Positions 1 through 43,492 of a stretch of 43,492 bases of DNA are shown here, in pieces. Every line of letters begins with the position of its first letter. The stretch's first letter is position 1. Source of the stretch: Gemmatimonadales bacterium (GTDB lineage Bacteria > Gemmatimonadota > Gemmatimonadetes > Gemmatimonadales > GWC2-71-9); contig JBBQDU010000003.1 of NCBI GenBank assembly GCA_038320055.1, forward strand, positions 1-43,492. Direction: 5' to 3'. The notes under the pieces were generated by a model, which was given only the letters and a program-made list of their open reading frames with translations, had not been told where the DNA came from and did no database searches. A program made the translations under genes and the position numbers.

Positions 1-135
1 GATGTACAGCATCCCGGAGCGGATGGTGCGGCTGTCCATGCCGACGCCGGTCGGTGCGGGGCCGTCCGCCGGCGCCGCGACGAGCAGGTCGCCGCGCCGG
101 AGCTCGTCCAACAGGTCGCGCCACGCGAGGGGCAT
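1..135 (-). CDS. murE: Mur ligase N-terminus, probably MurE (partial, runs off window)
   Basis: Not in ORF track. Manual translation from ATG at 135: MPLAWRDLLDELRRGDLLVAAPADGPAPTGVGMDSRTIRSGMLYI. DSR-x(4)-G-x-L is the Mur ligase N-terminal motif; lies directly downstream of ftsI. Confidence 0.8.
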   Translation of the reverse strand, partial: MPLAWRDLLDELRRGDLLVAAPADGPAPTGVGMDSRTIRSGMLYI

Positions 136-165
136 GTCGTCAGCTCCGATTGGTCGGTTCCTCGT

Positions 166-2127
166 TCACTCGGCCTGCACCAGCACCGGCGAGCCGGGCC
201 GCGCCGACTCGCCGCCCGCCGGGCTTGTCCGCACCACCTGCCCGGTGCCCCGCAGATCGACCCGGAACCCGCGCCGATGCAGCGCCAGAGCCGCCTCGCG
301 CACCGAGCGGCCCAGCACGTCGGGCACCGGCCTCGGCGCCGTAGTGGGCGCCGGAGCCCGGTCCGGCAGGGAAACCACGATCGGCGGGATCCCTGCCGGC
401 GCCGCTTCGCGCGCGACGTCGGCGGCCGGGGCCGCCGCCTGCGGTGCCGCGAGGCGGCCGCGGTCGATCGCGACGCGACGCGAGGCCAGCGCCTGCTGAA
501 GCATCGTCCGCGTCACCGGTGCCGCCGTCAGACCACCGTAGTACTTGCCCCGCGGGTTGTCGAGCTTGACGATCACCACGAGCTGCGGATGATCCGCCGG
601 AAAGATGGCCGCGAAGGATGCGGTGTATTGCCCGGGTACGTAGCGTCCGTCGACGAACCGCACCGCGGTGCCGGTCTTCCCGAGCACCGCGTAATTGGTG
701 AGCTGGGCCAGCTCTCCCGTTCCGCCCGCGCCCACCGCGTCCCGCAGAAACTCGCGGAGCCGGGCCGCGACGGCCGAGGTGACGACCCTGCGCACCGGTT
801 CCGGGCGGTGGCGGTACAGCAGATTGCCCGCCGGTCCCCGGACTTCGCGGATCAGCGTCGGCGCCAGGAGGACGCCGTCGTTGGCGATCGCGCCATACGC
901 CACGGCCAGCTGCACCGGCGTCACCGCGAACTCGTAGCCCATCGCCAGGCTCGCCCGGGTGTACATCGGCTGCCACCGGTGCGGCAATGCCAGGAGGCCG
1001 CGGGATTCGCCCGGGAACTCCGCGCTCGTCGGCGTGCCAAAGCCGAAATCGCGCAGCATTTCGAACTGTTCCTCGGGACGGAGTCGGGCGGAGAATTTGG
1101 CCATCGCGATGTTGCTCGACACCTGCACGGCGCGGGCCAGCGTCAGCATGCCGCGCACGGCGTGCGCATCGGTGATGCGCCGGGTCCGGCCGGTGGTCGT
1201 CGTGGGCATGTCCCAGACGCCGTTCTCGCCCGACACCGCATCGGACGGGGTGACTCGATCGCGCATCAGCAGGCCGGCCGCGGTGAACAGCTTGGCGGTC
1301 GAGCCGGGCTCGAAGGGATCGGTGAAGGTCGAGGCGCTCGGCACGCCGCCACCCGCCGCCTGGCGCGAGGCGAGGGCCAGCAGCTCACCCGTATTCGGAT
1401 CCAGGAAGACGACGTCCCCGCCCTCGGCTCCCATCTGGGCAATTGCGTCGTCCAACCCGCGCTCCGCGATCTCCTGCAGCTCCACGTCGAGCGTCAGGGT
1501 GACGTCGTTGCCCGGCACGGGGTCGCGCGTCCGCCGGCCAGGCGAGTCGTAGCGACGGCCCGCCCGATCCTTGAGCAGCACCGCCTCGCCGGGGCGGCCG
1601 GTGAGGAGCGAGTCCACCGCCGCCTCGAGCCCCGCCGCGCCCACCGCGGTATCCGCCGACAGGCCGCCGATGATCGGCCGCGCCAGATCGCGCGACGGGT
1701 AGAACCGCTGGAGCTCGCCGGTGAGGTGAATGCCCCGCACCTCACGCAAGGCCTGCACCTGGGTCGCATTGAAGGGGCCGTGCAGGTAGATCCATCGCTT
1801 GCGCCCCAGCTCGCGGCTCAGCGCGGGTCCGGAGACACCGAGGTTCCGCACCACCAAGCTGATCGCCGAGCGGGCGTCCTCGAGCTCGTTGGGCGCGATC
1901 CCGACCCGGTAAGACTCCTGCGTGATGGCGAGCGGGATCCCGTTGCGATCATAGAGCGACCCACGCCGCGCGGGCAGCACCACCTGCTCCGTCCGCAGCC
2001 GCGTCGCCTCGTGCTCCCACCGCTCGGCCTCGACGATCTGCAGCTGGGCGGCGCGCGTCAGGATCGCGAGGATGCCCAGCGCGAAACCAAACTGGATCGC
2101 GGCGATCCGCGCGGCGGGCTTGGCCAT
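166..2127 (-). CDS. ftsI: Class B penicillin-binding protein (FtsI/PBP3) with C-terminal PASTA domain
   Basis: N-terminal TM; RG-x-LYDRNG dimerisation motif; SxxK (EPGSTAK), SxN (SSN), KTG (GKTGT); C-terminal VPDVLGRSVREA PASTA-like repeat; dcw context. Confidence 0.93.
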   Translation of the reverse strand: MAKPAARIAAIQFGFALGILAILTRAAQLQIVEAERWEHEATRLRTEQVVLPARRGSLYDRNGIPLAITQESYRVGIAPNELEDARSAISLVVRNLGVSGPALSRELGRKRWIYLHGPFNATQVQALREVRGIHLTGELQRFYPSRDLARPIIGGLSADTAVGAAGLEAAVDSLLTGRPGEAVLLKDRAGRRYDSPGRRTRDPVPGNDVTLTLDVELQEIAERGLDDAIAQMGAEGGDVVFLDPNTGELLALASRQAAGGGVPSASTFTDPFEPGSTAKLFTAAGLLMRDRVTPSDAVSGENGVWDMPTTTTGRTRRITDAHAVRGMLTLARAVQVSSNIAMAKFSARLRPEEQFEMLRDFGFGTPTSAEFPGESRGLLALPHRWQPMYTRASLAMGYEFAVTPVQLAVAYGAIANDGVLLAPTLIREVRGPAGNLLYRHRPEPVRRVVTSAVAARLREFLRDAVGAGGTGELAQLTNYAVLGKTGTAVRFVDGRYVPGQYTASFAAIFPADHPQLVVIVKLDNPRGKYYGGLTAAPVTRTMLQQALASRRVAIDRGRLAAPQAAAPAADVAREAAPAGIPPIVVSLPDRAPAPTTAPRPVPDVLGRSVREAALALHRRGFRVDLRGTGQVVRTSPAGGESARPGSPVLVQAE

Positions 2128-2426
2128 CAGCGAGGGACCAAGGCGGCGGGCGGTACGACGAACAGCACGAACTCCGAGTCCGCCGGCTCGTGCAGGCCCA
2201 GTGCACGCTGCACGATGGGAACCAGCACCTGCCGGCTGGACGCCATCCGGACACGCCGCTCCAGGTCGGCGCGACGTGCCTCCAGGGCCGCGCGCTCGTC
2301 GCGGAGGTCGTGGAGCCGCCGGGCCGTCCGGAAGCCTGCGGTCTGTCGCGTGGTGATCGCGACCAGCACGCCGAGAAACACGAGCAGCCAGAGCATCAGC
2401 CAGTGCCGTCCCTTAAGACGCATCAT
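2127..2426 (-). CDS. ftsL: Cell division protein FtsL-like
   Basis: About 99 aa from MMRLKGRH (start 2426 or 2423); one TM helix then a coiled coil; between rsmH and ftsI and overlapping both. Confidence 0.75.
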   Translation of the reverse strand: MMRLKGRHWLMLWLLVFLGVLVAITTRQTAGFRTARRLHDLRDERAALEARRADLERRVRMASSRQVLVPIVQRALGLHEPADSEFVLFVVPPAALVPR

Positions 2427-3333
2427 CCGCCTGGAAGATCCGGAGGTGCGCGCTGCGCGCACGGGGGTTGGCCGCGATCTCGTCGGGCCCGGGCGACTGC
2501 GGCTTCCGCGGCACGAGCCGCCCGAGCGGACGGCCGCGACAGGTGCAGACGGGCTGCCGCGGCGGACAGATGCAGGCGCTGGCCCATTCCCGGAACGCCT
2601 GCTTCACCACCCGGTCCTCGCCCGAGTGGTAGGCGATGGCGGCCAGGCGACCGCCGGCCGCCAGCGCGTCCCGGTACGCCGGGAGCGCGGTCTCGAGACC
2701 GGCGAGTTCGTCGTTGACCGCGATCCGCACCGCCTGGAAGAGGCGGGCAAACTCCGACGGACCCGCGCGGGGTCCCAGCGTGGCTCGAACGGCGTTGACC
2801 AGATCGTCGCTGATGGCGAACGGCTGGCGGCCGCGTCGCCGGACGATCTCGCGGGCGAGCCGGCGCGCCTGGCGCTCGTCGCCATAGTCGCGGAACACCC
2901 GTGCCAGCTCCGTTTCCTCGGCGTCATTGAGGAATGCCGCGGCCGTGAATCGGTTCGAACCCATCCGCATGTCCAGCGGAGTGTTGGGACGGAAAGTAAA
3001 GCCGCGATCCGTCTCGTCCAGTTGCCGAGAGGACACACCGAGATCGAGGAGGACGAAATCGGGATGGAAAGCGGCCACCGCGTCGAGCGCCGCGGGGGCG
3101 CTGTACGGAGCCTCGAGGTAGCGAATGCCCTCGTCGCCCAGCCGGCGACGACTGATCGCGATGGCGGCGGGGTCGCGATCAATGCCGAGCACCTCGGCGC
3201 CGGCCTGCCGGAGCGCCTCCGCGTGGCCGCCGTCTCCCAGAGTCGCGTCCACGGCCCGGCGCGCTCCAGCCGCCGCCGCGAGGACCGGGGCGAGGAGAAC
3301 CGGAACGTGCACGGGGCTCGAGGTGTCGGCCAT
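2413..3333 (-). CDS. rsmH: 16S rRNA m4C1402 methyltransferase RsmH
   Basis: HVPVLL, VDATLGDGGH, DLGVSSRQLD, PLDMRM, FQAVRIAVN, YHSGEDR, NPRARSA. Start moved to ATG 3333 because the ORF-track start runs through tRNA-Asp. Confidence 0.95.
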   Translation of the reverse strand: MADTSSPVHVPVLLAPVLAAAAGARRAVDATLGDGGHAEALRQAGAEVLGIDRDPAAIAISRRRLGDEGIRYLEAPYSAPAALDAVAAFHPDFVLLDLGVSSRQLDETDRGFTFRPNTPLDMRMGSNRFTAAAFLNDAEETELARVFRDYGDERQARRLAREIVRRRGRQPFAISDDLVNAVRATLGPRAGPSEFARLFQAVRIAVNDELAGLETALPAYRDALAAGGRLAAIAYHSGEDRVVKQAFREWASACICPPRQPVCTCRGRPLGRLVPRKPQSPGPDEIAANPRARSAHLRIFQADDAS

Positions 3334-3352
3334 GTCCGGCAGCGAGGGAGGG

Positions 3353-3385
3353 AAAACGAAACACCCCGTCCGCAAGGACGGGGTG
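3353..3385 (-). terminator. Intrinsic terminator downstream of tRNA-Asp
   Basis: 10-bp perfect stem CACCCCGTCC/GGACGGGGTG (3362-3371, 3376-3385), 4-nt loop, followed on the minus strand by TTTCGTTTT. Confidence 0.75.
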
Positions 3386-3404
3386 GCACGTTCAGCAGCG
3401 GGAG

Positions 3405-3479
3405 CGGGGCTGACGGGGCTCGAACCCGCGACCTCCGCAGTGACAGTGCGGCACTCTAACCAAGCTGAGCTACAGCCCC
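3405..3479 (-). tRNA. tRNA-Asp(GTC), CCA not encoded
   Basis: GGGGCTGTAGCTCAGCTTGGTTAGAGTGCCGCACT-GTC-ACTGCGGAGGTCGCGGGTTCGAGCCCCGTCAGCCCCG folds as a cloverleaf with GGTTCGA T-loop and G discriminator. Confidence 0.97.
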
Positions 3480-3496
3480 TTCGAACGGCGGGGGTG

Positions 3497-3502
3497 AATA
3501 TA
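3497..3502 (-). promoter_or_regulatory. Putative -10 element (TATATT) for tRNA-Asp
   Basis: TATATT 17 nt upstream of the tRNA in very GC-rich DNA, followed by a GC-rich discriminator-like CACCCCCGCC; the -35 match is weak. Confidence 0.5.
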
Positions 3503-3529
3503 GGCAACGGGGTGCCCCCGTGGAACCCC

Positions 3530-5248
3530 CTATTTGCAGTATGCCTTGAGCATCGAGGCGACCCGCGGCTTGTATTGCTTGATGATGCCGAGGTTCTTGT
3601 CCACCGCCTCCTGATTGACCGACCTTCCGGCCGTCAGCGCCGTCTCGGCCTCTCCCAGCAGAGTCTCTTCCTGCTTGGCCAGGTCACACGACTTCGTCTT
3701 CTCGGCCTGGGGATCGATCTGCGGCACTTGGAAGAGGGTCGCGAGGCCGAGCAGGTAGTTCGACGCCGGCCCCACTTTTCCGGCCGGATTGGCCGCCGCC
3801 ACCGCCATCCGTAGCAACTCGGCGGCGCCCTGCAGGTCCTGCGGCTCCTGGAGCAGCGGCGCGGCGCCGGTGTAGAGCAAGGCGGCCGCGTTCTCCTTTG
3901 CCTGCGGATCCCCGTACTTCACGGCGAAGTCGAGGAACGGCACGGCCTCCTTCGGTCGCTTGGCGTCCACCAGCGCCTTCGCGGCGCTCAGCGCCGGCAC
4001 GACGTCGGTGGTGTCCTTGGCCATGATCCGGTTGGTCACCGCCACGACGCTGTCGGCCTGCCCGGTGAGCGTGTAGCCCTTGTTGAGGTACCCGAGCAGC
4101 GTCGGGTTGTCCGGATACTTCCGGACGCCGATCTGGGACCACTTGAGCAGCCGGGCCGTATCGGGCGTTTCGCCCTCCGCCGCGGCCGCCGAGATCTTGG
4201 TGAAGAAGAGCGTATCCGCCTTGGTGCTGTCAGTGGCGTACAGCGTCTCGAGCGCATCCACGGCGCACTTGAAGTCGCTCAGGAACAGACACGCGTTGCT
4301 CTTCAGATCGTAGAGATCGGCGTTGTACGGATCGAGCTTGAGCCCTTCGTCGGCGACCTGCAGCGCGGTCTCGGGGTGGCCCGACTGCAGGAAGTATTTG
4401 AACAACTCCTCGCGCAGCCGCTGATTGGTGGGCGCGACCCGCAGCATCTGCTTGAAGGCCACCAGCGTCTTGGCGGTGTCCTTGGCCTGCTGATACTCGG
4501 TGGCGAGCGCCGTCCAGACCGGCAGGCTGAGCGGATCGCCTTTGGTGGACGCCTGCAGATGCTTCACGACCTGATCGCGGGAAGCCTTCTTGTCCTGGGC
4601 CAGGAGCGCGAGGCAGTACTCCGCGAGGCCGTGGTTTGGGACCGACTTGATCGCCTTGCCGGCGGCCTCGGCGGCCTTGTCCGGCTTGGCCGTGCGCTGG
4701 TCGATGCAGCTCTTGGCCTCCGCCAGCGACTTGACCGCCGGCTCGAGTGCCTGCGCCAGCCGCTTGCCGAATGCCGCGGGGGTCTCGTTGGCGTTCTGGG
4801 TCAGCGTGATCACGTTCCCGGCGTCATCGCTGACGCCGATCAGGCGCGCCGTCACGGCGTAGCGCCCACCCTCGGCTTTGTTCAACGTGGAATTGACCAG
4901 GAACCGGGCCTGGATGTTCTTGGCAAGCGTGACGGCGAGCGCGGGACTGAGAATGGCGTCCACCGGGTACCCGTACTGCTTCAGGGCGTCATTCATCTGG
5001 ACCTGCTCGACGACCTGGTAATCGCGGCCGACCACGCCCTTCATCCCATCGCGGAGCGCGCTGCCGATGCTCACCGCCGGGGCGGAATCGGCCGTCGCGA
5101 AGGCGAACGGGTTGGCGACCATGAAGCGCGGCGCATTCGTCACGGTGGACGACGAGGTCCGTGCGCCTCGCGGAATCCCCTGCGCGGCGAGCGGCGAGAG
5201 GAGCGAAGCCCCGGCGACGGCGAGAGTCACAAGACGGAGCAGGAACAT
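3530..5248 (-). CDS. Secreted TPR-repeat protein
   Basis: Signal peptide MFLLRLVTLAVAGASLLSPLAAQ; repeated helical TPR-like units (AFKQMLRVAP, DEGLKLDPYN); Lys-rich. Confidence 0.8.
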   Translation of the reverse strand: MFLLRLVTLAVAGASLLSPLAAQGIPRGARTSSSTVTNAPRFMVANPFAFATADSAPAVSIGSALRDGMKGVVGRDYQVVEQVQMNDALKQYGYPVDAILSPALAVTLAKNIQARFLVNSTLNKAEGGRYAVTARLIGVSDDAGNVITLTQNANETPAAFGKRLAQALEPAVKSLAEAKSCIDQRTAKPDKAAEAAGKAIKSVPNHGLAEYCLALLAQDKKASRDQVVKHLQASTKGDPLSLPVWTALATEYQQAKDTAKTLVAFKQMLRVAPTNQRLREELFKYFLQSGHPETALQVADEGLKLDPYNADLYDLKSNACLFLSDFKCAVDALETLYATDSTKADTLFFTKISAAAAEGETPDTARLLKWSQIGVRKYPDNPTLLGYLNKGYTLTGQADSVVAVTNRIMAKDTTDVVPALSAAKALVDAKRPKEAVPFLDFAVKYGDPQAKENAAALLYTGAAPLLQEPQDLQGAAELLRMAVAAANPAGKVGPASNYLLGLATLFQVPQIDPQAEKTKSCDLAKQEETLLGEAETALTAGRSVNQEAVDKNLGIIKQYKPRVASMLKAYCK

Positions 5249-5316
5249 TCCAGTGCCTCCACATAGGATTGGCCCCGAGAGGCCAGCGACGACCGCGCGG
5301 ATGACGCGGAAGCAAA

Positions 5317-5391
5317 TGGGCGAAGAGGGATTCGAACCCCCGACATCCTGCGTGTAAGGCAGGCGCTCTGAACCAACTGAGCTATTCGCCC
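5317..5391 (-). tRNA. tRNA-Val(TAC), CCA not encoded
   Basis: GGGCGAATAGCTCAGTTGGTTCAGAGCGCCTGCCT-TAC-ACGCAGGATGTCGGGGGTTCGAATCCCTCTTCGCCCA folds as a cloverleaf. Confidence 0.97.
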
Positions 5392-5398
5392 CGACATC

Positions 5399-5455
5399 GC
5401 ACGGCCCCTGCGCCCACGGTCGGTATGGAATTAGCTACGAACGCAGGGACCGTGC
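5399..5455 (-). repeat. 14-bp inverted repeat (hairpin) in the tRNA-Val 5' leader
   Basis: Arms 5399-5412 and 5442-5455, 29-nt loop; the single mismatch is a G-U pair in minus-strand RNA. Confidence 0.7.
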
Positions 5456-5474
5456 CGTGACAGAGAACACCCCC

Positions 5475-5687
5475 CTACAGCGCAATCCCGATCGGGAAGA
5501 GCACGCAGTACCCCACGACGAGCAACACGGCCGCGGCACTCGCGTGTCCCGCAGCGAGCGTCAGATAGCCCGCGACGAGCACGAGAACGGCGGCGGCGAG
5601 AATGAACAGGTTGCGGCGTGCGAGCAGGAAACGGCGCTCAACGCGGGCGCCGCGCGCCGGGGGAGCCGAGTGGGGCGAACTGGGCAT
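5475..5687 (-). CDS. Small two-TM membrane protein (DUF3098-like)
   Basis: 70 aa; RRNLFILAAAVLVLVAGYLTL...LLVVGYCVLFPIGI gives two hydrophobic helices; has its own promoter-like element. Confidence 0.7.
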   Translation of the reverse strand: MPSSPHSAPPARGARVERRFLLARRNLFILAAAVLVLVAGYLTLAAGHASAAAVLLVVGYCVLFPIGIAL

Positions 5688-5695
5688 AAGCCAGG

Positions 5696-5724
5696 ATGCT
5701 ACCCCTGTTTGCGGGTCGGGTCAA
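5696..5724 (-). promoter_or_regulatory. Putative sigma70-type promoter TTGACC-N17-TAGCAT
   Basis: -35 TTGACC (5719-5724), exact 17-nt spacer, -10 TAGCAT (5696-5701), 8 nt before the ATG at 5687. Confidence 0.6.
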
Positions 5725-6604
5725 GTTCAGGCCCCTCCTCGGGTTCAGCCTCCACATCCCATCCCGTATCAAGGGCGGCTCGGCGGCTCCGGTCCGCGCG
5801 GCGGCGGCGGCGCACCAGCCACAGGACGGCCAGGGCGGCCACGGCCCAGCCGCCCCCCGCGACGAGCCAATTCCCCAGCGTGTACCTCCGTTTGAGCGCC
5901 CGCTGCCATTCCTGCTCGAACCGGCCGATGGGCAGTCCCGTCGTGGCCAACACGGCCCGCTCGAAGTCCTCCCCTGCCTGGAGCCGATCCAGTAGTGGGC
6001 CGAGCGTACCTGTCGGGTTCCGTCGGGCCAGCTCGGTGACGGCCGACGTCGCGAGGGCGTATGCGGCCTCGGCACTGGACGCCGATCCACGCAGTGCCCC
6101 GTCCAGCGCCGTGAGCGATGGGACCGCCCCTCGGACCACGGCGAGATTGAGTTCGAGTCCGCCCAGCCGCTCCCACTCGCCTGCCGCCCAGGCCGCGTAG
6201 CCCTCATCGAACCAGAGCGGGATGCGTCCTTCGACTGCCTCGTGGAGGGCGAGATGCGCCAGTTCATGCCGAAGGGTGCGGACCAGATCACCCTGATCGG
6301 CACGGAGCACGATGGTGCGGGCGCCCGGCACGGCGATGGCCGCTCCCCAGGACGGAGCGCGGCCCGCCGTCAACGAATCGAGGACACGGCCATCGGGCAC
6401 GACGATGAGGCGGAGAGGACCAGGATCTCGGACACCGAGGCCGGGCCAGTCGGCGGGCCGGTCGGCGACCGTGGCGAGTTCGATGGCGAGGGTTTGTTGG
6501 GGCGGCCACGCGACCGCGGTGACCCTGCCGACCTGAACGGTCGTCGGGGCCCCTTGCAGCAGCAGGCCGAGTACGAGGCCTAGGAGAGCAGGTTGCGCGG
6601 GACC
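5699..6604 (-). CDS. Gluzincin-type zinc metallopeptidase (peptidase MA-like), exported and C-terminally anchored; start uncertain
   Basis: HELAH (HExxH) plus PLWFDEGYA third-ligand motif; C-terminal TM followed by RRRRR. The frame stays open and protein-like to 6604, beyond the GTG at 6400. Confidence 0.8.
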   Translation of the reverse strand, partial: GPAQPALLGLVLGLLLQGAPTTVQVGRVTAVAWPPQQTLAIELATVADRPADWPGLGVRDPGPLRLIVVPDGRVLDSLTAGRAPSWGAAIAVPGARTIVLRADQGDLVRTLRHELAHLALHEAVEGRIPLWFDEGYAAWAAGEWERLGGLELNLAVVRGAVPSLTALDGALRGSASSAEAAYALATSAVTELARRNPTGTLGPLLDRLQAGEDFERAVLATTGLPIGRFEQEWQRALKRRYTLGNWLVAGGGWAVAALAVLWLVRRRRRADRSRRAALDTGWDVEAEPEEGPELDPTRKQG

Positions 6605-7449
6605 TCACCCCCGGCGGCGGCCACGTCGAGCATCTCTCTGCAGCGCTTGGCCCACGGACTGAACTTGTTCGCCTTGTGGCCGTCTCCCCAGGCCTGTACG
6701 GCCTCGTCGCGTTGACCCGCAAGCCACAGGGCACGACCGAGCTCGAAGTGGGCCTCGATCAGATTGGGACCCAGTTTCAAGGTTTTCCGGAGAAAGCTCT
6801 GGGCGTCCTCGTACATCTCGCGCTCCAGGTAGACCAGCCCCAGATAGTAGTGCGCATAAAGCGTGGCTTTGCGGTCGCTGTCCAGACGAATGGCTTTGGA
6901 GAGGTGCTCGATCGCCTCGCCGAAGATGCGCTTCTTCAGACAGATATAGCCGACGTTGATGCGTGCCAGCGCGTTGGCCGGCTCCTTCATCAGGACGCGC
7001 GAGAAGGTGCCAAGCGCATCGTCGTAGTCCTCGTGAAGCATCTGCGCCCACCCCAGCAGCGACAGGGCCTCGACCGCTCCAGGGGAGAGCGCGAGGGCCT
7101 TCTCGAGCGACTGGATCGCCCCGGTGTAGTCACCGAGGGAAATGAGGCTCCACCCCTTCTCGATGAAGGTGGACGCGCCGAGATGATCCGCGTGCACCGC
7201 GGGTCGAGCACCGGAAAACTGGGGTGCCACAGCCGCCGACGCCGCCGCACCCTGCTTGTAGCGGTCGACCAGGCGCCGGATGTCTTCCTTCATCTGCCCC
7301 AAGTCGGTGAGTGTCGTATCCACGCGCTTGAACAGGGCGATGATGTCCTGCTTGAGCGCCTCGCGGTCGGCCGCCGCGGTGGCGGTGCCGAGCCGGGCCT
7401 CGATGTCCTGGAACTGGCGCCGGAGGGCCTCGAGCGGCTGATCGCTCAC
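6580..7449 (-). CDS. TPR protein with N-terminal coiled coil
   Basis: About five TPR units (GDYTGAIQSLEKALALSP, AHYYLGLVYL, AHFELGRAL); 4-nt overlap with upstream cheW. Confidence 0.85.
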   Translation of the reverse strand: MSDQPLEALRRQFQDIEARLGTATAAADREALKQDIIALFKRVDTTLTDLGQMKEDIRRLVDRYKQGAAASAAVAPQFSGARPAVHADHLGASTFIEKGWSLISLGDYTGAIQSLEKALALSPGAVEALSLLGWAQMLHEDYDDALGTFSRVLMKEPANALARINVGYICLKKRIFGEAIEHLSKAIRLDSDRKATLYAHYYLGLVYLEREMYEDAQSFLRKTLKLGPNLIEAHFELGRALWLAGQRDEAVQAWGDGHKANKFSPWAKRCREMLDVAAAGGEVPRNLLS

Positions 7450-7916
7450 GGCGCGCCTCCTTGGGCCGACAACGCCAGTCGCTCGGTCGAGGACAGGAGC
7501 TTCCTGGCGTTGAGGATGATGATCGTCCGGCCGGGGCGGACCACAATCCCGGCGATGTAGGCCGCCGCGAGCCCGCTGACCACCGGCCCGGGCGCGGTGA
7601 TGGTGGTGCTGTCCACGCGCATGACCTCGCGGACCTCGTCGACCAGGAGGCCGATGCGCTGCTCGCCCAGGTCCACCACCATGAGTCGGGTCTCCTCCCG
7701 GATCGGTGCCTCGAGCTCGAACCGCTTGCGCAGATCGACCACCGGCAGGGCCGTGCCCTCATAGGGCACGACGCCTTCCAGGTAGGCGGGAGCGTTGGGC
7801 AGCGGCGCCGGCGTCACGTGCCGCAGGATTCGCTCGACCTGCAGAATGTCGAACGCGAACTCCTGGGTGCCGACCCGGAAGCTGACCACCTGGATGTCGT
7901 CCCCGGAGGCGGTCAT
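7446..7916 (-). CDS. cheW: CheW adaptor
   Basis: From ATG 7916: QVVSFRVGTQEFAFDILQVERI, PLPNAPAYLEGVV, PVVDLRKRF, IGLLVDEVREV. Confidence 0.92.
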   Translation of the reverse strand: MTASGDDIQVVSFRVGTQEFAFDILQVERILRHVTPAPLPNAPAYLEGVVPYEGTALPVVDLRKRFELEAPIREETRLMVVDLGEQRIGLLVDEVREVMRVDSTTITAPGPVVSGLAAAYIAGIVVRPGRTIIILNARKLLSSTERLALSAQGGAP

Positions 7917-8341
7917 GCGGCGGGCGCCTCCGCGAACCGCGCGCCGAGGGCGTCGAGGTCGAGCAACGGCACGAGCCCGCTCTCGGTGCGCGCCACCGCG
8001 GCGGCCCATGGCAGCGCGGAGCCGCCGGGCACGGCTCGGCCGGCCTCGACGAGGACCGACTCGGCGTCTTCCACTTCGAGGCAGATCCGCCGCCCGCCAA
8101 GTTGTACGAGCACGCCGAGATGGCTCGCGACCGCCGGGAAGCACGTGCCGTCGAGCAGCGCGCCGAGGTGGATCAGCGGCAGGATCCGGCCGCGGATTAC
8201 CACGACGCCGCGGACCGAGGCCTCGAGCGACGGCACCGGAAACACCGCGTCGAACGCCAGGACCTCGATGACCTGGTCGAGCGGCAGGCCGACGAGTCGG
8301 CTGTCCGCGCGTACCAGCAGATGGCCCGCCGAGGTCGTCAT
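7913..8341 (-). CDS. cheW: Divergent CheW-like protein
   Basis: From ATG 8341 (ATGA overlap with cheB): [48 protein letters not shown]. Confidence 0.82.
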
Positions 8342-9411
8342 TGTGCCGCCATTCTGGCCAGCTCCTCGGCGACCCGCGTCGCAATGTCGCCGACGGGCAG
8401 CACGTGCGTCGCACCTCCCGCCTGCACGGCTGCGTTGGGCATGCCGAAGATCGTGGCGGTCTCTCGATCCTGTGCGATGCCGACCCCGCCGGCATCGCGC
8501 ATCTGGCGGAGGCCCTCCGCGCCGTCGCGGCCCAACCCGGTCAGCACGACCCCGACCGCGCGGGGCCCGAACGTACGGGCGACGCTCCGAAAGAGCGGGT
8601 CGGCCGCCGGACGCACGCCCCACACCGCGGGCTCCTGGTCCAGCGCCAGGCGGACGTCCTCGCCGGCGGTCACGACGCGCATATGGTAATCCCCCGGCGC
8701 CACGTACGCGGTGTCCGCCAAGAGCGGCGCGCCGTGTTCCGCCTCGACCACGTTGAGCCGACTCTGAGCGGCCAGCCGTTCGGCCAGACTGCGGGTGAAT
8801 TTGGGAGGCATGTGCTGCACGATGAGCACCGCCGCTTGCTGTCCGATCGGGAGCGCGGGCACGACCTCCGCCAAGGCGCGCGGCCCCCCGGTGGACGCCG
8901 CGATCGCCGCGCACTGGCGGGCCCGCCCCGGGAGCGCGAACATCGCCGGCATGTGCGCGCCGCGCGCCGGCCGCGCCAGCACCGGCATCCGGAGGATCGC
9001 GGCGCTCTCCACGGTGCGGAGCGTACCCAGCAACCGCTCGGCGAATCCGGCGATGGCCGCCGGGCTCCGCGCCTCTTCCTTGGCGACGAGATCCACGGCG
9101 CCCAGCTCGAGCGCCCGGATGGCCGCGGCGGTGCCTGGCCCGGCATACGAACTGACGACCACGATCGGGCGCGGCGATTCCGACATGATGTATCCGATCG
9201 CCCCGAGCCCGTCGAGCTCCGGCATCTCCAGATCCATGAGGACGAGATCGGGCGACTGCTCGTGGACCCGCCGTACCGCGTCCATTCCGTTGCGGGCCGT
9301 GCCGACCACCCGAAACTCGGGACTCTCCCCGACGATGTCGGTGAGGAGCCGGCGGAAGAACGGGCTGTCGTCGACGACGAGCACCGTCCGGCGCTCAGAG
9401 AGTCCGGACAC
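8338..9411 (-). CDS. cheB: Chemotaxis methylesterase CheB (receiver + esterase)
   Basis: Receiver VVDDS...MDLEMP; catalytic ASTGG, QHMP, GRDG; RPAADPLF. Confidence 0.95.
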
Positions 9412-9883
9412 CGTGCGCCACCGTGCTCACCTCCACCCGACCGTCGGCCACCCACAGCCTGACCGTTCGGCCGTAGTCGCCACCCGTGGCCTCGCCCTTG
9501 AGCGCGAGGCCGTGAGCGTACAACGCCTGCCGGCACGCGACGATGTTCCGCTCGCCCATCTGGATCGTGCCGCCCGAGGCCAGCCCGCCGAACATGCTCG
9601 CCCCGCCGGCCAGCCGGCCCGTGATGCGCCGAGCGGCGGCGCCGTGCTGCGCCATGAGATCCAGCAGCATGGGCACAGCCGTCTGCGGGAACTTGGCGGG
9701 GCTGGCATCCTTCCGGGCCAGCGCGGGCGACGGCAGCAACACGTGCGCCAGGCCGCCAACGCGTGCCTGGGGGTCGTACAACAGGATCGCGACGCAGCTG
9801 CCCAGGCCGACCGTGGTCAGGATGTCGTCACCGGTCCCGGCGCGCAGATCGGCGACCCTGACGAGAATCTCGGTCCCGCTCAT
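9395..9883 (-). CDS. cheD: Chemoreceptor glutamine deamidase CheD
   Basis: [37 protein letters not shown]. Confidence 0.95.
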
Positions 9884-10698
9884 AGCGGCCGCCGGTAGAG
9901 GCGCTCACGCGGGTCGACGAGACTGAGGCGGTCGCGTGCGGCGCCCGACAGGGTCTCCACCTTTCCGAGTACCAGGTAGCCCCCGGGCACGAGCGCCTCG
10001 GCAAAGGCCTGAAACAGCTGCTCCTGCATGGGACGGTCGAAGTAGATCACGACATTGCGACAGAGGATGAGGTCGTAGCCGGTTCGGATCGGCGGCTCGC
10101 AGGTGAGGTCGAGCGCCCGCACCTGGACCCGTCGGCGAACGTGCTCCACCACGCGCCGATCGGTTCCACACGCCTCGAAGTAGGGCCGAGCCAGCTCATC
10201 GGGCATCTCGGTCAGCGCTTCCGCGGGGTAGCGGGCCGCGCACGCCCGGTCGAGGCTCGTCCGGTCGATGTCGGTGGCGTCAATCGTGAGGCGGCCCAGC
10301 TCGACGCCCCTGCCGCCGCCGTCGAGATGGGCCGCCGCCAGGATCGCGAGCGTGTACGGTTCCTCGCCGGAGGCACACCCGGCGCTCCAGACACGGACCT
10401 CGGGCCGCCCGGCGTCGAGCAGCGCGGGCAGCACCTGCCGCCGAAGGAGATTCCAGGTCTCCGCGTTCCGATAGAACCGCGTGACGTTGATGGTCAGCGC
10501 GTCCCGAAGGCGGTCGTATTCCCCCGGCAGGCGGTCGAGCAACGCGCGGTAGTCGTCGTAGGTATGGACCCCGCACGCACGCATGCGGACGGCGATCCGC
10601 CGCCGGATACACTTGTCCTTGTACACCGCGAGGGCGAAGCCGCTGGTGTGCGTGATCTGCCGCGCCAGAGCCGCGAAGCCCATGTCGTCGCCGGTCAC
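9880..10698 (-). CDS. cheR: Chemotaxis methyltransferase CheR
   Basis: GTG 10698 (GTGA overlap with upstream gene); LTINVTRFYRN, VWSAGCASGEEPY, ATDID, DLILCRNVVIYF. Confidence 0.94.
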   Translation of the reverse strand: MTGDDMGFAALARQITHTSGFALAVYKDKCIRRRIAVRMRACGVHTYDDYRALLDRLPGEYDRLRDALTINVTRFYRNAETWNLLRRQVLPALLDAGRPEVRVWSAGCASGEEPYTLAILAAAHLDGGGRGVELGRLTIDATDIDRTSLDRACAARYPAEALTEMPDELARPYFEACGTDRRVVEHVRRRVQVRALDLTCEPPIRTGYDLILCRNVVIYFDRPMQEQLFQAFAEALVPGGYLVLGKVETLSGAARDRLSLVDPRERLYRRPL

Positions 10699-12311
10699 GG
10701 GACCATGTCCAGCATCTCCAGGTTCGCGCGCGCGAGGGCGTGGCCGGGGTTCAGCGTGGTCGCCCGGCTCCACCGCTCGCGCGCCATCGCCTTGTCCCGG
10801 CGCTTGTAGGCGATGTTGCCGAGCTTGAAGTACAGGTCGTCGCCCAGATCCGGCGCCAGCTTCGCGGCGCGCTCGTACGCCTCGCGGGCCTCGTCGTAGC
10901 GGCCGTTCCGGTAGAGGATGTCGGCCAGGTTCTTCGAGATCTGCGGCAGCGACGGATCCTCCGACAGCGCCGCGCGGAGGGCCGCTTCCGCCCCGGCCAC
11001 GTCGCCGGTGAGCTCGAGCAGGACGGCGAGATTGTTCTGCAGCGCCGCGCTCGCGGGATACTCCGCGATCCCGCCCCGGGCCGCCCGGAGCGCCCCGGGC
11101 GTGTCGTCGTGGCCGGCGCTCGCGAGCGTCGCCGCCCAGTACCACAGCGCCGGCGCGGCCGTGCCACCGTGGAGCTGGCGCGTCTGCAGCAGACGCACCA
11201 GCGCGACCGGGAAGTCGCCGCGCTTGAGCGCCAGTACGCTCCAGCCGAGCATGATGCGGGCATCGGCGGGGGCGCGCGAGGCGGCGGCCCCGAGCGCCGC
11301 TTCCGCCTCGTCGAGCCGATTGAGGCGCTCGAGCGCGTAGCCCCGGTTGTGCAGCGCCGCGGCGCCGCCGGTGCCGGCCGTCGCCGCTCGCTCGAACGCC
11401 TCGGCGGCCTCCTCCCACCGCGACTGGCGCACCGCGATGAGACCGAGGTAGAACGGGGCGCTCGGATCGGCCGGCCGCAGCTCGGCCACCCGGCGAAATT
11501 CGCGGAGCGCTTCGTCGAGCATCGCCGCCTTGTAGAAGGCGACCCCCAGATTCCGATGCTCCTCCACCCGTCCCTCGGGGACTTTCGGCGCGGCCGGCGC
11601 CGAGGTCCCGACCCGGTGCGCGAAGCCGGCGGTAATCAGCCCGAACAGCGCCTTCCCGACCTCGAAGTCGACCAGACCCGAAGTGTCGATAAGCGCCTGC
11701 ACGTCCCGGGAGCCGTCGAGCAGCGGGTACAGGCGCTGTTGCTCCGCCGAGAGGTCGCTCGTGGACTGCGCGATGCGGGCGGGGTCGATGGCGAAAATAA
11801 GGTCGAACGAGGGAATCTTCTTTTCAATGAGACTCCACTCGTCCACCCGCCGGGCGCCCTCGAGCAGCAGGAACTCGGGATTGATACGGACGAGAAAATC
11901 CTGTTGCTCGGGCTGGAGACCGGCCTCGAAGTTGAACGTTCCGGAGGTCCACGTAAACAGAAAGTAGACGGCCTCTTCGATCTGGAGGCGCATATAGCTC
12001 TCGAGCTCGTCGCGCCGGAGCGCGCCCTCGTCGACGAGAATCTCGCCGAGCTTCCGCCCGCGGTTCCCGTCCTGACGCGCGATCGCCTGCTGGAGGACTT
12101 CCTGCGTGATGCGCCCGCTTCGCAGGAGAATGTCGCCCAGCCGATCCCGGCGGTTCACGATCGCGGCGTAGACGATGCGGCCATCGTCGAAGTAGATCGT
12201 CCCGAAATTGTGCCGGTCGGCCAGGGCCAGGCAGCCGGTGCGGCGTCCCAGGAACAGGAGCTGGATCACGTCGGGGAGGCTGGCCTCCTTCAGGCTTCCC
12301 TTGATCGCCAT
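10695..12311 (-). CDS. DUF4388 (PatA_N-like) + MshEN-like + TPR protein
   Basis: Starts MAIKGSLKEASLPDVIQLL...RRTGCL (TGATG overlap); tandem RLGDIL/KLGEIL motifs; W-x-x-G-x-F-x-F; LLLEGARRVDEW; C-terminal TPRs. Confidence 0.88.
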   Translation of the reverse strand: MAIKGSLKEASLPDVIQLLFLGRRTGCLALADRHNFGTIYFDDGRIVYAAIVNRRDRLGDILLRSGRITQEVLQQAIARQDGNRGRKLGEILVDEGALRRDELESYMRLQIEEAVYFLFTWTSGTFNFEAGLQPEQQDFLVRINPEFLLLEGARRVDEWSLIEKKIPSFDLIFAIDPARIAQSTSDLSAEQQRLYPLLDGSRDVQALIDTSGLVDFEVGKALFGLITAGFAHRVGTSAPAAPKVPEGRVEEHRNLGVAFYKAAMLDEALREFRRVAELRPADPSAPFYLGLIAVRQSRWEEAAEAFERAATAGTGGAAALHNRGYALERLNRLDEAEAALGAAASRAPADARIMLGWSVLALKRGDFPVALVRLLQTRQLHGGTAAPALWYWAATLASAGHDDTPGALRAARGGIAEYPASAALQNNLAVLLELTGDVAGAEAALRAALSEDPSLPQISKNLADILYRNGRYDEAREAYERAAKLAPDLGDDLYFKLGNIAYKRRDKAMARERWSRATTLNPGHALARANLEMLDMVP

Positions 12312-14344
12312 CAGCGCCAGTCCTCGATGATGCGATCGCCGACCGTGGGCCATTCCCACACCATCTTCTCGCGGCTCCGGGTAGCGCCGGCCCCGGCCGC
12401 GACGATCCCGCTGGAGCGCGACGCCGCCGGCTGCGCGGCGGCCGGAGCCGGCACGTCTTCGAGCAGCACGCGCGCCATCGCCACGTCAGGCGAGGCACCC
12501 TCGCCCGCGGCGGCCTCGAGCACCCGCTGCAATAGCGCCTGCACCGCGCGCATCGAATCGGCGGGCCGGGCGGCCAGATACGCGGCCAGCTCGGCGTCGG
12601 CGGTGCCGTAGCGGGTCTCGAGTTCGCGGATGAGGACGCGCTCGCGGACGGCCGCGTCGGGCAGCGGCCATTCGACGACCAGGCCCCCCTCCAACCGGGT
12701 GCGGAGCCGTGCCTCGACGCCGGTCAGCTCGGCCATCGGCAGGGCCGAGGTGAAGACGAGCTGCCGCCCCTCGCCGATCAAGGCGTTGAAGAGCACGAAG
12801 AGCTCTTCCTGGGTGCGGTCCTTGTCGGCGACGAGGTGAACGTCGTCAAGCAGAAAGGCCGTGGCGCGGCGATAGCGAGCCCGCCATGCCGCCACGGCGT
12901 CGCGGTCGATCGCCTCAATGAGCTCGCCCGTGAACTCGGCGGCGCTGAGACACGCCACCGGACCGCCTCGCTCACCGAGGGCGTTGCCGATCGCGTGCAG
13001 CACGTGGGTCTTCCCGACCGCGCCGCCACCGATCAGCACAAGAGGGTTGTAGCGCTCGCCCGGTTCGGCCACGACGGCGCGCACCGCCTCGAATCCCATC
13101 CGGGTGGCCACGGTCTCGACGAGACCGTCGAGCCGCCACAGCGGCGACGGGGCCGGCGGGGGGGGACCTTCCTCTCGTGCCTGCCGGAGGGCCTCCGCGG
13201 CCGCGTCGAGGTTCGCCGGATCCTGGAAGGCCGCCGACCCCGCGAGCTCCGGGGCGAGCGCGGCGGCCTCCGCACGCATATGCTGCAGACGCTCGACATC
13301 CTCTTCGTACTCGCGCAGCGTCCGGGCAGGGTCGCCCACCATCTCCCGGGCGAGGAGCGCTTCGAGCTGCGTGGTGCGAAACCCTTCTCCCTGCCAGCGC
13401 AGGATGGTGGCACTCACCTGGCCGCGCCAGGCATCCACCTGCTGGGCAACGGTGTGGGAGATCTCCGACAGAAAATCGTCGAACTCATCCGAGGCCGGAG
13501 CCTCGGCGGCGAGATCGTGCCCCGAAACCTCCGCCGACGGGCGCTCCGCGGGGGGATCCTCGACCAATCCGGCTTCCGGGGATCCATACGCTGCCGCCGG
13601 ACTCTGCGTCGCGGCCGGCGTCTCAACCTCGCCGCCGACCAGCATCCTGGCTTCCGCGGGCGTCAGCGGCTTTTCGCTCACGGCCTGGAAGGCGATCAGC
13701 CGATTGAGGGCGCCCAGCAGCTCCCGGACGTTGTCGATGCCAAGGGTCGCCACGGCCTCGAGCACACCACCGTCGAAGGCGGCGCGGCGCTCCTCGGCCT
13801 TGCGGCGCAAGATGGCGACCCGGGTCTCGTAGTCCGGCGCCGACACGTCGATGATCAAGCCGCCCGCGAAGCGCCGGCTCAGCCGCTCGTCGAGCGCCTC
13901 GATCTCGGCGGGTGGCCGGTCGCTGGTCAGCACGATCTGTCGGTTGGCCGTCTGGAGCGCGTCCGTCAGGCGCAACAGCTCCGCCTGCATCTCGCGACGG
14001 TGGGTGAGGAACTGGACGTCGTCCACGAGCAGGAGGTCCACGTCGAGAAAGCGCTTGCGGTACGCCTCGCCGTGACCGGCGGCGATGGCGGCGTGAAAGG
14101 CCTCGACGAATTCGTCGAGCGTGAGGTACTCCACCGTGAGCCGGGGATTGATCGCCCGGGCGGCGTGGCCGATGGCCATGAGGAGGTGGGTCTTGCCGAG
14201 CCCCGGGCGCGCATAGACGAAGAGCGGGTTGTACACCGTCCCCGGCGACTCCGCCACGGCCTTGGCCGCGGTGGCCGCGAGGCGGTTCGCCGCGCCCACG
14301 ACCAGCGTGTCGAAGCGGTAGAGCGGATTGAGCGTCACAGTCAC
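12311..14344 (-). CDS. Tandem DnaA/Hda-family AAA+ ATPase lacking DnaA domains I and IV
   Basis: Module 1: LNPLYRFDTLVVGAAN, YNPLFVYARPGLGKTHL, LLVDDVQFL, LDERLSRRF, NVREL. Module 2: YNPLVLIGGGAVGKTHVL, FLLDDVH, TQEELF, ARLRTRLEGGL. No C-terminal DnaA-box-binding HTH. Confidence 0.9.
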   Translation of the reverse strand: MTVTLNPLYRFDTLVVGAANRLAATAAKAVAESPGTVYNPLFVYARPGLGKTHLLMAIGHAARAINPRLTVEYLTLDEFVEAFHAAIAAGHGEAYRKRFLDVDLLLVDDVQFLTHRREMQAELLRLTDALQTANRQIVLTSDRPPAEIEALDERLSRRFAGGLIIDVSAPDYETRVAILRRKAEERRAAFDGGVLEAVATLGIDNVRELLGALNRLIAFQAVSEKPLTPAEARMLVGGEVETPAATQSPAAAYGSPEAGLVEDPPAERPSAEVSGHDLAAEAPASDEFDDFLSEISHTVAQQVDAWRGQVSATILRWQGEGFRTTQLEALLAREMVGDPARTLREYEEDVERLQHMRAEAAALAPELAGSAAFQDPANLDAAAEALRQAREEGPPPPAPSPLWRLDGLVETVATRMGFEAVRAVVAEPGERYNPLVLIGGGAVGKTHVLHAIGNALGERGGPVACLSAAEFTGELIEAIDRDAVAAWRARYRRATAFLLDDVHLVADKDRTQEELFVLFNALIGEGRQLVFTSALPMAELTGVEARLRTRLEGGLVVEWPLPDAAVRERVLIRELETRYGTADAELAAYLAARPADSMRAVQALLQRVLEAAAGEGASPDVAMARVLLEDVPAPAAAQPAASRSSGIVAAGAGATRSREKMVWEWPTVGDRIIEDWR

Positions 14345-14943
14345 GCGATCGCCCCTCCCACGGCCAGCCGCTTGAGCACCAGCTCGGAGACCCCGCGCAG
14401 GGTCTCGAACACCCCGTTCCCGTGCAGAGCGTCGGCCCCGAAGCTCGGCACCTCCCGGAAGTTGAGCGCGTCGTCCATCTCCTCGTGAGAGAGGATCAGG
14501 TCGCCCGGGAGATCCTGCTTGTTGTACTGGAACACCACCGGCAGCCGCCGGATGTCCACTCCCTGCGCCAGAAGATTGTCCTGCAGGTTCTGCAGACTCT
14601 CCAGGTTGTCGTCGAAGCGGCGGGCCTGGCTGTCACCCACGAAGACCACGCCGTCGGCCCCCTGCAGTACCAGCTTCCTGGTCGCGTTGTAGTAGCTCTG
14701 GCCGGGCACCGTGTAGAGCTGGAACTTGGTGGTGAAGCTCGAGATGGTCCCCAGCTCCAACGGCAGAAAGTCGAAGAAGAGCGTGCGGTCGGTCTGGGTC
14801 GCGAGGGAGACCATGCGGCCGCGACGGCTCTCGGGTACGCGCCCGTAGACGTACTGCAGGTTGGTCGTCTTGCCCGACCGTCCCGGTCCGTAGTAGACGA
14901 TCTTGCAGGTGATCTCACGGGCCGTGAAGTTGACGAGAGACAT
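14341..14943 (-). CDS. mglA: MglA-family small Ras-like GTPase
   Basis: MSLVNFTAREITCKIVYYGPGRSGKTTNL, TDRTLFFDFLP, LYTVPGQ, TRKLVLQGADGVVFV, NKQDL. Confidence 0.95.
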   Translation of the reverse strand: MSLVNFTAREITCKIVYYGPGRSGKTTNLQYVYGRVPESRRGRMVSLATQTDRTLFFDFLPLELGTISSFTTKFQLYTVPGQSYYNATRKLVLQGADGVVFVGDSQARRFDDNLESLQNLQDNLLAQGVDIRRLPVVFQYNKQDLPGDLILSHEEMDDALNFREVPSFGADALHGNGVFETLRGVSELVLKRLAVGGAIA

Positions 14944-14948
14944 GCCGA

Positions 14949-15413
14949 TTACCGTCCGAAAAGCGCTTTGAGGCTGGCGTCGAGCTCGGTCTCGAAATTT
15001 TCCGCCAGCATCGGTGGGGCTGCTGCCACGTCCCGCGGCGCCGCGGCCGCGAGCTGACGCACCAGCCGGTCGAAGAACAGCCGCACGATGCCCACCGAGG
15101 TCTCGGGCCCGAACACCACCAGGCCGATCCACCGCCCCCGCGGCGTCGGGAACGCGGCGAGCATGCAGCTCTGCCGCTGCCCGTTGTGCACGAGCGCCTC
15201 GTACGGCGTGGCCCCCATGAGGCGGGCCAGCTCGTCGGTCGAGGCCACGATGCCGGCGCCCAGCGCGGCGGCGCTCATGACGTCCAGCGAGCGGGAGAAG
15301 CCGTGCTGCGCCACCACCTGCCCCGAGCTGGTCATGAGCAGCGTCAGGCGGGCCGCACTCTCGGCGAGAAACGTCTCGAGCGGCTCTGCCACCCACGGCT
15401 CGAGTGCCCGCAT
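14949..15413 (-). CDS. mglB: Roadblock/LC7 protein, MglB-like
   Basis: 154 aa; LLMTSSGQVVAQHG, AAALGAGIVASTDELARLMG, VVFGPETSVGIVRL; immediately upstream of mglA. Confidence 0.8.
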   Translation of the reverse strand: MRALEPWVAEPLETFLAESAARLTLLMTSSGQVVAQHGFSRSLDVMSAAALGAGIVASTDELARLMGATPYEALVHNGQRQSCMLAAFPTPRGRWIGLVVFGPETSVGIVRLFFDRLVRQLAAAAPRDVAAAPPMLAENFETELDASLKALFGR

Positions 15414-15760
15414 CAGCCGAGGCGCTCCGCCGCCTCGAGCATCGCCAGGCGGGCCAGGCCGAGATCGGCCTCGGGGCCCACGACGGCCACCAGCACCAGG
15501 TCGTTGGGGCCGGGCGCCGCCAACACGCTCCCCGCCTCGCCCCTGAGGTGCACAAAGGCCGGCGGACCGACGCCGGCGGCGGCCGCGGTACGCGAGAGCC
15601 GTCCGACCAGACTCCCGGTCAGCGCCGCCGCCGCCTGACCATCCACATCGTCCATGAGCTGCTCCGCCACCACCAGGCCGTCCGACGCGGCAACCACGAG
15701 CGCGCCGCGTACCCCGGGGATCCGGGTGACCTGGTCGAGCGCGGTCTGCGTGGCGGTCAT
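15413..15760 (-). CDS. Roadblock/LC7 protein (second paralog)
   Basis: IPGVRGALVVAASDGLVV, AAAALTGSL, ADLGLARLAM; ATG 15760 overlaps the upstream stop. Confidence 0.85.
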   Translation of the reverse strand: MTATQTALDQVTRIPGVRGALVVAASDGLVVAEQLMDDVDGQAAAALTGSLVGRLSRTAAAAGVGPPAFVHLRGEAGSVLAAPGPNDLVLVAVVGPEADLGLARLAMLEAAERLG

Positions 15761-16647
15761 TCCGACACCTCCAGCCACGCGCGCGCGGCCCGTGCCGCCC
15801 GCTCGGCGACGAGGGTCACCCTCGCCATGGGCAGCGACGCCTCGCGCGCCGCGAGCAGCATCGTGTCCGGCGTCGGCGGCGTGAGCACGATCTGGCCACC
15901 GGGCGACTCGACCGCGATGACGTGCCAGCTGCCCAACCCTAGGAGGCGCGTGGTGCGCGCGGCCTCCCGCGACACGCCCGCCAGCTGGGCCGCCACACGG
16001 TCGCCCGCGTCGTGACCGTCCGGGCCCTCGAGCCGTCCACCGAGTCGGAGGCCCCGCGCATCGACGAGCAGCAGACCTCGCTCACCGCCGTCCAGATCAT
16101 CGAAGAGTGATGGCCGACCGCGCGGCGCGCCCTGGGCTGCGGCGGTCGGCGGCATCGGGGCCTCGAATTGGGCCGGTGCGTCCGGCTGGGCCGCCCCGGC
16201 CCCCACCGGCTCCGCCTCCGCCTGGGACGAAGCCACCGCGGCCGCGCGGACCTCGGCCCCGATCCGCGACAGCGCGCCGGGAATCGAGCGGTCGTCCGGA
16301 TCCACGTCCAGCGCGCGCTGCAGGTAGTCGAGCGCGGCAGCCGGGTCGCCCGCCCGGTAATAGAGGAAGGCGATGCCCTTGAGCGCGCCGCTCCGCATCG
16401 GATCGAGCTGCAGGGCCGACGACCAGGCGTCGAATCCCCCGGCCAGGTCGTCACGGTCCACGAGCACGCGCGCGAGGAGATCGTGCGCATCGGCCAGCCC
16501 GGGATAGTGCACGATGCCTCCGCGCGCGACCTTGTAGGCCGCATCGAGCTGACCCCGGCGGCGCAGCGCCTCGGCGAGCTCGAGGAACGCGAGGCTCCCC
16601 GGCTCGTCGGCGAGGCGTGCGGTCAGCGCGCGGATGTCGTCAGTCAT
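15757..16647 (-). CDS. TPR + C-terminal Roadblock/LC7 fusion protein
   Basis: From ATG 16647: AFLELAEALRRRGQLDAA and three further TPR-like units, Ala/Pro linker, then GLLLVDARGLRLGG...VAAQLAGVSREAARTTRLLGLGSW Roadblock pattern. Confidence 0.8.
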   Translation of the reverse strand: MTDDIRALTARLADEPGSLAFLELAEALRRRGQLDAAYKVARGGIVHYPGLADAHDLLARVLVDRDDLAGGFDAWSSALQLDPMRSGALKGIAFLYYRAGDPAAALDYLQRALDVDPDDRSIPGALSRIGAEVRAAAVASSQAEAEPVGAGAAQPDAPAQFEAPMPPTAAAQGAPRGRPSLFDDLDGGERGLLLVDARGLRLGGRLEGPDGHDAGDRVAAQLAGVSREAARTTRLLGLGSWHVIAVESPGGQIVLTPPTPDTMLLAAREASLPMARVTLVAERAARAARAWLEVSE

Positions 16648-17689
16648 GGTAGCGCTCCAACTCTCTGAGAATCGTCTCCGCCGCCTGGCGCAGGCGCTCG
16701 ACCGACGAGGTTTCCTCATCCTCGCCCGGGGTTCTCGTGTCGAGGCGGAACCACGACGCCCAGAGATCGAGCGCCTCGCGGTGCCGCCCGAGGGCGGCGT
16801 AGCACAGTCCGAGCAAACGCCGCGCCTCCGGCATGAGCGGATCGGTCTGCAGCAGCTCCTCGAGCGCCCCGGCCGCGAGCCCGTACTCCCGCTGGGCGAG
16901 CGCTTCACGGGCGGGTACGAGCAGTGCCGCCAGATCGCGACCCGGCTCCGCGTCCCGACCCGGGTGCGCCGGATCCTCCAGGGTGACGACGCCGGCGGTG
17001 GTCAGCCCGTAGACGGTCCGCGCCACTTCGAACTCCGAGCGGCCCAGCACTTCCGCGAGCGAGTGCAGGTCGCGCGCGCCGTCGACAGCGGCCAGCACCT
17101 CCCACTCGAACGGCACCAGGTCGAGCGGTTCCCCGCCCTGCGCGTCGGGAGCCGGAAGCCGTGGGACCATCCGGAGGTGCGACACCTTGGACCCGATGCG
17201 CGACCATTCGTCGATCCGGCGCGCGGCCTCCATGAGGAGCGCCTCTGTCGGAAAGCGGACCGGCGCTTCGACGGCCGCCTGGCAGACCGCCCCTTCCTCG
17301 AAGCGGAAGTAGCCCTCCGACCAGCGCATGAGCTCGAAGACGGCTTCCTCGATCTGCGTCTTGAGCTGCCGGTCCAGCTCGCGGCGCGTGATGACGCCGA
17401 GGCCCACCAGGATGTCGCCCAGGCGCCGAGCGTCGCCCCCGCTCTGCATGCTGCGGGCCCGCTCGATCTCGGCGCCGGTGATCTTCCCGGCCCGTACCAG
17501 GCGCGCGCCGAGCGGTTGCGGATCGCTGCCGACCGCGGCGGCGACCACGCCGCCGCGGTCGAAACAGACGGTGCCGGCGCTCTGCCGAAGCTCGGATGTG
17601 ACCCGCAGCACCCCGCTCTTCCGGCCCAGGTCGAGCAACTGGAAGACGTCCGGGATGTGCAGGTCCTTGAGCGGCCCTTCGAGCGCCAC
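16640..17689 (-). CDS. DUF4388 + MshEN-like protein with C-terminal TPR
   Basis: GTG 17689: ALEGPLKDLHIPDVFQLL...RKSGVL, PLGARLV/RLGDILV, WSEGYFRF, LLMEAARRIDEW; paralog of 10695-12311. Confidence 0.87.
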   Translation of the reverse strand: MALEGPLKDLHIPDVFQLLDLGRKSGVLRVTSELRQSAGTVCFDRGGVVAAAVGSDPQPLGARLVRAGKITGAEIERARSMQSGGDARRLGDILVGLGVITRRELDRQLKTQIEEAVFELMRWSEGYFRFEEGAVCQAAVEAPVRFPTEALLMEAARRIDEWSRIGSKVSHLRMVPRLPAPDAQGGEPLDLVPFEWEVLAAVDGARDLHSLAEVLGRSEFEVARTVYGLTTAGVVTLEDPAHPGRDAEPGRDLAALLVPAREALAQREYGLAAGALEELLQTDPLMPEARRLLGLCYAALGRHREALDLWASWFRLDTRTPGEDEETSSVERLRQAAETILRELERYHD

Positions 17690-17691
17690 GG

Positions 17692-20373
17692 CTAGCCCAC
17701 GGACGCGGTGAAGATGTGCTGGAGGTCGCGGGCCGAGCGCGCCCGCGTCCGCGCCTGCGACGCATACGGACCGGCCGGATCCAGCTGCACCACGCGCTCC
17801 CATGCCCGGACGGCCCGATCGAACTGGCGTTGTCGGGCGAGCGCCGCGCCCTCGTGGTACAGCGCGCCGGCGTGCTCAGGATCGAAGCGAAGCACGCGCT
17901 CGAACGCCTGAAGCGCCTCGGCGGTGCGGCCGTCCTCGAGCAGCGCGCGGCCCAGCGCGGTGAGCGCTTCGAGCTCGTAGGGATCGGCCTCGAGCAGCCG
18001 TACCAGGACGTCGATGGTCGCGCGCGGAGCCTCGGTGCGGCGGAGCAGGTCCGCCAGCGCGAGCGCCGCGGCGCCGTAGGTCGGGAGCAGATCCAGCGCC
18101 CGCTCGTACGCCGCGCGCGCCGCCGGCCAGTTCCCTCGCTCCTCCTCGATGCCACCGAGCTCGAACCACACGCGGACGAGCGAGGGGTCGAGCTGCAGCG
18201 CCGCATTGAAGGCGGCGAGCGCCGCGGCCCGGTCGCCCAGGCGCGCGGAGACCTGCGCCTGCAGGTGGAACAGATCGGGACGGCCGGGCGCGAGCGTCTG
18301 GGCCTCGCGAATGCAGTCGAGCGCGCCGAGCGCATCGTGCACGGCCAGCCGCACTCGCGCGCGGGCCACGAGCACCTCGACATCCCCCCGAACTCGGCAG
18401 GCCAGCTCGTCGGCGAGCGGAGCGGCCTCGCCGGCCCAGCCGAGGGCCAGGAGCGCGCGAATCTCGCCGAGGGTGGCGTCGGCGTCGTCCGGCATGGCCG
18501 CGCGAGCGGCCCGATAGCGCTCGAGTGCCTCTCCGTAGAGGCCCCGCTTGGCGAAGATGTCGCCCAGCAGGACGGCGGTGGCCCCCGGCTCGGCGCCGCG
18601 CACCTGGGCCCGGCCCAGCTCGGCCGAGGCCAGATCGAGCAACCCTTTGGCGATGTAATCGCGCGCCAGGACCAGCACGTCTCCCCCGGTTCCCACGGCC
18701 GCCGACGTGGCGGGCGTCAACTCCGCGAACAGCTGGTCGAGGGCCGGCGGATCGAAGGTGAACTCGCCTCCCAGCTGCTCGCCGGGCACCTCGGCGCCCA
18801 GTTCGGGCGCGATGGCGATCGTCGGGTCCTCGTACTGAAGGTCGATCGTCAACGAGAACTTCTGCGGCACGTAGAGCGGCTCGAGCTCGAGGGCGAGCCG
18901 CGTTTCGCGCAGGGCCCCGTCGAAGTCGCCCAGCTGGCTCAGAACGAAGCTCAGGTTGTAGCGCGCGCCGGCCATCCGGGGATCGGCGTCCACCGCCCGG
19001 CCGAACGCGTTGCGCGCGTCCTCGAATCGGCGCAGCTCCATCAGCACGAGCCCGACGCCGTTCCAGGCGACGGCGCTCCCGCTCTGCTCGCCCAGCGCGA
19101 GCTGGTATTCGTCGAGCGCGGCGCGAAGCTGGTGGCGCTGGAGGCAGAGCAGCCCGAGGTTGAGCCGGGCGGTGAACAGCGGCCGGTCCCCCGCGAGTGC
19201 CCGGCGGAACGCGGCGACAGCGGCGTCGCCCGGCTCGCTGGCGCGCACCACCCCGAGAGTGTTCCAGGCCAGCTGGTAGTCGGCGTCCGCGGCGACGGCG
19301 CGCTCGTAGGAGGCGATCGCGTCGTCCCGACGCCCGGCCTGGTGGAGGCACACGCCGCGCTCGTTCCAGAGCTTGGGCGACTCGGCGTGCTCGCGCACCA
19401 GCATGTCGTACAGGTCGAGGGCCTCGCCCAGCTCGCGACGCAGGAGATGCACCTCGGCCATCGCCTGGAGGGTCATGCGGCGGTCTTCGCCGGCCTCGAG
19501 CGCCAGTCGATATTCGCCGAGCGCCTGGTCGTGCAGCCCCTTTTGCCGAAGCGCGAGGCCCAGATTGTAGTGCGCGAGCGCGCCCCCCGCGACGATCTGG
19601 GGCCGCGCGCCCGTGCGCAAGCCGCCCCCCGCCGGGCCGCCGTTCACCCCGTACCGCTCGAGGGCGAGGTTCGCCTGGGCTCGGGCCAGGGTCGGATTCA
19701 GCTTGATGGCGCGCTTGGTGGACTCGCGCGCTTCCTCGTGGCGTCCGAGGTCGCCGTACAGAAACGCGAGGAGGTAGTGGGCCTCCGCATACTCCGGGTT
19801 CCGTTCGATGGCGCCGCGGAGCGCCTCGAGTGCGGGCTCGTTGAGGCCGCGGTTGTAGAGCACCTCGCCGTGATAGAAGCGGGCCACCGCGCTGGTGGGC
19901 TCCGCGGCACAGGCGCGGGCCAGCCAGTCGGTGGCGGTGTCCAGGTTGCCGCGCGCCTTCTCGGCGAGGCCGAGCTGCAGCATGGCGGGGACGTCGGCAG
20001 GGTGCCACGCGAGCAACGCCTGAAACTCGGCGATGGCCTCGGTGTGACGGCCGAGGGCGGCGTGCGCCCGGGCCAGCTCCCAGCGGGCGTCGCGGTCTTC
20101 CGGATGCCGGCGGACCCGCTCCCGCAAGTCGGTTACCCGGCGGTCGTAGTGCCCGCTCTCCCGGTAGGCGATGTCGAGGTTGCTTTGCGCCACCTGCATC
20201 CGCGGATCCAACTCGAGCGCGCGGACGAACTCGGTGATCGCGTCGTCGATCAGCCCCTTCTGGTAGTAGAGCACGCCCAGATTATTGTGGGCGCCGGCAT
20301 CGGCGGGGTCGATCCGGTGGGCAAAGGAGCGCAGGACGGCGAGGTCGCGCTCCGACAGAACGGGCCCGGGCAT
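17692..20373 (-). CDS. Large cytoplasmic TPR scaffold (893 aa)
   Basis: Many TPRs along the whole length (AHNNLGVLYY, AHYNLGLAL, AWNGVGLVL); no signal peptide seen. Confidence 0.9.
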   Translation of the reverse strand: MPGPVLSERDLAVLRSFAHRIDPADAGAHNNLGVLYYQKGLIDDAITEFVRALELDPRMQVAQSNLDIAYRESGHYDRRVTDLRERVRRHPEDRDARWELARAHAALGRHTEAIAEFQALLAWHPADVPAMLQLGLAEKARGNLDTATDWLARACAAEPTSAVARFYHGEVLYNRGLNEPALEALRGAIERNPEYAEAHYLLAFLYGDLGRHEEARESTKRAIKLNPTLARAQANLALERYGVNGGPAGGGLRTGARPQIVAGGALAHYNLGLALRQKGLHDQALGEYRLALEAGEDRRMTLQAMAEVHLLRRELGEALDLYDMLVREHAESPKLWNERGVCLHQAGRRDDAIASYERAVAADADYQLAWNTLGVVRASEPGDAAVAAFRRALAGDRPLFTARLNLGLLCLQRHQLRAALDEYQLALGEQSGSAVAWNGVGLVLMELRRFEDARNAFGRAVDADPRMAGARYNLSFVLSQLGDFDGALRETRLALELEPLYVPQKFSLTIDLQYEDPTIAIAPELGAEVPGEQLGGEFTFDPPALDQLFAELTPATSAAVGTGGDVLVLARDYIAKGLLDLASAELGRAQVRGAEPGATAVLLGDIFAKRGLYGEALERYRAARAAMPDDADATLGEIRALLALGWAGEAAPLADELACRVRGDVEVLVARARVRLAVHDALGALDCIREAQTLAPGRPDLFHLQAQVSARLGDRAAALAAFNAALQLDPSLVRVWFELGGIEEERGNWPAARAAYERALDLLPTYGAAALALADLLRRTEAPRATIDVLVRLLEADPYELEALTALGRALLEDGRTAEALQAFERVLRFDPEHAGALYHEGAALARQRQFDRAVRAWERVVQLDPAGPYASQARTRARSARDLQHIFTASVG

Positions 20374-20377
20374 CGGA

Positions 20378-20998
20378 TCAGGGGAGACGAATGGCGTCGA
20401 AGATCGCCCGCAGCGACGGCGTGTCGGGCAGCAGCAGGAAGTGACCGCGCAGGGGCTCGAGGGCGCCTTCCACCCGAAACGAGGTCTCGACGCAGAAGAC
20501 GAAGTCCCGGTCGTGGCCGAAGTTGAGGTAGGTGGTCGTGAGCACCGCGGCGTTCAGGTCGATCACGAGGCTCGGGACGGACGGGACCAGCATCATGCCC
20601 ATGAAATCGCTCAGCGCGTTCATGTACGCGCTGGCGAGGATGTTCCCCGCCTCCTTGAGCCCCGACTGCTCCATCACGCCGAACTCGCCGGTCGTCCCGG
20701 CACTCCGCCGGAGCAGTATATCACAGAGCGTTCGGGCCGACCCTTCCGGAAACAGGACCAGGGTGCGGCCGGTGAGATCGCCCATCATCTGCATCAGCAC
20801 CGCGGCGACGACCTCGTCGGGGCGGCCCACCATGTCGGTGACCTCCTCGAGCGGCCGGACGTTCACCTCGGGCACGGCAATCATGATGGTGCGGTTGGTC
20901 ATCTGCGACAGCGCGGTGGCCGCGTGGCCGGCCCCGATATTGGCCACCTCGCGCAGCGCGTCGAGCTGCAGTGCCTTCAAGCCCCGCACGTCTTCCAT
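20378..20998 (-). CDS. cheC: CheY-P phosphatase CheC
   Basis: Two E-x-x-N sites (DALREVANIGAGHAATALS, LKEAGNILASAYMNALS); FLLLPD near the C-terminus. Confidence 0.93.
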   Translation of the reverse strand: MEDVRGLKALQLDALREVANIGAGHAATALSQMTNRTIMIAVPEVNVRPLEEVTDMVGRPDEVVAAVLMQMMGDLTGRTLVLFPEGSARTLCDILLRRSAGTTGEFGVMEQSGLKEAGNILASAYMNALSDFMGMMLVPSVPSLVIDLNAAVLTTTYLNFGHDRDFVFCVETSFRVEGALEPLRGHFLLLPDTPSLRAIFDAIRLP

Positions 20999-21012
20999 AA
21001 GTCGCTCTCTCC

Positions 21013-22881
21013 CTACAGCAGTGCCGCGACGTCGAGCACGAGCGCCGGAGCGCCGTCGGCCAGGATCGTCGCGCCGCCCACGTACGGCGGCATGCCGCGC
21101 GGGGCGTCGAAGGGGGCCACCACGATGTCCTGCTGCCCGAGCAGGGCGTCCACCACGAGCGCGCTACGCCGCTCGCCGATCTCGAGGATGACGGCCGGCG
21201 GCCGGGCCGGGGCGTCGCCCTTGGCGCTCGACACCAGGTCGCGCAGGCGCACGGTCGGAATCACCCGCTCGCGCACCACCAGCGCCTCGCGCTGCCGGAG
21301 CGAGGTAACCGCCCGAGGATCGAACGACACCGTCTCGGCTACGTACGCGAGCGGCACCGCGAACCGCTCGCCGCCGGCGTCGGCCAGGAGCGCCCGCACG
21401 ATGGCGAGCGTCAGCGGCACGCGAATCAGGAAGGTCGTACCCTTGCCGACCTCGGTGCGGATCTCGAGTGTCCCGCCCAACGCGCGCACCCGCGTCATGG
21501 CGACATCCACCCCGACGCCGCGGCCCGACACGCCGCTCACCGCCTCCGCCGTGCTGAACCCCGGCCGGGCGATCAGCCGGAGCAGGAGGTCGTCGCTCGC
21601 CGTATCGTCGGCCGCGTCGGCATAGCCTTCGCGCCGGGCCTTGGCCAGGATCGCGGCGCGGTCGAGACCGCGCCCGTCGTCGCTCAACCGCAGGGTGACG
21701 CTATTCCGCTCTCGGGCGGCCGAGAGGAGGATCCGGCCCTCGGGCGGCTTGCCGGCGGCGGCGCGGGCCTCGGCGGACTCGATGCCGTGGTCGGCCGCGT
21801 TCCGGATCAGATGCAGCAGGGGCTCGCCGATCTCGTCGAGGATGGCGCGGTCGAGCTCGATCTCATCGCCCTCGACGTCCAAGCGGATCTGCTTGCCCAG
21901 ATCGCGCGAGAGGTCGCGGACCAGTCGCGGGAATCGGTCGAACACTTCCCCGACGGGCGTCATCCGCGACGCGATCACTTCCGCCTGCATGCCCGACACG
22001 AGGCGCGAGATGCGGTCGCTCAGCTCGGTGAGCGCGGGGTCGTCCGACGCGACCGCCATGACTCCGAGCCGGTTCTTCGCGACGACCAGCTCGCCCACCT
22101 GTTTCATCAGCCGATCCAGTCGCTGCAGATCCACCTTGATCTGTCGGTGGCGGCCGGCGCCATCGAGCTCGAGCCCGGACGCTTCCTCGATGCGCACCGA
22201 TTCGATCTCGCCGGCCGCGCGGATCGCGGCGACCAGCACCTCGTCTGCCTCGCGCGACTCGATGCGGAAGCTGACCCGCCCGTCGAAGGCCTCCCGCTCG
22301 AGCTGGGCGAAGGACGGACGAACGGCGGAGATCACGCCGAGCACCTCGGCGCGGCGCACCGCGAGGATCGCGCGGGCGCCGCGCATGACCGCGTCGGACT
22401 TGATCAGCATGCGCACCGTGCGGGCCCGGGGGGCATCGGTCGCGCGCCGGCGTGGCGCACCCGCGACGGCCGTCGGGTGAACGCCCGGTCCCGCGTCCCG
22501 AGTAGGGCCGCCGGAGGCCGCTTCGAGTGCGGCCGCCAACGCCGGCTCGGCCAACGGATCCCGCCCGGCGGCCGCCTCTTCCACGCTCCGGCCGAGCGTA
22601 TCCACGGCACGGAAGAGCAACTCGAACGTCCCCGCGCGGACCATGACCCGGCCATCCCGCAACGCATCCAGGAGGCTTTCCATCCGGTGCGCCAGCTCGG
22701 CCACGCCGGTGAACCCCATCGTGGCGGCCATGCCCTTGATGGTGTGAATGGACCGGAACAGCCCGCTCACGGCGTCGGTGGCCGCGGGATCGCGCTCCCA
22801 CTGGAGCAAGAGGTGGTTGCAGCTGCTCAGGTGCTCACGGCTCTCGGCCAGGAAGAGCGCGGCGTACTTCGAGATGTCCAC
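21013..22881 (-). CDS. cheA: Chemotaxis histidine kinase CheA
   Basis: HPt FRSIHTIKGMA; P2-like segment; LDRLMKQVGELV; HLIRNAADHG, DDGRG, PGFST, SGRGVG; C-terminal CheW domain. Confidence 0.96.
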   Translation of the reverse strand: MDISKYAALFLAESREHLSSCNHLLLQWERDPAATDAVSGLFRSIHTIKGMAATMGFTGVAELAHRMESLLDALRDGRVMVRAGTFELLFRAVDTLGRSVEEAAAGRDPLAEPALAAALEAASGGPTRDAGPGVHPTAVAGAPRRRATDAPRARTVRMLIKSDAVMRGARAILAVRRAEVLGVISAVRPSFAQLEREAFDGRVSFRIESREADEVLVAAIRAAGEIESVRIEEASGLELDGAGRHRQIKVDLQRLDRLMKQVGELVVAKNRLGVMAVASDDPALTELSDRISRLVSGMQAEVIASRMTPVGEVFDRFPRLVRDLSRDLGKQIRLDVEGDEIELDRAILDEIGEPLLHLIRNAADHGIESAEARAAAGKPPEGRILLSAARERNSVTLRLSDDGRGLDRAAILAKARREGYADAADDTASDDLLLRLIARPGFSTAEAVSGVSGRGVGVDVAMTRVRALGGTLEIRTEVGKGTTFLIRVPLTLAIVRALLADAGGERFAVPLAYVAETVSFDPRAVTSLRQREALVVRERVIPTVRLRDLVSSAKGDAPARPPAVILEIGERRSALVVDALLGQQDIVVAPFDAPRGMPPYVGGATILADGAPALVLDVAALL

Positions 22882-22884
22882 TCG

Positions 22885-23247
22885 TCAGCCCAGGACGCGC
22901 TGCACGGCCTCGAGCACGCGGGAGGGCTGGAAGGGCTTGACCACGAAGTCCTTGGCCCCGGCCTGAATGGCTTCGACCACCAGGGCCTGCTGGCCCATGG
23001 CGCTGCACATCAGGATCTTTGCATCGGGATCGGTCTTGCAGATCTCGCGCACCGCTTCGATCCCGCCCATGTCGGGCATCACGATATCCATCGTCACCAG
23101 GTCGGGCTTGAGCAGGTGGTACTTCTCCACCGCCTGCGAGCCCGACTCGGCCTCGCCGACGACCTCGAACCCGGCCTGCGTCAGGATGTCGCTGATCATG
23201 GTGCGCATGAAGATGGCGTCATCGCAGACAAGCACTGTGTGGCTCAC
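22885..23247 (-). CDS. cheY: Response regulator CheY
   Basis: DDAIFMR, TMDIVMP, MCSAMGQ, KPF; resembles Bacillus/Thermotoga-type CheY. Confidence 0.93.
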   Translation of the reverse strand: MSHTVLVCDDAIFMRTMISDILTQAGFEVVGEAESGSQAVEKYHLLKPDLVTMDIVMPDMGGIEAVREICKTDPDAKILMCSAMGQQALVVEAIQAGAKDFVVKPFQPSRVLEAVQRVLG

Positions 23248-23289
23248 AGACCCCCTCCGTGCAGTTCCGGGTGATTCGTGCGGCGGACA

Positions 23290-23727
23290 CTAGCTCCCGA
23301 TGATCGGCGCCATCAGCGCATCGACGTCGAGAAGGATGAAATGCTGGTCATCGCGGATACCGACCGCCTTCACCAGTCGAGGGTCGATACCCGGCAACTC
23401 GGCCCGGTCCGCGATCGAGTGTTCGGACACCTCGAGAAAGTCGAGCACCTGGCCCACGCCCAGTCCGTACCGGCGGCCCGCCACATCCATGACCACGATG
23501 GCCCCCTCGTCCTCCGCCTGGCGCGGCTGGTGAAGCAGGCGGTGGCCGTCGAGCACGGTGAGCAGCGTCCCCCGGACGTTGACCAATCCCTCGATGGCCT
23601 CGGCGACCCCGGGAATCCGGGTGGCCGGCAGCCGCGGCAGGATCTCACGCACGATCCCTGCCGGGGCCGCGCAAATAAGCGCACCGATGCGAAAAATGAC
23701 GGCGTGGAGCGTCGGAGAGTCAGCCAT
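23290..23727 (-). CDS. cheW: CheW adaptor (first gene of the che-mgl block)
   Basis: From ATG 23727: IVREILP, TRIPG, EGLVNVRGTLLTVLDG, YGLGVGQV, ILLDVDAL. Confidence 0.9.
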   Translation of the reverse strand: MADSPTLHAVIFRIGALICAAPAGIVREILPRLPATRIPGVAEAIEGLVNVRGTLLTVLDGHRLLHQPRQAEDEGAIVVMDVAGRRYGLGVGQVLDFLEVSEHSIADRAELPGIDPRLVKAVGIRDDQHFILLDVDALMAPIIGS

Positions 23728-24757
23728 CTCTATTGAAGAAAAGAAGATAGCCCAGGGGGTCAGGCCGAGCAACCAAGTCTTCGCCACCGAGTGCAAGAAG
23801 TGCATGCCGCAGATCGGGGGGCCATTCCGCGTGAAATTCCAGGGGTTCACCCGAGGCGGGGTGGCGGAATGCCAGAACAGCCGCGTGCAATGCCTGCCGC
23901 GGCGTGGCGCGCTCCAGCAGTTCCGCCGCGCGCCGCGGTGAGCCCGAGATCCTTCGGCTGCCCCCGCCACCGTAGACCGGGTCCCCCACCACGGGGTGCC
24001 CGATATGCTCCAGATGGACACGAATCTGGTGCGTGCGTCCGGAGTGGAGCTCGAGCCGCAGCAAGTCGGCCACGCCGAAACGCCCGACCACGAAGGCGTC
24101 GGTGCGGGCGGACCGGCCCTCGGGCACGACGGCCATCCGCTTCCGATCCTGCGGGTGGCGCGCGAGCGGGGCCTCGATGACCGTGGGGCTCTGGTCCAGA
24201 TGGCCCCAGGCGAGCGCGGCGTAGGTCCGCCGCACTCGGCGGCTGGCGATCGCCGCGCCGAGCCGGCGGTGCGCGAGATCGGTCTTGGCAACCACCATGA
24301 GCCCGGAGGTATCGCGGTCGAGCCGGTGCACGATCCCCGGCCTTCCCGCGGCACCGCCGGAGAGGGTGGTGCCGCGGGCCACGAGCGCGTTGACGAGGGT
24401 ATCGTCCCAGTGTCCCGGGGCCGGATGGACGACCAGGCCGGCGGGCTTGTCGATGACCGCCAGATGGTCGTCTTCGAACAGGACGGTCAGCCGAATCGCC
24501 GCGGGCTGGAGCGTTCGGGGCGGCTCGTGGTCGGGGATGCGCACCACGACATGGGCGCCGCGGGAAAGGGTGCGGGATGCTCGGGCGGTCTTGCCGTCGA
24601 CGTCTACCGCGTGGCTCGCCACCAGCCGCGCGGCCTGGGTGCGGGAGAGGCCAAGCTGATCGGCGAGAAAGCGGTCGAGGCGCTCGGTGGCCTCGGCCGA
24701 GACCGTGAAGACGACCTCAGGCAGTCGAGGCGGACTCCGGACCGGGACGCTGGGCAT
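23720..24757 (-). CDS. rluD: RluD-family pseudouridine synthase
   Basis: S4-like RLDRFLA; DKPAGLVVHP; GIVHRLDRDTSG catalytic Asp; SGRTHQIRVH; RQALHA. Start approximate. Confidence 0.92.
   Translation of the reverse strand: MPSVPVRSPPRLPEVVFTVSAEATERLDRFLADQLGLSRTQAARLVASHAVDVDGKTARASRTLSRGAHVVVRIPDHEPPRTLQPAAIRLTVLFEDDHLAVIDKPAGLVVHPAPGHWDDTLVNALVARGTTLSGGAAGRPGIVHRLDRDTSGLMVVAKTDLAHRRLGAAIASRRVRRTYAALAWGHLDQSPTVIEAPLARHPQDRKRMAVVPEGRSARTDAFVVGRFGVADLLRLELHSGRTHQIRVHLEHIGHPVVGDPVYGGGGSRRISGSPRRAAELLERATPRQALHAAVLAFRHPASGEPLEFHAEWPPDLRHALLALGGEDLVARPDPLGYLLFFNRDG
23744..23772 (-). promoter_or_regulatory. Putative sigma70-type promoter TTGCTC-N17-TATCTT inside the rluD 3' end
   Basis: -35 at 23767-23772, 17-nt spacer, -10 at 23744-23749, then AT-rich CTTTTCTTCAATAGAG before the cheW ATG. 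Confidence 0.55.
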
Positions 24758-25247
24758 CCTCGCGCCACAGCGAGATCGCGAGGGCGATGGCACCGCAGCT
24801 CACCGCGATATCGGCGACGTTGAAGGTCGGCCAACGGAGCGCGCCAATCCCGACGTCGAGAAAGTCCACCACGCCCCGCGAGCTGCGGATGCGGTCGATC
24901 AGGTTGCCGGCGGCGCCGCCGGCCACCAGGCCAAGCGCCAACTGGCGGAAGCGGTCGCCGGGAGGGGCGGCCGCCGACATGCGGGCGAGCACGAACACGG
25001 CCACGAGCGCGACCGTGAAGAAGATCCAGCGGGAGTAGGGACCGACGTGCAGGCCGAAGGCCGCGCCCTGGTTGTACACCAGGCGCAACTGGAACCAGTC
25101 GCCCACCACGGAGATCCCGGGAGTGCGCAGCAGGGTGGCCTCGGCGACGACCTTGGTGATCAGGTCGAGCACCACCGTGATGACCGCCGCCGCCCAGAAC
25201 ACCCGGCGCTCGGCGCCGGGTGCCAGAACGTCAGCGGCGCTTTCCAT
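24717..25247 (-). CDS. lspA: Lipoprotein signal peptidase II
   Basis: DLITK, NQGAAFG, GAAGNLIDR, GVVDFL, PTFNVAD. Confidence 0.96.
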   Translation of the reverse strand: MESAADVLAPGAERRVFWAAAVITVVLDLITKVVAEATLLRTPGISVVGDWFQLRLVYNQGAAFGLHVGPYSRWIFFTVALVAVFVLARMSAAAPPGDRFRQLALGLVAGGAAGNLIDRIRSSRGVVDFLDVGIGALRWPTFNVADIAVSCGAIALAISLWREDAQRPGPESASTA

Positions 25248-25614
25248 CTTCCTCTTTCTCCTTGCAGGTGATGCAGAGCCGCGCGTGCGGCAGCGCATCC
25301 AGCCGCTCGAAGGTGATCTCCTGTCCGCACTGGTGGCAGTGCCCGAACTTGTCCGGAGTGCCGTACAGGCGGCGCAGCGCTTCGTTCACGTGCCACAGGT
25401 AGCGTCCTTCCTGGGACGCGAAGAGGAACTGCTTCTCCCGCTCCATGGCGTCGGTGCCCTGGTCCGCCATGTGAAACGAATAGGACGAGAGGTCTCCGTC
25501 GGACGACTGCAGCGTCGCGTTGAACGACTCGTCGTAGTAGCCCAGCTCTTTCATGACGCGGGCCCGCTCCTCCATGAGACGCTTCTCGAGATGTGTGAGT
25601 TGTTTCTTATTCAT
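25231..25614 (-). CDS. TraR/DksA-family C4 zinc-finger protein
   Basis: From ATG 25614 (MNKKQL...): coiled coil with HMADQGTD tip; C-x2-C-x17-C-x2-C (CHQC...ERLDALPHARLCITC). Confidence 0.9.
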   Translation of the reverse strand: MNKKQLTHLEKRLMEERARVMKELGYYDESFNATLQSSDGDLSSYSFHMADQGTDAMEREKQFLFASQEGRYLWHVNEALRRLYGTPDKFGHCHQCGQEITFERLDALPHARLCITCKEKEEDGKRR

Positions 25615-28600
25615 GCCGTGTCCATGGGTTGAGGACCGTTGCCGGTCCGGCTGTCCCGCTCGCGCTGCACTCCCACTACCACTCCGTGCCCATCGATGTC
25701 CACCTGCTGTTCGAGATCCGGCGCGGGCGCGCGGGCACCGAGCTCGAGCTGCCGGGCGAGGGTCTCGCCGCGGATGAAGTCGGCGTGCGCGCGCACCGCC
25801 TCGAGCACCGGCGGCCCGCCGTCCATCCACACCCCGATGCGATCGGTGTAGACGTAGCCGGCCTCCTTCCGGAGCCGCTGGATCCGGTTCACGACCTCGC
25901 GCGCGGTGCCCTCGCGGCGGAGCACCTCCGTCAACGCGGGATCCAGCGCCACGACGAAGGGGCCATCGCTCGCCACGACCCAGTCGCTCGCCACTTCGCG
26001 CTCGACGACGACGTCTTCGGGCAGGAACACCGCCGGCTCGCCGTCCACATCGAGCGTCGCCTGGGTGCCCTGCTCGAGGCCGCGCAACTGGTCGGACGTG
26101 AGGCGGGCGGCGGCCTCGGCAATGCGCGGTGTCCGCTTGCCGTAGCGGCGGCCGAGCGTGCGGAAGTTGGGTCGCCCACGCAGCCGGACCAGGTCCGCGT
26201 CCGAGCCCACCACCTCGATGGCCTTGACGTTCACCTCGAGCCGAAGCAGCTCGAGCAGCTCGTCGAGGGCCGGGATCCGGACAGCAGGGGGCACCGCGAT
26301 CTGCATGCGGCCGAGCGGCTGGCGGACGGGCAGCTTTCGCTCCTGCCGCGCTCCATGGGCCAGGGAGGCAAGCCGCCGCACCGCGTCCATGGCCGTCTCC
26401 AGCGCCGGCTCCCGCCGCGACGCGGCCTCCGGGAATCGCGCCAGGTGCACCGACGATCCCGCGAGGGCCTGGTGGAGCCAGTCGCTGACGAAGGGGGCGG
26501 CCGGCGCCAGCAGGCGGCTCACGGTGACGAGCACCTCGTGCAAGGTCGCGAGCGCCGCCGGATCGGCCAGGCCGTCCACCGCCCAGAACCGGGCGCGGTT
26601 GGCCCGGACATACCACTGGGACACGTCGTCCACCACGAACTCCATGAGCGCGCGCACACCCGTGGTCGCGTCGTACTCTCCCCACGCCGCGTTCACCGCC
26701 AGGACGGTGGCATCGAGCCGGCTCAGCAGCCAGCGGTCCACCTGGGGACGCGCGGCCAGCGCGGACGCGTCACCGGGGGTCCAGTCGCCCGCGTACCCCG
26801 CGAAGAACACGTAGCTGTTCTTCAGGGCGTTCAGAAACTTGCCCGCGGCATCCTTGATGGTGGTGCGGTCGAATCGTTTCGGCAGCCAGACCTGGCTCGA
26901 GGCAAGCAGGTACAGCCGCACCGCGTCGGCGCCGTGCTGGCCGATCAGCTCCCACGGATCGACGACGTTGCCCTTGCTCTTCGACATCTTCTGGCCATCG
27001 GCATCGAGCACCAGTTCGTTGACGACGACGTGTCGGTACGCCAGGCCGTCAAAGGCCGTGGCGGCGATGGCGAGGAGCGAGTAGAACCACCCGCGCGTCT
27101 GGTCCACGCCTTCGCAGATGAAGTCGGCCGGGAAATGCGCGGCGAGCTCGGCCTCGTGCTCGAACGGATAGTGCCATTGCGCGTAGGGCATGGAACCGCT
27201 GTCGAACCAGGTGTCGATCACCTCCGGTGCCCGGTGCTTGAGGCCGCCGCACTCGCACGGCCACGCGTAGGTGTCGATGAACGGCTTGTGCGGGTCGAAT
27301 CCCGCGGGCAGCGGCTGGCCCCATCGCTCCGCGAGCTCCGCGTAGCTGCCCACGACATCCACGTGCGCGGGGTCGCGGTCGCAGATCCAGACGGGCAGCG
27401 GGGTGCCCCAGTACCGGTCGCGCGAGAGCGCCCAGTCCACGTTGTTCTCCAGCCACTCGCCGAACCGCCCCGCGCCCACTTCCGGCGGGTGCCAGGCCAC
27501 CTGGCCGTTGAGCTCCAGCATCCGCGCTTTGACCGCCGTGGTGCGGACGAACCAGCTATCGCGCGCGTAGTAGATCAGCGGGCTCGAGCACCGCCAGCAG
27601 TGGGGGTAGGTGTGCGTATGCGGCGCCGTCAGGTGCCAGCGGCCGTCGTGCTTGAGCCGCTGGAGAATGAGATCGTTGGTCTCGCGCGCCGTGACGAGCC
27701 GGCCTTCGATCTCGGGCCAGCTGGTGCCGATGAAGGTACCGTCGGCCGCGACCGGCCGGACCAGCGCCAGGTCGTGATCGAGGCCGGCCTGGAAGTCGTC
27801 CGCCCCGAACGCCGGCGCCAGGTGCACGAGACCGGACCCGTCCGCGGCGGTGACGAACTCGCCCAGGACCACGACGCGGGAGGTCCGGTCGTCCGGTAGC
27901 GACACCACCTCGAGCGGGCGCCGGTAGGCCAGCCCGGCCAGCTCCCGACCCACGAAGGTGCGTTGCGCGCCGAGCTCCGCGAAGGTGGGCGCCCCCTTGG
28001 CGGAGCTGCTCGGGAGCGTGGCTGCCCGCGCGGTCGCCAGGATCAGGCGGCGATCGTCCACCTGATACTCGCCATACTCGAGATCGGGGTGGGCCGCCAC
28101 CGCCACGTTGGACAGCAGCGTCCACGGCGTCGTCGTCCAGATCACGAGCTGTCGCGACGGATCCTCGGCGAGCGGAAAGGTCACGTACACCGAATTGGTG
28201 GTGACCTCGTCGTACCCGAGCGCCAGCTCGTGACTCGAGAGGACCGTGCCGCAGCGCGGGCAGTACGGGAGCACCCGGTGGCCACGGTAGAGCAGATCGC
28301 GCTGGTGCAGTCTGCGGAGCAGCCACCACACTGTCTCGATGTAGTCGTTGCTGCAGGTGACGTACGGATGCTCGTAATCGAGCCAGTAGCCGATCCGGTC
28401 GGACAGCGTCTCCCAGTCGGCCTGGTACTTGAACACGCTCTTCCGCGCGCGGGCGTTGAACTCCTCCACGCCGAAATTCTCGATGTCCCGCTTGCCCCCC
28501 GTGAGCTGGAGCTCCTTCTCGACCTCGATCTCCACCGGAAGTCCGTGGGTGTCCCAGCCGGCGATCCGCGTGACCTCCTGCCCCAGCATCGCGTGATAGC

Positions 28601-28808
28601 GACAGACGAGGTCCTTGATCGTCCGGGAGAAGACGTGGTGGATGCCCGGCCGCCCGTTGGCAGTCGGCGGCCCCTCGTAGAACACGAAGGGCGTACCGCC
28701 CCGGCCGGCCGCCATCGTCTGCCGGAACAGCCCGTCGGCCTTCCACTGGGCCAGCTGCCGCTGCTCCAGTTGATCGGGGCCGAGCTCGGGCCAGGACGGG
28801 AACGGCAT
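25611..28808 (-). CDS. ileS: Isoleucine--tRNA ligase, type 2
   Basis: EGPPTANGRPGIHH, GWDTHGLP, WTTTPWTL, DWALSRDRYWG, DQTRGWF, KMSKS; type-2-like C-terminus AREVVNRIQRLRK. Confidence 0.97.
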   Translation of the reverse strand: MPFPSWPELGPDQLEQRQLAQWKADGLFRQTMAAGRGGTPFVFYEGPPTANGRPGIHHVFSRTIKDLVCRYHAMLGQEVTRIAGWDTHGLPVEIEVEKELQLTGGKRDIENFGVEEFNARARKSVFKYQADWETLSDRIGYWLDYEHPYVTCSNDYIETVWWLLRRLHQRDLLYRGHRVLPYCPRCGTVLSSHELALGYDEVTTNSVYVTFPLAEDPSRQLVIWTTTPWTLLSNVAVAAHPDLEYGEYQVDDRRLILATARAATLPSSSAKGAPTFAELGAQRTFVGRELAGLAYRRPLEVVSLPDDRTSRVVVLGEFVTAADGSGLVHLAPAFGADDFQAGLDHDLALVRPVAADGTFIGTSWPEIEGRLVTARETNDLILQRLKHDGRWHLTAPHTHTYPHCWRCSSPLIYYARDSWFVRTTAVKARMLELNGQVAWHPPEVGAGRFGEWLENNVDWALSRDRYWGTPLPVWICDRDPAHVDVVGSYAELAERWGQPLPAGFDPHKPFIDTYAWPCECGGLKHRAPEVIDTWFDSGSMPYAQWHYPFEHEAELAAHFPADFICEGVDQTRGWFYSLLAIAATAFDGLAYRHVVVNELVLDADGQKMSKSKGNVVDPWELIGQHGADAVRLYLLASSQVWLPKRFDRTTIKDAAGKFLNALKNSYVFFAGYAGDWTPGDASALAARPQVDRWLLSRLDATVLAVNAAWGEYDATTGVRALMEFVVDDVSQWYVRANRARFWAVDGLADPAALATLHEVLVTVSRLLAPAAPFVSDWLHQALAGSSVHLARFPEAASRREPALETAMDAVRRLASLAHGARQERKLPVRQPLGRMQIAVPPAVRIPALDELLELLRLEVNVKAIEVVGSDADLVRLRGRPNFRTLGRRYGKRTPRIAEAAARLTSDQLRGLEQGTQATLDVDGEPAVFLPEDVVVEREVASDWVVASDGPFVVALDPALTEVLRREGTAREVVNRIQRLRKEAGYVYTDRIGVWMDGGPPVLEAVRAHADFIRGETLARQLELGARAPAPDLEQQVDIDGHGVVVGVQRERDSRTGNGPQPMDTA

Positions 28809-29641
28809 CAGGCCAGGCGCTCGACCAGCGTGGTGACGAGCCGGGTCAGCGACGGCTCCGCGCGTCCCGCGGTCGCGATGATCCTGGTGATGTCGGCCGG
28901 CTCCAGGGCGTCCGGAAGGCACTGGTCGGTGATGATCGAGATCCCCACGGTGCGCATGCCCTGGTGTCCCGCGACGATCACCTCGGGCACGGTGGACATT
29001 CCGACCACGTCCGCGCCGAGCGCGCGAAGCATCCGGTACTCGGCCCGCGTCTCGAGGTTCGGCCCCGGCACCGCGGCGTACACGCCCTCGCGCAGCACGA
29101 TGCCCAGCTCCAGCGCGATGGCGCGGGCGCGGGCCCGAAGCTCCGGATCGTACGGCGCCGACATGTCCGGGAAGCGGGAGCCGAGACGTTCGTCATTGGG
29201 GCCGACGAGCGGATTGTCGCCGAGCAGATTGATGTGATCGCTGAGCAGCACGAGGTCGCCGGGCCCCCACAGCGGGTTCATGCCGCCGCAGGCATTCGAG
29301 ACCACGAGCGTGCGGGCGCCCAGCGCGTGCAGGACCCGGACCGGGAAGGTGATCTGCTGCAGGTCGTAGCCTTCGTAGCGATGGAAGCGGCCCTGCATGG
29401 CGACGACCGGCCGCCCGCCCAATCGGCCCAGCAGCAGCTTGCCCGCGTGCGTCTCGACCGTGGAGAGAGGAAAGCCCGGGATCTCGCCGTAGGGGACCTC
29501 CGCCTCCACGGCGATCTCGCGAGCCAGACCCCCGAGGCCCGTGCCCAGGACGATGCCGACCTCCGGCACGAGAGCGCTCCGGCCGCGCACCGCGTCGGCG
29601 GCCGTCGCGATGCGGTCGTACAGCGGCGGCGTCACGGTCAT
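28808..29641 (-). CDS. punA: Purine nucleoside phosphorylase (trimeric PunA/XapA type)
   Basis: GIVLGTGLG, QGRFHRYEG, SNACGG, GPNLETRAE, VGMSTVPE. Confidence 0.93.
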   Translation of the reverse strand: MTVTPPLYDRIATAADAVRGRSALVPEVGIVLGTGLGGLAREIAVEAEVPYGEIPGFPLSTVETHAGKLLLGRLGGRPVVAMQGRFHRYEGYDLQQITFPVRVLHALGARTLVVSNACGGMNPLWGPGDLVLLSDHINLLGDNPLVGPNDERLGSRFPDMSAPYDPELRARARAIALELGIVLREGVYAAVPGPNLETRAEYRMLRALGADVVGMSTVPEVIVAGHQGMRTVGISIITDQCLPDALEPADITRIIATAGRAEPSLTRLVTTLVERLA

Positions 29642-30324
29642 CCTCGCTCCCCGAACAGGATGGTTCCCAATCGGATCATCGTGGCCCCCTCTTCGACCGC
29701 GATGGGGAAGTCGCCCGACATCCCCATGGACAACTCCGGCAGCCGGTGGCCCGCACGCTCGCCGGCGTCGCGCAGGTCGCGCAGGCGACGGAAGGCGCGG
29801 CGCTGCTCCGCCTCGTCCCCGGTAAGGCTGCTCATCGTCATCAGTCCTGCCACCTCGAGCCGGGACAAGGCAGCCAGAGCGTCGAGCAGCGCCGACAGCT
29901 CTTCGGGCCCGACGCCGCCCTTCTGGGGTTCGTCGCTGCAGTTCACCTGCACCAACACACTCTGGCGCTTGTGGTCGGCCGGCAGCCGGCGGTCCAGCTC
30001 AACCGCGAGGTCGGCCCGATCGACGGAATGGATTACCGCGAAATGGCCGGCCGCGTGACGCGCCTTGTTCCGCTGCAGGGTGCCGATCAGGTGCCACGCG
30101 ACCGGCACGCCGGCCAGCGCCTCCTGCTTCTGCAACGCCTCCTGGACCCGGTTCTCCCCCACATCGGTGAGGCCGGCGGCGAGTGCGGCCCGGACCGCCT
30201 CGGCACCATGGGTCTTGGTGACGGCGACGATCCGTACCGGATGGGTCCAGCCGCCGACCGCCTGGTGTCTGGCCACAGTCTCCTGCACCCGGGCGAGACT
30301 GCCGGGAAGGTCCTGGAAGTCCAT
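29638..30324 (-). CDS. yggS: PLP homeostasis protein YggS
   Basis: From ATG 30324: VAVTKT, GENRVQE, WHLIGTLQRNK, GLMTM, LSMGMSGD, GATMIRLGT. Confidence 0.95.
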   Translation of the reverse strand: MDFQDLPGSLARVQETVARHQAVGGWTHPVRIVAVTKTHGAEAVRAALAAGLTDVGENRVQEALQKQEALAGVPVAWHLIGTLQRNKARHAAGHFAVIHSVDRADLAVELDRRLPADHKRQSVLVQVNCSDEPQKGGVGPEELSALLDALAALSRLEVAGLMTMSSLTGDEAEQRRAFRRLRDLRDAGERAGHRLPELSMGMSGDFPIAVEEGATMIRLGTILFGERG

Positions 30325-30332
30325 AGCCTTGG

Positions 30333-30338
30333 AATTTA
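30333..30338 (-). promoter_or_regulatory. Putative -10 element (TAAATT) 8 nt before yggS ATG
   Basis: AT-rich hexamer in the 55-nt gap; no Shine-Dalgarno between it and the ATG. Confidence 0.5.
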
Positions 30339-30379
30339 CTTGAAGTTGGGCGGTTCTTGCAGGGGAAGAGGCCGGCCGA

Positions 30380-32737
30380 TCAGGGGGATGCTGAGGGGCC
30401 CGGGGCGGCATCGAGGGCGGCCTCGTCTCGCACGCTTTGAAGGGCCGCGCGCAGATCGGGGTTGGGCGAGAGGCGGGTGGCCAAGTCGAGCGCCCGCTCC
30501 ATCCCGGGACGGTCCGCTCGTCCGGCGAACGCGTAGACCAGCAGCGCCGGGGGGAGCCCCAGCGTGGTCGCGACGCTCCGGCTCGTGGGCTCCAGCGCCT
30601 CGGACGCGGGCCCGCGGTCCAGCAGCCCGGCGTAGCGATAGGTATCCAGCACCAGGCGCGACGTGGTGGGCACGTCGAGCGGGATGCCGCCGAGACGGCG
30701 ATCGAGCGACGGCGAGGACGAGTCCGGCCGCTCGGTGAGCAGCTCGAAGCCGAGGCCGCGCTGAACGACGAACTCGCCCAGCCCGCCGAACGACCGGCCG
30801 GCGGTCGCAGCCCAGACGATGGGACGCCGGCCGAGATTCTGCTGGATGATGCCGAGCGTCAGGATATCGTTGGGGTAGAGCACCGTGCCCTCGGTGAGCG
30901 TTCGCGTCAGCGGGCCCAACGCCACTTCCTGGCGGCTACGAACCAGGTAGCCCGCCATCGCGGAGGCGATCATCGCATCGCTCATCGCGTGGACCGGTCC
31001 GGCGGGCGCGGGCAGGATCCGGTCGCGCCACACCGGGGGCAGCGAAGCGACGTCGAGCGGCCGGGTCGGCAGGTCGCGGAGCTGGCGCATGTACCAGTCG
31101 GTGTTGGCCAGCGCCAGGCAGACGACGGTCACGTCGCGGCGGATCCCCGCCACCTCCTGCGCCCACCAGAGCGGAAAGGTGTCGTTGTCGCCGTACGTGA
31201 AGAGGATGCCGTAGGGCGGCGTGCTATTCAGCAGATCGTACGCGAAATCAGCCGCCAGGCGCGCGTCGGCGCCGTGGCGGCGCGAGGCCCAGGTCCAGTT
31301 GAGAGCCACCGGCACGACCGCCAGCGCGAGCACGGCCGGCGCCATCCGCGCGCGCCAGCCACCGCGCGCCAGCGCCGCTCGCACCAGCGACCCCAGCCCC
31401 ACGCCGGCCCAGATGCCCCACGCGATGAAGCTGACCACGAAGAAGTAATCGCGCTCCCGGACCTCGTGGTCGGACGGCTCGGGCCAGACGTCGAACCAGC
31501 GCGCGTAACCCGGACGGAAGTTCATGTAGGCGACGAGGCCAAGGCCCGTCACCAGCCAGAGCAGGAACATGAGCCACCACGTCGCCCGGTCCGAGTTCCG
31601 CTGGGCGAACAGGCCGCGGAGACCGAGGGAGGCAAAGAGGAGCGTCACCGGGGTGCGGAGCGGCAACGGACCGATGGTCCCGCCGAGCGACCGGGCCCAC
31701 TGCCAATCGAACCACACGGCGTAGTCGCCGAGCTGGGCGAGGACGAGCGAGAGCGAGCGGCCCGGGTTGCCGAGACCGGAGCGCAGGGTCGGGTCGTCGA
31801 ACGGTGTACGCGGGGGGTACTGGGCCCGCCGAATCACGGCCAGCAGTGCGTCGAAGGTGGCCGGCGCCGCCTCGTTGATCGGCGGATGCTGAGCGGAGCG
31901 GATGTAGAGGTAGAGATACGGCGTTACGCCGACGGCGGCCACGAGCAGGCAGGCCAGGGCAAACATCCCCGCCCCGCCCCGCGCGGCCCAGACGGCGGCG
32001 ATGAGGAAACAGCATCCTCCCAGCGCCCCGAGGGTCGTGCTCCCGAGCCCGACGCCGACGAGCAGCGCCCAGATTCCGGCGACGACCGCCGCCTGGCTCC
32101 ATTCTATCCGGCGCACGGTGGCGTCGGCGGCCGGTTCGCGTCGAAGCGTAACCACCAGAAAGGCGACCAGCGCCGGACCCGCGAGCAGCGCCAGCAAGTG
32201 GTTCCCGATCGAGACTCCCGCCAGATAGACCACCAGCAGCAGCAAGCGCCCGGCTCGCGCCTCGGCGCGGCGCCGGCGCCACACCATCATCAGCCACGCC
32301 ATCGCCGCGATGGAGAACGTGGCGACCGCGTAGACCTCGGTTTCGTTGGAGTTCTGCCAGTTGGTGAACGTGAAGGCGCCGAGCAGCGCGCCGCCCGTGG
32401 CCGCGCCGAGCCGGAGCCCGGGCTCGAACTCCCGCAGGGATTCGTGGGTCACGAGAAAGAAGCCACCGGCCCCCGCGGCGCTGAACAGCGCGCTGAGGAG
32501 GTTGGTCCGCACGGCGAACTCGCCGACCGGCAATAGCAATCCCCACACGTGCGCGATCATGACGAACAGCGGCGTCCCCGGCGGGTGCGGAATGCCGAGC
32601 ACCCGGGCCGCGGTGATGAACTCGCCCGCGTCCCAGAACGTCACGCTCGGCGCCAGCGTCAGGACGTAGCCCGCCAGCACGGCGAGGGTCACCAGCGCCG
32701 CCGCCCGGTAGGGCGGCGCGGGCGCCGGCTCGATCAT
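30380..32737 (-). CDS. DUF2723 polytopic membrane protein (TMEM260-like, GT-C fold)
   Basis: From ATG 32737: TLAPSVTFWDAGEF, LGIPHPPGTPLF, ETEVYA, RERDYFF, FTYGDNDTFPLW; many TM helices. Confidence 0.88.
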   Translation of the reverse strand: MIEPAPAPPYRAAALVTLAVLAGYVLTLAPSVTFWDAGEFITAARVLGIPHPPGTPLFVMIAHVWGLLLPVGEFAVRTNLLSALFSAAGAGGFFLVTHESLREFEPGLRLGAATGGALLGAFTFTNWQNSNETEVYAVATFSIAAMAWLMMVWRRRRAEARAGRLLLLVVYLAGVSIGNHLLALLAGPALVAFLVVTLRREPAADATVRRIEWSQAAVVAGIWALLVGVGLGSTTLGALGGCCFLIAAVWAARGGAGMFALACLLVAAVGVTPYLYLYIRSAQHPPINEAAPATFDALLAVIRRAQYPPRTPFDDPTLRSGLGNPGRSLSLVLAQLGDYAVWFDWQWARSLGGTIGPLPLRTPVTLLFASLGLRGLFAQRNSDRATWWLMFLLWLVTGLGLVAYMNFRPGYARWFDVWPEPSDHEVRERDYFFVVSFIAWGIWAGVGLGSLVRAALARGGWRARMAPAVLALAVVPVALNWTWASRRHGADARLAADFAYDLLNSTPPYGILFTYGDNDTFPLWWAQEVAGIRRDVTVVCLALANTDWYMRQLRDLPTRPLDVASLPPVWRDRILPAPAGPVHAMSDAMIASAMAGYLVRSRQEVALGPLTRTLTEGTVLYPNDILTLGIIQQNLGRRPIVWAATAGRSFGGLGEFVVQRGLGFELLTERPDSSSPSLDRRLGGIPLDVPTTSRLVLDTYRYAGLLDRGPASEALEPTSRSVATTLGLPPALLVYAFAGRADRPGMERALDLATRLSPNPDLRAALQSVRDEAALDAAPGPSASP

Positions 32738-33492
32738 CCCGGCGGCCACGCCAGCACGTCGGCGACGTCGGCGGCGGTGAGCCCCCGCCTGAGTCCGCCC
32801 GCCCGCGCCAGGGACACGATAGCGCTCTCCTCCGACACCACCAGCACTAAGGCGTCGGTTTCCTCGGAGAGCCCGAGGGCCGCACGGTGGCGGGTGCCGA
32901 GTGAGCGGTCGGCGACGGGATTCTGGGTGAGCGGCAGGATGCACCCCGCGCCGACGATCTCCTCGCCTCGGACCAGGACCGCGCCGTCATGCAGCGGCGA
33001 GTACGGACTGAAGATCGTGGCCAGCAGATCGGCCGATATCGTCGCCCGCATGGCGGTCCCCGACTCCAGGTAGGCGTCGAGCCGGACCTCGCGCTCGACG
33101 GCGATAATGGCACCGGTGGCGGTTCGGCTCAGTCGCTCGACCGCCTTGCCGATCTCTTCGGCGACCGCGCGGCCGGGGCCTACGCCGAAAAGACGGAACG
33201 CGGGGGTCTGGCCCAGTCGCGCCAGCGCCTGGCGCAGCTCGGGCTGAAACACCACCAGCGCCGCGAACACCCCGTAGGTGAAGACGACGCCGAGCAGGTA
33301 GGTGATCATGGAGAGCTTGAGCAGGAACGCCCCGAGGTAGATCACGGCCAGCACCAGCAGGCCGAAGACGATCTGGAGAGCGCGCGTCCCGACGAGAAAG
33401 CGCAGGAGCGAGTAGATGACGTAAGCGACGATCAGAATCTCGAGCAGGTCCCGCCAGCCCGGCGTGGGGAACGGCAGCTGCTCGAGCGACAC
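32734..33492 (-). CDS. cdaA: Diadenylate cyclase CdaA/DacA
   Basis: Three N-terminal TMs; VVFQPELR; PLHDGA; LGTRHRAALG; VVSEE. Confidence 0.95.
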   Translation of the reverse strand: MSLEQLPFPTPGWRDLLEILIVAYVIYSLLRFLVGTRALQIVFGLLVLAVIYLGAFLLKLSMITYLLGVVFTYGVFAALVVFQPELRQALARLGQTPAFRLFGVGPGRAVAEEIGKAVERLSRTATGAIIAVEREVRLDAYLESGTAMRATISADLLATIFSPYSPLHDGAVLVRGEEIVGAGCILPLTQNPVADRSLGTRHRAALGLSEETDALVLVVSEESAIVSLARAGGLRRGLTAADVADVLAWPPG

Positions 33493-34661
33493 TACGGACC
33501 TCCGAAGGCCTGCGCCAGGGTCAGGGCGTCACGCGTGGACGCCGCATCGTGCACACGAAACAGGCGGGCGCCCCGCTCCCACGCCAGCGCGCAGGCGGTG
33601 GCAGTAGCCTGGTCGCGCGCCTCGAGCGGCTGTCCCGTGACGGCGCCGAGAAATCGTTTGCGGGACGGACCGACCAGCACCGGGCGGCCGAGGGCCTGGA
33701 GGGCGTCGAGCTGATCGAACACCAAGATATTTTGCTCGACGGTCTTGGAGAAGCCGAAGCCGGGATCGACGACGGTGGCGCCGGGAGCCACCCCGGCTGC
33801 GCCCGCCTGGTCGAGGGCGGTTCGCAGCTCCGCGACCACCTCGCCCACGACGTCGGCATAGGTGGCGTGCTCATAGGAGGCGATCTCGAGCAGGGCCCCG
33901 CGCGAGTGCATCAGGATGAGACCCGCCCCGGCCTCGGCCACGACGGCACCGAGGGCCGGATCCAGCCGAAGCCCCGACACGTCGTTGATCGCGGCGGCCC
34001 CCGCGCCCAGCACGGCGCGCGCCACCTCCGACTTGACGGTGTCCACCGTCAGCACGAGGGAGGGATGCCGGCCGACGAGTGCTTCCACCACCGGCAGCAC
34101 GCGCGCGAGCTCGACGTTCGCGGGCACGGGCTCGAGGCGGCCCGGCCGCGTGGATTCGCCGCCGACATCGAGCATGGTGGCCTCCGCCTCGAGCAGCAAG
34201 TCGGCGTGCGCCAGCGCCGCGTCGACACCGGTGTAGCGGCCGCCGTCGCTGAAGCTGTCGGGCGTTATGTTGAGGATGCCGAGAATGATGGGCCGATCCA
34301 GCACTACCGGTCCGCGCGCCGTCTCCCACACCGGCGGCGCGTCGGCGGGCATCGCCAGACCGACATCGATCGCCACCTGGGCGAGCACCGGCGGGACCAG
34401 CCACGGACGGGCGAAGGCGCTCAGGCGTGAGCGGCTCCCGGCCATGATGGCCCAGCCGTCGCCGGTCACCACTTCCAGCCCGAGCGACCCCGACAGCCGG
34501 ACCAGGGCCTCGAGGGTGTCCTGGTCCAGTCCGGTCAGATGGAATGCGAGGGGATGAATGCCGCTCGACGCGGCCGCCGCCTGTCCGTCGTCCCACCCGT
34601 GCGCGCGGAGCCGGTCCCGCACCGCGCGCGCCGAGTGGACCGCCAGCGGCGTGACACTCAC
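33492..34661 (-). CDS. folP: Dihydropteroate synthase with N-terminal extension
   Basis: GTG 34661 (GTGA overlap with ftsH); GILNITPDSFSDGG, GGESTRPG, INDVSG, DPGFGF, GPSRKRF, FRVHD. Confidence 0.93.
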   Translation of the reverse strand: MSVTPLAVHSARAVRDRLRAHGWDDGQAAAASSGIHPLAFHLTGLDQDTLEALVRLSGSLGLEVVTGDGWAIMAGSRSRLSAFARPWLVPPVLAQVAIDVGLAMPADAPPVWETARGPVVLDRPIILGILNITPDSFSDGGRYTGVDAALAHADLLLEAEATMLDVGGESTRPGRLEPVPANVELARVLPVVEALVGRHPSLVLTVDTVKSEVARAVLGAGAAAINDVSGLRLDPALGAVVAEAGAGLILMHSRGALLEIASYEHATYADVVGEVVAELRTALDQAGAAGVAPGATVVDPGFGFSKTVEQNILVFDQLDALQALGRPVLVGPSRKRFLGAVTGQPLEARDQATATACALAWERGARLFRVHDAASTRDALTLAQAFGGP

Positions 34662-36643
34662 GCGCCGGCGGGTTCGGCCGGCGGTGTGCCCAGAAGAGGT
34701 GCCCGCGCGGGCGCGGCGCCCGGCTTCGGGGAAGTGCTGGCCTGGGGCGCCGGCGAGTCCGTCGACGGCAGGCGGGGTGGCAGCGGCAGGTTCTTCACCA
34801 GCCGGTCCAGGTCCTCGCGGTCGATGGTCTCGCGCTCGAGCAGCGCATCGGCGATCCGATCGAGCAGCTCCCGGTGCTCCGCGATGATCTGGGTGGCGCG
34901 GGCGTAGGCCTCGTCCACCAGCCGCTTCACCTCGTCGTCCACCATCTGCGCGGTGCGCTCGCTGATCTCCCGCCGCTGGGCGAACTCGCGGCCCAGGAAG
35001 ATTTCCTGCTCCTTGTCGCCCACGGCGAGGGGGCCGATGCGCTCGCTCATGCCGAACTGCGTCACCATCCGGCGTGCGAGGCCGGTGGCCCGCTCGATGT
35101 CGTTCCCGGCGCCGGTGGTCACCTTGTCGGGGCCGAACACCAACTCCTCCGCGACGCGCCCGCCGAAGAACATGGCCAGGCTGCCGATGAGCCAATCCTT
35201 GGTGTAGTTGTGCCGGTCGACCTCGGGCAGCGACGCGGTCAGGCCGAGCGCCCGGCCACGGGGCACGATCGTGACTTTGTGAATGGGATCACTGCCCGGA
35301 ATCTTCGTGGCGACGATCGCGTGGCCCGCCTCGTGATAGGCGGTGAGCTTCCGCTCGTCCTCGGTCAGCACCAGACTCCGGCGCTCGACACCCAGCATGA
35401 CCTTGTCCTTGGCGTCCTCGAAGTCGTGCATGTCCACGAGCGTCTTGTTGCGTCGCGCCGCGAGCACCGCCGACTCGTTGACGAGGTTGGCGAGGTCCGC
35501 GCCGGCCATGCCGGGGGTCCCCTTGGCAATGACTTCCAGTCGGACGTCCGAGGCGAGCGGGATCTTCCGGGTGTGCACGCGGAGGATACCCTCCCGGCCG
35601 CGCACGTCGGGCGCATCGACCACGATCTGCCGGTCGAACCGGCCGGGCCGGAGCAGCGCGGGATCGAGCACGTCCGGGCGGTTCGTGGCCGCGATCAGGA
35701 TGACCCCGTCGTTCGACTCGAAGCCGTCCATCTCGACGAGCAGCTGATTCAGGGTCTGCTCACGCTCGTCGTGGCCGCCGCCGAGGCCGGCCCCGCGATG
35801 GCGGCCGACCGCGTCGATCTCGTCGATGAAGATGATGCAGGGCGCGTGGCTCTTGCCCTGCTCGAAGAGATCGCGGACCCGGCTGGCGCCGACGCCCACG
35901 AACATCTCGACGAAGTCGGACCCCGACATGGAGAAGAACGGACGGGCCGCTTCACCGGCCACGGCCTTGGCGAGCAGCGTTTTGCCGGTGCCCGGCGGAC
36001 CCACCAGCAACGCCCCCTTCGGCAAGCGGCCGCCGAGGCGGGTGAACTTCTGCGGGTCCTTGAGGAACTCGATGATCTCCTGCAGTTCGACCTTGGCCTC
36101 GTCCGCACCGGCCACGTCCGCGAAGGTGATCTTCGGCGTGTCGCCGGCGACCAGCTTGGCCTTCGACTTGCCGAACGCGAACGCCCGACTGCCGCCCGCC
36201 TGGAGCTGTCGCAGCAGGAAAAACCACAGGCCGAGGATCACGATCCACGGCAGCGCCGCGATGATGATGGCGGTGATGCCGCCCTTGGGCTCCTTGGCGA
36301 GGATCGGCACGCCCGCGTCCTCCAGGCGCTTGACGAACACTTCGCTGTTGGCCACCGGCAGCAACACCTGAAAGCTCTTGGCGGTCCGGTTGTCCTGAGT
36401 GACAGGATTCCGGAAGTCGCCCTCGAGGCGCTTGCCGTCGTACACCTCGACCCGAGCCACGTTGCCCTGGTCGAGCTGGCGGCTGAACTCGGTGTAGGAG
36501 AACTCCTGCGTGGGATTGCGCTGGCGGCTCATCATCTGAAAGAGCGCCAGCGCGAGCAGGCCCACGAGCAGCCATAGCGCGAGATTCTTGCTCAGATTCC
36601 CCCAATTGGTGCGCGGGGGACGAGACGGGAGTCGGTCTGCCAT
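34658..36643 (-). CDS. ftsH: ATP-dependent zinc metalloprotease FtsH
   Basis: Two TMs; GPPGTGKT; IIFIDEID; [20 protein letters not shown]; HEAGH. Confidence 0.98.
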
Positions 36644-37198
36644 TTATTCCAAGTCCGCGATGAACGGGAGGTGACGATAGTTCTCGGCATGGTCCAGACC
36701 ATAGCCCACCAGAAACGCCGGTGGGGCCCGGAAGCCGATGAATCGGAGCTCCGGACGGACCTCGATGGCCAACTGCTTGTCGAGCAGCGCGCAGATGGCC
36801 AGGCTTCTCGGCCGACGGGCCCGCAGCAGCGCCATCAGGCGCTGCAGGGTCTTCCCTGTATCAATAATATCCTCGACCACCAGAATATGTTTCCCCTCGA
36901 GCCGGGTTTCGGGATCGTAGAGGAGCCGCACGGTGCCGCTCGAGACCTTAGAATCCCCATACGAGCTGGCGACCAGGAAATCCACCTGGATCGGACGCTC
37001 GATCTGGCGAACGAGGTCGCTCAGGAAGATGAAGCTGCCCTTGAGCAGGCCGAGGACGAGCAGGTCCCCGTCGGGGTAGGCCTCGGTGATCTCGGCGCCG
37101 AGCGCCTGGACCCGGGCCGCGATGGTGCTCTCGTCGAAGACGATCGACTTGACGGCGCGGCCGCCGGTGCGGCGGAGGACATCAGGCGTACTCAGCAT
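36644..37198 (-). CDS. hpt: Hypoxanthine phosphoribosyltransferase
   Basis: GLLKGSFIF, SSYG, VVEDIIDTGKT, FLVGYGLD; tilS-hpt-ftsH order. Confidence 0.95.
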   Translation of the reverse strand: MLSTPDVLRRTGGRAVKSIVFDESTIAARVQALGAEITEAYPDGDLLVLGLLKGSFIFLSDLVRQIERPIQVDFLVASSYGDSKVSSGTVRLLYDPETRLEGKHILVVEDIIDTGKTLQRLMALLRARRPRSLAICALLDKQLAIEVRPELRFIGFRAPPAFLVGYGLDHAENYRHLPFIADLE

Positions 37199-38504
37199 CG
37201 ATCCTCACGGCCTCCGTTCCCGGTGCTGGAAGGAGGGCGTCGGACCGACAGACGCCCGGGACCCACACCACTTCTTCGCCGCCGGCGACCACCGGCCACT
37301 GTCCGCGGCGGCTCCGCTGCACCCGCGCGTCCTGGAAGCACCGGACGAGGAGACGGTGCCCAGGTCCGCCAATAGGCCGGATCCGGTCGCCGGCGATCCA
37401 CCCGCGCACCGTCAGCGGGGCCGGGCTGATCCAGGCGGACAGGCTCCGGCGCTCCTGCCGTCCCGGGGCCGCTTCGCAGAGCCATCGGAGCCGCCAGCGC
37501 CCCCACTGCCCCACCCCCTCCCCACCTTCGACGGTCCACGCCGCCGGGCTACTGGCACCCTCCACGCGGCCGACGACGACCCTGCCGAATGCGATCTCGG
37601 CCATCCACCCCTGGCCCAGGGGCACCGTGGACCCGCTGGCCGCGCGCGCCGCGATCCCCAACACCCGGCCTGCACGGCCTGGTCCCAGCCGGCATCCGAC
37701 CCGGCGTGCCGCGGCCATCAAGAGGGTGGCGCCCAAGGCTGAATCATACCCGCTGAGCACACGGGCAGCAACGGAAAACCCCTCGCGTTCGGGGCGGAAA
37801 TCCAGTCCCGGCAACAACGTCAGCGCGGCACTCCAGGCGGCGCGCTCCCGGGCCGCGTGGCGACCCACCGAGAGCAGCGCCTCGTCCACCTTGGGGAGGC
37901 GGTCCCGCAGGGTCGGCAGCAGATCGGCGCGCAACCACGCCCGGAGGTGGCGAGCGTCGTGATTGGCGGGATCGGTCCACGCGGGCAGGCCCGCCGTCCG
38001 CACGTATCGGACCACCGCCTCGCGCCGAAACGGCAGCAGCGGGCGCACCAGGGCCGCTCCCCGCGCGGCCATGCCCGCCAGCCCGGCGGGCCCGGAGCCG
38101 GCCAGCGCGCGCATGAGGACCGTTTCCACCTGATCGTCCGCGTGATGCGCGGTGATGATCAGCGTAGCCCCCAGGTCGGCCCGGGTGGCCTCGAGCCAGG
38201 CATATCGAGCATGCCGAGCGACGGTCTCACCGGCGTCGGGCCCGAGCGCCCCATGCCCCTCCTCGTAGGCCAGGTGATACGCATCCGCGAGCGCGCGGAC
38301 GCCCGCGGCCACGCGGGCGCTGGCCGGATGGATGCCGTGGTCGAAGTGCGCCACGACGAGGTCGAGCCGGTGGTCGTCCAGCGTGTGGAACAACAGATCG
38401 AGGAGAGCCACGGAGTCAGGCCCGCCCGAGACGGCGACGAGGGCCCGGCCGGGCGGGAGGTGCAACGTCACCAGATGGCGACGGAAGTCATCGAGCAGCG
38501 TCAT
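37182..38504 (-). CDS. tilS: tRNA(Ile)-lysidine synthetase
   Basis: VAVSGGPDS PP-loop, HFDHG, TAHHADDQVET, RPLL, DPAN, C-terminal TilS domain. Confidence 0.95.
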   Translation of the reverse strand: MTLLDDFRRHLVTLHLPPGRALVAVSGGPDSVALLDLLFHTLDDHRLDLVVAHFDHGIHPASARVAAGVRALADAYHLAYEEGHGALGPDAGETVARHARYAWLEATRADLGATLIITAHHADDQVETVLMRALAGSGPAGLAGMAARGAALVRPLLPFRREAVVRYVRTAGLPAWTDPANHDARHLRAWLRADLLPTLRDRLPKVDEALLSVGRHAARERAAWSAALTLLPGLDFRPEREGFSVAARVLSGYDSALGATLLMAAARRVGCRLGPGRAGRVLGIAARAASGSTVPLGQGWMAEIAFGRVVVGRVEGASSPAAWTVEGGEGVGQWGRWRLRWLCEAAPGRQERRSLSAWISPAPLTVRGWIAGDRIRPIGGPGHRLLVRCFQDARVQRSRRGQWPVVAGGEEVVWVPGVCRSDALLPAPGTEAVRIDAEYA

Positions 38505-41458
38505 CGGCGGTCGAGCAACTCGCGCACCTTGCGCGACAGGTCCGCCGCCACGAACGGCTTCTGCAGAAACGGTGAACCCGGCCGCAACAGGCCCCGGCGC
38601 ACCACGTCGTCATCGGTGTAGCCGGACATGAAGAGCACCCGGAGCTCCGGGCGCTCCATGGCGAGCCGCTCGCCGAGCTCGCGACCATTGAGAATGGGCA
38701 TGACGACATCGGTGAGCACGAGATCGACCGGCGTCGCGGTGCGGCCGAGCAGCTCGAGGGCCTCGGCGCCGTTCTCCGCCTCGAGGATGGCGTACCCCTG
38801 GGTCGACAGCGCCCGGGACGCCATCCGGCGCACCGCGACCTCGTCCTCGACGATGAGGATCGTCTCGGCACCGCCAGGGACGAGCGGCACGGCCGCCACC
38901 GGCGGCTCGGCGGCCGCATCGACGCACTCCGGCAGATAGATCTCGAACGAGGCGCCGTGCGCGACCTCGCTACGCGCCCAGATGTAGCCGCCGCTCTGTT
39001 TGACGATGCCGTATACGGTGGCCAGACCGAGGCCGCTTCCCTGTCCTGGCGGCTTGGTGGTGAAAAAGGGCTCGAAGACGCGTGCGCAGGTGGCGGCGTC
39101 CATTCCCTGACCGGAGTCGCTGACCGTGAGGCGGACATACCGGCCCTCCGGCATCCGCGGCCCCGACGGCACCTGACGCTGCCCCGGCGCCAGCGTGACG
39201 TTCTCGGTCTCCGCGCTGAACGTACCGCGTCCCGCCATGGCATCCCGCGAATTGAGAGCGAGGTTGACCAGCACCTGCTCGAGCTGGGCGCGGTCGGCGC
39301 GAACGCCGGCCAGCTCCGCGGCGGGGCGCAGCTCGATGTCGATTCCCGACCCGAGGAGGCGGGCGAGTAGCGGCACGGCCTGTTCGAGCACGGCGTTCAG
39401 ATCCAGCGCCGTCGGACGCAGGAGCTGCTGCCGGCTGTAGGCCAGCAGCTGACGCGTGATGTACGCGGCGCGGTCGGCGGCCCGGTGGATCTCGGCGACA
39501 TCGCTCGCGCGCGGATCGCCGGCGGGCAGCCCGCTCTCGAGGAATTCACTGAACCCGGTGATCACGGTCATCATGTTGTTCACTTCGTGGGCGACACCGC
39601 CCGCCACCCGGCCGACCGCTTCCAGCCGCTCCGCCTGCACCAGCACCTCGGCCGCCCGCCGCCGCTCGGTCACGTCTCGCACCATGCAGCCGACCCACTC
39701 GGTGCCGCCGTGCGGCGCGGCGACCGGATAATAGCTGGCCATGTAGACCCGACGGCCCTCCCCTTCCGAGGGCGACTCGGCGACGATTTCGCGGTCGAGC
39801 ACCGGCACACCGGATCGGAACACTTCCTCGAAGAACGGCCTCAGCAGAGCCGCGGGCTCTCCCAGAACCTCCTCCAGTGTGCGCCCGAGGTGCGCCTCCT
39901 GCGCGACGAAATTCATCGCCGCGAGCGCGTCGTTCACGTGGACGTACCGGAGCTCGCGATCGACAAACGCCAGTCCGACGGGCACCCCGCGAAATACGGT
40001 GTCGAGCACGGCGAGGGACCGGGCTTTTTCGTGCAGCGCCTGCTCGGTTTCCTGGTAGAGGCGGGCGTTGTCCACCGCCGTCGCCGCGCGCCGCGCGAGG
40101 TCCTCGGCCAGCACCAGGTCGACCGTGGAGAAGCGACGCCCCGACTCCGCGCAGACGAAGGTGATCGCACCAAGGATGCGGCCCCGGGCAATGAGGGGCA
40201 CGATCAGGAGCGAGCGGAGCCCGAACTCGCGCAGCGCCCGCAGATGCTCCTCGCTCCGGGCGAAACGGCGCAGCAGCTCGTCCGGGATGTCGGCGATGAG
40301 CCTTGGTCGCGCGCTCCGAATCACCTCGGGCACCGGATCCTCGGGGGCTTCCGGGTAGCGGTGGCTCATGGCCCAGACGGCGTCCACCTTGGCGGGATCC
40401 GTGTGCGCAATCGCCAGGCGGCGCTGGCGTCCGTCCATGCCCACGATATCTACCGCGCACCAGTCGGCGAGCCGCGGCACCGCCATCCGCGCCGCGGCGG
40501 ACAGCGTCACGGTGTAGTCCAGCGACGAGGCGAGTACTTCGCTCACCTCGGCGAGGAACGCGACCTGTTCCCGCGCCGTCTCGGCGTTCCGCCGGGCGAT
40601 GCGCTCGGCCTCGTACAGCATGGCCCGCTCGAGCCCCTGGCCTCCCTGGCCGGCCACCGTGAGAATGAACTCGCGGTCCACGGCCACCCACCGGCGGTCG
40701 TCATCGAACTCGAGCTCGAGGCCTCCCGCGGGACGACCGTCCGCCCGGAACGGCACGGCGACCACCGCACCCAGCGGCAGTCCGCGCGCCGCGTAGGCGG
40801 GAAAGCGCTCGCGCCAGGCCGCCGCTGATTCGACGAAGACCGCCCTGCCTGACTCCAGTGCCTCGGCGAGCGGACCGTGGGGATCGTCCGGGTCGCCCCG
40901 GTGGCCCGGACTGCGGACGGCGGGCGGGAGCGGGGCGCCGCGGGGGCCGTATACGAGCGCACCGGCCCGGGCGTGCAGCGCCTGCATCGCGTGCCGAATG
41001 ATGATGTCCGACGCCTCGTCGGGCGTCAGCGCAGGGGCAAGCGCCGCGTTGAGCGCGTGGAGGTGAGCAGTGCGCGCGGCCGCCCGCTCGGCTCGGCGCC
41101 GAGCGCCGAGGAGCCAGGCGATCAGCGCGCTCATGAAGAGCCCCGTGACCCCATACACCGACAGGGCCAACGCATCCGACTGGTTTTCGACGGAGAGCCC
41201 GACGTGGGGGGCGCCAGTGGTCGCGAGGGCACCCAGACCGAGGAGCACGAGGGTGACCACCCCCGCGCCGAACCCGCCATAGCCGGTGCTGAGCGCCACG
41301 GCGACCAGAAAAATCGGATCGATCGACGCGCCGAACAGGCGATGGAGCTCGGCATGCAGCCCCACGGCGGCGGCCGCCGCGAGCACCGCTACCACGTAGC
41401 GCTCGAGCGCTCCGGCGCGGCGGCGCGCGAGGGCGGGGGCGGGCGTCAGGGTGTCCAT
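38501..41458 (-). CDS. Hybrid sensor histidine kinase (TM sensor-GAF-GAF-PAS-HisKA-HATPase-REC)
   Basis: From ATG 41458: DUF4118-like TM region; GAF (PRLADWC...ARRAATAVDNARLY); PAS; GGVAHEVNN; NLALNSRDAM; FEPFFTTK; GSGLGL; receiver DVVMP...KPF. Confidence 0.92.
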   Translation of the reverse strand: MDTLTPAPALARRRAGALERYVVAVLAAAAAVGLHAELHRLFGASIDPIFLVAVALSTGYGGFGAGVVTLVLLGLGALATTGAPHVGLSVENQSDALALSVYGVTGLFMSALIAWLLGARRRAERAAARTAHLHALNAALAPALTPDEASDIIIRHAMQALHARAGALVYGPRGAPLPPAVRSPGHRGDPDDPHGPLAEALESGRAVFVESAAAWRERFPAYAARGLPLGAVVAVPFRADGRPAGGLELEFDDDRRWVAVDREFILTVAGQGGQGLERAMLYEAERIARRNAETAREQVAFLAEVSEVLASSLDYTVTLSAAARMAVPRLADWCAVDIVGMDGRQRRLAIAHTDPAKVDAVWAMSHRYPEAPEDPVPEVIRSARPRLIADIPDELLRRFARSEEHLRALREFGLRSLLIVPLIARGRILGAITFVCAESGRRFSTVDLVLAEDLARRAATAVDNARLYQETEQALHEKARSLAVLDTVFRGVPVGLAFVDRELRYVHVNDALAAMNFVAQEAHLGRTLEEVLGEPAALLRPFFEEVFRSGVPVLDREIVAESPSEGEGRRVYMASYYPVAAPHGGTEWVGCMVRDVTERRRAAEVLVQAERLEAVGRVAGGVAHEVNNMMTVITGFSEFLESGLPAGDPRASDVAEIHRAADRAAYITRQLLAYSRQQLLRPTALDLNAVLEQAVPLLARLLGSGIDIELRPAAELAGVRADRAQLEQVLVNLALNSRDAMAGRGTFSAETENVTLAPGQRQVPSGPRMPEGRYVRLTVSDSGQGMDAATCARVFEPFFTTKPPGQGSGLGLATVYGIVKQSGGYIWARSEVAHGASFEIYLPECVDAAAEPPVAAVPLVPGGAETILIVEDEVAVRRMASRALSTQGYAILEAENGAEALELLGRTATPVDLVLTDVVMPILNGRELGERLAMERPELRVLFMSGYTDDDVVRRGLLRPGSPFLQKPFVAADLSRKVRELLDRR

Positions 41459-41614
41459 GTCGCGAGGCGGAAGATCGGCTCCCAGTGGCGCGCGCGCGGC
41501 CCAGACCCGGTCTCGGAGGGAGCGCGCGTGCGGGACACCACGATGGCACGTGGGCAGGGGGATTGGAACATTGCAGCCGGGCTCAGCGCCGCGCAACGCT
41601 CGCCGAGCGGTGGG

Positions 41615-41908
41615 CTAGTAGGCGAAGCCCGCCCGCAGATAAAGCGCCGTCCGCTGATCGCCTCGGACCACGGAGACGGTGACCGTGTTGGCGCGCTCGA
41701 GGAACGCAAACCAGATGCCTCCGCCGACGCCGGCATGCCAGGTGTCCCACGACTCGCCCTCCAGATATACCCGCCCGACGTCCGCGATCCCGAGGAGCCC
41801 GTAGTCCCCGGGAAGCACCATGTAGAAGCGGCCGAGTCGAGGCCGGGCCTCCGCGCTGCCATAGAGCGCGGCATCGCCGGCGTAGCGTTGCTCGCGCAGG
41901 CCGCGCAC
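41615..41908 (-). pseudogene. C-terminal remnant of an Omp85/BamA-TamA-type beta-barrel gene
   Basis: VRGLREQRYAGD (VRGY-like loop motif), amphipathic strands, terminal LYLRAGFAY; only 97 aa, no signal peptide. Confidence 0.65.
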
Positions 41909-41995
41909 ACCTTCGGCCGCGACGGCACCCTTCTCGTGGGCGATGAGGCCGACGGCGCGCGCGCCACGCTCACCGGCTATCGACCCGTTCGCTAG
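41909..41995 (+). pseudogene. Probable 3' remnant of a plus-strand gene (beta-propeller/SdiA-regulated-like tail)
   Basis: TFGRDGTLLVGDEADGARATLTGYRPVR*; its TAG overlaps the convergent phosphoesterase stop in CTAG (41992-41995). Confidence 0.4.
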
Positions 41996-43173
41996 CGTTC
42001 CGCGCAGCCCGCACCGGCGCGCCGGGCCGGCACCAGCTCGGCGTAGATCTCGCTGGGCGCGCCGGTGCGGTCCACCGTGACGACACCGACGCGGAGTCGT
42101 CCGTCTCGCAACAGATCCACCCGCATGAACCCCGCCTTGGATACAGCCAGGCGAGTCCCCGGCACAGCCTCGACGTGACTCTCGTGCCCGTAAATTCCGG
42201 CCCCGCTCACGGCCAGCAGGGGCGGCCGCCCGCGATCGATCAACTGGAGGCTGTGTTCGTGGCCCGCGGCATAGGTGGCGGGCGGCGCGCAGGCAAAGGC
42301 GGTATCGAGCGCCGCCCGCAGAACACGGTTGGGCCCGCCGCTCAAGTCTTCGGCACTGACGCCGAGACCCCGAATCGCCGGGTAGGCGGTACCGAGGAGC
42401 GGCAGCGGCAGGAACAGCGCAGGGTGCAGATTCCGGAGCGGGAACAGATGGTCGCCGAGGGAGAAGTATCCGCCATGGGGGCCGCCGGTGCCGAGCGGAT
42501 GGTGGCCGGCGACGATCACCTGGCGGTCGCCGGCCACGTGCAGCGCGCGCGCCAGACTGTCGATGACTTCACGCGGAGTCCTCGCGGCACACGCGGAACC
42601 CTCGGCGGGCTTCTCGTGCGGAAAGAGCCACCACTCGGTATCGAGGAGGACGAGGCGGAGGCGGGGCCCCACGTCCACGGTGGCGGGGCCCGGGCACCCG
42701 TCCACCGGCAGCAGTCGCGCCCGGCCACCGCCTTCTCTGGCGATGAAGCGACCCTGGCGGCGGATGCGCTCCCAGCCCTCGGGGCCGGAGCGGTGCCAGT
42801 CGTGGTTGCCCGGCACGAACAGGACCGGGGTCAGGCGCGCAAGCGCGAGCTGGTCGCGCAGACGCCGCGCGGCGTCGGCGAACGATGCGTCCGCGCTGTC
42901 GGGCAACCCTCGCGGATAGATGTTGTCGCCGAGAAAGAGAATGACGGCGGTATCCGGACGGTCCGCGAGGATGCGGGCGACGGCCTGGAACACCGGCTCG
43001 CCCGAAGCCTTCGGGGCACCGGCGTCGCCGATCAGCACGACGGTGGCGACGATATCCGCGGGGGCCGCCGGCGCAGCTGCGGTCGGCGGAACAACGCGCC
43101 CCGCGCAGGCGACGAGCACGAGCGCCGCCGGCACGAAGGTGCCACCGACCCTGCCGCACTCGAGTAAGGTCAT
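41992..43173 (-). CDS. Calcineurin-like metallophosphoesterase, probable lipoprotein
   Basis: LIGDAG, FLGDNIY, PGNHDW, GHHP, AGHEH; lipobox-like LVAC. Start 43173 or 43221. Confidence 0.9.
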   Translation of the reverse strand: MTLLECGRVGGTFVPAALVLVACAGRVVPPTAAAPAAPADIVATVVLIGDAGAPKASGEPVFQAVARILADRPDTAVILFLGDNIYPRGLPDSADASFADAARRLRDQLALARLTPVLFVPGNHDWHRSGPEGWERIRRQGRFIAREGGGRARLLPVDGCPGPATVDVGPRLRLVLLDTEWWLFPHEKPAEGSACAARTPREVIDSLARALHVAGDRQVIVAGHHPLGTGGPHGGYFSLGDHLFPLRNLHPALFLPLPLLGTAYPAIRGLGVSAEDLSGGPNRVLRAALDTAFACAPPATYAAGHEHSLQLIDRGRPPLLAVSGAGIYGHESHVEAVPGTRLAVSKAGFMRVDLLRDGRLRVGVVTVDRTGAPSEIYAELVPARRAGAGCAER

Positions 43174-43353
43174 GGACGGGGAATCTCTCGGCGACCGGAG
43201 CGCGTCGGAAGAGTGGGGCATGGCCAGCCGTGACTAGCTACATCACTACTTAAGCATTATCTGCTTGCATGATAGTAGTTTACCGCATTCGGCTAAACTG
43301 GAATCTCATGTACACCGACAGCCGGCGGTCAGCGCCTCGCGCGCGTCCTGAAG

Positions 43354-43492
43354 TCAGTCGCCGCGGACCAGCTTATCGGCCTCCGCGAGGAGCTGGTCCG
43401 CGGTAAACGGCTCGCCCAGGGAGGGCACGTCGCTCAGCAGCCCGTCGGGGTCCGCGAGCGGCTCGCCGATGTGCAGGATCGGGAGCCGAGGA
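43354..43492 (-). CDS. C-terminus of an atypical receiver-domain protein (partial)
   Basis: Manual translation PRLPILHIGEPLADPDGLLSDVPSLGEPFTADQLLAEADKLVRGD*; matches the receiver C-terminal pattern, with EPFT in place of KPFT. Confidence 0.55.
   Translation of the reverse strand, partial: PRLPILHIGEPLADPDGLLSDVPSLGEPFTADQLLAEADKLVRGD

Follow-up and report, generated by a model that had tools for sequence, protein, structure and literature searches.

The stretch of DNA analysed here, hereafter called the window (43,492 nucleotides), carries a conserved non-flagellar signalling supercluster composed of two modules that usually occur side by side. Module A encodes a tandem AAA+ ATPase derived from DnaA, together with a PATAN-TPR protein and a membrane metalloprotease. 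Module B combines a Che pathway (CheA, three CheW proteins, CheY, CheC, CheD, CheR and CheB) with an MglA/MglB polarity switch and also includes two more Roadblock proteins, one long TPR protein and an adaptor of the PATAN-TPR type. One block thereby joins a non-flagellar chemotaxis-type pathway, a polarity switch and a protein with two DnaA ATPase domains. The first-pass annotation knew of no characterised system with this combination, and no published account of one was found in the literature searched.

Layout and conservation of the block

GC3 frame analysis together with ORF and start mapping gave 19 genes between positions 5699 and 23727, all on the minus strand. Their domain content was assigned with Pfam profiles and, for some genes, also with NCBIfam or phmmer, and it agrees with the domains and the common orientation described at first reading. 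The genes are, in the direction of transcription:

23290..23727, minus strand: cheW, first gene of the block, 145 aa (Pfam CheW, 87.6 bits; ATG at 23727)
22885..23247, minus strand: cheY, single-domain response regulator, 120 aa (Pfam Response_reg, 108 bits)
21013..22881, minus strand: cheA, 622 aa (Pfam Hpt, P2, H-kinase_dim, HATPase_c and CheW)
20378..20998, minus strand: cheC-type phosphatase, 206 aa (Pfam CheC, 77.8 bits, two stretches)
17692..20373, minus strand: all-TPR protein, 893 aa (many Pfam TPR families)
16640..17689, minus strand: gene 6, PATAN (DUF4388)-TPR protein, 349 aa (Pfam DUF4388, 107.8 bits)
15757..16647, minus strand: TPR-Roadblock fusion, 296 aa (Pfam TPR_2 and Robl_LC7, the latter 24.3 bits)
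15413..15760, minus strand: Roadblock/LC7 protein, 115 aa (Pfam Robl_LC7, 38.5 bits)
14949..15413, minus strand: mglB-like Roadblock GAP, 154 aa (phmmer E 3.3e-9 to M. xanthus MglB 6h5b)
14341..14943, minus strand: mglA, Ras-like polarity GTPase, 200 aa (match to M. xanthus MglA 5ymx)
12311..14344, minus strand: tandem DnaA-domain-III AAA+ protein, 677 aa (Pfam Bac_DnaA, 293 bits, two stretches)
10695..12311, minus strand: gene 12, PATAN (DUF4388)-TPR protein, 538 aa (Pfam DUF4388, 123.9 bits, and TPRs)
9880..10698, minus strand: cheR methyltransferase, 272 aa (Pfam CheR, 163.5 bits, and CheR_N)
9395..9883, minus strand: cheD, 162 aa (Pfam CheD, 85.4 bits)
8338..9411, minus strand: cheB methylesterase with REC domain, 357 aa (Pfam CheB_methylest, 211.5 bits, and Response_reg; alternative start at 9384)
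7913..8341, minus strand: cheW, 142 aa (Pfam CheW, 62.4 bits)
7446..7916, minus strand: cheW, 156 aa (Pfam CheW, 117.7 bits)
6580..7449, minus strand: TPR protein, 289 aa (Pfam TPR families)
5699..6604, minus strand: Peptidase_MA_2 metalloprotease (Pfam, 45.5 bits; start codon uncertain)
23720..24793, minus strand, context: RluD-like pseudouridine synthase, possibly co-transcribed (Pfam PseudoU_synth_2 and S4)

According to the start calls made in this analysis, neighbouring genes overlap by 1-17 nt at 11 junctions and are otherwise 2, 3, 4, 5, 14 or 42 nt apart, the widest gap lying between the first cheW and cheY. The earlier description of mostly overlapping genes with a largest gap of 42 nt holds with these calls, except at the peptidase gene, whose start is uncertain. 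The peptidase frame is open from 6604 and contains no ATG, GTG or TTG codon between 6604 and 6400, and yet its N-terminal part is conserved in relatives. Its translation shows a hydrophobic N-terminal segment, an HExxH motif (residue 113, counted in the stop-to-stop frame) and a C-terminal segment resembling a membrane anchor. At the other end, the RluD-like gene overlaps the start of the first cheW by 8 nt and lies directly upstream of the block in those relatives with a long enough flank, in full as well as minimal and ATPase-less variants (see below), and the block therefore probably extends further upstream to include it.

The identification of the GTPase as a true MglA with MglB beside it is borne out, as it matches M. 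xanthus MglA across residues 1-198 (E 9.6e-73); the mglB-like protein, identified by its phmmer match, scores weakly with the Pfam Roadblock profile (16.8 bits, cut-off 23) and stays under the cut-off of the NCBIfam MglB model (37.4 bits, cut-off 200). The 115-aa Roadblock/LC7 protein gives a weak match to PDB entry 7f8m (E 6e-6). The cheA of the block is the sole H-kinase_dim match in its own genome, and the CheY translation shows an acidic pocket, a phospho-Asp and Ser and Lys positions, which we take to be those residues from knowledge of the family.

The comparison used the best 80 of the 263 ATPase relatives in the genome collection. Of these 80, 78 carry a label beginning with Gemmatimonad, and a gene was counted as present at a locus if tblastn coverage was >50%. 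All 19 genes are collinear on one strand in 32 of the 40 Gemmatimonadales loci with enough flank, and the remaining eight lack one or two genes by this criterion and keep the same order. The gene arrangement is therefore not due to chance, and the genes form a conserved unit here as well as in distant contigs, so that the loss of gene order which would have spoken against the first-pass annotation is not observed. Among the Gemmatimonadales loci, CheY is 90-98% and MglA 80-95% identical, the 893-aa TPR protein keeps its position in relatives, and the 142-aa CheW is the least conserved gene of the block, falling below the tblastn criterion in six of the 40 loci.

The full cluster is also found in three of seven genomes examined from other families of the class. 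The other four carry the ATPase, PATAN-TPR and peptidase genes without che or mglAB genes at the locus, and in genomes with this minimal locus MglA is encoded elsewhere. One lineage (G036) keeps the Che and MglAB genes without the ATPase, CheD, the two downstream CheW proteins and the peptidase. Since each part occurs without the other, we regard the block as two modules and not as one strictly indivisible pathway; of the single pathway proposed earlier, it holds that the genes usually travel together, but the ATPase module and Che/MglAB each also occur alone. The PATAN-TPR gene is the only one common to every variant and sits between the two modules, and the overlaps at the module borders, MglA/ATPase and PATAN-TPR/CheR, are 4 nt each. 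All variants lie at one locus, IleRS/LspA/RluD. It may be added that such modularity speaks against one obligate pathway.

PATAN domains, c-di-GMP and type IV pili

We consider the control of type IV pilus polarity to be the likeliest function of the block and give it about an even chance. The insert in the PATAN domain of gene 12 matches NCBIfam NF053729, an MshE-related c-di-GMP motif, at residues 57-107 with 45 bits (cut-off 38), and the insert of gene 6 matches it at residues 59-112 with 36.2 bits, just under the cut-off. As the same model also matches the N-terminus of the PilB protein of this genome, there is a likeness to MshEN-type c-di-GMP receptors; in contrast to these, the motif is located inside the PATAN domain and not at the head of a secretion ATPase. 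The c-di-GMP input suggested by the first-pass annotation is thus plausible from the sequence motif, and the PATAN proteins may well bind this nucleotide. The genome encodes a PilB (734.7 bits, cut-off 675.65) and two PilT-family ATPases above cut-off; against a link to pili, no pil genes were found in the window with Pfam. PilT-family genes occur in 117 of the 121 genomes of the phylum, and since they are nearly universal with or without the cluster, their presence does not discriminate.

We infer a working in which receptors encoded elsewhere in the genome would set the activity of CheA and the phosphorylation of CheY, and in which the Che signal would bias the polarity switch between MglA-GTP and MglA-GDP, in the same way as Frz in Myxococcus. 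Both PATAN domains would read c-di-GMP through their MshE-type helical inserts and, by analogy with cyanobacterial PatA-type regulators, could contact the type IV pilus motor (PilB/PilC). The invariant C-terminal tail of the AAA+ protein would tether it to the TPR groove of the neighbouring PATAN-TPR protein, where it might serve as an ATP-dependent switch or as an oligomerising scaffold. The output would be the placement or activity of type IV pili, in twitching or adhesion, and not flagella.

The M. xanthus system of Frz, MglA/MglB/MglC/RomR and SgmX is similar in its Che-type pathway, its MglA orthologue and MglB, as well as in its further Roadblock paralogues and long TPR protein. Whereas mglA is described as not lying near its partners in Myxococcus (PMC4316618), all of these components are encoded in one block here, which has further integral members, namely a DnaA-derived tandem AAA+ protein, a metalloprotease and two PATAN-TPR proteins that carry c-di-GMP motifs. 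The same source mentions mglA genes near PATAN genes (PMC4316618). MglA is reported to recruit the 14-TPR protein SgmX, leading to the activation of pili (PMC11580455), and by analogy the 893-aa TPR protein is possibly an MglA effector or scaffold. A second comparison is with the cyanobacterial Tax/Pix systems and their PatA-type (PATAN-REC) proteins, which likewise combine a Che-like pathway with PATAN domains. There PATAN is described as the output, binding PilB1 and PilC in Synechocystis (bioRxiv 10.1101/2021.06.11.447907), with a helical insert common to the N-termini of pilus and secretion ATPases; the excerpt of the literature used here does not mention MglA/MglB or an AAA+ protein as parts of the cyanobacterial systems. 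In the present block PATAN is fused to TPRs and not to a receiver domain, and its coupling to CheY must therefore be indirect.

The cluster could also control another surface behaviour, such as gliding, the formation of exopolysaccharide or biofilm, or a developmental switch, as an 'alternative cellular function' Che system with MglA as its polarity hub. c-di-GMP is commonly tied to matrix and adhesion, and the c-di-GMP motifs, the non-flagellar context and the membrane metalloprotease in the conserved core would all suit such a role. MglA is also described as controlling gliding in Myxococcus, and the name PATAN is stated to derive from PatA of heterocyst patterning. However, Pfam revealed no gliding or polysaccharide genes in the window and the published PATAN work, in the parts drawn on here, concerns pilus motors, and we tentatively judge this reading unlikely.

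The DnaA-derived tandem ATPase and its PATAN-TPR partner

The 677-aa ATPase is composed of a first AAA+ domain (AAA+1, residues 5-235), a helical middle domain (287-392), a second AAA+ domain (AAA+2, approximately 415-630) and a C-terminus with a disordered stretch (634-664) and a conserved tail (654-677). Residues 5-228 are about half identical to domain III of B. subtilis DnaA, and the AF2 model (pLDDT 85) has a Foldseek TM score of 0.92 to 8bv3. AAA+1 keeps Walker A, Walker B, sensor I, both box VII arginines and the sensor II arginine, all of which are invariant or nearly so across 36 sequences (alignment A1), whereas in AAA+2 Walker A is lost in one family and the domain is absent in two others. 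The protein passes the cut-off of the NCBI DnaA equivalog (423.4 versus 343.9 bits) and stays under that of the Hda model (149.3 versus 194.8 bits), and public annotation calls these ATPases DnaA or DnaA/Hda. It shares with this family the fold of domain III and, in AAA+1, the full set of ATPase and arginine-finger motifs. It differs from it in having two copies of domain III per chain with a helical domain between them, in a conserved C-terminal tail with predicted docking and in its signalling neighbours; according to Pfam it also lacks domains I and IV, with no match to Bac_DnaA_C. A true DnaA with domain IV is encoded elsewhere in the genome, on another contig, and neither dnaA nor dnaN nor an origin is close to the ATPase gene.

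Nothing in the analysis shows the ATPase to be an output of MglA, as had been assumed by the first-pass annotation; its steadiest partner is the adjoining PATAN-TPR protein (gene 12). The stop codon of the ATPase gene shares 1 nt with the start codon of the PATAN-TPR gene, in the window as well as at nearly all of the 62 loci with both genes intact. The tail residues S657, E659, K660, W663, W665, P666, R671 and E674 are invariant or nearly so and are kept even in one-domain forms of 392-395 aa. Complex modelling, which had been suggested earlier, places this tail in the TPR groove of the PATAN-TPR protein with a docking score of 0.85, compared to 0.17 for the best of three controls; the high score may partly reflect likeness, as TPR-peptide complexes are well represented among solved structures. 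In the calibration, 58 of 80 solved complexes attained the score mark, as did 2 of 110 mismatched pairs; these counts hold only roughly because our own alignments were used for the complex model. At least 65% of contacts are common to the runs, and the partner has a pLDDT of 61-63. Conservation is somewhat higher at the modelled interface than elsewhere in the TPR region (0.78 versus 0.71), a weak signal (permutation p ~0.02), and in the one ATPase-less lineage the PATAN-TPR protein has 430 aa, with 9 of 15 conserved interface positions changed or deleted.

TPR domains clamp C-terminal peptides of partner proteins, for example in co-chaperones. The predicted docking resembles this in that a short conserved tail, preceded by a disordered linker, is modelled in the concave TPR groove, contacting conserved Asn, Gln and Lys residues. 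It differs in the tail, which is Trp-rich and has an amphipathic end, and in the client, which is an AAA+ ATPase from the overlapping upstream gene.

AAA+1 is very close to real DnaA and a DNA- or DnaA-directed role is therefore conceivable. The ATPase might join or cap real DnaA oligomers or bind single-stranded DNA, which would make replication initiation or chromosome positioning depend on the chemosensory, c-di-GMP and polarity state, with the PATAN-TPR protein as regulator. The sequence identity, retained motifs, fold and equivalog score of the ATPase agree with this, the absence of domains I and IV is expected for a regulator and not an initiator, and the persistence of the ATPase without che and mglAB at the locus means that its core job need not be motility. 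We nevertheless think such a coupling to replication or the cell cycle rather improbable, since the gene is remote from dnaA, dnaN and an origin, and the genes conserved next to it encode signalling and scaffold proteins and a membrane protease instead of replication functions, and in distant lineages MglA and CheR/CheD/CheB. In addition, the Hda model falls short, and the losses in AAA+2 fit a scaffold or switch equally well.

Conservation beyond the order and flagellar genes

Twelve of 80 metagenome loci, chosen for a long tandem match (GC 0.29-0.58), were examined, two of them with a Pfam domain check, and they represent approximately 5-6 independent lineages because several are near-identical. 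MglA is located directly upstream of the ATPase in nine of the 12 loci and PATAN-TPR downstream of it in 11, followed by CheR in 10 and then by CheD and CheB where the contig is long enough. Far-diverged low-GC contigs keep the order MglA, tandem DnaA-like protein, PATAN-TPR, CheR, CheD, CheB and TPR protein, the last corresponding to the 289-aa protein that stays after cheB. In the contigs of GC 0.29-0.58 that keep this order, the ATPase has only 18-31% identity and the genes around the block are different. It is hence quite doubtful that two unrelated systems merely remain adjacent through genome inertia and have no common function. The minimal and ATPase-less loci agree with such a reading, and the common IleRS/LspA/RluD locus could be an insertion hot spot, but the interleaved order is kept across this range of GC content and divergence, start/stop overlaps cross both module borders and the PATAN-TPR gene stands between the modules.

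Flagellin occurs in ten of the order's 61 genomes and in none of the four genomes of the same genus. The complete Che core, which like many flagellar systems includes CheC and CheD, and the flagellated relative G021, whose single CheA is the one in the cluster, would suit an ordinary flagellar chemotaxis operon with passenger genes, but this is extremely improbable, in line with the first-pass annotation, as the genome itself (89% complete) has no Flagellin_N match, 51 of the 61 genomes of the order have no flagellin match although the cluster is common there, and the flagellated cluster carriers G045 and G067 possess a further CheA within ~50 kb of their flagellin genes.

Gene content, borders and conservation of the block

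The 70% G+C content of this genome (2.7 Mb in 302 contigs, 89% complete, the window being one entire 43.5-kb contig) leaves all frames looking open, and genes were therefore called from third-position G+C and from start codons next to the preceding stop. Called in this way, the region 5699-23727 is filled by 19 co-oriented genes, and their Pfam content bears out the gene list of the first-pass annotation. Along the coding strand, the block reads as follows:

First part of the block (5699-23727 as a whole, minus strand): cheW, cheY, cheA (five domains), cheC and a gene for an 893-aa TPR protein
Middle part: PATAN (DUF4388)-TPR, TPR-Roadblock, Roadblock, a weak third Roadblock and a small GTPase
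Next part: a 677-aa protein with two DnaA ATPase domains (12311-14344, minus strand; hereafter the ATPase), PATAN-TPR, cheR, cheD and cheB
End: cheW, cheW, a 289-aa TPR protein and an MA-clan peptidase

Neighbouring genes overlap by 1-17 nt or are separated by gaps of 2-42 nt, with the peptidase as the exception. Its frame is open from 6604 with a coding-like third-position G+C, and no ATG, GTG or TTG is found before 6400 (minus strand). The N-terminal part of the peptidase (6400-6604) is conserved in relatives and resembles a signal peptide or membrane segment, and the missing start could possibly be explained by a rare start codon, several CTG codons being present just past the upstream stop, or by a sequence error. 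The translated protein, a membrane metalloprotease, contains an HExxH motif and a hydrophobic segment at each end.

On the upstream side, an RluD-like gene overlaps the start of the first cheW by 8 nt, and lspA and ileS are located further upstream. A promoter and terminator scan was uninformative on the operon limits, as it gave 1 promoter-like site where 0.8 would be expected and 2 terminator-like sites where 4.7 would be. No RNA record was listed for 9800-16700. The following features lie at the borders of the block:

23749-23766 (minus strand): terminator-like hairpin with a T-run within the last RluD-like codons, just before the cheW start, in a region of unusually low third-position G+C
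5724-5696: the sole promoter-like site found, between the block and the gene for a 572-aa TPR protein
5475-5687 (minus strand): 70-aa ORF within the approximately 450 nt that separate this TPR gene from the block
3530-5248 (minus strand): the 572-aa TPR protein, downstream of the peptidase, its position kept in relatives with 42-88% identity

The hairpin may mark a regulatory boundary, although such sites are not enriched over shuffles (2 against the 4.7 expected), and the 572-aa TPR protein may be a 20th member of the cluster with a transcription unit of its own.

When genomes, one per species, were scanned with the tandem DnaA-like protein, 263 relatives were found, of which the best 80 loci were retained and compared with the 19 window proteins by tblastn, presence being defined as a coverage of more than 50%. 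Seventy-eight of these best 80 loci are labelled Gemmatimonadales, Gemmatimonadota, Gemmatimonadaceae or Gemmatimonadetes, and the other two bear different labels and lie on short contigs. Sufficient flanking sequence on both sides was available for 40 of the best 80 loci, and all 19 genes are collinear and on one strand in 32 of the 40. One or two genes are missing by the tblastn criterion in the remaining eight, most often the first downstream cheW, and the order is unchanged. Across these loci, identities range from 54-80% for the ATPase to 80-95% for MglA and 90-98% for CheY. Two contigs of 4 and 7 kb, L019 and L064, carry a Gemmatimonadales-type ATPase (59-70% identity) in bins labelled Solirubrobacterales and Bacillota, and the values for L019 equal those of the Gemmatimonadales contig L021 in every column. 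These labels are probably binning errors and not transfers.

Within a phylum sample of 401 genomes (a tally that includes the unpublished genomes G157, G057, G182 and G097, from which no locus, sequence or specific claim is drawn), the ATPase query matched all families, owing to the presence of true DnaA everywhere. As read from the table, tandem-type matches, meaning strong or two-part ones, occur in most genomes of the own family, in many from the order's second family and in some from other families of the class; three families outside the class showed none.

The tandem DnaA-like ATPase and its C-terminal tail

Residues 5-228 of the ATPase are about half identical to domain III of B. subtilis DnaA (E = 1.3e-55). 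The protein starts directly with this domain, its residue 5 being paired with residue 111 of the B. subtilis protein in the alignment, and Pfam gave no match to DnaA_N (domain I) or to PF08299 (Bac_DnaA_C, domain IV) anywhere in the 677 residues. The ATPase shares the AAA+ domain III motifs with DnaA but lacks domains I and IV; the only PF08299 match of the own genome is found on another contig, C34. An AlphaFold model (mean pLDDT 85.3) contains two AAA+ domains, a confidently predicted helical middle domain (residues 287-392), disordered stretches at 239-285 and 634-664, and a short terminal helix at 668-676 with low confidence. The best Foldseek match of this model is DnaA domain III (TM 0.92 to 8bv3), and a fold search with the full model returned only DnaA and generic double-ring AAA+ proteins and left the middle domain without a match. 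Across 36 aligned family members, the Walker A K51, the Walker B D108/D109, the SDRPP sensor I stretch, the box VII residues R154 and R158 and the sensor II R207 of the first AAA+ domain are invariant or nearly so, the motif names being those established for DnaA. The motifs of the second AAA+ domain are kept within the order; the Walker A GKT is lost in one family, and the whole domain is absent from one-domain forms.

In profile searches, the protein scores 423.4 bits with the NCBI DnaA equivalog TIGR00362 (cut-off 343.9) and 149.3 bits with the Hda model TIGR03420, which is below the cut-off of 194.8; it has two domains, against the single domain III expected of Hda. Public sources name its homologues DnaA or DnaA/Hda, many of them "chromosomal replication initiator protein" at JGI, and the 5117 scored matches of a search of public proteins included tandem proteins alongside true DnaA. 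For tandem proteins without domain IV, the name DnaA is probably a misnomer and a systematic mis-annotation in Gemmatimonadota genomes; many public proteins probably bear the automatic label "chromosomal replication initiator protein DnaA" in error.

Outside the first AAA+ domain, conservation in the 36-member alignment is highest over the final 24 residues of the ATPase. E659, W665 and E674 are invariant and S657, K660, W663, P666 and R671 nearly so; the tail is kept even in forms without the second AAA+ domain, and a related amphipathic C-terminal ending is present in low-GC lineages. Moreover, the ATPase stop overlaps the start of the downstream PATAN-TPR gene by 1 base, both in the window and in almost every one of the 62 loci in which the two genes are intact. 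Owing to this conservation and the 1-base overlap, the PATAN-TPR protein (538 aa, 36-row alignment) was modelled with ATPase residues 630-677. The complex scored 0.85 and the best of three controls 0.17; that mark is attained in 58 of 80 solved complexes and in 2 of 110 mismatched pairs, a calibration that is only rough here, as own alignments were used. Contacts agree by at least 65% between three runs (partner pLDDT 61-63) and link the tail (654-677) with the concave face of the TPR region (283-493). The model supports, rather than shows, binding of the tail in the PATAN-TPR groove, and the likeness of a TPR-peptide pair to common solved structures may contribute to the score. Two small checks agree with this. 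Conservation is higher at the 45 interface positions than at the remaining 249 positions of the TPR region (0.78 versus 0.71, permutation p ~0.02), and in a single lineage without the ATPase, the PATAN-TPR protein is shortened to 430 aa, with 9 of 15 conserved interface positions changed or deleted.

The two PATAN proteins of the block, encoded by genes 6 and 12, match PF14332 with scores of 107.8 and 123.9 bits, and the domain spans approximately 160 residues in both against 122 model positions, which indicates a helical insert. The insert of gene 12, the neighbour of the ATPase gene, matches NCBIfam NF053729 ("cyclic di-GMP-binding domain, MshE-related") at residues 57-107 with 45 bits (cut-off 38), and that of gene 6 at residues 59-112 with 36.2 bits, which is under the cut-off; the N-terminus of the PilB protein of the same genome is matched as well. 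A Synechocystis study points out a likeness between the PATAN insert and repeats that open pilus and secretion ATPases, and shows that an isolated PATAN domain binds PilB1 and PilC and is sufficient to reverse phototaxis. The c-di-GMP input proposed in the first-pass annotation is therefore plausible from these motif matches, of which that of gene 6 is below the cut-off, and from the Synechocystis likeness, though unproven.

Variants of the locus and distant relatives

The locus was retrieved from seven genomes that belong to other families of the class. Three of the seven have kept the full cluster, two of these with a one-domain ATPase of 392-395 aa. The other four carry a minimal locus, consisting only of ileS, rluD, the tandem ATPase, PATAN-TPR, the peptidase and a CheY-like gene, with no che or mglAB genes at the locus; in the three of these four minimal-locus carriers that were searched, MglA is encoded elsewhere in the genome. 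The converse arrangement was found in one genome of the order, in which ileS, lspA, rluD, cheW, cheY, cheA, cheC, TPR, PATAN, two Roadblock genes, mglB, mglA, PATAN-TPR, cheR and cheB follow each other without the ATPase, cheD, the downstream cheW genes and the peptidase. The minimal loci and this ATPase-less variant therefore indicate two separable modules, one comprising the Che pathway and MglA/MglB and the other the ATPase, PATAN-TPR and the membrane metalloprotease, which is part of the older core of the cluster. The PATAN-TPR gene lies between both modules and is the only gene found in every variant.

Beyond the phylum sample, full-length tandem relatives were detected down to 34% identity in a representative search. 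The nearest clusters in the ESM Atlas have Gemmatimonadota as their commonest phylum, and for a distant member, a word-index search returned "Gemmatimonadetes bacterium" and "Candidatus Cloacimonetes bacterium 4572_55" as the only informative labels. A metagenome scan with the family member P0278 found no relative, and one with P0166, a 35%-identical family member, found 80 loci, mostly true DnaA genes. Twelve loci in which the match spans the tandem protein were examined; near-identical ones are included, so that they represent approximately five to six independent lineages. Their GC content is 0.29-0.58, and identity to the window ATPase is 18-31% or undetectable by tblastn. Across these lineages, MglA is encoded directly upstream of the ATPase in 9 of the 12 loci and PATAN-TPR directly downstream in 11, cheR comes next in 10, and cheD, cheB and a TPR protein follow where the contig is long enough. 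Pfam searches of two of the loci confirmed the content and revealed different flanks, namely a DHH phosphoesterase and an inositol monophosphatase in one, and accB, a PilT-like ATPase, accC and thiE upstream and an AAA_22 protein, cheW, an MCP and cheW downstream in the other. An order kept at such divergence amid changing flanks suggests that MglA, the ATPase, PATAN-TPR and the adaptation enzymes work as one unit. In a low-GC lineage, a pilus-type gene has the following position:

L178:6359-7453: PilT-like ATPase gene flanked by accB and accC, located upstream of mglA and the ATPase gene at a distance of three genes, and the only pilus-type ATPase gene seen near the conserved block

A possible polarity pathway and its alternatives

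The Che core of the block is complete by Pfam, with CheW, CheY and a CheA carrying Hpt, dimerisation, ATPase and CheW-like domains, and the adaptation enzymes CheR, CheB, CheC and CheD are all present. This CheA is the only one of the genome. No MCP is encoded in the window, and two MCPsignal genes, one HAMP-MCP and one GAF-MCP, lie on other contigs. Alignments identify the small GTPase as an MglA orthologue, with E = 9.6e-73 against M. xanthus MglA (5ymx; residues 1-198) and 4.6e-64 against T. thermophilus MglA (3t12). When the P-loop and the MglA-type switch II region were compared, the P-loop and the TVPGQ stretch proved identical to those of M. xanthus. By the same kind of comparison, the weak third Roadblock protein, encoded directly upstream, is MglB; it matches MglB of M. 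xanthus (E = 3.3e-9) and of T. thermophilus, with E-values between 3.3e-9 and 2.3e-7, and reaches 37.4 bits of the 200 set as cut-off in the curated NCBIfam MglB model.

We propose a working that we consider the most likely one, the case for and against the whole being about evenly balanced. Receptors encoded elsewhere would drive CheA, CheW and CheY, with methylation-based adaptation, and the phosphorylation state would bias the MglA-GTP/MglB switch, assisted by the two extra Roadblock proteins and the long TPR scaffold. The PATAN-TPR adaptors would integrate c-di-GMP and contact the pilus motor, and the ATPase, docked on one adaptor, could provide an ATP-dependent switching or assembly step. 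Gene content, conservation, modularity and motifs are observed here, the docking comes from a model, and the signal flow and the output are proposals. The genome encodes a PilB above the curated cut-off and two PilT-family ATPases. PilT-family genes occur in 117 of 121 sampled genomes of the phylum (a tally that includes the unpublished G097 and G057), with 3-5 matches per genome in most of the two cluster-rich families and 1-2 elsewhere; a pilus link would fit this near-universal pattern, which does not, however, discriminate. Some other surface behaviour, such as gliding or matrix production, is an alternative that appears rather doubtful to us, the contacts of the Synechocystis PATAN domain being with pilus proteins. 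Another pilus-type gene was observed in the same genome:

L085:20-2179 (contig C59): 719-aa PilB/GspE-like ATPase with a C-terminal receiver (REC) domain

The REC-fused protein is a candidate for direct phosphorylation and a possible target of the CheA encoded in the cluster.

A link to replication or the cell cycle through the intact DnaA-type interface we regard as unlikely. The ATPase could co-assemble with the real DnaA because its first AAA+ domain keeps the complete DnaA oligomerisation interface, and domains I and IV are absent. In its most specific form, which is quite unlikely, a duplicated DnaA ATPase domain without the DNA-binding and helicase-loading domains would have been recruited to signalling, hung by its tail on a c-di-GMP-sensing PATAN-TPR protein, and would co-assemble with the real DnaA, so that surface sensing and polarity gate replication. 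This would connect a chemosensory pathway or a small GTPase to the initiator, a connection not found described in the literature searched. Should the ATPase indeed interact with DnaA or DNA, motility signalling would be linked to replication. Mere adjacency of two unrelated modules, to which the minimal and ATPase-less loci might point, is very unlikely given the gene order kept in distant lineages. A flagellar chemotaxis operon, which the complete Che set might suggest, was rejected as extremely unlikely, as no Flagellin_N match was found in the genome (89% complete), flagellin occurs in 10 of 61 genomes from the order, the 4 from the own genus having none, and two flagellated carriers, G045 and G067, have a further CheA within approximately 50 kb of their flagellin genes; a third flagellated carrier has the CheA of the cluster only.

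The proposed pathway combines pieces that are known from other bacteria. Chemosensory input, GTPase and effectors are dispersed over the genome in Myxococcus, from which, to our knowledge, front-rear polarity control by MglA is understood almost wholly. Frz, MglA and SgmX are the corresponding pieces there, whereas Che and MglA are united here in one conserved block, which offers a parts list for polarity control outside model organisms in a phylum widespread in soil and sediment. PATAN regulators of pili are already known from cyanobacteria, and the block contributes two candidate c-di-GMP inputs and, unexpectedly, a tandem AAA+ protein derived from DnaA, for which a specific docking site is modelled; the ATPase and PATAN-TPR form a concrete, testable protein pair. 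The view that no characterised system has this combination agrees with the literature searched, in which no paper was found to connect a DnaA-like ATPase to MglA, PATAN or Che genes. MglA-PATAN neighbourhoods have been noted before (PMC4316618), and the supplementary neighbourhood tables of that paper may list such loci. Within the literature searched, we consider as undescribed the fusion of these pieces into one conserved block and the DnaA-derived tandem AAA+ protein with its putative dedicated docking tail, a repurposed initiator ATPase without a described counterpart.

Elsewhere in the window, two adjoining genes with stop-to-stop frames that overlap by approximately 250 nt were observed:

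32734-33528 (minus strand): CdaA-type diadenylate cyclase (c-di-AMP synthase)
30380-32986 (minus strand): TMEM260-like O-mannosyltransferase

What the first reader, a model, noticed from the sequence alone, without database searches (positions are those of the whole stretch)
12311..14344. DnaA-like protein with two AAA+ modules and no DNA-binding domain, coupled to mglA
Seen: the protein starts directly at the DnaA domain III signature (LNPLYRF). It has two ATPase modules (about 13630-14344 and 12450-13150), each with Walker A, Walker B, arginine-finger box (ERLSRRF / ARLRTRL) and sensor-II-like Arg (NVREL / SMRAV). They are joined by a Pro/Ala/acidic linker and a helical segment (EFDDFLSEIS...WQGEGF), and the protein ends in a Trp-rich tail (SREKMVWEWP...EDWR). 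Its start overlaps the mglA stop. Known: DnaA needs domain IV to bind DnaA boxes; Hda is a single AAA+ that inactivates DnaA via the sliding clamp. Inference: not an initiator. It may be a covalent dimer that caps or regulates DnaA filaments, or an ATPase repurposed as an MglA effector.
Basis: partly seen in the sequence, partly recalled or inferred. Interest (0 to 1): 0.88.

Follow-up and report, generated by a model that had tools for sequence, protein, structure and literature searches.

The report
Tandem DnaA-like ATPase in MglA operon
A conserved Gemmatimonadota protein built from two copies of the ATPase core of the replication initiator DnaA, without its DNA-box-binding domain, sits inside a chemotaxis/MglA cell-polarity operon and is probably a signalling ATPase, not an initiator.

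Summary
ORF 12311-14344(-) encodes 677 aa with two Bac_DnaA (domain III) modules and no DnaA_N or Bac_DnaA_C. Its start overlaps the mglA stop (GTGA) and its stop overlaps the next start (TGATG).

It is not an assembly fusion. More than 120 full-length homologues exist. Its family-specific helical domain occurs in 99 of 151 genomes sampled from the phylum.

It is not the genome's dnaA. A domain IV next to dnaN lies on contig C34.

Both modules keep Walker A/B, box VII arginines and sensor II. Module 2, not module 1, keeps the ssDNA-contact residues of B. subtilis DnaA.

The gene sits in a vertically inherited cluster: cheY-cheA-cheC-TPR-PATAN/TPR-roadblock genes-mglA-dnaA2x-PATAN/TPR-cheR-cheD-cheB-cheW. 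mglA is adjacent in 48 of 49 loci, and the downstream PATAN/TPR gene in 49 of 49.

Best reading (about 0.5): an ATP-driven assembly switch of a Che/MglA polarity module, probably controlling type IV pili. A replication-linked role is not excluded. Binding to MglA was not shown. All named members are Gemmatimonadota. I found no paper describing it.

The parts
12311..14344 (-). dnaA2x: 677-aa tandem DnaA-domain-III protein (CDS including stop)
   Evidence: ORF. Two Bac_DnaA stretches and no domain I or IV. More than 120 full-length homologues.
13631..14344 (-). Module 1 (residues 1-238): AAA+ core plus lid, the more DnaA-like module
   Evidence: Gapless phmmer alignment to B. subtilis DnaA 8btg/8bv3 over residues 5-228. 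Foldseek TM 0.93 and rmsd 1.6 A to 8bv3_A. K51, D108 and D109 are in 25/25 sequences; R158 in 23/25; R207 in 24/25.
13487..13630 (-). Disordered Pro/Ala/acidic linker (residues 239-286)
   Evidence: pLDDT below 50 over 239-268 and 270-286. Variable in length and sequence in alignment A1.
13169..13486 (-). Family-specific helical domain (residues 287-392), motifs DEFxxFL...W...GEG(Y/F)RT..L...FRDPD
   Evidence: Helices 287-319, 325-332, 339-363 and 376-392 at high pLDDT. F291, W306, G321, L327, L353 and P376 are invariant in A4. No specific fold match. Found in 99/151 genomes of the phylum sample.
12449..13138 (-). Module 2 (residues 403-632): second, more diverged DnaA-type AAA+ module
   Evidence: phmmer to 8bv3 at E 2.2e-32. 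K445 and D500 are in 25/25 sequences; R546 in 24/25; R550 in 23/25; R599 in 21/25. It keeps the I/K/T equivalents of B. subtilis DnaA I190/K222/T225 and an invariant Q512 and E514.
12314..12370 (-). Conserved Trp-rich C-terminal peptide (residues 659-677), EK.VW.WP...R.IEE, after a disordered stretch (633-658)
   Evidence: E659, W665 and E674 are in 25/25 sequences; K660 in 24/25; W663 and R671 in 23/25. pLDDT is below 50 over 637-659 and about 70 for the tail. The motif is present in all but four of the 49 C-terminal halves printed (L016, L020, L046, L049), whose printed C-terminal 25 residues do not show it.
14341..14943 (-). mglA (200 aa), stop overlaps the dnaA2x start
   Evidence: 247 bits to M. 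xanthus MglA 5ymx over its full length. GPGRSGKT, TVPGQ and NKQD are invariant in A5. GTGA overlap.
14949..15778 (-). Two Roadblock/LC7 (MglB-like) genes, 14949-15413 and 15413-15778
   Evidence: Pfam Robl_LC7 at E 1.1e-9 and E 0.0057; the second is below the curated cut-off. Conserved position.
15757..17803 (-). TPR+Roadblock gene (15757-about 16600) and upstream PATAN(DUF4388)+TPR gene (16640-17803); starts uncertain
   Evidence: Pfam. Conserved position.
17692..23247 (-). 893-aa TPR protein (17692-20373), cheC (20378-20998), cheA (21013-22881), cheY (22885-23247)
   Evidence: Pfam. Conserved in relatives.
10695..12311 (-). Downstream PATAN(DUF4388)+TPR gene (538 aa); its ATG overlaps the dnaA2x stop
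   Evidence: DUF4388 at E 5.1e-36 plus TPRs. TGATG overlap. Adjacent to dnaA2x in 49/49 loci.
7446..10719 (-). cheR (9880-about 10719), cheD (9395-9883), cheB (8338-9411), cheW (7446-7916)
   Evidence: Pfam. Conserved in relatives.

Best explanation
dnaA2x is a cytoplasmic ATPase made of two DnaA-domain-III AAA+ modules in one chain. It is not the replication initiator. It is a built-in part of a Gemmatimonadota chemosensory-MglA/MglB-PATAN/TPR polarity cluster.

Proposed mechanism:
- Inferred from motifs: both modules bind ATP. Their box VII arginines allow head-to-tail AAA+ contacts. These contacts could form within one chain (a closed pseudo-dimer) or between chains (a DnaA-like open oligomer). 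ATP hydrolysis would reset the assembly.
- Inferred from gene coupling and conservation: this nucleotide-dependent assembly state is coupled to its neighbours through the family-specific helical domain and the invariant Trp-rich C-terminal peptide. The most likely partner is the translationally coupled PATAN/TPR protein, with the MglA GTPase switch also involved. The Che-controlled polarity module would thereby gain a second nucleotide timer or scaffold.
- Inferred output: probably the placement or activity of type IV pilus motors.

What is shown: the architecture, the motif conservation, the gene coupling, the phyletic pattern, and the separate canonical dnaA.

What is not shown: ATPase activity, oligomerisation, any binding partner, and the output.
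For: Architecture and motifs.

Gene order:
- mglA is directly upstream and the PATAN/TPR gene directly downstream in 29/29 same-family loci.
- In 20 more diverged loci, mglA is adjacent in 19 and PATAN/TPR in 20. cheD and cheB are downstream in 19. cheA, cheC and the 893-aa TPR gene are upstream in 18 of the 20, missing from L044 and from L053, whose upstream flank is only about 3.4 kb.
- Start and stop overlaps on both sides.

Phyletic pattern: the helical-domain signature occurs in 99/151 genomes of the phylum sample, all in families that also carry the cluster-type MglA. Neither gene was found in families f10-f12 (0/19 each).

Not tied to the origin: in complete relatives the gene lies 1.7-2.3 Mb from dnaA.

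Signalling-type variants:
- P0226 keeps module 1, the helical domain and module 2, but carries a CheY-like receiver in place of the tail.
- Other phyla fuse DnaA-type AAA+ domains to MshEN/GspE_N, TPR, zinc-ribbon or HEAT domains.

Link to type IV pili:
- PATAN domains bind the N-terminal domain of the pilus ATPase PilB1 in Synechocystis (10.1101/2021.06.11.447907, abstract and passages).
- The window's genome has 5 T2SSE-family ATPase hits over the cut-off. No flagellin was found in it (89% complete) or in a 96%-complete genome of the same genus.

Tree: each module forms its own clade (SH-aLRT 100), outside the clade of the phylum's canonical DnaA (97). The two module subtrees mirror each other, so the fusion is old and evolves as a unit.
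Against: - All characterised initiator-clade AAA+ proteins act on DNA (DnaA, DnaC, Orc/Cdc6, IstB). This is general knowledge from recall.
- Module 2 keeps the ssDNA-contact residues I/K/T.
- Gene neighbourhood is not interaction, and no partner is shown.
- dnaA2x is dispensable for the cluster in some lineages. G036 and G047 keep cheY...mglA-PATAN/TPR...cheB with dnaA2x cleanly missing.
- G116 has dnaA2x and PATAN/TPR without an adjacent mglA.
- G067, which has the cluster, also has flagellin, so the output need not be pili.
- The module 1 arginine finger is less conserved in the wider family (R158 in 15/30 sequences of A1).
Confidence: 0.5

Rival explanations
1. Replication-linked regulator. 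The two DnaA-like modules dock onto the ends of DnaA-ATP oligomers, or onto unwound origin ssDNA through module 2. They would cap, nucleate or hydrolyse those oligomers. Chromosome replication would then respond to the chemosensory/MglA polarity state.
For: - Module 1 aligns without gaps to B. subtilis DnaA domain III and is 43-50% identical to canonical DnaAs.
- Arginine fingers and sensor II are kept.
- Module 2 keeps the equivalents of I190/K222/T225. These residues are needed for ssDNA binding in B. subtilis DnaA (10.1101/2022.03.18.484894, passages).
- The cluster always lies next to the mraW/ftsI division cluster.
Against: - A scan with a clamp-binding consensus that I recalled found no conserved match: 0 of 25 sequences at a shared position, and 3 scattered chance matches.
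- There is no domain I or IV.
- The gene is not near dnaA.
- It is found only in genomes of families that also carry the Che/MglA cluster, while dnaA is found in 150 of the 151 genomes sampled.
- It has been lost from some genomes that keep dnaA and the cluster.
- One variant carries a receiver domain.
- Module 1 has lost the hydrophobic I190 equivalent (H in 19/25 sequences, never I/V/L).
Confidence: 0.2
2. Nucleic-acid-bound polar tether. The protein oligomerises on single-stranded or other DNA or RNA through module 2. It would anchor or mark a chromosomal region at the pole defined by MglA and PATAN/TPR, without acting on DnaA.
For: ssDNA-contact signature in module 2. Conserved docking-like tail and helical domain. 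Polarity-gene context.
Against: There is no dsDNA-binding domain. Module 1 lacks the signature, so a continuous DnaA-like ssDNA-binding spiral would be interrupted at every second subunit. No direct evidence exists.
Confidence: 0.1
3. Assembly artefact, or a decaying duplicate of dnaA with no function.
For: The genome is a 302-contig MAG, 89% complete. One relative (G127) has the gene in two frames.
Against: The same one-frame architecture occurs in more than 120 homologues from many assemblies, including contigs of up to 1.1 Mb, and in 99/151 genomes. Catalytic residues are invariant. Both module clades are old.
Confidence: 0.01

Closest known systems
DnaA, bacterial replication initiator (domain III; PDB 8bv3, 8btg, 2z4r, 1l8q, 3r8f, 2hcb)
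   Same: Both modules are DnaA-type AAA+ domains. Module 1 matches at phmmer E 1.2e-55, gapless over 224 residues, with TM 0.93 and rmsd 1.6 A. Module 2 matches at E 2.2e-32. Walker A/B, box VII arginines and sensor II are kept.
   Different: - Two modules in one chain.
- No domain I/II (helicase and partner binding).
- No domain IV (DnaA-box binding).
- Not next to dnaN.
- Has its own helical domain and C-terminal peptide.
- Encoded inside a che/mglA operon.
- The true dnaA is elsewhere.
Hda/HdaA (DnaA-related inactivator of DnaA, a single AAA+ module)
   Same: A DnaA-domain-III-only protein without a DNA-box-binding domain. NCBI names the family 'DnaA/Hda family protein'.
   Different: TIGR03420 scores 149.5 bits, below its cut-off of 194.8. 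The protein has two modules and 677 aa. No conserved clamp-binding-like motif was found (the motif was recalled). The gene context is different. Hda was not included in the tree.
MglA/MglB polarity module with the Frz chemosensory system of Myxococcus xanthus, and PATAN-domain regulators of type IV pili
   Same: - A bona fide MglA.
- Roadblock/MglB-like genes, PATAN and TPR proteins, and a full set of che genes in one cluster.
- PATAN genes near MglA/MglB genes have been noted before (PMC4316618, passages; 10.1101/2021.06.11.447907, passages).
   Different: In the passages and listings I saw, none of these systems is described with a DnaA-type ATPase. Here the polarity genes sit inside the che operon, and the AAA+ gene lies between mglA and a PATAN/TPR gene.
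Other multi-domain DnaA-AAA+ fusion proteins (uncharacterised)
   Same: Other lineages carry a DnaA-type AAA+ domain outside the initiator architecture:
- MshEN/GspE_N plus two Bac_DnaA modules (1876-1999 aa; one relative is named Candidatus Fermentibacteria).
- TPR plus Bac_DnaA (about 1360-2150 aa; Candidatus Sumerlaeota and Hydrogenedentota).
- Zinc-ribbon or HEAT fusions.
   Different: They lack the helical domain and tail of this family. Both modules of P0194 resemble module 1. Their gene contexts were not examined.

Membership tests
DnaA replication initiator (TIGR00362 / Pfam DnaA_N + Bac_DnaA + Bac_DnaA_C) | AAA+ domain III (Bac_DnaA, PF00308) | tested here: met
   Two stretches, E 7.7e-88. 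Cores at 13847-14332 and 12671-13132.
DnaA replication initiator (TIGR00362 / Pfam DnaA_N + Bac_DnaA + Bac_DnaA_C) | C-terminal DnaA-box-binding domain IV (Bac_DnaA_C, PF08299) | tested here: not met
   No hit at E <= 0.01. The model does find a domain IV elsewhere in the genome, at C34:17578-17784.
DnaA replication initiator (TIGR00362 / Pfam DnaA_N + Bac_DnaA + Bac_DnaA_C) | N-terminal domain I (DnaA_N) | tested here: not met
   No hit. The protein starts at profile position 103 of TIGR00362.
DnaA replication initiator (TIGR00362 / Pfam DnaA_N + Bac_DnaA + Bac_DnaA_C) | NCBIfam equivalog score above the cut-off | tested here: met
   423.5 bits against a cut-off of 343.9. The score is summed over two stretches, and the best stretch covers profile positions 103-333 of 437. 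This is an annotation trap.
Hda (TIGR03420) | Score above the curated cut-off; single AAA+ module | tested here: not met
   149.5 bits against a cut-off of 194.8. The protein has two modules.
Hda (TIGR03420) | N-terminal sliding-clamp-binding motif | tested here: inconclusive
   A regex for a recalled consensus found no conserved match in 25 sequences. The motif came from memory, not from a tool.
Initiator-clade AAA+ (DnaA/DnaC/Orc/IstB) | Initiator-type fold with ssDNA-contact residues (B. subtilis I190, K222, T225) | tested here: met
   Module 2 has I476/K508/T511 (I in 18/25, K in 15/25, T in 14/25). Module 1 has H84/R116/M119. Mapping; residues.
Classic tandem (type II) AAA+ ATPases such as p97, NSF, ClpB | Two AAA+ modules stacking into double hexameric rings | tested here: inconclusive
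   Foldseek lists p97 and Rix7 chains only at rmsd above 20 A and 12-15% identity. Each module on its own is DnaA-type.
MglA (the neighbouring gene, not the finding itself) | Full-length similarity to solved MglA proteins | tested here: met
   247 bits to M. xanthus MglA and 219 bits to T. thermophilus MglA.
Anti-phage defence systems (PADLOC) | Match to a defence-protein model | tested here: not met
   Only DrmD at E 3.4e-5, 21.5 bits, with no stretch passing on its own.

The most novel reading that the evidence does not exclude
The chemosensory/MglA polarity module signals directly to chromosome replication. dnaA2x would act as a DnaA mimic whose ATP-dependent modules join DnaA-ATP oligomers or origin ssDNA (through module 2). 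Its state would be set by MglA, PATAN/TPR or Che signalling. Cell polarity or surface behaviour would then gate initiation in Gemmatimonadota.
Probability: 0.13. Interest if true: 0.85.

Novelty: new variant of a known kind. Interest (0 to 1): 0.6.

Why it matters
DnaA-type AAA+ domains are treated as markers of replication initiation and its control. Here such a domain is duplicated, stripped of its DNA-box and partner-binding domains, and fixed inside a Ras-like-GTPase polarity and chemotaxis operon across much of a bacterial phylum.

If it works as a signalling or scaffold ATPase, it extends the initiator clade beyond DNA transactions. It would also add a new component to MglA/PATAN polarity systems. 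If it still touches DnaA or DNA, it would link polarity signalling to the cell cycle.

In practice it is an annotation trap. It passes the NCBIfam DnaA equivalog cut-off, and several sources name it 'chromosomal replication initiator protein'. The named homologues include Gemmatimonadaceae. That family has cultured members (from recall), which would make the question testable.

Tried and rejected
Complex prediction. I ran MglA (residues 7-206 of A5) with full-length dnaA2x (A4), GTP and 2 ATP. The verdict was 'no answer': median score 0.46 against a control of 0.34. This is no evidence either way.

Helical domain fold. I modelled it alone (pLDDT 86.7). Foldseek against pdb gave nothing at E <= 0.001. 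VIA-align wide gave a best Z of 6.2 (EzrA, tRNA-synthetase arm and similar), which is the range the tool calls common for helical hairpins. No fold assignment was made.

Whole-model fold search. It found only DnaA domain III plus generic p97-type hits at rmsd above 20 A.

Literature. Three searches found no paper that puts a DnaA-like ATPase with MglA, PATAN or Gemmatimonadota:
- MglA / DnaA / Gemmatimonadetes.
- DnaA-like / tandem AAA+ / DnaA paralog / Roadblock.
- PATAN / DUF4388 / DnaA / Gemmatimonas / MglB.
Passages of PMC4316618 mention Group 1 MglA in Gemmatimonadetes and PATAN neighbours, but no DnaA. Its supplementary table S2 lists gene neighbourhoods. I could not see it, and it may list this neighbour.

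Range outside the phylum. Of the 80 loci kept, only the 11 Gemmatimonadota/Gemmatimonadales loci matched beyond the AAA+ core; 10 of them matched the helical domain, module 2 and tail, and one (L054) is cut at its contig end before the tail. The other 69 matched little more than the AAA+ core and read as canonical dnaA. The scan is not exhaustive. The ESM Atlas lists six tandem-sized clusters, all 'commonest Gemmatimonadota'.

Tree.
- It contains no Hda and is unrooted, so it cannot show whether modules 1 and 2 are sisters.
- I dropped two rows (L047_M1, L061_M1) because the best tblastn hit of module 1 fell on the module 2 region.
- L036_M1 has a very long branch (3.84).

Defence-system reading rejected.

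Unpublished genomes. G057 and G097 are counted in the tallies. The f8 count of 2/2 includes G097.

Full report
**1. The observation**

The ORF at 12311..14344 on the minus strand encodes 677 aa. Pfam finds Bac_DnaA twice (E 7.7e-88) and finds neither DnaA_N nor Bac_DnaA_C at E <= 0.01. The two cores lie at 13847-14332 and 12671-13132.

The GTG start overlaps the mglA stop (GTGA). The stop also overlaps the ATG of the next gene (TGATG). The neighbouring GTPase is a true MglA, scoring 247 bits over its full length to M. xanthus MglA.

**2. Real gene, not the initiator**

More than 120 full-length homologues (650-710 aa, 71-99% identity) exist. NCBI names them 'DnaA/Hda family protein [Gemmatimonadales]'. 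A search of cluster representatives shows dozens of 50%-identity clusters of 580-700 aa, down to 34% identity.

The window's genome is a 302-contig MAG, 89% complete. Its only Bac_DnaA hits are these two modules. A Bac_DnaA_C domain sits on contig C34, in a frame cut by the contig end and followed by dnaN. So the canonical dnaA exists, and its AAA+ part has run off the contig.

Five near-complete relatives each have exactly one domain IV, in a 469-514 aa frame. It lies far from the tandem gene, or on another contig.

One relative (G127) has the gene in two frames. Its neighbouring PATAN/TPR gene is also split, which points to indel errors.

**3. Anatomy**

The AlphaFold2 model has mean pLDDT 86.8 and pTM 0.50, so the relative placement of the domains is uncertain. 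It gives these regions:

| Region | Residues |
|---|---|
| Module 1 | 1-238 |
| Disordered linker | 239-286 |
| Helical domain | 287-392 |
| Module 2 | about 403-632 |
| Disordered stretch | 637-659 |
| Short C-terminal peptide (pLDDT about 70) | 660-677 |

Module 1 aligns without gaps to B. subtilis DnaA over 224 residues. It superposes on 8bv3_A at TM 0.93 and rmsd 1.6 A. Module 2 matches the same structures at E 2.2e-32.

Conservation of catalytic residues in 25 genome-derived sequences (A4):

| Motif | Module 1 | Module 2 |
|---|---|---|
| Walker A Lys | K51, 25/25 | K445, 25/25 |
| Walker B first Asp | D108, 25/25 | D500, 25/25 |
| Box VII Arg | R154, 22/25 | R546, 24/25 |
| Arginine finger | R158, 23/25 | R550, 23/25 |
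| Sensor II Arg | R207, 24/25 | R599, 21/25 |

In the wider set A1 (30 sequences), the module 1 finger R158 is kept in only 15/30. The module 2 finger R550 is kept in 25/30.

The residues needed for ssDNA binding in B. subtilis DnaA are I190, K222 and T225 (preprint 10.1101/2022.03.18.484894, passages). In module 1 they map to H84/R116/M119. In module 2 they map to I476/K508/T511, next to an invariant Q512 and E514. So the more diverged module keeps the ssDNA signature, and the more DnaA-like module has lost it.

The helical domain has its own invariant residues (F291, W306, G321, L327, L353, P376). It has no specific match among solved folds.

The tail motif EK.VW.WP...R.IEE is nearly invariant. 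It is present in all but four of the 49 C-terminal halves printed (L016, L020, L046, L049).

**4. Context**

All genes run on the minus strand, in this order:

1. cheY
2. cheA
3. cheC
4. 893-aa TPR gene
5. PATAN/TPR gene
6. TPR-Roadblock gene
7. two Roadblock (MglB-like) genes
8. mglA
9. dnaA2x
10. PATAN/TPR gene
11. cheR
12. cheD
13. cheB
14. cheW
15. TPR gene, MA-peptidase gene, TPR gene

rluD lies upstream of the cluster, and mraW-ftsI lies downstream.

- In 29/29 same-family loci, mglA is directly upstream and PATAN/TPR directly downstream.
- In 20 more diverged loci, mglA is adjacent in 19 and PATAN/TPR in 20. The che genes flank the block in 18 to 19 of them, apart from L044 and a short flank in L053.

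**5. Phyletic pattern**

| Feature | Genomes with it | Distribution by family |
|---|---|---|
| Helical-domain signature | 99/151 | f1 69/71, f2 22/31, f3 2/2, f4 1/1, f5 1/1, f8 2/2, f7 1/16; none in f6, f9 or f10-f12 |
| MglA at E <= 1e-30 | 117/151 | none in f10-f12 |

Most genomes carry a second MglA paralogue elsewhere.

Six odd cases were inspected:
- G036 and G047 keep the whole cluster with dnaA2x cleanly absent.
- G114 keeps only mglA and PATAN/TPR.
- G038 and G107 keep dnaA2x with a diverged MglA (34-37% identity) and without cheR, cheD or cheB.
- G078 has a form without the helical domain.

G116 has dnaA2x and PATAN/TPR without an adjacent mglA. So dnaA2x is an accessory of this cluster, and the PATAN/TPR gene is its most constant partner.

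**6. Origin**

The tree has 72 rows. Module 1 forms one clade (SH-aLRT 100) and module 2 another (100). The phylum's canonical DnaAs form a clade (97) among other phyla's DnaAs. Neither module nests inside it.

The module 1 and module 2 subtrees mirror each other, so the fusion predates the divergence of these lineages. The tree is unrooted and has no Hda.

**7. Function**

No tool shows a function. The context argues for a role in a Che-controlled MglA polarity module.

- PATAN domains bind the N-terminal (GspE_N) domain of the pilus ATPase PilB1 in Synechocystis. They are often encoded near MglA/MglB (10.1101/2021.06.11.447907, abstract and passages; PMC4316618, passages).
- A separate protein family fuses that same GspE_N/MshEN domain to two DnaA-type modules.
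- One true family member replaces the tail with a receiver domain.
- The window's genome has five T2SSE-family ATPase hits over the cut-off. No flagellin was found in it or in a 96%-complete genome of the same genus. A more distant cluster-bearing genome does have flagellin.

I therefore favour (about 0.5) an ATP-driven assembly switch or scaffold. It would be coupled through its tail and helical domain to the PATAN/TPR protein and MglA, probably controlling type IV pili.

A replication-linked role (about 0.2) and a nucleic-acid tether (about 0.1) remain open, because module 2 keeps the ssDNA signature.

The one complex prediction (MglA with dnaA2x) gave no answer.

**8. Novelty**

All named members are Gemmatimonadota. 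Databases label the family only generically, or wrongly as the initiator. It even passes the TIGR00362 cut-off, because the scores of the two modules add.

Three literature searches found no description of it. Supplements could not be read.

It is a new architectural and contextual variant of the DnaA/Hda AAA+ kind, and its function is unproven.

Noticed in passing
window 12311-14344; NCBIfam result: The protein passes the NCBIfam DnaA equivalog cut-off (TIGR00362: 423.5 bits against 343.9) only because the scores of its two modules add. Several sources name homologues 'chromosomal replication initiator protein'. This is an annotation trap for dnaA and oriC finders.
   Followed up: partly
G000 contig C34:16078-18096 (L003): The canonical dnaA is cut by the contig end. 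Only 197 aa remain (the lid plus domain IV), followed by dnaN.
   Followed up: yes
own genome and most relatives: A second MglA paralogue is encoded elsewhere. It is about 62% identical over the first roughly 150 residues and lies in frames of about 228 aa. Genomes that lack the cluster-type MglA often keep only this one.
   Followed up: no
window 166-7449 and 23720-24793; loci L034-L053, L148-L152: The che/mglA cluster lies between rluD and a TPR gene followed by mraW-ftsI (the division and cell-wall cluster) in the window and in the six loci whose flanks reach rluD, mraW or both. No mraZ was noted in the window.
   Followed up: partly
L148 (G036), L149 (G047), L150 (G114): In L148 and L149 the cluster is intact, but dnaA2x is cleanly missing between mglA and PATAN/TPR, leaving a gap of about 240 nt. 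L150 is reduced to mglA-PATAN/TPR. These are natural deletion variants.
   Followed up: partly
L153 (G078), L151/L152 (G038, G107), L044 (G116): Three variants were seen:
- a form without the helical domain (G078);
- clusters with a strongly diverged MglA (34-37% identity) and no cheR, cheD or cheB (G038, G107);
- a dnaA2x plus PATAN/TPR pair without an adjacent mglA (G116).

   Followed up: partly
P0226 (738 aa, taxon unknown): This family member has module 1, the helical domain and module 2. Module 2 has degenerate Walker A/B motifs (GKA; no DD). A CheY-like receiver domain replaces the C-terminal lid and tail.
   Followed up: partly
P0194, P0196, P0252 and the proteins: Large uncharacterised proteins in other phyla fuse DnaA-type AAA+ domains to other domains:
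- MshEN/GspE_N (one relative named Candidatus Fermentibacteria);
- TPR arrays (Candidatus Sumerlaeota, Hydrogenedentota);
- zinc ribbons or HEAT repeats.
This suggests repeated recruitment of this ATPase outside replication.
   Followed up: partly
L046 (G127, one-contig genome): dnaA2x and the adjacent PATAN/TPR gene are each split into two frames. This looks like indel errors in the assembly rather than true gene fission.
   Followed up: no
window 14949-15413: The first Roadblock-like gene matches Robl_LC7 only weakly (E 0.0057, 16.8 bits, below the cut-off). It is nonetheless conserved in position across relatives.
   Followed up: no
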